Positions 1 through 24,545 of a stretch of 24,545 nucleotides of DNA are shown piece after piece (the first letter of the stretch is position 1; the number at the start of each line of letters is the position of its first letter). Source of the stretch: a virus (lineage: Duplodnaviria > Caudoviricetes); IMG/VR virus record IMGVR_UViG_3300031519_004833, positions 1 to 24,545 of that record; one strand, written 5' to 3'. Position numbers and translations under genes: made by a program. Under the pieces are notes generated by a model. It saw nothing but the letters and a program-made list of their open reading frames with translations, ran no database searches and was not told where the DNA came from.

Positions 1-605
1 TGTGCTGTGATTTCTTCCATGCCATATGTTAAACCTGCTGTTTCTGCTCTAGCACCTGTTTCTGCTACGAAAGTCGCCGCAAAAGTACCTGTTCTTGTAG
101 GTAACTGTATGCTTCTGTTAGATGTTGTTCTAACTCTCGCAATGCTTCTTATTGGTGACATTTCAACAACTTGCTTTTGGATTTCTGCCACAAACTCTGG
201 TGGTGCTAAATATCCTCCACCTGTATCGTTAGATACAGTAAGAACTTTATGCTCCATTGGGTCTAATGACTCTCTGCCCTTACGAAGATATTTGTCATAG
301 GCTTTCATAGAAATATCAACCTGTTGTGTTGTTAAACCAACATTAGGTCTTTTAATTTCTGTTTCAATCCTATCCAAACGCTCACCAAGAGTTTTTGAAT
401 CCATCATTTCTTTAGTGAACTTTTGATTCACATCTTCCATCGCGTCTAACTTTGATTCAATTTTAGAAACTTTATCTTCTGTTATTGGATCAGTTACACC
501 TTTGGATTCCACTTGCTTTAGACGCTCGTCGTTGGCTGACTTAAAATCTTCGAAAGTCTTGCCGAACTCCTCAATCACGCCCTTTAGTTCTGTAAAATCT
601 GCCAT
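1..605 (-). CDS. HK97-family major capsid protein, N-terminal part (runs off the window)
   Basis: Not in the ORF track; translated by hand from ATG at 605: MADFTELKGVIEEFGKTFEDFKSANDERLKQ...KVLTVSNDTGGGYLAPPEFVAEI...SPIRSIARV. Coiled-coil delta domain followed by GGYLxP; AAAGGA RBS; follows the prohead protease. Confidence 0.95.
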   Translation of the reverse strand, partial: MADFTELKGVIEEFGKTFEDFKSANDERLKQVESKGVTDPITEDKVSKIESKLDAMEDVNQKFTKEMMDSKTLGERLDRIETEIKRPNVGLTTQQVDISMKAYDKYLRKGRESLDPMEHKVLTVSNDTGGGYLAPPEFVAEIQKQVVEMSPIRSIARVRTTSNRSIQLPTRTGTFAATFVAETGARAETAGLTYGMEEITA

Positions 606-616
606 GAGATTTCCTT

Positions 617-1486
617 TCACTTATTGGGTTTAATATTAACCATTAATTGCTTCATGCGATTAATAGCATCTGAAATTTCGGTCTGACCATCATCTCGATG
701 TTTTGTCAGCGTATTAACGAGTGCTTTTGCACAAACCTTTGAGTCTGATCGGCTTAACTCTCCTTCCTCTCGAAGAAAAGTTTCCCAATCACGAATAGTC
801 CTATCACAGGCTTTCACCGATGTAACCCTAGCCTGTGGGTTCATAGGAAAAGTAACAAGACTAATTTCCATCAAGTCAACCTCTTTGAGCATACGTCTTT
901 TTCTACGCTCATCATAAGATTGCTTGTTTGGGTCTGCTTTGTAGCCTATTGATAAGCCATCTAAAGCACCCATTTTCATAAGTTCAAACGCTTCTCTGCC
1001 CTGTTGAGTACCAAGAGCAAGTCTGCCTTTGACTGCTAATCCATCACCATCTTCTTTAATTGATTCAAATACACCGATAGGTTGGTCTTGTTTATGTTGC
1101 CATAATAATTTAACTTCTTTTGGCTTTCTCTTTCTTAAACTTTTAGAAAAAGCACCAATCTCAACAACGTCATTGCCTAAATCTTTGTTACCAAATATAG
1201 AGCCATATCCCTCAAACATACCTTTTTCTTCATCATCTTCTGAATTAATTGCTTTAAATTCAAATGGTACTGTTTGTGTATCATAGTCATCATTAGATTT
1301 TGTATCTTCATTTTCAAGATTATCTTCCAACATATCCATGCTAGTTTCCTTTCCACTAAAGCTAGTCATACAAACGGCAGACCTCTGTCTTTTATCTGGA
1401 AATTCTAATTTCATTTTGTCATCACTTATGCAACGACTAATAAAATTTGTTTCCGTTTCCCCTGCATTTGGTTTCAATATTGGCAT
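617..1486 (-). CDS. HK97-family prohead (maturation) protease with small N-terminal extra domain
   Basis: FEGYGSIFGNKD, LLWQH, GLSIGY and EISLVTFPMN motifs. Start taken at MPILKP (1486) because the track start at 1510 overlaps a predicted promoter. Confidence 0.93.
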   Translation of the reverse strand: MPILKPNAGETETNFISRCISDDKMKLEFPDKRQRSAVCMTSFSGKETSMDMLEDNLENEDTKSNDDYDTQTVPFEFKAINSEDDEEKGMFEGYGSIFGNKDLGNDVVEIGAFSKSLRKRKPKEVKLLWQHKQDQPIGVFESIKEDGDGLAVKGRLALGTQQGREAFELMKMGALDGLSIGYKADPNKQSYDERRKRRMLKEVDLMEISLVTFPMNPQARVTSVKACDRTIRDWETFLREEGELSRSDSKVCAKALVNTLTKHRDDGQTEISDAINRMKQLMVNIKPNK

Positions 1487-1501
1487 ATCAATTACTTTTG
1501 T

Positions 1502-1530
1502 ATCATACATTCATTCAAAGAAAAACACAA
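1502..1530 (-). promoter_or_regulatory. Putative sigma70-type promoter for the protease-capsid genes
   Basis: Minus strand reads TTGTGT-N17-TATGAT just upstream of the ATG at 1486. Confidence 0.4.
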
Positions 1531-1563
1531 TATCTAAAAAAAAGTTAAAATAAGTTAAAATAA

Positions 1564-1635
1564 ACCACATTTAGGGGTTGACTTGTTGGCTTGGTGGTGC
1601 GATACTACATTTGTAAGTACAAAACAGCACAGGAG
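1564..1635 (+). promoter_or_regulatory. Repeated promoter/RBS element, copy 1
   Basis: ACCACATTTAGGGGTTGAC at 1564-1582; TTGACT-N17-GATACT; GCACAGGAG at 1627-1635. Confidence 0.85.
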
Positions 1636-1641
1636 TTTAAA

Positions 1642-1845
1642 ATGTACACAGTTTTTAAAATTAACCTTGATAATACTTTAAGTAACAAGGAACACCTTAA
1701 TGATGATGAGTTAGGTGCTTGGATGTATGATTATGCTTACAATAAGTTTGCTACTATAAAAGTAGTGCAAGACTTTACAAATAAGTTTTGTATTTACACA
1801 GATAATGGCAAAGACTTTGAATTAATTGATAGGGGGTACTTATAA
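1642..1845 (+). CDS. Hypothetical protein (67 aa), paralog of 19195..19404
   Basis: ATG 6 nt after GCACAGGAG; MYTVFKINLDNTLSNKEHLN. Confidence 0.85.
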   Translation: MYTVFKINLDNTLSNKEHLNDDELGAWMYDYAYNKFATIKVVQDFTNKFCIYTDNGKDFELIDRGYL

Positions 1846-1970
1846 TGGCTAAAGGTAACAAAGGTAGGGGAAAGATACATAGCACTAGCAGGGGTTGGGA
1901 AAAGGCTCTTAAAAAGCAAGCTAAAGCTAAAGATAGAAGAAACAATAAAAAAGCTACAGGGAGTTATTAA
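1845..1970 (+). CDS. Small, highly basic protein (41 aa)
   Basis: Not in the ORF track. TAATG coupling to the upstream gene and it fills the gap exactly: MAKGNKGRGKIHSTSRGWEKALKKQAKAKDRRNNKKATGSY. Confidence 0.75.
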   Translation: MAKGNKGRGKIHSTSRGWEKALKKQAKAKDRRNNKKATGSY

Positions 1971-1971
1971 A

Positions 1972-2160
1972 ATGGATTTATATGTAAATCAAGATGTTGT
2001 TATAAGAACTGAAGATTTAAAAAAAGCAATGATGACTTTAGTGCAGAAAGTTTTAGATGCAGAAATGCAGGGTAAAAAAGTTTCTGAAGAAGCAAAAGAA
2101 GCAACTAAAGTTTTACATACTGCTTCATTACAAGATGATTGGGTTATGTATAGACCTTAA
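1972..2160 (+). CDS. Hypothetical protein (62 aa)
   Basis: GGGAG RBS; tight operon packing. Confidence 0.75.
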   Translation: MDLYVNQDVVIRTEDLKKAMMTLVQKVLDAEMQGKKVSEEAKEATKVLHTASLQDDWVMYRP

Positions 2161-2181
2161 TAATTAGCACAGGAGAATAAA

Positions 2182-2511
2182 ATGGGAAGCAGGGTAATGA
2201 CAGAATATAGAACAGAGATGTATGCTTATAAAAATATAAAAACTAAACGACCATCACAAGGTTATAATACAGAAAAAGAAAGAGCATACTCTAAATGGAG
2301 TGGTGTTAGTGATTGGGAAGTTTATTACAAAGATATGCTTATTGGTGAAGTATATTATATTGGAACACATCTTATTGATTGGGGTTATTGCAACCTTGAT
2401 GGAGAGATTAAAGGTGGTTCTTATAGTAAAGGAAGTGCAGTTAGAGAACTTTATGAACAATGGAAAAAACGAGAAATAGATTTTTTAAAAAAAATATGGG
2501 GGGATAAATAA
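2182..2511 (+). CDS. Hypothetical protein (109 aa)
   Basis: GCACAGGAG at 2167-2175 precedes the ATG. Confidence 0.8.
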   Translation: MGSRVMTEYRTEMYAYKNIKTKRPSQGYNTEKERAYSKWSGVSDWEVYYKDMLIGEVYYIGTHLIDWGYCNLDGEIKGGSYSKGSAVRELYEQWKKREIDFLKKIWGDK

Positions 2512-2729
2512 TGTATTACATGGAAAAAGTTTTAAGATTTGTTATTTATAAAAGACGTAAGTTTTCAAGTGGTGAAGTATCTGGTTATAGCCTTTATGCA
2601 AGTTTTGATAATATAGATGATGCCAATGATGAATTAGATACTCTTAACTTTGATATGCCAGATTGGGAAGAATACAAGGTTGTTGATAATGGTAGGCAAA
2701 CAGAGGTTAAGCGATTTGCGATGTTGTAA
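2511..2729 (+). CDS. Hypothetical protein (72 aa, acidic middle)
   Basis: TAATG coupling; G-rich RBS. Confidence 0.75.
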   Translation: MYYMEKVLRFVIYKRRKFSSGEVSGYSLYASFDNIDDANDELDTLNFDMPDWEEYKVVDNGRQTEVKRFAML

Positions 2730-2907
2730 GTTTGTTATTAGGTGTTATTGCTATTTGCATTATTACTTCTTCTAATGCTCCAATGCTTTCATATTCTTCA
2801 ATACTAAACATTGGGTATAAATCTCTTATATATGTAACATCATTTTTAGTTAGTTTTGATGAATCTTTGTCCAAAACTTTCATAGCTTCTTTAAAATATC
2901 TTGTCAT
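2707..2907 (-). CDS. Small hypothetical protein downstream of the MuF-like gene (candidate immunity or partner protein)
   Basis: GAGGAG RBS upstream; start overlaps the 3' end of the MuF-like gene. Confidence 0.6.
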   Translation of the reverse strand: MTRYFKEAMKVLDKDSSKLTKNDVTYIRDLYPMFSIEEYESIGALEEVIMQIAITPNNKLTTSQIA

Positions 2908-4771
2908 TCATCATCTCCTCTAAAACTTCTATAAATTTTGGGTCAACTAAATCTTTTCTGTCCATAAAATATAAACTAAAATTTTCAACAAACCATTCTT
3001 TAGTATCTGTTGCCCCATAAGTAGTTGGCGAATTTTTCTTATATGAGTAAGTAATGTCCCTTTTTCTTAATCTTTCTTCTAATGGATATTTTATTTGTTT
3101 ATAATTGGGCTTTCTTATTGTGTTATCTTTTACTTTATATTTATAAGTTTGATGAACATGATGACCAAATTCATGATATAGTGTTGACCTAAATTGATCT
3201 AATGGGCTTTCCCAAAATTCATCTGTATTATGTGGTCTATTTTTTAATTTATCACTTCTTTTCCATTTTGATATTGATTTTGCTCTTATGCCATAACTCT
3301 CATTCAAATCTGATATTTTATCTTGCCATCTAATTCTTCCATTATATAAAGGTACAATTGCATTGTAATCATTTATAATTTCATTAGTATCAATTTTCTT
3401 TGTTTTTTTAAGAAATTCTTTAATTGTCATTACATTATATTTTTTAAACATTCCATCTATAGGTCTAGTTGATAAATTAATTTTTTCCTTTAAATCATCT
3501 ATTTCTTTTTTAACTGTTATAGGCATTAGTTTTGGTTTGTCTGTTCCAATGTTTAGTGATTTACTATTTATATACTTGCTATTTATACTAAGAATTCCAT
3601 CGCCCATTTCAGCCAATGTACTGCTATTAGGTGATATTTTGTTTATACCTCTTATATTTGCAACATTAAATTTTTTGGATAAATTATCTAATTCTGGTAA
3701 TAAGGCAACTAACATAGATAAAGATTTTTTATCCATTTGTTTTGTTTTATCATTAAAAATTCCAAAACCAGTATCCTTTTTTCCCATTGTACTGTTAAAA
3801 ATTCCATAATCTTTGTTTATATATCTGTTATCATTACTCGCATCTTTTACATATTTACTTAAAATAGATGTGGCTTTTTCTAAAGGTAAAATTTTAAGTG
3901 TGGCACTAGTAAGTGATTTATCTATTACAGAATCCAACATAGAGGTAGTAGAAATGTTAACTTGTGGCTTTGGTGTGACTTGTATTGGTGTGTCTTGGTC
4001 TACTATGATATCCTCTGGCTCAATGTAAACTATAACACATCTACAATTTACAACCTCTTTGACACCCCCCTTTGGATCACCTGCAAATTTCATTCTTTTG
4101 CCACCAACTATAAAATCTTCATCGATACCAACCTCTTGTCCGTTTGCTGATATATGTGATGCCCTGCTTCTATCGTCAGTTGTACTTACCCATCTTTTCT
4201 TCATATCAGGCACTTCAAGGTTCTCTGCTTGTTTTTGTATTGCAAAACTTGATGCTGTATGGGTTTCAGTCCTTGCTATGGTTGATGCTCTAGCTTTTGT
4301 AAACTTAGGTGACATTCTTTCATTAATAGCTTTGGATATAACAGGAACACCTTCTGATTGGTTCTCTAATATAGTTCTGCTTATTATTTTTCTGGTGGTG
4401 TCACTAATTTCTGTAATTCTAATGCCACCGATGTCTTGCATAAACTGTTTATAGATTCCGTCGTAGTCTTGTATCGCTTTTTGTGAGTATCTATTATTAA
4501 AAGTTCGTTTCGCAAACGCCAAGATGATTTGTCTATAAAATGGTTCAAGAGTGGTTGCCACATCAATCCGTATAAATGAAGCGATTGCTTCAAAGCCTTG
4601 TGTACCATTAGAAATAAAAGCATCACTAGCTTTAGAGCCAATTTTTGAAAAGGTGCTAATTAACCTAAAATTAATTTGCCTTTCGTAACTTCTGCGAAGT
4701 CGGTTTATCTCCTGATATTCCTTCCTCACAGATAGCTTCATTCCTCTTTGTTTGTAAGCTAATTGAGTCAT
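2891..4771 (-). CDS. Head morphogenesis protein (MuF/SPP1 gp7-like) with C-terminal extension bearing a zinc-metallopeptidase-like motif
   Basis: RASTIARTET, KKRWVSTTDDRSRASH and VNCRC MuF motifs; C-terminal TLYHEFGHHVH followed by EWFVENF. Confidence 0.9.
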   Translation of the reverse strand: MTQLAYKQRGMKLSVRKEYQEINRLRRSYERQINFRLISTFSKIGSKASDAFISNGTQGFEAIASFIRIDVATTLEPFYRQIILAFAKRTFNNRYSQKAIQDYDGIYKQFMQDIGGIRITEISDTTRKIISRTILENQSEGVPVISKAINERMSPKFTKARASTIARTETHTASSFAIQKQAENLEVPDMKKRWVSTTDDRSRASHISANGQEVGIDEDFIVGGKRMKFAGDPKGGVKEVVNCRCVIVYIEPEDIIVDQDTPIQVTPKPQVNISTTSMLDSVIDKSLTSATLKILPLEKATSILSKYVKDASNDNRYINKDYGIFNSTMGKKDTGFGIFNDKTKQMDKKSLSMLVALLPELDNLSKKFNVANIRGINKISPNSSTLAEMGDGILSINSKYINSKSLNIGTDKPKLMPITVKKEIDDLKEKINLSTRPIDGMFKKYNVMTIKEFLKKTKKIDTNEIINDYNAIVPLYNGRIRWQDKISDLNESYGIRAKSISKWKRSDKLKNRPHNTDEFWESPLDQFRSTLYHEFGHHVHQTYKYKVKDNTIRKPNYKQIKYPLEERLRKRDITYSYKKNSPTTYGATDTKEWFVENFSLYFMDRKDLVDPKFIEVLEEMMNDKIF

Positions 4772-6572
4772 TTTTCTCTTTATCTTTCATAATCTCATTC
4801 CTTTTTCTTTTTGACCAAGCAAACCCTGCATCGCCACCCCATAAACCCCAAGCAATGCGACCTGCTGATGGAAATCCTTTTTCACCACTCCTAAATCCTT
4901 GTGCTTGCTTATCCACTTCATGCCTACTAAAAAAACTATACATTCTCAAGACTGTTCTAGCTGAAAGATTTTCTTTGTTTACTAATTGTGTTGCCCTTGT
5001 AGAACCAACAGCAGTTCCACCTCTATTAAATTCTTTTCTCCAATTAAGAGCCTGTCTTGCATTATCTGCCATTTCATTTGTTGGTTTAAAGCTGTCAGCC
5101 TTTATTTGCTTTGAACCTGTTATCTTATTATATTCTTCATGTGTTTCACATGGCATATATATAGTTTTACCATCTTCTGTCATTGAATGATAACCTATAC
5201 AACCTATTTCTTCAGAGCGTTCTTCTGCTTCTTCTTCCGTTGTAAATACATCTTCTTCAATTTCTTCTTTAGTACCATATGCTTCATTGGCAAACTTATC
5301 AACATCATCTGCTGATTGTGATGGTGGTGTTTCTGAACCTAAAGGAAATAGATTAGCAGGTATATAAACTTCATCTCCACCCCTGATTGGCTCTAACCCT
5401 AATCTTTCTCTTGCTTCATTTCTAGTTATGATACCTTTATCAACTGCTGTTATAACATTATCATAGATCATTCTTCTACGTTCTGTTATTGCAGGTATAT
5501 CATCTACAAGATATTTTAACTTTAGGTCATCTCCGTAAATAGGAACTAACCACTCATTTAAATCACTTTCAATATGCTTTAACATTGGAATTATTGTTTC
5601 TTCATATAAAGCTAATCTTGCTTCCTGCATATTTGAGTAAGTATTTGAATCAGGTATGCCAACTAACTGACTTGGAACTCCAAAACATAAAGCAATATCT
5701 CTAGCCGCAAAATTTTTCATTCCTGTAAAGTCCATATCCTTTGGACTCATACCCATTTCTTTATAATCAAAATCTCCTTCAAGAATCATTGTTCTACCTG
5801 CATTGTTAGAACCTTCAAACCTTTGGAGCAAATCTCCTCTTAACTGTTCTCTTTGTGTATCTGTAAGCATAGTGTTTGATCCAGATTCATCTTTAGGTCT
5901 ATAAACAACAGCACCACTTGGTCTTGCTCCGTTCATAAGTAGCATGACATTATGTTTGTTACTTAGGTTATGTTGATCGATATCTACAGATGCCGCTTTT
6001 AATGGGGATAAACCATAATAATCATCTAATGGATTAAATAACATAATTTGCTTTATATCAGAAGAACCTGTGCTTTGATCAACGTCATAATTAGCAGATA
6101 CTTGTCCATTAACTATATATTGAAAACTCATTGGTATTTCACGCTTACTTGGTATAATTTTTATTCTATCAGGTCTTAGTGTGTATAATTCAGATGGCTC
6201 TCTATCTTCTGCACCTGTTTTTAAAATATAACTATTACCTGCCAATAATAAATATGAATAAACTTCTTGAAAAAATTCTGATTGGCTATTCATTGGATTA
6301 GGTCGCATTAACAAATCTAATAGTGGGTGATCCTCTATTGGCTGATCTCCACGAAACAAACCAAACTTGACTGATGCCGCTCCATTAGCTATCTCATTAA
6401 CACATCTATAAACTATAGCGTTTTCTTGATAACCTTCTTTTGCTAAATCTGCATAACTTTCTTTTGGCTGTACTTGTGTGCCTACATTTGAATAAGCTAT
6501 AACAGGACCTTCTTTCCTGCTAATAACTATACTATCGTTTATTAATGCTTTCCACGCTTCTTTTAATCCCAT
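4671..6572 (-). CDS. HK97-family portal protein with C-terminal extra domains
   Basis: VYRCVNEIA, LLLAGNSY, YYGLSPL, NGARPSG, IALCFGVP, NTYSN and ITRNEARERLGL motifs; start 6572 by TAATG coupling to terL. Confidence 0.95.
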   Translation of the reverse strand: MGLKEAWKALINDSIVISRKEGPVIAYSNVGTQVQPKESYADLAKEGYQENAIVYRCVNEIANGAASVKFGLFRGDQPIEDHPLLDLLMRPNPMNSQSEFFQEVYSYLLLAGNSYILKTGAEDREPSELYTLRPDRIKIIPSKREIPMSFQYIVNGQVSANYDVDQSTGSSDIKQIMLFNPLDDYYGLSPLKAASVDIDQHNLSNKHNVMLLMNGARPSGAVVYRPKDESGSNTMLTDTQREQLRGDLLQRFEGSNNAGRTMILEGDFDYKEMGMSPKDMDFTGMKNFAARDIALCFGVPSQLVGIPDSNTYSNMQEARLALYEETIIPMLKHIESDLNEWLVPIYGDDLKLKYLVDDIPAITERRRMIYDNVITAVDKGIITRNEARERLGLEPIRGGDEVYIPANLFPLGSETPPSQSADDVDKFANEAYGTKEEIEEDVFTTEEEAEERSEEIGCIGYHSMTEDGKTIYMPCETHEEYNKITGSKQIKADSFKPTNEMADNARQALNWRKEFNRGGTAVGSTRATQLVNKENLSARTVLRMYSFFSRHEVDKQAQGFRSGEKGFPSAGRIAWGLWGGDAGFAWSKRKRNEIMKDKEKNDSISLQTKRNEAICEEGISGDKPTSQKLRKAN

Positions 6573-7864
6573 TAACTTACTCTCCATATGGCTTGACCAG
6601 ACGATTTGCTGAGTTCAGTTAACCCCCACACTAGGGCATCGAGCCTGTCAGGTGAACTTCTACTGTCTAAAGTATAAGAACACATTTGATCTTCCAATTT
6701 AGAAAAAGAGCCAACATGACTTACCCTTTCCTGCTCATATAGTGCTGATATAGGTTCTGCTCTTATCATTTTACCCCTAGAAGCGTGTACTTTTTTATAT
6801 GGCACATCTTTATCTACAGTTCTAATAAGTCTTTCCACTAAATCGCCACCATTATTTACTTCTGCAATTATTCTATCGCAATTATGCTTGTAGTAAGCGT
6901 TGATTGCAACATTAGCCCAAGTATCTGCACTCATTCTATCAGATAAATCTTCAATAACATAGAACCTTTTATCAAAACCTTTTCCGACTACTACAATACC
7001 TGTTTCATCAGAGCCTTCATTGTTGGTAACAGCAGGGTCAATGGCAACTATAACTCTCTGCATTTCTGGTAATTGATTAACTCTAGTTTTCTCAATCATT
7101 GATGGACTCCATAAAGCACCCTCAATATCATCTAATACTTCAGCATAGAGTTCTTGTCTACCCAATCTTGTATTATCATATTTTTCTTTTAACATTCTTA
7201 ATGCAGATGGTGCAAGATTGGCTGAATTGTCAAAAGTATTGCCTCTTGTAACTACAATATTAGTTCTTTTTATAAGATTTTTAATTAATGGGATAGGCTT
7301 TGGTGTTGTTGTGACTATACATTGTGGCTTAGTACCTAAACGTAAACCAAACATTAATTGGTCAAAAGTATCTGGATATTGCCAAGATGCTAACTCATCA
7401 CACCATGCTCTATGAAATTGTGGACCTCTTAATCTATCTGGCTCTGTTGCAGAGAAGCCTAATATCTTAGAGCCATTATATAACCTAATCTCTGCTGAAC
7501 TGCTGTTATAGCCTTGCCCTCGCCCTTTCATAAGGCACTCTTTAGGGATAATACTCATAAGACCACTAACACCACCAAATGCAACTCGTCTTATATCTCC
7601 AAATGTAGGAGTTACTACTGCACAAATTGTTTCAGGGTTAGCAAGAGCATAATAGGCTATATCAGTTGCACCTGTTCTTGTCTTACCCCAACCTCTACCT
7701 GCTAGGATTAGCCACATATCCCAATCACCTGATGGTGTTACTTGTGCATCTCTAGCTGTTTTATGCCAATTATTGTATAGTGTGATCAGCCCTTTCTGAC
7801 CTTGTTCTGTTAACTTGTTGTATCTGTTCGAGAAGTCCTCTGAAGTCATCTGAAGTTGAGACAT
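6572..7864 (-). CDS. terL: Terminase large subunit
   Basis: Walker A AGRGWGKT, Walker B AWCDE, TTTPKP, nuclease motifs VAIDP and DRLDA. Start could be 7849. Confidence 0.96.
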   Translation of the reverse strand: MSQLQMTSEDFSNRYNKLTEQGQKGLITLYNNWHKTARDAQVTPSGDWDMWLILAGRGWGKTRTGATDIAYYALANPETICAVVTPTFGDIRRVAFGGVSGLMSIIPKECLMKGRGQGYNSSSAEIRLYNGSKILGFSATEPDRLRGPQFHRAWCDELASWQYPDTFDQLMFGLRLGTKPQCIVTTTPKPIPLIKNLIKRTNIVVTRGNTFDNSANLAPSALRMLKEKYDNTRLGRQELYAEVLDDIEGALWSPSMIEKTRVNQLPEMQRVIVAIDPAVTNNEGSDETGIVVVGKGFDKRFYVIEDLSDRMSADTWANVAINAYYKHNCDRIIAEVNNGGDLVERLIRTVDKDVPYKKVHASRGKMIRAEPISALYEQERVSHVGSFSKLEDQMCSYTLDSRSSPDRLDALVWGLTELSKSSGQAIWRVS

Positions 7865-8330
7865 TTGCTGTTACCTTATTTATTTCCTGTGCTTCGCCTA
7901 GTGCTAACTTACCTATTTTCTGTGCATTAATGGCTGTGTTAGACATTTCCCTTAGTTCTGAATTAGGCAAACCAACATAATTAGGATTAGTTCTATGTTC
8001 GTCCATCGCTTTTTGTAGCTTCATTCCCACACTATTTAAAAGACCTTGAGCAATATTTAATGCACTTTCATCTAGTCTTGATGATGCCCTAACAAACTCA
8101 TTTACTTTTTTCTCTGTGGTTTTAGTTTCTATCTTAGTGTGAAACCTATTCTTTTGTGCTTGCCAATCATCTTTTGTTGAATGCCTATATAAAGTTGCTC
8201 TAGCTACATTAAATTTTTCTGCAAGCTGTTCTACAAATGGGAATACTCTTTTGTTATTCTCATCTACATAACCCTCTATAAACTGTTGTTTTATCTCTTT
8301 TTTAAGACTTTCTGTAAGTTTTACAGTCAT
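7770..8330 (-). CDS. Probable terminase small subunit
   Basis: N-terminal HTH (LAEKFNVARATLYR...W), helical body, immediately upstream of and overlapping terL. Confidence 0.75.
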   Translation of the reverse strand: MTVKLTESLKKEIKQQFIEGYVDENNKRVFPFVEQLAEKFNVARATLYRHSTKDDWQAQKNRFHTKIETKTTEKKVNEFVRASSRLDESALNIAQGLLNSVGMKLQKAMDEHRTNPNYVGLPNSELREMSNTAINAQKIGKLALGEAQEINKVTANVSTSDDFRGLLEQIQQVNRTRSERADHTIQ

Positions 8331-8353
8331 TTTATAAACCTTTGGTACAATTA

Positions 8354-9064
8354 TCAGTTGTTCTCATTAGTTCCCACTATAGTCTCATTTTCTTTTTTTT
8401 GAAGTAAAATTTGAGATTTAGTTGTCCATGCCTTAGAATATTCTGCATCTTCAAATAATTTAGAGAAACCTGTTATATGTTTTAGCCTTAATAATTCATC
8501 TGCTTCCATTCCTAAATGATTACATATATCTTCATCTTTCCAACCATTATCTAACATTGCAAAGACCATATGTGACATACCATTAACACTATGCTTCCCC
8601 CTTGCTCTATTGTGTCTTACTGTACTAGCCATTCTATCGTTAATATCTTTATCAATAACAACTATAGGTAACTTGCCATGATTCCGTTCTAATATATCCT
8701 TATTGGATTTGCAGACAAAGTATCTGTGGAAACCATCTACAATAATGTACTTATCTATTTCTTTATCATATATAGTTACTACAGGCTGTGTATAACCATC
8801 ATGCTTAATTGATGTATAAAGCAACCCCATTTCTACTTTAGCAACTGAATTAGGGTTATAGTCGTTTGCTTGTACTTTTTCTATATCAACCCATCTAATG
8901 TGATTAACAGGCTGTGTTTTTAGATTTGTAATATTGTTTAGCTTTTCTTTTAATTTTTCTACATACAAAATTTTATGTTCTTCTGTTAAATCACTTATGT
9001 CTTTCTCAATATAAGTTTCTATTGTTTCAACTGCTTCAGTCATGCTCCAACTATCTATGTCCAT
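8354..9064 (-). CDS. ParB/sulfiredoxin-like N-terminal domain protein, IbrB/YbdM-like
   Basis: ANDYNPN, DGYTQPVV, IVDGFHRY and STVRHNRARGKH motifs; paired with the IbrA-like gene. Confidence 0.9.
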   Translation of the reverse strand: MDIDSWSMTEAVETIETYIEKDISDLTEEHKILYVEKLKEKLNNITNLKTQPVNHIRWVDIEKVQANDYNPNSVAKVEMGLLYTSIKHDGYTQPVVTIYDKEIDKYIIVDGFHRYFVCKSNKDILERNHGKLPIVVIDKDINDRMASTVRHNRARGKHSVNGMSHMVFAMLDNGWKDEDICNHLGMEADELLRLKHITGFSKLFEDAEYSKAWTTKSQILLQKKENETIVGTNENN

Positions 9065-10239
9065 TCTTTCCCCCTATCTTCTAATTTAATAAATCTTAAA
9101 TCTCTATCAGGTCTATTCCAATTAATAGTTTTCCCTCTTTTCCATTTATTAAAATTAACTGATTCTGGTCTTGATAAAAAATTTTCAATCTTAGTAAACT
9201 CATAATCATTAGCCAATATAGATATAATTTGTGTTTTATGCAATTCGTACTCTCTATCCATACCTTTATATTTTTCTGCCATATCCTTAAATTTTACTTG
9301 GAATTTTATGTTTACTTCTTCATCTATTACTAAATATTTTAACAAATGATCTCTGTATTCTTCCCACGAATTAAACATAAAAGGCAACTTATTAGTGCTA
9401 AACATATCTTTTTTTGTTAAATGCTTTGATTGATTTATGCCTTGAAGTCTTGTTGTTAGCTTATTCCACGTATCTGGTTCAATCTCATGCAAATAAAATA
9501 ATTGGTCTACTGCTGTTTCGTGGTGCAAATTACTTATTCTCATCTTATGTGGCTGTAATCCAAATCTATAAAACTCATCATATACTTTGCAATAACTCCA
9601 TTTGTTATCGTGGATAGCTTTCCAAATATCTGAAACATTCCAATCATATAATGGGTAAAATGTATAATGATTAAGTTTTTTTGATTGTACATTTCCATAT
9701 GTAATATGCTTATATGTTTGACCTTGTGTAAGTCCTGCTCTCCTATTAGGACTTTCTTCTGCTCTTACACCCCCTAAAAATGCACAAGAATAGTCTGAAA
9801 AATGATATTTTTGAACATTACCAAATAATTGTTTAAATCTATCAGTACCATAAACATTTTCTTTAATGCTTATATCTTCCTTTGGTCTCATCCAATTTTC
9901 TTCATCATCTGGATTCCAACAGTTTAACCAATGCTGTTCCATTGATGTAGCATTAAATAATTTAATCGGTACTTGTAGCCAATATGGTTCAACTTCTTCC
10001 ATATTCATTACTGTTCTTACATAATCAACAACATTTTGCCATTCTGCTTCTTGATCTAAGAAAAGAACTTTTAATGGCAATTTATTTTTTTTCTTTGCTA
10101 CTATTAATGCTAAATTAAATATTGCTGTTGAATCCTTGCCACCACTAAAAGAAACTATTACTTCCTGAAACTCATCAAAAATATACTCTATCCTTTCAAT
10201 AGCTTTATCCCATACATTTTCTTTTAAAAATATTTTCAT
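9055..10239 (-). CDS. PAPS-reductase-family (PP-loop) protein, IbrA/YbdN-like
   Basis: VSFSGGKDS, GVRAEESPNR, YPLYDWxxxDIW and MRIS motifs. Confidence 0.9.
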   Translation of the reverse strand: MKIFLKENVWDKAIERIEYIFDEFQEVIVSFSGGKDSTAIFNLALIVAKKKNKLPLKVLFLDQEAEWQNVVDYVRTVMNMEEVEPYWLQVPIKLFNATSMEQHWLNCWNPDDEENWMRPKEDISIKENVYGTDRFKQLFGNVQKYHFSDYSCAFLGGVRAEESPNRRAGLTQGQTYKHITYGNVQSKKLNHYTFYPLYDWNVSDIWKAIHDNKWSYCKVYDEFYRFGLQPHKMRISNLHHETAVDQLFYLHEIEPDTWNKLTTRLQGINQSKHLTKKDMFSTNKLPFMFNSWEEYRDHLLKYLVIDEEVNIKFQVKFKDMAEKYKGMDREYELHKTQIISILANDYEFTKIENFLSRPESVNFNKWKRGKTINWNRPDRDLRFIKLEDRGKEWT

Positions 10240-10853
10240 TTTTGTAATCTTTTTATAGTTTTTTCTAGCCTTTTTTCATTTAACTCATTACCTCTAAATG
10301 ATAAACCTAAATCAACTGTAGCCTGTGCTGTATAACCCATTCCACACATAGGGTCTAAAACAATACTAGCATCTTTTGGTAACATTTTTGTAAATACAAA
10401 CTTAACCAAGTTTAAACCTCTAAGTTTTAAGCAACCATCAGAAAACTCATCATCAATTTTATAATTACCAGATTTACTCATAACATGAACATCAAGAGGT
10501 AATAACTTTGATGCACTATACAATGAAGTACAACAACCACCATGTATAAATCCTGCATCAGAAGATACTTTTATTATATCATTTCTCCAACCAACACCAT
10601 ATTCAATAACGATTACATCTTTTGCATACTTATGAACTAACTCAAAATAATGTGGCAGAAACTTACTGTAATCAATAGAGTTTGGCTCTTTTCCTGTGTG
10701 TCTTTTATTAATTGTTTGCCAATATTTTAAATTGCCTTGACCCCAAGGTGGATCACTATAAACAAAATCTGCTTTTTCATCACTCATTAAATTATCAATG
10801 CCAAGCATTATATCCTGACATTGTACTTTATGATTTTTAATATTAGTAATCAT
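10236..10853 (-). CDS. Putative amino (N6-A/N4-C) DNA methyltransferase, beta-class motif order
   Basis: YSDPPW precedes VLDPMCGMG and GNEL; start 10853 by ATGA overlap with AAGGA RBS. Confidence 0.8.
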   Translation of the reverse strand: MITNIKNHKVQCQDIMLGIDNLMSDEKADFVYSDPPWGQGNLKYWQTINKRHTGKEPNSIDYSKFLPHYFELVHKYAKDVIVIEYGVGWRNDIIKVSSDAGFIHGGCCTSLYSASKLLPLDVHVMSKSGNYKIDDEFSDGCLKLRGLNLVKFVFTKMLPKDASIVLDPMCGMGYTAQATVDLGLSFRGNELNEKRLEKTIKRLQK

Positions 10854-11233
10854 ATTAATTCCTTTTCTAGCCAATAACCACCAACTTTATATTCTTTTAA
10901 TTCTTTATATCCCATCCCTTTGTAAAGACTTTTAACTGTTCTCACATCAATAATTTTATAATTGTGTTTTTTTGCCCAAATTTCTTCAGCCTTTACAATT
11001 AATTGTGCGACTCCAACACCTCTTTTTTTAGGAATGACAAATAAATTACTGCTCCTCACTCTTGTTTTTGATAATATTAACAGACACCCACAACCAATAA
11101 GATTAGATTCTTGTGTAGCTTTAAACCATATTTCTGGTTTTTTTCTTTTTATAAACTTTGCATATTCCGTATCATAGGTTTCAGTAATAATTTTTACATC
11201 TTCCCAACTACATTGCTTTATTTCAACTTTCAT
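10850..11233 (-). CDS. GNAT-family acetyltransferase
   Basis: Motif A LFVIPKKRGVGVAQLIV and LYKGMGY. Confidence 0.85.
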   Translation of the reverse strand: MKVEIKQCSWEDVKIITETYDTEYAKFIKRKKPEIWFKATQESNLIGCGCLLILSKTRVRSSNLFVIPKKRGVGVAQLIVKAEEIWAKKHNYKIIDVRTVKSLYKGMGYKELKEYKVGGYWLEKELI

Positions 11234-11492
11234 TTATTTTTGCTCTATTTATAAGTATGGTTTGATCTATAGGAGAACCCATTGTCCAATATTTATAGTT
11301 TTCTATATATAAAACAGTATATGAATATCCTTTAAAAAACTCTATTTTGCCATTATCTCTTATAAACTGAACAGCTTGACAAAAGTTATCTTCGTTATCC
11401 CATTCTTTTTTTAAAGAATAATAATGTGGAGTATTAGGCATAGTCTTGGCAAATCTATATGATTTACTTGTAATTTCTTGAATTATATCCAT
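11223..11492 (-). CDS. Conserved hypothetical protein (FAKTMPxxPHxY ... YKYWTMG ... LINRA)
   Basis: Tightly coupled within the operon; I recognise the motif pattern as a recurring uncharacterised family. Confidence 0.8.
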   Translation of the reverse strand: MDIIQEITSKSYRFAKTMPNTPHYYSLKKEWDNEDNFCQAVQFIRDNGKIEFFKGYSYTVLYIENYKYWTMGSPIDQTILINRAKINES

Positions 11493-12070
11493 TACATTCC
11501 ACTAAACTTGAATGTTTCTGCACAATTTGGACACGTAACCTCAATAGCATTATCTGAATCTTCTGCACTTAAATTAGAGATTTGTCTGTTAATATTTTCT
11601 TGTGCATTATTCATATCATTTTTTTCAATATCATTAAAATTGTATGATGGCTCTGTACTAGGATTAAAAGATAAGTTCATACTATCTGCATCTACGCCTA
11701 CTAATGATAAATCAAAACCTAAATCATTCATTTCTTTTAGTTCGCTGAAATACATTCCCATATCCCAATTACTATTTTCTGCTAATTTATTATCAGCTAT
11801 TACATAGGCTCTTTTTTGTTGATCTGTCCAATCTTTGGCAACCATACAAGGAACAACGTCTAATTCTAGTTTTTTACAGGCTTCTAATCTAGCGTGACCT
11901 GCCAATACTGTATTATTTTCGTCTATAAGGATTGGTGCAGTAAATCCCCATTCTTTAATACTATTACATATCTGATTTATTTGTTCATCTGAATGAACTC
12001 TACTGTTTCTTTCATATGGCAATAAATCACTTGGTCTTTTGTTAACTAGGTTATCTGATGCAAATTTCAT
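11492..12070 (-). CDS. ParB-like nuclease-domain protein with C-terminal CxxC
   Basis: PYERNSRVHSDEQI, SIKEWGFTAPILID, AGHARL, IADNKL and CPNC; start 12070 has a GTACAGGAG RBS. Confidence 0.9.
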   Translation of the reverse strand: MKFASDNLVNKRPSDLLPYERNSRVHSDEQINQICNSIKEWGFTAPILIDENNTVLAGHARLEACKKLELDVVPCMVAKDWTDQQKRAYVIADNKLAENSNWDMGMYFSELKEMNDLGFDLSLVGVDADSMNLSFNPSTEPSYNFNDIEKNDMNNAQENINRQISNLSAEDSDNAIEVTCPNCAETFKFSGM

Positions 12071-12126
12071 AATTTTCTCCTGTACTTTTATTATAATAAC
12101 TATTTTTTTAAAAAAAACAACATAAA

Positions 12127-12193
12127 ACCACATTTAGGGGTTGACATGGTGACTAAGCTGTATTATATTATATATATAAACAAAGCACAGGAG
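12127..12193 (+). promoter_or_regulatory. Repeated promoter/RBS element, copy 2
   Basis: 19-mer at 12127-12145; TTGACA-N17-TATATT; GCACAGGAG at 12185-12193. Confidence 0.88.
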
Positions 12194-12199
12194 AAGAAA

Positions 12200-12409
12200 A
12201 TGACATACGGAATTAAAGAACAAAATGCAGATATATTTATTGAAAATGTTTTAAAAACTTTAAACGAAAATGATGATTTTAGTATTAGAAATTTAGATAA
12301 AGTTTGTAAAAAGCACCATTTATACAAATCATTTGATTCATTTGAGATTTGTGATGTAGTTGGGCAAATTGAAAATCATATAAAAATTATACTTTTAGAA
12401 AGAGAATAA
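12200..12409 (+). CDS. Hypothetical protein (69 aa)
   Basis: ATG follows GCACAGGAG; flanked by two copies of the 19-mer. Confidence 0.8.
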   Translation: MTYGIKEQNADIFIENVLKTLNENDDFSIRNLDKVCKKHHLYKSFDSFEICDVVGQIENHIKIILLERE

Positions 12410-12485
12410 ACCACATTTAGGGGTTGACATATAGGCATAGCTGATATATAATGTCTGTATAGAGTAAACAAAAAATGCACAGGAG
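12410..12485 (+). promoter_or_regulatory. Repeated promoter/RBS element, copy 3 (perfect sigma70 consensus)
   Basis: 19-mer at 12410-12428; TTGACA(12424)-N17-TATAAT(12447); GCACAGGAG at 12477-12485. Confidence 0.92.
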
Positions 12486-12491
12486 TTAAAA

Positions 12492-12716
12492 ATGTTAGAA
12501 TTAAGCCAAGTAACAAGAACAATAGATAGCACTAATTATGTAGCTACAAATACACCAAATGCAGATGTTTCAATAGTTGTTAAATATGATGACAATGTTG
12601 TTGTTAATATATTTGATAATGAAAGAAGTGAAAATACTATGAGAGTATTTGATGATTTTGATGAAGCAGTAAGATGGACTGAAACAAGAGTATGTATGAA
12701 TGTGAGTTTTTCATAA
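12492..12716 (+). CDS. Hypothetical acidic protein (74 aa)
   Basis: Strong RBS; first gene after promoter copy 3. Confidence 0.8.
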   Translation: MLELSQVTRTIDSTNYVATNTPNADVSIVVKYDDNVVVNIFDNERSENTMRVFDDFDEAVRWTETRVCMNVSFS

Positions 12717-12964
12717 TGATTACTAAAACAGAAATACTTAAAACTGCAATGTTAAACCAAGATTGGGAGCAAGCAATAAGGATTGCTTCCAAGTTTCAAA
12801 ACTTAGGAAAACATAAACATGAAATTAAAACTGCAAAAGATGCAATGTTTTCACCTAGCTTTTATAAGCAGATTGGCAAGAATCCAACAGAACTAATTGC
12901 GATTGGTGCTGAAGCAATAAAAGTAAGATATGCTTATTTATTAGGAGATAAAAATGGCGATTAA
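12716..12964 (+). CDS. Hypothetical protein (82 aa)
   Basis: TAATG coupling, start MITKTEIL. Confidence 0.75.
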   Translation: MITKTEILKTAMLNQDWEQAIRIASKFQNLGKHKHEIKTAKDAMFSPSFYKQIGKNPTELIAIGAEAIKVRYAYLLGDKNGD

Positions 12965-13154
12965 TATTAATGATTTAGACGATGCAACATTAGAAAGATT
13001 AGGTATTAGTGATACTAAGACTACAAAAAAATACACTTTTAATGTTGAGCAAGAAAGACAATGGGCAATCAAATTGTTAGCAGTATTGCCAAATTTAAAA
13101 CAATCAGAAAGAGAAAGAGTCTTGACAAGAGCCATTAAGATGAACAGAATGTAA
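12954..13154 (+). CDS. Hypothetical protein (66 aa)
   Basis: AGGAG RBS; followed by a terminator. Confidence 0.8.
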   Translation: MAININDLDDATLERLGISDTKTTKKYTFNVEQERQWAIKLLAVLPNLKQSERERVLTRAIKMNRM

Positions 13155-13170
13155 ATTCATTATAGACTCC

Positions 13171-13208
13171 AAAAACCTTCCAAGTTCGCATTGCTTGGGG
13201 GGTTTTTT
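13171..13208 (+). terminator. Intrinsic terminator between convergent units (possibly bidirectional)
   Basis: AAAAACCTTCCAAG-N9-CTTGGGGGGTTTTTT; stem with two G-U pairs on + and a U tract. Confidence 0.8.
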
Positions 13209-14991
13209 AATCGTTATAAGGAACTTTATAAGGTTGCTTCTTAGGTTGATAATTAGCTTCATAACTTGAATCTTGATCTACTTCTAAATAATTTTTTGTA
13301 GATACATCATAAGTAAATAATGCTTCTCCAATATTCCCATACGTTCCTTGCTCCCTTATCTTTTTAGTACAAATCACAACCTGTCCTTCGTCAAATAATC
13401 TATGAACAACCAACCCAACATCTGCCATATTATGCCAATGTGCTGACCCACTAATCTCATACATACTTGGTATTGGATAAGTTCCATCTTGCTGTCTTGC
13501 TAATTTAGCAGGGTGAGCAACTACCCACATAATTATATTATGGGTTCTGCAAAAATGCTTGCAGGAAGAAATCATATCTCTTATATGCTCATCTTCTCTC
13601 TTTCCGTTCTTTCTACTAGCATCAATCTCATTGTATGGGTCTATTACTACTCCATTGATACCATGCCTTATACAAGCACCTCTAGCCTTTTCTAAGAGCC
13701 AATCTATAGTTGGAACTCTATCTTTACTCTCAATAAATATAAAATGCTCTTGTATCCAATTAATTGCATCTTGCAATTCATCTTCATTAATTCTTGCATT
13801 ATTCCCAATATCAAAAGGTTTTTTAATATATATTTCTGCTAATCTTTTTATATGCTGTGTTGTTGAATGTTCAGGTGAAAATATAGCAAACTTCCATTTA
13901 TGCAATTTACTAGCATTAATCATAATTTGGTCAATAAAATTAGATTTGCCATGATTTGGTATTCCTGTAACAACTTGAAATGTTGATGGCATCAATTTGT
14001 AAATCTCATCTAATTGTGGAAACCCTGTGCTAAATGGTCTTGATTGTAAACCATTATACAAATCCCATATCTCATTTAAATAATCTTTTGCTCCATAAAG
14101 TCCGTCTATTGGAAAAGGCTCTGCATATTGTATACATTCTTTTAAAACCACAGCACTATGTTCTACTAAACATTCATTAGCATCTTTACATTGGTAATCA
14201 TCAATTCTTGGAAATTGGACTCTATAGCATCTATCTTTACCAAACCTATGTGCAAGTTCTGCACTCAATGCTTGTCCTGCCTCATCCATGTCAGTAGCAA
14301 TAATAACTTTTCTTATCTTCTGTAGTTTTTCACAATTACCGATAGCTGTGAACCTTTTATCTTCCTCATCAAACTTTGCTTCCTTACCTGCACCATCAGG
14401 TAAAGATACTGCATTTTTAATACCAACCTCATATAATGCCAATACGTCCATCTCACCCTCAACAAAAATAATCTCGTCACCTTTAACCGAATCAATGTTA
14501 AATAAAGTCCTTTTTGCATTTGCTTCCTGCCTAAATTGTTTTTCAAAACTTCTGTATTTTATATTAACAACTTGCCCATCTTCAATATATGGGAAAGCTA
14601 AACACCCCTCATGTCCATCACCAAAAGATTTCTCTGTATAAAATAATTTTAAATCTTCTGCTGTTTCTTGAGATATTCCTCTTGCTTTTAAAAAAGCAAT
14701 AGTTTCAACATTAAGGTTTGTAGTTTTTGGCATATCTGGTTTTCTGTAATTAACCTGCCTGTTTAAATTGCTATCAAAATCTTTATAACTTGTATTATTC
14801 ATTCCACCTGTCCACCCACAATTATGACAATTCCATACAGCACCATCATTTGTTATGGTTACTGATAATGGTAAGTCGTTTTTATTTTTAGATTTTCTTG
14901 CATTGCGACATTGTGGACAATATGTTTTTGTGTTCCCACTACTTCCACCTTTAATCACAATACCATGATCCCTTAATTCAATAACACTCAT
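13207..14991 (-). CDS. Bifunctional DNA primase-helicase (T7 gp4/Twinkle-like)
   Basis: Zn domain CPQC...CHNC; TOPRIM VEGEMD, ATDMDEAG, KDANE; SF4 helicase TGIPNHGKS, VVIDPYN, VVAHP. Confidence 0.95.
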   Translation of the reverse strand: MSVIELRDHGIVIKGGSSGNTKTYCPQCRNARKSKNKNDLPLSVTITNDGAVWNCHNCGWTGGMNNTSYKDFDSNLNRQVNYRKPDMPKTTNLNVETIAFLKARGISQETAEDLKLFYTEKSFGDGHEGCLAFPYIEDGQVVNIKYRSFEKQFRQEANAKRTLFNIDSVKGDEIIFVEGEMDVLALYEVGIKNAVSLPDGAGKEAKFDEEDKRFTAIGNCEKLQKIRKVIIATDMDEAGQALSAELAHRFGKDRCYRVQFPRIDDYQCKDANECLVEHSAVVLKECIQYAEPFPIDGLYGAKDYLNEIWDLYNGLQSRPFSTGFPQLDEIYKLMPSTFQVVTGIPNHGKSNFIDQIMINASKLHKWKFAIFSPEHSTTQHIKRLAEIYIKKPFDIGNNARINEDELQDAINWIQEHFIFIESKDRVPTIDWLLEKARGACIRHGINGVVIDPYNEIDASRKNGKREDEHIRDMISSCKHFCRTHNIIMWVVAHPAKLARQQDGTYPIPSMYEISGSAHWHNMADVGLVVHRLFDEGQVVICTKKIREQGTYGNIGEALFTYDVSTKNYLEVDQDSSYEANYQPKKQPYKVPYND

Positions 14992-15380
14992 CCTGCTAAA
15001 CTCGCAAGGTTCTTGTGTATCCTTTTTCTGGGTTGGACAGAGTGGCTAGGAAAACTATTATATAAATAAGGTTTGTTAGACTTTGTGTCTATGCTAGTAG
15101 GACTTAGTGTCAAGGTATACTCATTGCTAGTCTGTATTTTAGGACCATTAGCCATAAAGCGTTGCCTAGCTTTAATAAATCCTTTTTCTTGTAGTGCTTT
15201 TACTGCTCTATGTGCAGTTCTTGTAGAAAAGCCTGTATCTTTAGCTATAGTTTCTAAAGATGGAAAACAGGTATTGCTTTCATTACATCTATTTGCCAAA
15301 CATACTAAAACAAACTTCTCTGTTGATGTTATATTGTTTGTGTCTTGTGTTAGTGCTTCAAATAGTAAATTTTTACTCAT
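14988..15380 (-). CDS. Winged-HTH protein resembling phage replication-initiator N-termini (HTH_36-like)
   Basis: EKFVLVCLAN...CFPSLETIAKDTGFSTRTAHRAVKALQEKGFI; ATGA-coupled to the primase-helicase; GGAG RBS before ATG 15380. Confidence 0.8.
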   Translation of the reverse strand: MSKNLLFEALTQDTNNITSTEKFVLVCLANRCNESNTCFPSLETIAKDTGFSTRTAHRAVKALQEKGFIKARQRFMANGPKIQTSNEYTLTLSPTSIDTKSNKPYLYNSFPSHSVQPRKRIHKNLASLAG

Positions 15381-15411
15381 TACATTCTCCAATTAAAAAT
15401 TAATTTTGTTA

Positions 15412-15454
15412 GTTGTGGCATAGACAAATGTAATTGTAAACCCTTTTATGTGGT
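15412..15454 (-). promoter_or_regulatory. Degenerate copy of the repeated promoter element upstream of the replication genes
   Basis: Minus strand ACCACATAAAAGGGTTTACA, 16/20 identical to ACCACATTTAGGGGTTGACA; weak -10 preceded by TGC as in other copies. Confidence 0.6.
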
Positions 15455-15458
15455 AATA

Positions 15459-15791
15459 TTATAATATTTCTTTAATGTGTATAGGTGGATTGTATGTCGC
15501 TAGTATTTTTTTTCTCAACATATAATCCCTTGTCTTAGTGGCTTTAGACTTTACATCTTCTACAATAGAAACTCCAGATTGGTCAAGATATCTGAAGTCA
15601 GCAGTATACCTGCCAATCTTTATGCCATTAACCATTAAATCAAATTTAGGATGTGTTTCTAAGTTAGCTATATATTTATTTTTTTCAAGTATCTCTAATT
15701 CTAAATATCTGTTTAATTCTTTTTTAGATGCAAACTTAAGACCTTTGTACTCTTGTTTTATTGCGAAGTATTTGTTGCTCATAAAGGTCAT
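15459..15791 (-). CDS. DUF1064-like PD-(D/E)xK endonuclease
   Basis: NKYFA, FASKKELNRY, YTADFRY and VEDVK motifs. Confidence 0.85.
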   Translation of the reverse strand: MTFMSNKYFAIKQEYKGLKFASKKELNRYLELEILEKNKYIANLETHPKFDLMVNGIKIGRYTADFRYLDQSGVSIVEDVKSKATKTRDYMLRKKILATYNPPIHIKEIL

Positions 15792-15960
15792 GCCCTGTTA
15801 CTGAATTAGTTGTTAGATTGAAAATCTTTTCTGCAAACTCAAATCTTGGCAATCTTTCACCCCTTGACCACTTCTCAACATTTCTAACAGATGTATTAAG
15901 TTCATTGGCAAGACTTTTACAAGTATGATTCTCTTGGTGCATCCACTCTCTTAACTTCAT
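15736..15960 (-). CDS. Cro-like XRE/HTH transcriptional regulator
   Basis: MKLREWM...LANELNTSVRNVEKWSRGERLP...VTGHDLY; AGGAG RBS. Confidence 0.85.
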   Translation of the reverse strand: MKLREWMHQENHTCKSLANELNTSVRNVEKWSRGERLPRFEFAEKIFNLTTNSVTGHDLYEQQILRNKTRVQRS

Positions 15961-15989
15961 TTTTACTCTCCTAAGACTAAATTGACTGC

Positions 15990-16059
15990 ATCATATCAGA
16001 AAAAAAATATATGACAACCCTTTTTAGTGCTTGCAATTCCCCTTTTTGTGGTTTAAAGT
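15990..16059. promoter_or_regulatory. Back-to-back divergent promoters containing two degenerate copies of the repeated box
   Basis: Minus: TTGTCA(16017-16012)-N16-TATGAT with TGn. Plus: TTGCAA(16031)-N17-TAAAGT(16054). Minus-strand boxes GCACTAAAAAGGGTTGTCA and AAACCACAAAAAGGGG. Confidence 0.6.
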
Positions 16060-16148
16060 TAATTTGGGTTATTGACGAGCCGACCATGAACTTAAACATA
16101 TCGCAGTATATGTAGGAAGTGAAAAGGCTAACGTAGTAACCCAATAAC
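16058..16148 (+). ncRNA. Candidate structured leader RNA or DNA hairpin (long interrupted stem-loop)
   Basis: Nested pairings TTGGGTTATT/AGTAACCCAA, ACG/CGT, AGCC/GGCT, ACTT/AAGT and ACATAT/ATATGT in a noncoding gap. Confidence 0.5.
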
Positions 16149-16178
16149 AAAGAACAAAGAATGAAGTAGGAGGAAATA

Positions 16179-16946
16179 ATGAGCAGTAATAACCCTTTTG
16201 AAACCCATAATATTGGACATTTATCAGCTAGTTCAATTAATACATGGGTAACTGACCCTGCAAAGTGGGTGGCTACATATTTATGTGGTCTTAGTTCTAA
16301 AGCAGGACCTGCCGCTTGGCGAGGGATAGCAACAGAACACGCTATGCACAAAAGAATAAGCAATCCTGATTTGCCATATAGAGCAGTAGAAGAAATGTTA
16401 TATAGCAAATTTGATGAATTTCATATGGACACAAATACTTTTGCATCTGATAAAGTTGCAAAAGAAAGATATGGTTTAATAAATTATTATACTAGAGGAA
16501 TGGAACTTTACAGCACTTTGGGAGAAGCAACTAGCTATCAAGAAAAAGTTGTAATTGATTTTGAAGAATTATCAGTTCCATTTGTAGGTTATATTGATTT
16601 TATTTACCCAAACCAAATTAGAGATACCAAAACTGTAGCAAGGATGCCTAGTGGTTTTACAGAAAATGCTTCAAGGCAATTAGCTATATATGCACAAAAA
16701 TATCCTGATTATGAAGTTTGGGTTGATTATATTACACCAAAAGAAGCAAGGTCTTATAAAATGGCACAGGGTGCTATTGATTATAGAATGAAAGAATCTT
16801 TAAAAATTGCTTTTGGTATACAAAAATTCTTGAGCATTAGTAATGACTCCCAAGAATTAGCATCTATGTTCTATCCTGATTACGATAGTTGGATGTGGTC
16901 AAGTGAAATGAAGCATGATGCACAACAAAAAATATGGAGAGTATAA
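16179..16946 (+). CDS. PD-(D/E)xK exonuclease (RecB/Cas4-like phage exonuclease)
   Basis: HLSASSIN, GYIDF, DTKT and QLAIYA motifs; GGAGG RBS. Confidence 0.88.
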   Translation: MSSNNPFETHNIGHLSASSINTWVTDPAKWVATYLCGLSSKAGPAAWRGIATEHAMHKRISNPDLPYRAVEEMLYSKFDEFHMDTNTFASDKVAKERYGLINYYTRGMELYSTLGEATSYQEKVVIDFEELSVPFVGYIDFIYPNQIRDTKTVARMPSGFTENASRQLAIYAQKYPDYEVWVDYITPKEARSYKMAQGAIDYRMKESLKIAFGIQKFLSISNDSQELASMFYPDYDSWMWSSEMKHDAQQKIWRV

Positions 16947-17656
16947 TGAAGTACGAAAGTGAAAAGGTAACAGCAGTTAAATCTGCTATTGAAAAAGCAA
17001 GGCAAGGATTTAAGCCATTAAAGAAATCTGGAGTAAATGCTTATTTTAAAAGTAAGAGTGGAGAGCCACATTTATTTAGCACATTAGATGATATATTTGA
17101 TGCTTGCTTGGATTCTCTTAATGAAAATAAACTTAGTATTACATATCAAGTAAGATTATTGGAAACTCAAAATGGTTTTGAAAACATATTGACTACTAAT
17201 ATTTCACATACAGAAAGTGGTGAATATATATTATCTGCTAGTTTATTGGGTAATCAGACTGCCAAAAGCCAAGACTTAGGTTCTGCCATTACTTATATGA
17301 GAAGATACCAAATCCAAGCCATGCTTAACTTAGAAGCAGATTTTGAAGATGATGGTAATAACGCTAGTGGTAGAGTAAGTGGAACTATTGAGAATAAAAA
17401 GCCATCAAGAACTTATACAACATTTGATAGAGATGGAAAATCAAATGGAACTTACACTAATTTTGTAAGTTATGTAAAAGCACTTAATATTGATGCAATG
17501 AAAATGCACCCAGAATGGGTAACTCAAACTGAAAGACAGTTGCATGATATTGATATTTGGGCAAAAGCACTTGGAGATGAAGATGTTAAAGCAAAAGATG
17601 CTTTGATTAAAAAATGTTCTGAATTATCACAAAAAATAGGAGTTAAAGATGAATAA
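16946..17656 (+). CDS. ERF-family single-strand annealing protein
   Basis: QDLGSAITYMRRY...EDDGN signature; TAATG coupling. Confidence 0.9.
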   Translation: MKYESEKVTAVKSAIEKARQGFKPLKKSGVNAYFKSKSGEPHLFSTLDDIFDACLDSLNENKLSITYQVRLLETQNGFENILTTNISHTESGEYILSASLLGNQTAKSQDLGSAITYMRRYQIQAMLNLEADFEDDGNNASGRVSGTIENKKPSRTYTTFDRDGKSNGTYTNFVSYVKALNIDAMKMHPEWVTQTERQLHDIDIWAKALGDEDVKAKDALIKKCSELSQKIGVKDE

Positions 17657-18065
17657 TAAAGATAATACAAATAGTGGTATTTTATTTCAAAATACTGATG
17701 ATTGGAAAATTGTTCAACAGGGCAAGATTAATCTAAAAGGTGAGGATCATAGGATTATTGGAGTCACTCGTAAAAATAAAGATGGGCAACCTATAGTTGA
17801 ATTGTATCGTGCCATAGGAACATTAAAGGCAAATGATGATAAGCAGGGTGATAAGTCACCTGATGCCAAAGGAGTTATAAATGTTATATCTGATGCAGGT
17901 GCTATGACTATATCTGCTTGGAGAGAAAAGTCTGATAATGGAAATTCTTATACGAGCCTAAAGGCAAGGGAGTTTACAAATGATCAAAGTTCTACTCCAC
18001 CAAAACCACCAATAAATCCTGTTATTGAATCTGAAAATGATTTAGATGATGAAATACCATTTTAA
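17649..18065 (+). CDS. Putative single-stranded DNA-binding protein
   Basis: Acidic tail DLDDEIPF after a Pro-rich linker; KSPDxxG and ISAW motifs; position after ERF. Confidence 0.7.
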   Translation: MNNKDNTNSGILFQNTDDWKIVQQGKINLKGEDHRIIGVTRKNKDGQPIVELYRAIGTLKANDDKQGDKSPDAKGVINVISDAGAMTISAWREKSDNGNSYTSLKAREFTNDQSSTPPKPPINPVIESENDLDDEIPF

Positions 18066-18074
18066 GGAAGTTAA

Positions 18075-18404
18075 ATGTTAATACCAAAAGCAAAGAAACA
18101 TAAAAACAAGAAGCATTTAATTTATGTTTCAGAACAGCAATGTTGTCTTAGTGTTATTAGTGAAGATTGGTGTAGTGGTAATATACAGGCTCATCACTTG
18201 TTAAAACCTTTTGAGGGTAAACGAGGTATGGGAATGAAAGCATCAGATAAAAATGCTATCCCTTTATGTTACCACCATCACGCTAAATTACACGATCAAA
18301 ACGGAGATGAGGATAGCTTTTGGAATGGCTATGGTTTATCTGAAGATTTTGGAAGATTAAAGGCACAGGAATATTGGTCTAAATCGCCACACAATAAGGA
18401 GTAG
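18075..18404 (+). CDS. DUF968-like HNH-type Zn-binding protein
   Basis: QAHHL...RGMGMKASDKNAIPLCYHHHAKLH. Confidence 0.8.
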   Translation: MLIPKAKKHKNKKHLIYVSEQQCCLSVISEDWCSGNIQAHHLLKPFEGKRGMGMKASDKNAIPLCYHHHAKLHDQNGDEDSFWNGYGLSEDFGRLKAQEYWSKSPHNKE

Positions 18405-18407
18405 GCA

Positions 18408-18731
18408 ATGATTAGTGATAACGAAGTACAAAAGGCACTAGATTTTTTAAGAGACACAGCAGAGGATTCTGCAAAGTTTAAAGCAGAAAGAATTTATCTT
18501 GAAGAATATAGAAAAAGTTTAAAAGCATTAATAATGAAACAATTTACAGATTTACCTGTATCTGCACAAGAAAGAGAAGCATATGCTAGTCCAAGATACC
18601 AAGAGCATATTAAGGCTCTGCAAACTGCTGTATATGCTGATGAAAAACAAAGGTTTCTAAGAGTAGCTTGTGAAGCCAAGATTGAAGCATGGCGATCATT
18701 TTCAGCAAATTATAGAGCAATGAAAATTTAA
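18408..18731 (+). CDS. Conserved alpha-helical phage protein (possibly a recombination accessory factor)
   Basis: YLEEYRKSLKA, AQEREAYA and IEAWRS pattern; last gene of the recombination operon. Confidence 0.7.
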   Translation: MISDNEVQKALDFLRDTAEDSAKFKAERIYLEEYRKSLKALIMKQFTDLPVSAQEREAYASPRYQEHIKALQTAVYADEKQRFLRVACEAKIEAWRSFSANYRAMKI

Positions 18732-18760
18732 TTTAAAATAATTTAAAAAAACTCTTTTTT

Positions 18761-18825
18761 GGGGTTGACTTGTAAGCATAGCTATGCGATTATAATTATG
18801 TAAGTACAAAACAACAGCACAGGAG
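18761..18825 (+). promoter_or_regulatory. Repeated promoter/RBS element, partial copy lacking CCACA
   Basis: GGGGTTGACT-N17-GATTAT; leader TGTAAGTACAAAACAACAGCACAGGAG nearly identical to copy 1. Confidence 0.8.
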
Positions 18826-18832
18826 AAGAAAA

Positions 18833-19195
18833 ATGAATAATTTAAAACCAAAATTTGTATATGTAAATTGGAGTGAAAGTTCAGCATTTGAGGATAGTTC
18901 AATGTATACTTTTGAGCAGTTTGAGAGAATGGCTGAAACAGTTGCACAAAACCACGATAATGGTGGTGGGTATCTAAAAACTAACATAACAGTTATTTTT
19001 AAATGTGGACATACATACCAAGCAAGAGTTGATTTAAATACTGACTGTTTAAATTTTGAACAGCACATAAGCCAATGTAAATTGACTTATAAAAGATGTG
19101 TTGATGGAAATTTTGAGAGAACCGACCTTTGGGTGCAAAGTGTTGTAGATTTAAACGAAACTTGGAAAAGAATAGAATTTAAGGAGGTAGCGTAA
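18833..19195 (+). CDS. Hypothetical protein, LPD25-like (polyvalent-protein-associated domain)
   Basis: VxWSES...GGYLKT...TYQARVDL...QHI pattern recalled for LPD25; not verified by HMM. Confidence 0.6.
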   Translation: MNNLKPKFVYVNWSESSAFEDSSMYTFEQFERMAETVAQNHDNGGGYLKTNITVIFKCGHTYQARVDLNTDCLNFEQHISQCKLTYKRCVDGNFERTDLWVQSVVDLNETWKRIEFKEVA

Positions 19196-19404
19196 TGTAT
19201 GAAGTTTATAAAATAAATCAAGATGATACTTTAAGCCACAAGGAACATCTTAATAATTTTGAAGAAGTTAATCATTGGTTAGTTAACGATGCTTATTATA
19301 AATATAGCTATGTTAAGATTATAAATGTTCAAACAGGCAATTTTAGAGATTATAAAATTACTGATGACGAGTGGATTGTTATTAAAAGAGGGAGTGCAAA
19401 ATAA
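19195..19404 (+). CDS. Hypothetical protein (69 aa), paralog of 1642..1845
   Basis: AGGAGG RBS; TAATG coupling; MYEVYKINQDDTLSHKEHLN. Confidence 0.85.
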   Translation: MYEVYKINQDDTLSHKEHLNNFEEVNHWLVNDAYYKYSYVKIINVQTGNFRDYKITDDEWIVIKRGSAK

Positions 19405-19616
19405 TGAATGAACTAGAATTTATAGCTAAATTAGAGAATATATTATCTAAGGATCAAGAGATATTAGATAATAAAATTCCTGTAGATAGAGCAACTTATT
19501 TATTAAATGAAATAAGAGATTTAAAAAACAAAGTTGAAACACAATTTAATAAAGCTGAAAGGCAAAGTGAATTAGAGAATATTGAAGATAACTTAAACAA
19601 CTATAGGGGGAATTAA
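19404..19616 (+). CDS. Hypothetical coiled-coil protein (70 aa)
   Basis: TAATG coupling; GGGAG RBS. Confidence 0.75.
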   Translation: MNELEFIAKLENILSKDQEILDNKIPVDRATYLLNEIRDLKNKVETQFNKAERQSELENIEDNLNNYRGN

Positions 19617-19618
19617 TT

Positions 19619-19834
19619 ATGAAACTATCGCAAAAATTACAAGTGTTAGCACACTTAAAAAAGAATAAAACTATTACATCGTGGGAAGCAATCCAGATGT
19701 TTAGATGCACTAGATTAGCAGATAGAATATTTATTTTAAAAGAAGAAGGTCATAATATTATAACAAGAATGGTAACTGAGAATGGCTCAACTTTTGCTGA
19801 ATATACTTTAATAAAGGAGAGCGTTGATGCCTAG
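19619..19834 (+). CDS. Small winged-HTH protein (HTH_39-like)
   Basis: SQKLQVLAHL...ITSWEAIQMFRCTRLADRIFILKEEGHNIIT. Confidence 0.8.
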   Translation: MKLSQKLQVLAHLKKNKTITSWEAIQMFRCTRLADRIFILKEEGHNIITRMVTENGSTFAEYTLIKESVDA

Positions 19835-19967
19835 TTATATCAAAGGTTATTTAAAATTTATGGGGGTTATAGCGACAGCTATAGCCACTCTATATGCCAT
19901 GTATTATTCTTTTTGGTTTATATGCCTAATTGATAATTCTTGTTATGCCGATAATTTTGGAGTTTAA
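19827..19967 (+). CDS. Small single-pass membrane protein (46 aa)
   Basis: Not in the ORF track. AAGGAG RBS; MPSYIKGYLKFMGVIATAIATLYAMYYSFWFICLIDNSCYADNFGV; fills the gap. Confidence 0.7.
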   Translation: MPSYIKGYLKFMGVIATAIATLYAMYYSFWFICLIDNSCYADNFGV

Positions 19968-19968
19968 A

Positions 19969-20274
19969 ATGAAGAATGAATTTTTATATCAAATAAATAA
20001 TATTAGTCATGTTTTATATCATAAATCTCAACCTGCAAACCAAGATAATGATATATATAAAAATGTTAGTCATTATTCCAGACATATAAAATCTTTAACA
20101 AAAGAACTTGATAGAACAATGTTCACAAAATCTGAATTAGATATGGTTTCAAAGATATCTGAAATGTATTTAACTTGGGATACAAAAGAAGAAAAACATT
20201 TAAAATCTATAAAAAGCAAATTAAAAAGATTATCAAAAATGGCAAGAGAATCTAGATATGAAAGGATTAAATAA
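19969..20274 (+). CDS. Hypothetical protein (101 aa)
   Basis: GGAG RBS before ATG 19969. Confidence 0.75.
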   Translation: MKNEFLYQINNISHVLYHKSQPANQDNDIYKNVSHYSRHIKSLTKELDRTMFTKSELDMVSKISEMYLTWDTKEEKHLKSIKSKLKRLSKMARESRYERIK

Positions 20275-20468
20275 TGGAAAATCCATTAGAGAAAAAAAGA
20301 GCAACATATTTAAGTTTTTATAAAGATGGTATTTATGATGGTCTTTTAAATCAAAAAATAAATCCTACAAAAAATTCGTCTGCATATTATAAAAGAGGAT
20401 TTCACGATGGACTAGAGTTAAAGGGTTTTGTAATAGAATATAAACTTGGAGTAAAAAATGAAAGATAA
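20274..20468 (+). CDS. Hypothetical protein (64 aa) with duplicated YKxGxxDGL motif
   Basis: TAATG coupling; FYKDGIYDGL and YYKRGFHDGL. Confidence 0.75.
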   Translation: MENPLEKKRATYLSFYKDGIYDGLLNQKINPTKNSSAYYKRGFHDGLELKGFVIEYKLGVKNER

Positions 20469-20670
20469 CGTAAACAATCCTGCACATTATAAAAAATCAG
20501 GTATTGAATGTATTGATGCCATTACTTCAGCTTTATCGTCAGATGAGTTTAAAGGATATTGTAAAGGAAACATTCTTAAATATGTTTGGCGAGAAAATCA
20601 TAAAGCTAAAAAAGAGGATTTAAAAAAAGCACAATGGTATTTAAATAAATTAATTGAAGTCTATAAATAG
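20458..20670 (+). CDS. DUF3310 protein (T7 gp1.7-related nucleotide-kinase-like family)
   Basis: DNVNNPAHY...IECIDAI...GYCKGNILKYVWR...EDLKKAQWYL. Confidence 0.9.
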   Translation: MKDNVNNPAHYKKSGIECIDAITSALSSDEFKGYCKGNILKYVWRENHKAKKEDLKKAQWYLNKLIEVYK

Positions 20671-20678
20671 GTAAAATT

Positions 20679-20873
20679 ATGAAAGAGATATTACTTAAAG
20701 AAGCATCAGATGAGGTTGTTTATCTTAGAAAGATATTACAAAAATATAGAGTTGATACAGATAATTGCGAATTATCTCATAAAGAAAATCTAAGAGAGAT
20801 TGATAATTTTATAAGATACACTCAAATAATATATGCAAAGTTAAATTATTTTGATGGATTGGAAGAAAAATGA
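20679..20873 (+). CDS. Hypothetical protein (64 aa)
   Basis: Operon packing; ATGA overlap with the next gene. Confidence 0.7.
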   Translation: MKEILLKEASDEVVYLRKILQKYRVDTDNCELSHKENLREIDNFIRYTQIIYAKLNYFDGLEEK

Positions 20874-21100
20874 ATCTAATTAAACATGAATACAAAGGAT
20901 ATATATATGATCCTGATTTTACGATTATGTCTGATGGTGTAGAGATTAATCATTATATCTTTAGAAAGTCTGATTTATCAAAGCCATGTTATTTTTACTA
21001 TGGAGTTAAAAAAGATTACATGAGCAAAAAGCAATTCATAGATTATATAATTCTTATGGAGAAATTAACAGATAATAAGCTAACCACATTTAGGGGTTGA
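20870..21100 (+). CDS. Hypothetical protein (76 aa)
   Basis: ATGA coupling; stop codon lies inside the repeated 19-mer. Confidence 0.7.
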   Translation: MNLIKHEYKGYIYDPDFTIMSDGVEINHYIFRKSDLSKPCYFYYGVKKDYMSKKQFIDYIILMEKLTDNKLTTFRG

Positions 21101-21152
21101 CTTACCCTTTTTTTGTGTTTATAAATATATGTAAATACAAATAGCACAGGAG
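21083..21152 (+). promoter_or_regulatory. Repeated promoter/RBS element, copy 4
   Basis: 19-mer at 21083-21101; TTGACT-N17-TATAAA; GCACAGGAG at 21144-21152. Confidence 0.87.
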
Positions 21153-21158
21153 TTAAAA

Positions 21159-21536
21159 ATGAGAGTTTTAGTAGTAAACACAATTTATTTTGAAAACTAT
21201 AAAAGCCATAACCAAGATTGGGATGGCAAAACTGCTTGGTGGAAACGTAAAGGTGGTTCAAGCAAAGCTGTAGCAATTATATTAGGTTGCTATGGAAAAA
21301 GCCTAGATATAATGCCTAGTGGATTTGAACCTATTGAAGATTGTGAAGTAAGAAATTCACTTAGTCAATTAACTATGGTTGATAGTACAGAACTTTTAAC
21401 TGTAGGAGAAGCAAAAGAAAGATTACGAAAATTAGAGGGTGATGAAATGAATGACTCTGATTTATATTTTTCAAGAATATCTTTGCCTTACTCATATGAT
21501 GAAGTTGAAGATTTGCCAAGTTACAGATTAACATAG
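21159..21536 (+). CDS. Hypothetical protein (125 aa)
   Basis: Strong RBS; first gene after promoter copy 4. Confidence 0.8.
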   Translation: MRVLVVNTIYFENYKSHNQDWDGKTAWWKRKGGSSKAVAIILGCYGKSLDIMPSGFEPIEDCEVRNSLSQLTMVDSTELLTVGEAKERLRKLEGDEMNDSDLYFSRISLPYSYDEVEDLPSYRLT

Positions 21537-21545
21537 GAGAATATT

Positions 21546-21830
21546 ATGAAAAAATTAATAATAACAATATCCTTATTAAGTTTGTTTACAGGTTGTTCAA
21601 GCACCCCAGAATGGAAGCCTTTAACTGATCCTAGAGCAAGCAAAGAACCAAGAGAGATTATTAGAGATACTTTAGAATGTGAAAGGTTAACTAAAAATTT
21701 AAAATACAAACCATCTAAATTTTTAGGAGTTCCATATTTTTGGGGAAGTTCAGCAGAACACGAAAGAAAATTAAATACTAACCCTTTGTCTAAATGCCTA
21801 AGTGGTAGAGGACATTCAATCTTAAACTAA
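21546..21830 (+). CDS. Putative lipoprotein
   Basis: MKKLIITISLLSLFTG-C signal peptide and lipobox; two further Cys. Confidence 0.8.
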   Translation: MKKLIITISLLSLFTGCSSTPEWKPLTDPRASKEPREIIRDTLECERLTKNLKYKPSKFLGVPYFWGSSAEHERKLNTNPLSKCLSGRGHSILN

Positions 21831-21840
21831 GGAGAAAAAA

Positions 21841-22746
21841 ATGTTGAATAATGCAATGCAAGAAGAATTAAGAAAAGTAAGTTTTCCAATAGCGATTAAT
21901 AATATAAGTGGAATACCTGAAGATATGGGCAGGGTAGTAGTTAGAACTGATCATGCACCTGCAACACCACTTGGAATAGTTGGAAGTAGGTATAAACCTA
22001 TCCCACATATAGATGCCTTTGGTGGTGCTTTAAAAGCTATGGAAAGTGGTGGAATAAATTTTACTAATGCCAAGCTAGATATTGAATCCTATGAAGATGG
22101 TGCGATGGCTAAGATGGAACTATTATTACCAAGTCATACAGCTAAGATTGGGAATCATGATTTGAGTTTAAAATTTGTAGCTAGAAATAGTTACAATGCA
22201 AGATGGAAATTTCAATCTTTTTTTGGTTGGATGAATCATGTTTGTTTTAATACTTTAGTAAGTGGAGAAAAATTAGCCTATACAGCAAGTAGACACACAA
22301 AGTTTTTTAATGTGGAACAAGCTAATCTTAAAATAAAAAATGCAGTTAGTGCAGTTACAAGTGAAACAAAAAGATTTCAACATTGGTGGGATACTAGAGT
22401 AGAAGATGAATCTGTAGCTGAAATGTTTAAAGCGACTATAGCTAAGAGCCAAGCAACTGAAGCCCAATTAAATGGAGGATCACCAGATACCAATAGAAAA
22501 CAATTACATATCTTAATGGGATTATATGAATCTGAAACTAAGCAGATACATGGGAAAGGTGACTATGGCAGGAATGGAGTTAAGGGTTCTTTATGGTGTG
22601 CTTACCAATCTGCTACTGCTTGGAGTACACATTTAACTGATATAGCTGATACAACTAAGAAACAACATATTGTTCAACAACGTAGACAAGCAGATGTTAG
22701 AAATATGATTCTTAGCAAAAGTTGGAAAAACTTAGAATTAGCATAG
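21841..22746 (+). CDS. DUF932-family protein
   Basis: LGIVGSRYKPIPH, NSYN, VCFNTL and SLWCAYQSATAWSTH motifs. Confidence 0.8.
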   Translation: MLNNAMQEELRKVSFPIAINNISGIPEDMGRVVVRTDHAPATPLGIVGSRYKPIPHIDAFGGALKAMESGGINFTNAKLDIESYEDGAMAKMELLLPSHTAKIGNHDLSLKFVARNSYNARWKFQSFFGWMNHVCFNTLVSGEKLAYTASRHTKFFNVEQANLKIKNAVSAVTSETKRFQHWWDTRVEDESVAEMFKATIAKSQATEAQLNGGSPDTNRKQLHILMGLYESETKQIHGKGDYGRNGVKGSLWCAYQSATAWSTHLTDIADTTKKQHIVQQRRQADVRNMILSKSWKNLELA

Positions 22747-22760
22747 GAAAGATTTTTTAA

Positions 22761-23408
22761 ATGAAAGTTATGCCAATCAAATACCACGAAACTGAAGAAT
22801 GGTTGATGAATATACATTATTCAAAACGATTGCCATCAATAACATATTCATTTGGTTTATTTGAGGATAATATTTTGATTGGCATAATTACTTATGGAAT
22901 GCCTGTATCTCATACATTATGTGAGGGTATCTGTGGAAAAGAATATAAAGACAAAGTTTTAGAACTAAATAGATTATGTCTTTTACATAACAGAAAAAAT
23001 GAAGCATCTTTTTTAGTTGGAAATTCATTAAAGTTATTACCAAAACCATTAATAATTGTTTCTTTTGCTGATACTGCAATGAACCATCATGGATATATAT
23101 ATCAAGCTACAAATTTTATTTATACAGGATTAACAGACAAACATTCTGAATGGAGATTAAAAGGAAGCAATCTTCATCAGAAAAATATTACTATTGATTA
23201 TTCCTTAGAAGAAAGAAAAGCAAATCCAGATAAGTTTGAAATAGTTCAGAGAACAAGAAAGCATAGATACGTCTATTTTCTTGCAGATAAAAAAACCAAA
23301 AAAGAATTTCATAAAAAATTAAATTACAAAATATCTAAATATCCAAAAGGTCAAAATAAAAATTATGAGGTCGGATATATCCCAAAAGTTCAAGGTGTTT
23401 TATTTTAA
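22761..23408 (+). CDS. Mom-like (GNAT-fold) DNA adenine-modification protein
   Basis: HYSKRLP, GIITYG, LELNRL, IVSFAD and HHGYIYQATNFIYTG motifs typical of Mu Mom relatives. Confidence 0.8.
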   Translation: MKVMPIKYHETEEWLMNIHYSKRLPSITYSFGLFEDNILIGIITYGMPVSHTLCEGICGKEYKDKVLELNRLCLLHNRKNEASFLVGNSLKLLPKPLIIVSFADTAMNHHGYIYQATNFIYTGLTDKHSEWRLKGSNLHQKNITIDYSLEERKANPDKFEIVQRTRKHRYVYFLADKKTKKEFHKKLNYKISKYPKGQNKNYEVGYIPKVQGVLF

Positions 23409-23409
23409 G

Positions 23410-23481
23410 ACCACATTTAGGGGTTGACATTATTGCAAAGCCATGCGATAACTTAATTGTAAACGTAACCAAGCATAGGAG
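23410..23481 (+). promoter_or_regulatory. Repeated promoter/RBS element, copy 5
   Basis: 19-mer at 23410-23428; TTGACA-N17-GATAAC; GCATAGGAG at 23473-23481. Confidence 0.85.
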
Positions 23482-23487
23482 ATTAAA

Positions 23488-23757
23488 ATGCTTAACCAAC
23501 TAAACCAAGACCCAATAACCAACCAAGATAAATACTCTGACCAAGTAGAAGAATTGGTGCAAGAGATTAATAGCGAGGTTTCATCTTTAATTAGAAAGAT
23601 GGTATTAAAGGCTCATACTAAAAATTCAGATGGGTTAAAGTTTAAACCAGATGGCAACGATTTAGATTATGCCATACATCAAAGAGTTTTGCAGTATGGT
23701 TTACAAAGTACAGTTGAACAAGTTCTTGAAGATGTAGATGACCAAAAATCATACTAA
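23488..23757 (+). CDS. Hypothetical acidic protein (89 aa)
   Basis: AGGAG RBS; first gene after promoter copy 5. Confidence 0.8.
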   Translation: MLNQLNQDPITNQDKYSDQVEELVQEINSEVSSLIRKMVLKAHTKNSDGLKFKPDGNDLDYAIHQRVLQYGLQSTVEQVLEDVDDQKSY

Positions 23758-23762
23758 TAAAA

Positions 23763-23791
23763 TGGGGGATTAAGTTCCCCCAAAACTTTTT
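23763..23791 (+). terminator. Hairpin, possible terminator or attenuator
   Basis: TGGGGGA-TTAAGT-TCCCCCA followed by AAACTTTTT; U tract is displaced from the stem. Confidence 0.5.
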
Positions 23792-23806
23792 GCACAGGAG
23801 TTAAAA

Positions 23807-24004
23807 ATGAACGATTTATTAAACGATATAGAGAATTTAAAAAAAGTTACAAAGACACTTTCATTAGTAGTTGGACATGGTCAAGTAATTGAATTTGCTT
23901 TGCCTGTATTAATAAAAATGATTGAAGAAAAACAAAAGATAGTTGATAATTTTGAAATGGAATGTTCGGAGTGTGGTCATAAAGAAATGGGGGTTTTAAT
24001 ATGA
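23807..24004 (+). CDS. Hypothetical protein (65 aa) with C-terminal CxxC
   Basis: GCACAGGAG at 23792-23800; ATGA overlap with the next gene. Confidence 0.75.
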   Translation: MNDLLNDIENLKKVTKTLSLVVGHGQVIEFALPVLIKMIEEKQKIVDNFEMECSECGHKEMGVLI

Positions 24005-24483
24005 GGTATCTTTTTATAATATTAATTATGCTTTTATCTAGTTTTAAGAGCCATGCAGACGAGGTAAACTGTCTAGCCTTAAATATATACCACGAAGCTA
24101 GGAATCAGCCCTTCTTGGGCAAATTAGCAGTTGGATATGTAACTTTAAATAGAGTCGAAAGCAAAAGGTTTCCTAATACTATTTGCGAAGTAGTAAAACA
24201 AGGTTCGACAAGCAAATGGTTTAAGATAAAGTTTGGCAAAGATGTACCATTAAAAAACAAATGCCATTTCAGTTGGTGGTGTGATGGTAAATCAGATGAG
24301 CCTTTAGAACAAGAAGTTTGGGAATTAACAAAAGCATTAGCCTTTCAAATGTATTATAGAAATTACTTTAGTTTTGATATTACAGATGGAGCAACTCATT
24401 ATCATGCAGATTATGTAAATCCGTATTGGGCAAAGAAAAAAACTAAGATAATGAAAATTAAAAATCATATATTTTATAAATAG
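24001..24483 (+). CDS. Cell wall hydrolase, SleB/Hydrolase_2 family, with N-terminal signal peptide
   Basis: CLALNIYHEAR, VTLNRV, FPNTICEVVKQ, FSWWCDG and GATHYHADYVNPYWA motifs. Confidence 0.93.
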   Translation: MRYLFIILIMLLSSFKSHADEVNCLALNIYHEARNQPFLGKLAVGYVTLNRVESKRFPNTICEVVKQGSTSKWFKIKFGKDVPLKNKCHFSWWCDGKSDEPLEQEVWELTKALAFQMYYRNYFSFDITDGATHYHADYVNPYWAKKKTKIMKIKNHIFYK

Positions 24484-24494
24484 GAGAATAAATA

Positions 24495-24545
24495 ATGAAT
24501 TTCGATAATTGCAAAGATTGTGGCAAAAAATTAAAAGCAGTACAT
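24495..24545 (+). CDS. Partial CDS with CxxC (runs off the window)
   Basis: AGGAG RBS; MNFDNCKDCGKKLKAVH. Confidence 0.6.
   Translation, partial: MNFDNCKDCGKKLKAVH

Follow-up and report, generated by a model that had tools for sequence, protein, structure and literature searches.

The window, i.e. the whole stretch of 24,545 nucleotides that was analysed, is a 24.5-kb fragment of a phage genome with genes for an HK97-type portal and protease, a primase/helicase and ERF. It also carries islands of 5, 1, 3, 10, 4 and 3 genes standing behind copies of a short repeat, the 10-gene island being behind a partial copy (Table 1). An earlier note had described these as groups of 1–10 mostly small genes; the counts fit, but some of the products reach 301, 215 and 160 aa. 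The scan of the window recovered ACCACATTTAGGGGTTGAC as an exact match at the same five positions as claimed before (1564, 12127, 12410, 21083 and 23410), all on the + strand, and five copies were reached in 0 of 100 shuffles. No further window match was found at up to three mismatches. The partial copy GGGGTTGAC claimed at 18761 was also found; in register, at 18751, it reads ACTCTTTTTTGGGGTTGAC and contains a variant dyad box.

Table 1. Boxes, genes and islands in the window (strand: +, − or. for neither).
Feature	Coordinates	Strand	Remarks
Dyad box AACCACATTTAGGGGTT	1563..1579	+	Overlaps −35 at 1578; unit extends to ATG 1642
Five small genes	1642..2729	+	Inserted with prohead protease on one side and head morphogenesis block on the other; GCACAGGAG inside at 2167
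Dyad box	12126..12142	+	Overlaps −35 at 12141; RBS 12185; ATG 12200
69-aa gene between two tandem units	12200..12409	+	283-bp repeat length; missing or replaced in relatives
Dyad box	12409..12425	+	Overlaps −35 at 12424; TATAAT 12447; RBS 12477; ATG 12492
Island of three small genes	12492..13154	+	
Dyad box TACCACATAAAAGGGTT	15439..15455	−	Predicted promoter of replication-initiator-like and primase/helicase genes
Cro/XRE-type HTH protein, 74 aa	15736..15960	−	Candidate binder
Dyad box, site A	16016..16032	.	Between back-to-back −35-like hexamers TTGTCA (−) and TTGCAA (+)
Inverted box, site B AACCACAAAAAGGGGAA	16037..16053	−	Fills 17-nt spacer of predicted exonuclease-ERF-SSB promoter
Variant dyad box AACTCTTTTTTGGGGTT	18750..18766	+	Overlaps −35 at 18765; RBS 18817; ATG 18833
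Island of 10 small genes	18833..21100	+	Includes LPD25, HTH_39, DUF3310
Dyad box	21082..21098	+	Overlaps last codons of upstream gene and −35 at 21097
Second box-like site	21103..21119	.	Occupies the 21083 promoter spacer, 21 bp away from the first site
Four-gene island	21159..23408	+	Includes DUF932 and Mom-like DNA modification gene
Dyad box	23409..23425	+	Overlaps −35 at 23424; RBS 23473; ATG 23488
Three-gene island	23488..24483	+	Last gene, cell wall hydrolase
G/C hairpin, terminator-like on both strands	23763..23782	.	Followed by GCACAGGAG at 23792

The arrangement downstream of the repeat was that of a promoter followed by a ribosome-binding site. All six island promoters have TTGAC[A/T] and a 17-nt spacer followed by a −10-like hexamer (GATACT, TATATT, TATAAT, GATTAT, TATAAA and GATAAC), so that the −35/−10 layout proposed earlier holds in its −35 and spacing, with one perfect −10 hexamer and two lacking the final T. 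GCA(C/T)AGGAG lies downstream at all six units as had been claimed; it occurs eight times on + and 0 times on −, the two extras (2167 and 23792) being without a promoter. Three copies indeed touch stop codons, at 12410 (TAA ends at 12409), 21083 (TGA inside the −35) and 23410 (TAA ends at 23408). The unit of box, promoter, leader and RBS is about 80 bp long, and its sigma70-like promoter, AT-rich upstream region and SD were assigned by consensus match. A generic promoter scan ranked the copies at 12424 and 12141 at the top, with matches no commoner than in shuffles overall (65 versus 69 and 48 versus 61). The Rfam search returned 0 matches at E ≤ 1.

The repeat belongs to an imperfect dyad of 17 bp, AAC-N11-GTT. 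The dyad extends over the first two −35 bases, and two of its outer three right-hand positions are the TT of the −35. Ten box-type dyad sites were found in the window; those at 15439, 16016, 16037 and 21103, as well as the dyad symmetry, went beyond the earlier note. The symmetry is carried by the outer three pairs, complementary in 17, 17 and 19 of 19 boxes; complementarity drops to 5 and 4 of the 19 at inner pairs 4 and 5, respectively. When a matrix built from 16 boxes of distant relatives was applied to the held-out window, its top 10 included 9 of the 10 sites; it placed a genic site at 23044 sixth and scored site B weakly (row 16 directional, row 20 symmetrised). Genome scans with an earlier box matrix, in which one site was 1 bp off register, gave 1, 4, 7 and 7 matches against 0–4 in shuffled sequences. 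The inverted box within the spacer at 16037 came from a motif scan with eight hits against 0.75 expected.

The HTH gene is the first in an operon continuing with a RusA-like resolvase, the initiator and the primase/helicase. In the divergent control region of this lone HTH gene, sites A and B are spaced by 21 bp, and in 16 of 18 HTH control regions (not independent, as several are near-identical) the best two sites were 21–22 bp apart with no spacing imposed. Tandem boxes 22 bp apart were seen in the relatives G003–G005, and flipped boxes stand at the −35 in L212 and L157; with the inverted spacer copy at 16037, these indicate that the box is tied neither to one position nor to one orientation. 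G004 has boxes and no HTH match in its record, of which the end falls near that region. The 15439 box is retained in L002 and missing in 10 distant loci. The structural model of the HTH protein has five helices (pLDDT 83.5), and the top Foldseek rows were XRE-type, with C.Kpn2I and C.BclI among the weak ones. Regulator matches were obtained in PHROGs (E ~ 1e-4); family matches were weak, with Pfam below cut-off and no Foldseek hit at E ≤ 0.001. R26-N27-x-E29-K30-W31 was invariant in 14 sequences, and the motif family and the putative recognition helix of the HTH are conserved together across the clade. HTH_39, the other candidate binder, is absent from all four near-complete box-carrying relatives. 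From these sequence features, the box is likely the docking site, i.e. a candidate operator, of the phage's small Cro-like regulator. A host transcription factor, for example one acting in stress or the cell cycle, could instead bind the box and set the timing of the early genes; we assign little probability to this alternative. Host-factor control of phage promoters is known, the motif family is retained by phages whose head modules differ (the portal is HK97-type in the window, and G001 has an 810-aa portal-like ORF), and L235 has a related HTH without tandem sites (its score was reached by 16 of 100 shuffles). Against it, the tandem sites cluster at the promoter of the phage's own HTH in those 16 of 18 regions, and we know of no host motif of the box form.

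The conservation of the box was followed among relatives. Relatives measure 49–53 kb, and four records are near-complete (at least 96% complete). The 14 bp upstream of the −35, said earlier to be invariant, are so within this lineage; across the clade, AAC-N8-GGG-TT is kept. Twenty-one promoters of distant relatives were called without using the box, at loci reached by protein queries. None of the 21 contained the exact 19-mer, and C at −13 was present in 20, AAC in 18 and G at −3 to −1 in 19–20, with the maximum of the symmetry profile at the box centre. The control comprised 17 promoter-like GGGTTGAC sites, mostly of unrelated viruses. A single one had AAC, and it was a terminase/portal relative; the control sites came from a gapped scan of viral contigs for GGGTTGAC followed by GCAYAGGAG (117 loci, nearly all unrelated). 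The Mom query gave 47 loci, of which 10 were informative (L010, L156–L164) and the remainder too distant. L032 and L035–L037 (the window's own record) and L003, L030, L031, L202 and L211 (the same record as L002) were not counted as independent. L001, L017, L022, L033 and L034 were rejected because their 18-mer lies in high-GC DNA that has no homology to the window and is likely a chance match.

The absence of the exact 19-mer from 21 of 21 distant promoters and the poor inner symmetry would also suit an element contacted by polymerase only, in which an A/T-rich upstream element and the GGG before the −35 were duplicated together with the promoter and made uniform by recombination. PeSL promoters are likewise AT-rich upstream, and the words “operator” and “repressor” have 0 occurrences in the PeSL paper. 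However, copies in spacers, inverted copies and tandem copies with a GGGTT half off any −35 are unexpected for polymerase contact, and the fixed C at −13 is specific to the clade; this explanation is considered improbable.

The position of the box bears on the direction of control. It lies at about −50 to −34 by standard numbering, which fits class II activation, and class II activators overlap the −35 region, lambda CI at OR2 being among them (PMC1874639). The same HTH could activate from a single site near −42 by contacting sigma region 4, in the style of lambda CI at OR2/PRM, and repress from the spacer site only. The −10 is weak in four of the six hexamers and the spacer holds a second site at two promoters, as such a scheme would have it. 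On the other hand, activation seems unneeded where near-consensus TTGAC[A/T] stands at 17 nt in all six island promoters, and the HTH occupies the cro position as the first gene of the replication operon, so we consider activation quite unlikely. At predicted early promoters the dyad straddles the upstream edge of the −35; it is likely an operator through which the HTH would turn these promoters down as it accumulates.

Close relatives differ by the gain, loss, exchange or relocation of small genes, and the crossover can lie in any part of the ~80-bp unit. The crossover points were mapped to the box/−35 in L014, the spacer in L018 and run X2, and the RBS in L002 and run X7, with RBS-to-RBS crossovers in L020, L023, L016, L024 and L026. 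Thus, gene content was indeed found to differ at the motif, as had been proposed, with crossovers inside the unit, but they also fall in the spacer or the GCACAGGAG leader; other breakpoints lie elsewhere, and gene gain and loss occur away from the units too. Most of the junction loci were picked because they carry the motif. Among the joints listed for 11900–12800 in runs X2 and X7, three of three were unit-to-unit, and those listed in the whole-window contig comparison were mostly short-sided noise. A contig of run X1 spans 12127 and 12410 with 0 differences; X1 is possibly the source sample, so this contig is not counted as independent. The 12127–12410 circle junction was seen in none of the joints listed from four contig sets, which is a weak test as contigs drop rare forms.

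The scattered crossover points are as homologous exchange would give. A role of the box in site-specific recombination, as in integron-like cassettes, is largely refuted and highly improbable: the tandem 283-bp unit does occur with and without its gene, but the crossover point differs between loci, and integrase (PF00589) and resolvase (PF00239) had 0 matches in the four near-complete relatives. The cI-type peptidase (PF00717) had 0 matches in these four as well. Exchange would instead be homologous, probably through the phage exonuclease/ERF pair, and would also homogenise the box copies, which may account for the 14-bp identity within one lineage.

The control region was compared with lambda, where sites are of 17 bp and PR overlaps OR1 and OR2 (PMC1920246). 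Similar to OR1–OR3 at PR/PRM, one of the 17-bp dyads borders the −35 where two promoters stand back to back and another lies within the spacer; as in lambdoid phages, a small HTH gene heads the operon to the initiator and helicase with recombination genes on the other side. In contrast to lambdoid phages, no cI gene fits the 218-bp gap here and none was found in the four near-complete relatives; two early promoters share one operator pair; and single sites stand over at least seven further promoters, with a degenerate left half-site and predicted binding. The PeSL cassettes of T4-type phages (Arbiol 2010, PMC2839356; Comeau 2014, PMC4122927) resemble the units in their AT-rich upstream part, sigma70-like promoter and SD, often right behind a stop codon, and in the indels and replacements of small unknown genes, for which the evidence here is partly motif-ascertained. 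They differ in that a stem-loop terminator defines PeSL, whereas five of the six window units are without one (the scan gave a weak hairpin, 21092–21109, at the 21083 unit). Furthermore, the conserved part here is a dyad box common to core promoters, and the carriers are non-T4 phages of about 50 kb. L038, L029, L010 and L004 have a G/C hairpin ahead of the box, and the hairpin found at 23763 in the window lies directly upstream of a box-promoter in relatives.

Two other systems have dispersed or small-protein operators. Restriction-modification C proteins are small XRE proteins with tandem operators at their own promoter; here there is no adjoining restriction gene and the sites are dispersed genome-wide. 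Stoperators are asymmetric, oriented sites. The box occurs in both orientations and differs from the 13-bp stoperators of cluster A mycobacteriophages, as described in PMC3203893. By the same paper, the SAS/ESAS and stoperator systems share with the units a conserved extended RBS (GCACAGGAG here) that marks some of the genes, part of which also have an inverted repeat upstream, and dispersed sites thought to bind one regulator. The ESAS of cluster K consists of two inverted 17-bp repeats separated by a spacer of variable length, unlike the one 17-bp dyad fixed to the −35, and GCA(C/T)AGGAG differs in sequence from the 13-bp SAS (PMC3203893).

Taken together, copies of the dyad stand at the six island promoters and at the replication promoter, and a tandem pair occupies the divergent promoters of the HTH. 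Co-regulation of early accessory genes had been suggested earlier; the box also stands before the recombination operon, the replication genes and the regulator itself, pointing to a whole early regulon rather than an accessory-only cassette. Similarly, of the promoter-operator-RBS unit the promoter and RBS were found, and the operator is likely. We therefore favour, with somewhat better than even confidence, a reading in which the Cro-like protein of the phage acts on exchangeable, PeSL-like promoters through the box as its operator. On entry, a host sigma70-type polymerase would fire all box promoters; the HTH, made first, would bind as a dimer and block them, most tightly where two sites are 21–22 bp apart. 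A captured gene would join the regulon at once. A more speculative and rather unlikely extension is that in this cI-less, integrase-less marine clade the lone Cro-like protein acts as a genome-wide switch, with the early programme of replication, recombination and accessory genes silent in a non-integrated carrier state, or activated and then repressed from the −42 and spacer sites; an operator in the portable unit would put captured genes under that switch.

The favoured reading brings together Cro-type operators and exchangeable promoters of the PeSL type, which had been described separately; as component ideas, both have precedent. If true, accessory genes could be reshuffled without rewiring their control. 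Our literature search for lytic phages in which a Cro regulon has dispersed operators gave nothing on point; most subscription papers were outside its coverage, so absence from print is not implied. The 74-aa protein and the 17-bp site, with natural variants in both orientations, make a ready test pair. The alignment of the HTH against bacterial genomes gave 0 loci, with no prophage or host, and cultured phages had no match to the HTH, DUF932 or exonuclease; the best cultured-phage identities were 32% for the primase, 42% for the portal and 51% for the hydrolase. As for anti-defence functions, only hints come from the Mom-like gene, LPD25 and DUF932. The island genes gave weak matches below cut-off in PADLOC and NCBIfam; PADLOC models describe defence, not anti-defence, so its result is no test of that idea. 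The units may mark the slots where this uncultured marine clade tries small unknown genes, and thereby provide a shortlist for a counter-defence screen.

The 19-mer repeat is a real feature of the 24.5-kb virus record, which has a GC content of 31.7% and whose sequence occurs in marine, brine and lake runs. It occurs in five exact copies, all on the + strand, with no other match in the window at ≤3 mismatches, and none of 100 shuffles matched this. A sixth unit starting at 18751 has a variant upstream part. In all six units TTGAC[A/T] is followed at 17 nt by a -10-like hexamer, which is perfect in one unit and misses its final T in two; then come an A-rich leader, GCA(C/T)AGGAG and an ATG. The description of the copies, -35, spacer, leader and RBS in the earlier note was accurate when the window was rescanned. 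On the − strand (12064–12142), the 12126 box also stands ~55 bp ahead of where a leftward ParB-like gene probably starts; that gene has a TATAAT and no clear -35, and the box may act in both directions.

Extending the box by one base to the left gives AACCAC-ATTTA-GGGGTT, a 17-bp sequence with 5 of 6 outer pairs complementary, whose last two bases also open the -35. The 14 bp upstream of the -35 had been described as invariant. To avoid circularity, promoters of distant relatives were called using only their -35, -10 and SD, in loci that protein queries had retrieved, and the 27 distinct promoters collapsed to 21 at 80% identity. The window's 19-mer was found in 0/21 of these, C at -13 in 20/21, AAC in 18/21 and G at -3 to -1 in 19–20/21. 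Because the distant promoters lack the 19-mer but keep AAC and GGG, the 14-bp identity holds within the window's lineage and not across the clade, where the core is AAC-N8-GGG-TT. The symmetry profile of the distant promoters from -45 to +34.5 has its maximum at -7, the box centre. Among mostly unrelated control viruses, AAC was present in 1/17 promoter-like GGGTTGAC sites and 2/84 sites overall, the sole promoter-like case being in a locus (L046) with terminase and portal DNA in common with the window. Of 19 boxes, 17, 17 and 19 have complementary bases at the three outermost pairs, compared with 5 and 4 at pairs 4 and 5. The box is no clean palindrome and has one strong and one loose half.

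Scanning the window with AACCACANNNAGGGG at ≤2 mismatches yielded 8 matches where 0.75 would be expected. Among them are an exact inverted copy (16039–16053) and one at 15441–15455; the eighth, at 1459 within a gene, is probably due to chance. Reading of 15880–16240 revealed sites A and B, 21 bp apart. The 15439 site precedes the initiator and primase/helicase genes and is kept in the relative locus L002 and absent in ten distant loci. The spacer of the 21083 promoter is box-like too, 21 bp from that promoter's first site. A matrix was built from 16 distinct distant boxes of 17 of the 21 promoters; the four omitted were two from locus L212 and two from control regions in which the register is shifted. 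It placed 9/10 window sites within its top 10, with a genic false positive at 23044 and site B at row 16; only 8% of window 17-mers are non-genic. The box is flipped at the -35 in loci L212 and L157, and relatives G003–G005 have tandem boxes 22 bp apart with the GGGTT half touching no -35, arrangements that would be unexpected if the box served polymerase contact. Since the facing halves of two tandem boxes form a terminator-like GGGG..CCCC hairpin in L004 (8270–8317) and L007 (6795–6843), operator pairs and terminators may interconvert.

Features of the window and joints in contig sets
Feature	Position	Remark
19-mer, exact copies	1564, 12127, 12410, 21083, 23410 (+)	
Site A	16016–16032	between back-to-back -35-like hexamers
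Site B	16037–16053	fills spacer of rightward promoter
Joints, run X2	12150 to 12434; 12203 to 12477	
Joint, run X7	12196 to 12489	
ParB - PAPS reductase - methylase - GNAT block	8354–12070 (−)	ParB-like, PAPS reductase/DUF3440, methylase, GNAT, unknown, ParB-like genes; directly upstream of terminase
Head morphogenesis gene	2891–4771 (−)	fusion with Peptidase_Mx1-like domain
Portal gene	4671–6587 (−)	long C-terminal extension (DUF3721)
Spacer palindromes	12435–12446, 18776–18787, 23435–23446	
RNA candidate	16066–16143 (+)	exonuclease leader
Head/packaging genes		prohead protease, Mu-F-like head gene, HK97-type portal, terminase
Replication-side genes		primase/helicase, initiator-like HTH_36, RusA-like resolvase, small HTH
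Further genes		exonuclease, ERF, SSB, DUF968, DUF932, Mom-like, cell wall hydrolase

A 74-aa protein is encoded next to sites A and B. Its regulator matches are weak (PHROGs, E 1.5e-4; NCBIfam RstR, 3e-4, and Pfam HTH_3/HTH_31, both below cut-off), and it has 68 relatives, some labelled XRE by a source. Its model has five helices (pLDDT 83.5); the best-ranked Foldseek rows are XRE-type, all with E > 0.001, and the helix 3 residues R26 N27 E29 K30 W31 do not vary among 14 aligned sequences. A matrix free of control-region sites was run, with no spacing rule, over 125 bp upstream of this HTH gene. The two best sites were 21–22 bp apart in 16 of 18 control regions (window included), several of them near-identical and so representing fewer independent cases, and 0 or 1 of 100 shuffles equalled this; the exceptions are L229 (42 bp) and L235 (no sites). 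HTH_39, the second HTH of the window (19619), is absent from four near-complete relatives carrying the box, and PF00589, PF00717 and PF00239 had no match in four relatives (49–53 kb, 96–100% complete by CheckV).

The HTH, resolvase, initiator and primase/helicase genes run one way and exonuclease, ERF and SSB the other, with only 218 bp between, an arrangement known from lambdoid PR and PL operons. In lambda, the sites covered by Cro and CI are 17 bp long; PR is blocked when OR1 or OR2 is bound (PMC1920246), and CI at OR2 activates PRM (PMC1874639). The box geometry fits both repression and activation. Two points lead us to favour repression by the HTH protein through the box: the -35 hexamers come close to consensus, and the HTH gene is in the cro position. 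The most probable reading, somewhat more likely than not, is that the box would serve as operator for a Cro-like protein of the phage and forms part of an early promoter unit that can be exchanged. The promoter–operator–RBS cassette heading small-gene islands, as first proposed, is partly supported and extended to this Cro-like operator reading. The spacers carry a second, lineage-dependent palindrome family, GCATAGCTATGC in the window, TTGACA-N3-TGTCAA in L212 and L029 and TGTA-NN-TACA in a distant group including L204, possibly the site of a second regulator.

The units work like the PeSLs of T4-type phages, which combine a promoter, a stem-loop and an SD at sites of indels (PMC2839356, PMC4122927), but 5/6 window units lack the stem-loop and the phage is not T4-type, which places them outside that group. 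An extended RBS is also a feature of the SAS/ESAS of cluster K mycobacteriophages, whose inverted repeats are laid out differently (PMC3203893). The units also work like a lambdoid Cro/operator system, but one without cI and integrase, judging by the four near-complete relatives. No close cultured phage was found among those searched, and a literature search, with most subscription journals outside it, found no paper combining a Cro-type operator with an exchangeable promoter.

Gene content varies among relatives, as the earlier note had anticipated, with crossovers in box/-35, spacer and RBS, and with breakpoints off the units too. L002, L014 and L018 lack the 69-aa gene at 12200, their crossovers lying at the RBS, at the box or -35 and in the spacer, respectively; in L020 and L023 a 60-aa gene takes its place, RBS to RBS. 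An extra 71-aa gene follows the 21083 promoter in L016, L024 and L026; L038 and L029 have an additional box–promoter–gene unit ahead of the 23410 promoter, and the 89-aa gene is replaced in L038. L010 lacks 23409–23995, and in a further unit past the hydrolase L012, L013 and L027 have different first genes from L028 and L010. Apart from L010, these close-relative junction loci all came from motif searches, a route that favours unit junctions. Independent of the motif, 3/3 joints listed for 11900–12800 in the contig sets run unit to unit, none of them backward. Genes also change slots. The 2182 gene has homologs behind another box in L212 and, in genomes G001 and G002, behind the exonuclease-side promoter; homologs of the 12492 gene occur in the slot past the hydrolase. 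Loss or replacement also off units (e.g. 10239–11279, 12718–12953, 19408–19615, 20411–20692) counts against a special role of the units. Varying crossover points, together with no recombinase match in the four near-complete relatives, point to homologous rather than site-specific exchange.

Paralogous small genes (41% aa) lie in two different islands (1642–1845 and 19195–19404). Beyond the window's end, a 191-aa gene behind a GCACAGGAG leader (L010 4162, L027 753, L028 1095) looks by eye like an oxygenase-type auxiliary gene. The exonuclease leader holds a conserved structured RNA candidate, a long branched hairpin without Rfam match, with two-sided changes in 9/25 predicted pairs (6 sequences); L004, L204 and L208 lack it or have a gene in its place. 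The 8354–12070 block is likely a DNA modification block, and its middle is swapped for other DNA in L002, L014 and L018. G001 (L238 7913–12243) has early module, HTH and boxes as in the window, yet a different head module with an 810-aa portal-like ORF (labelled by eye) and another terminase.
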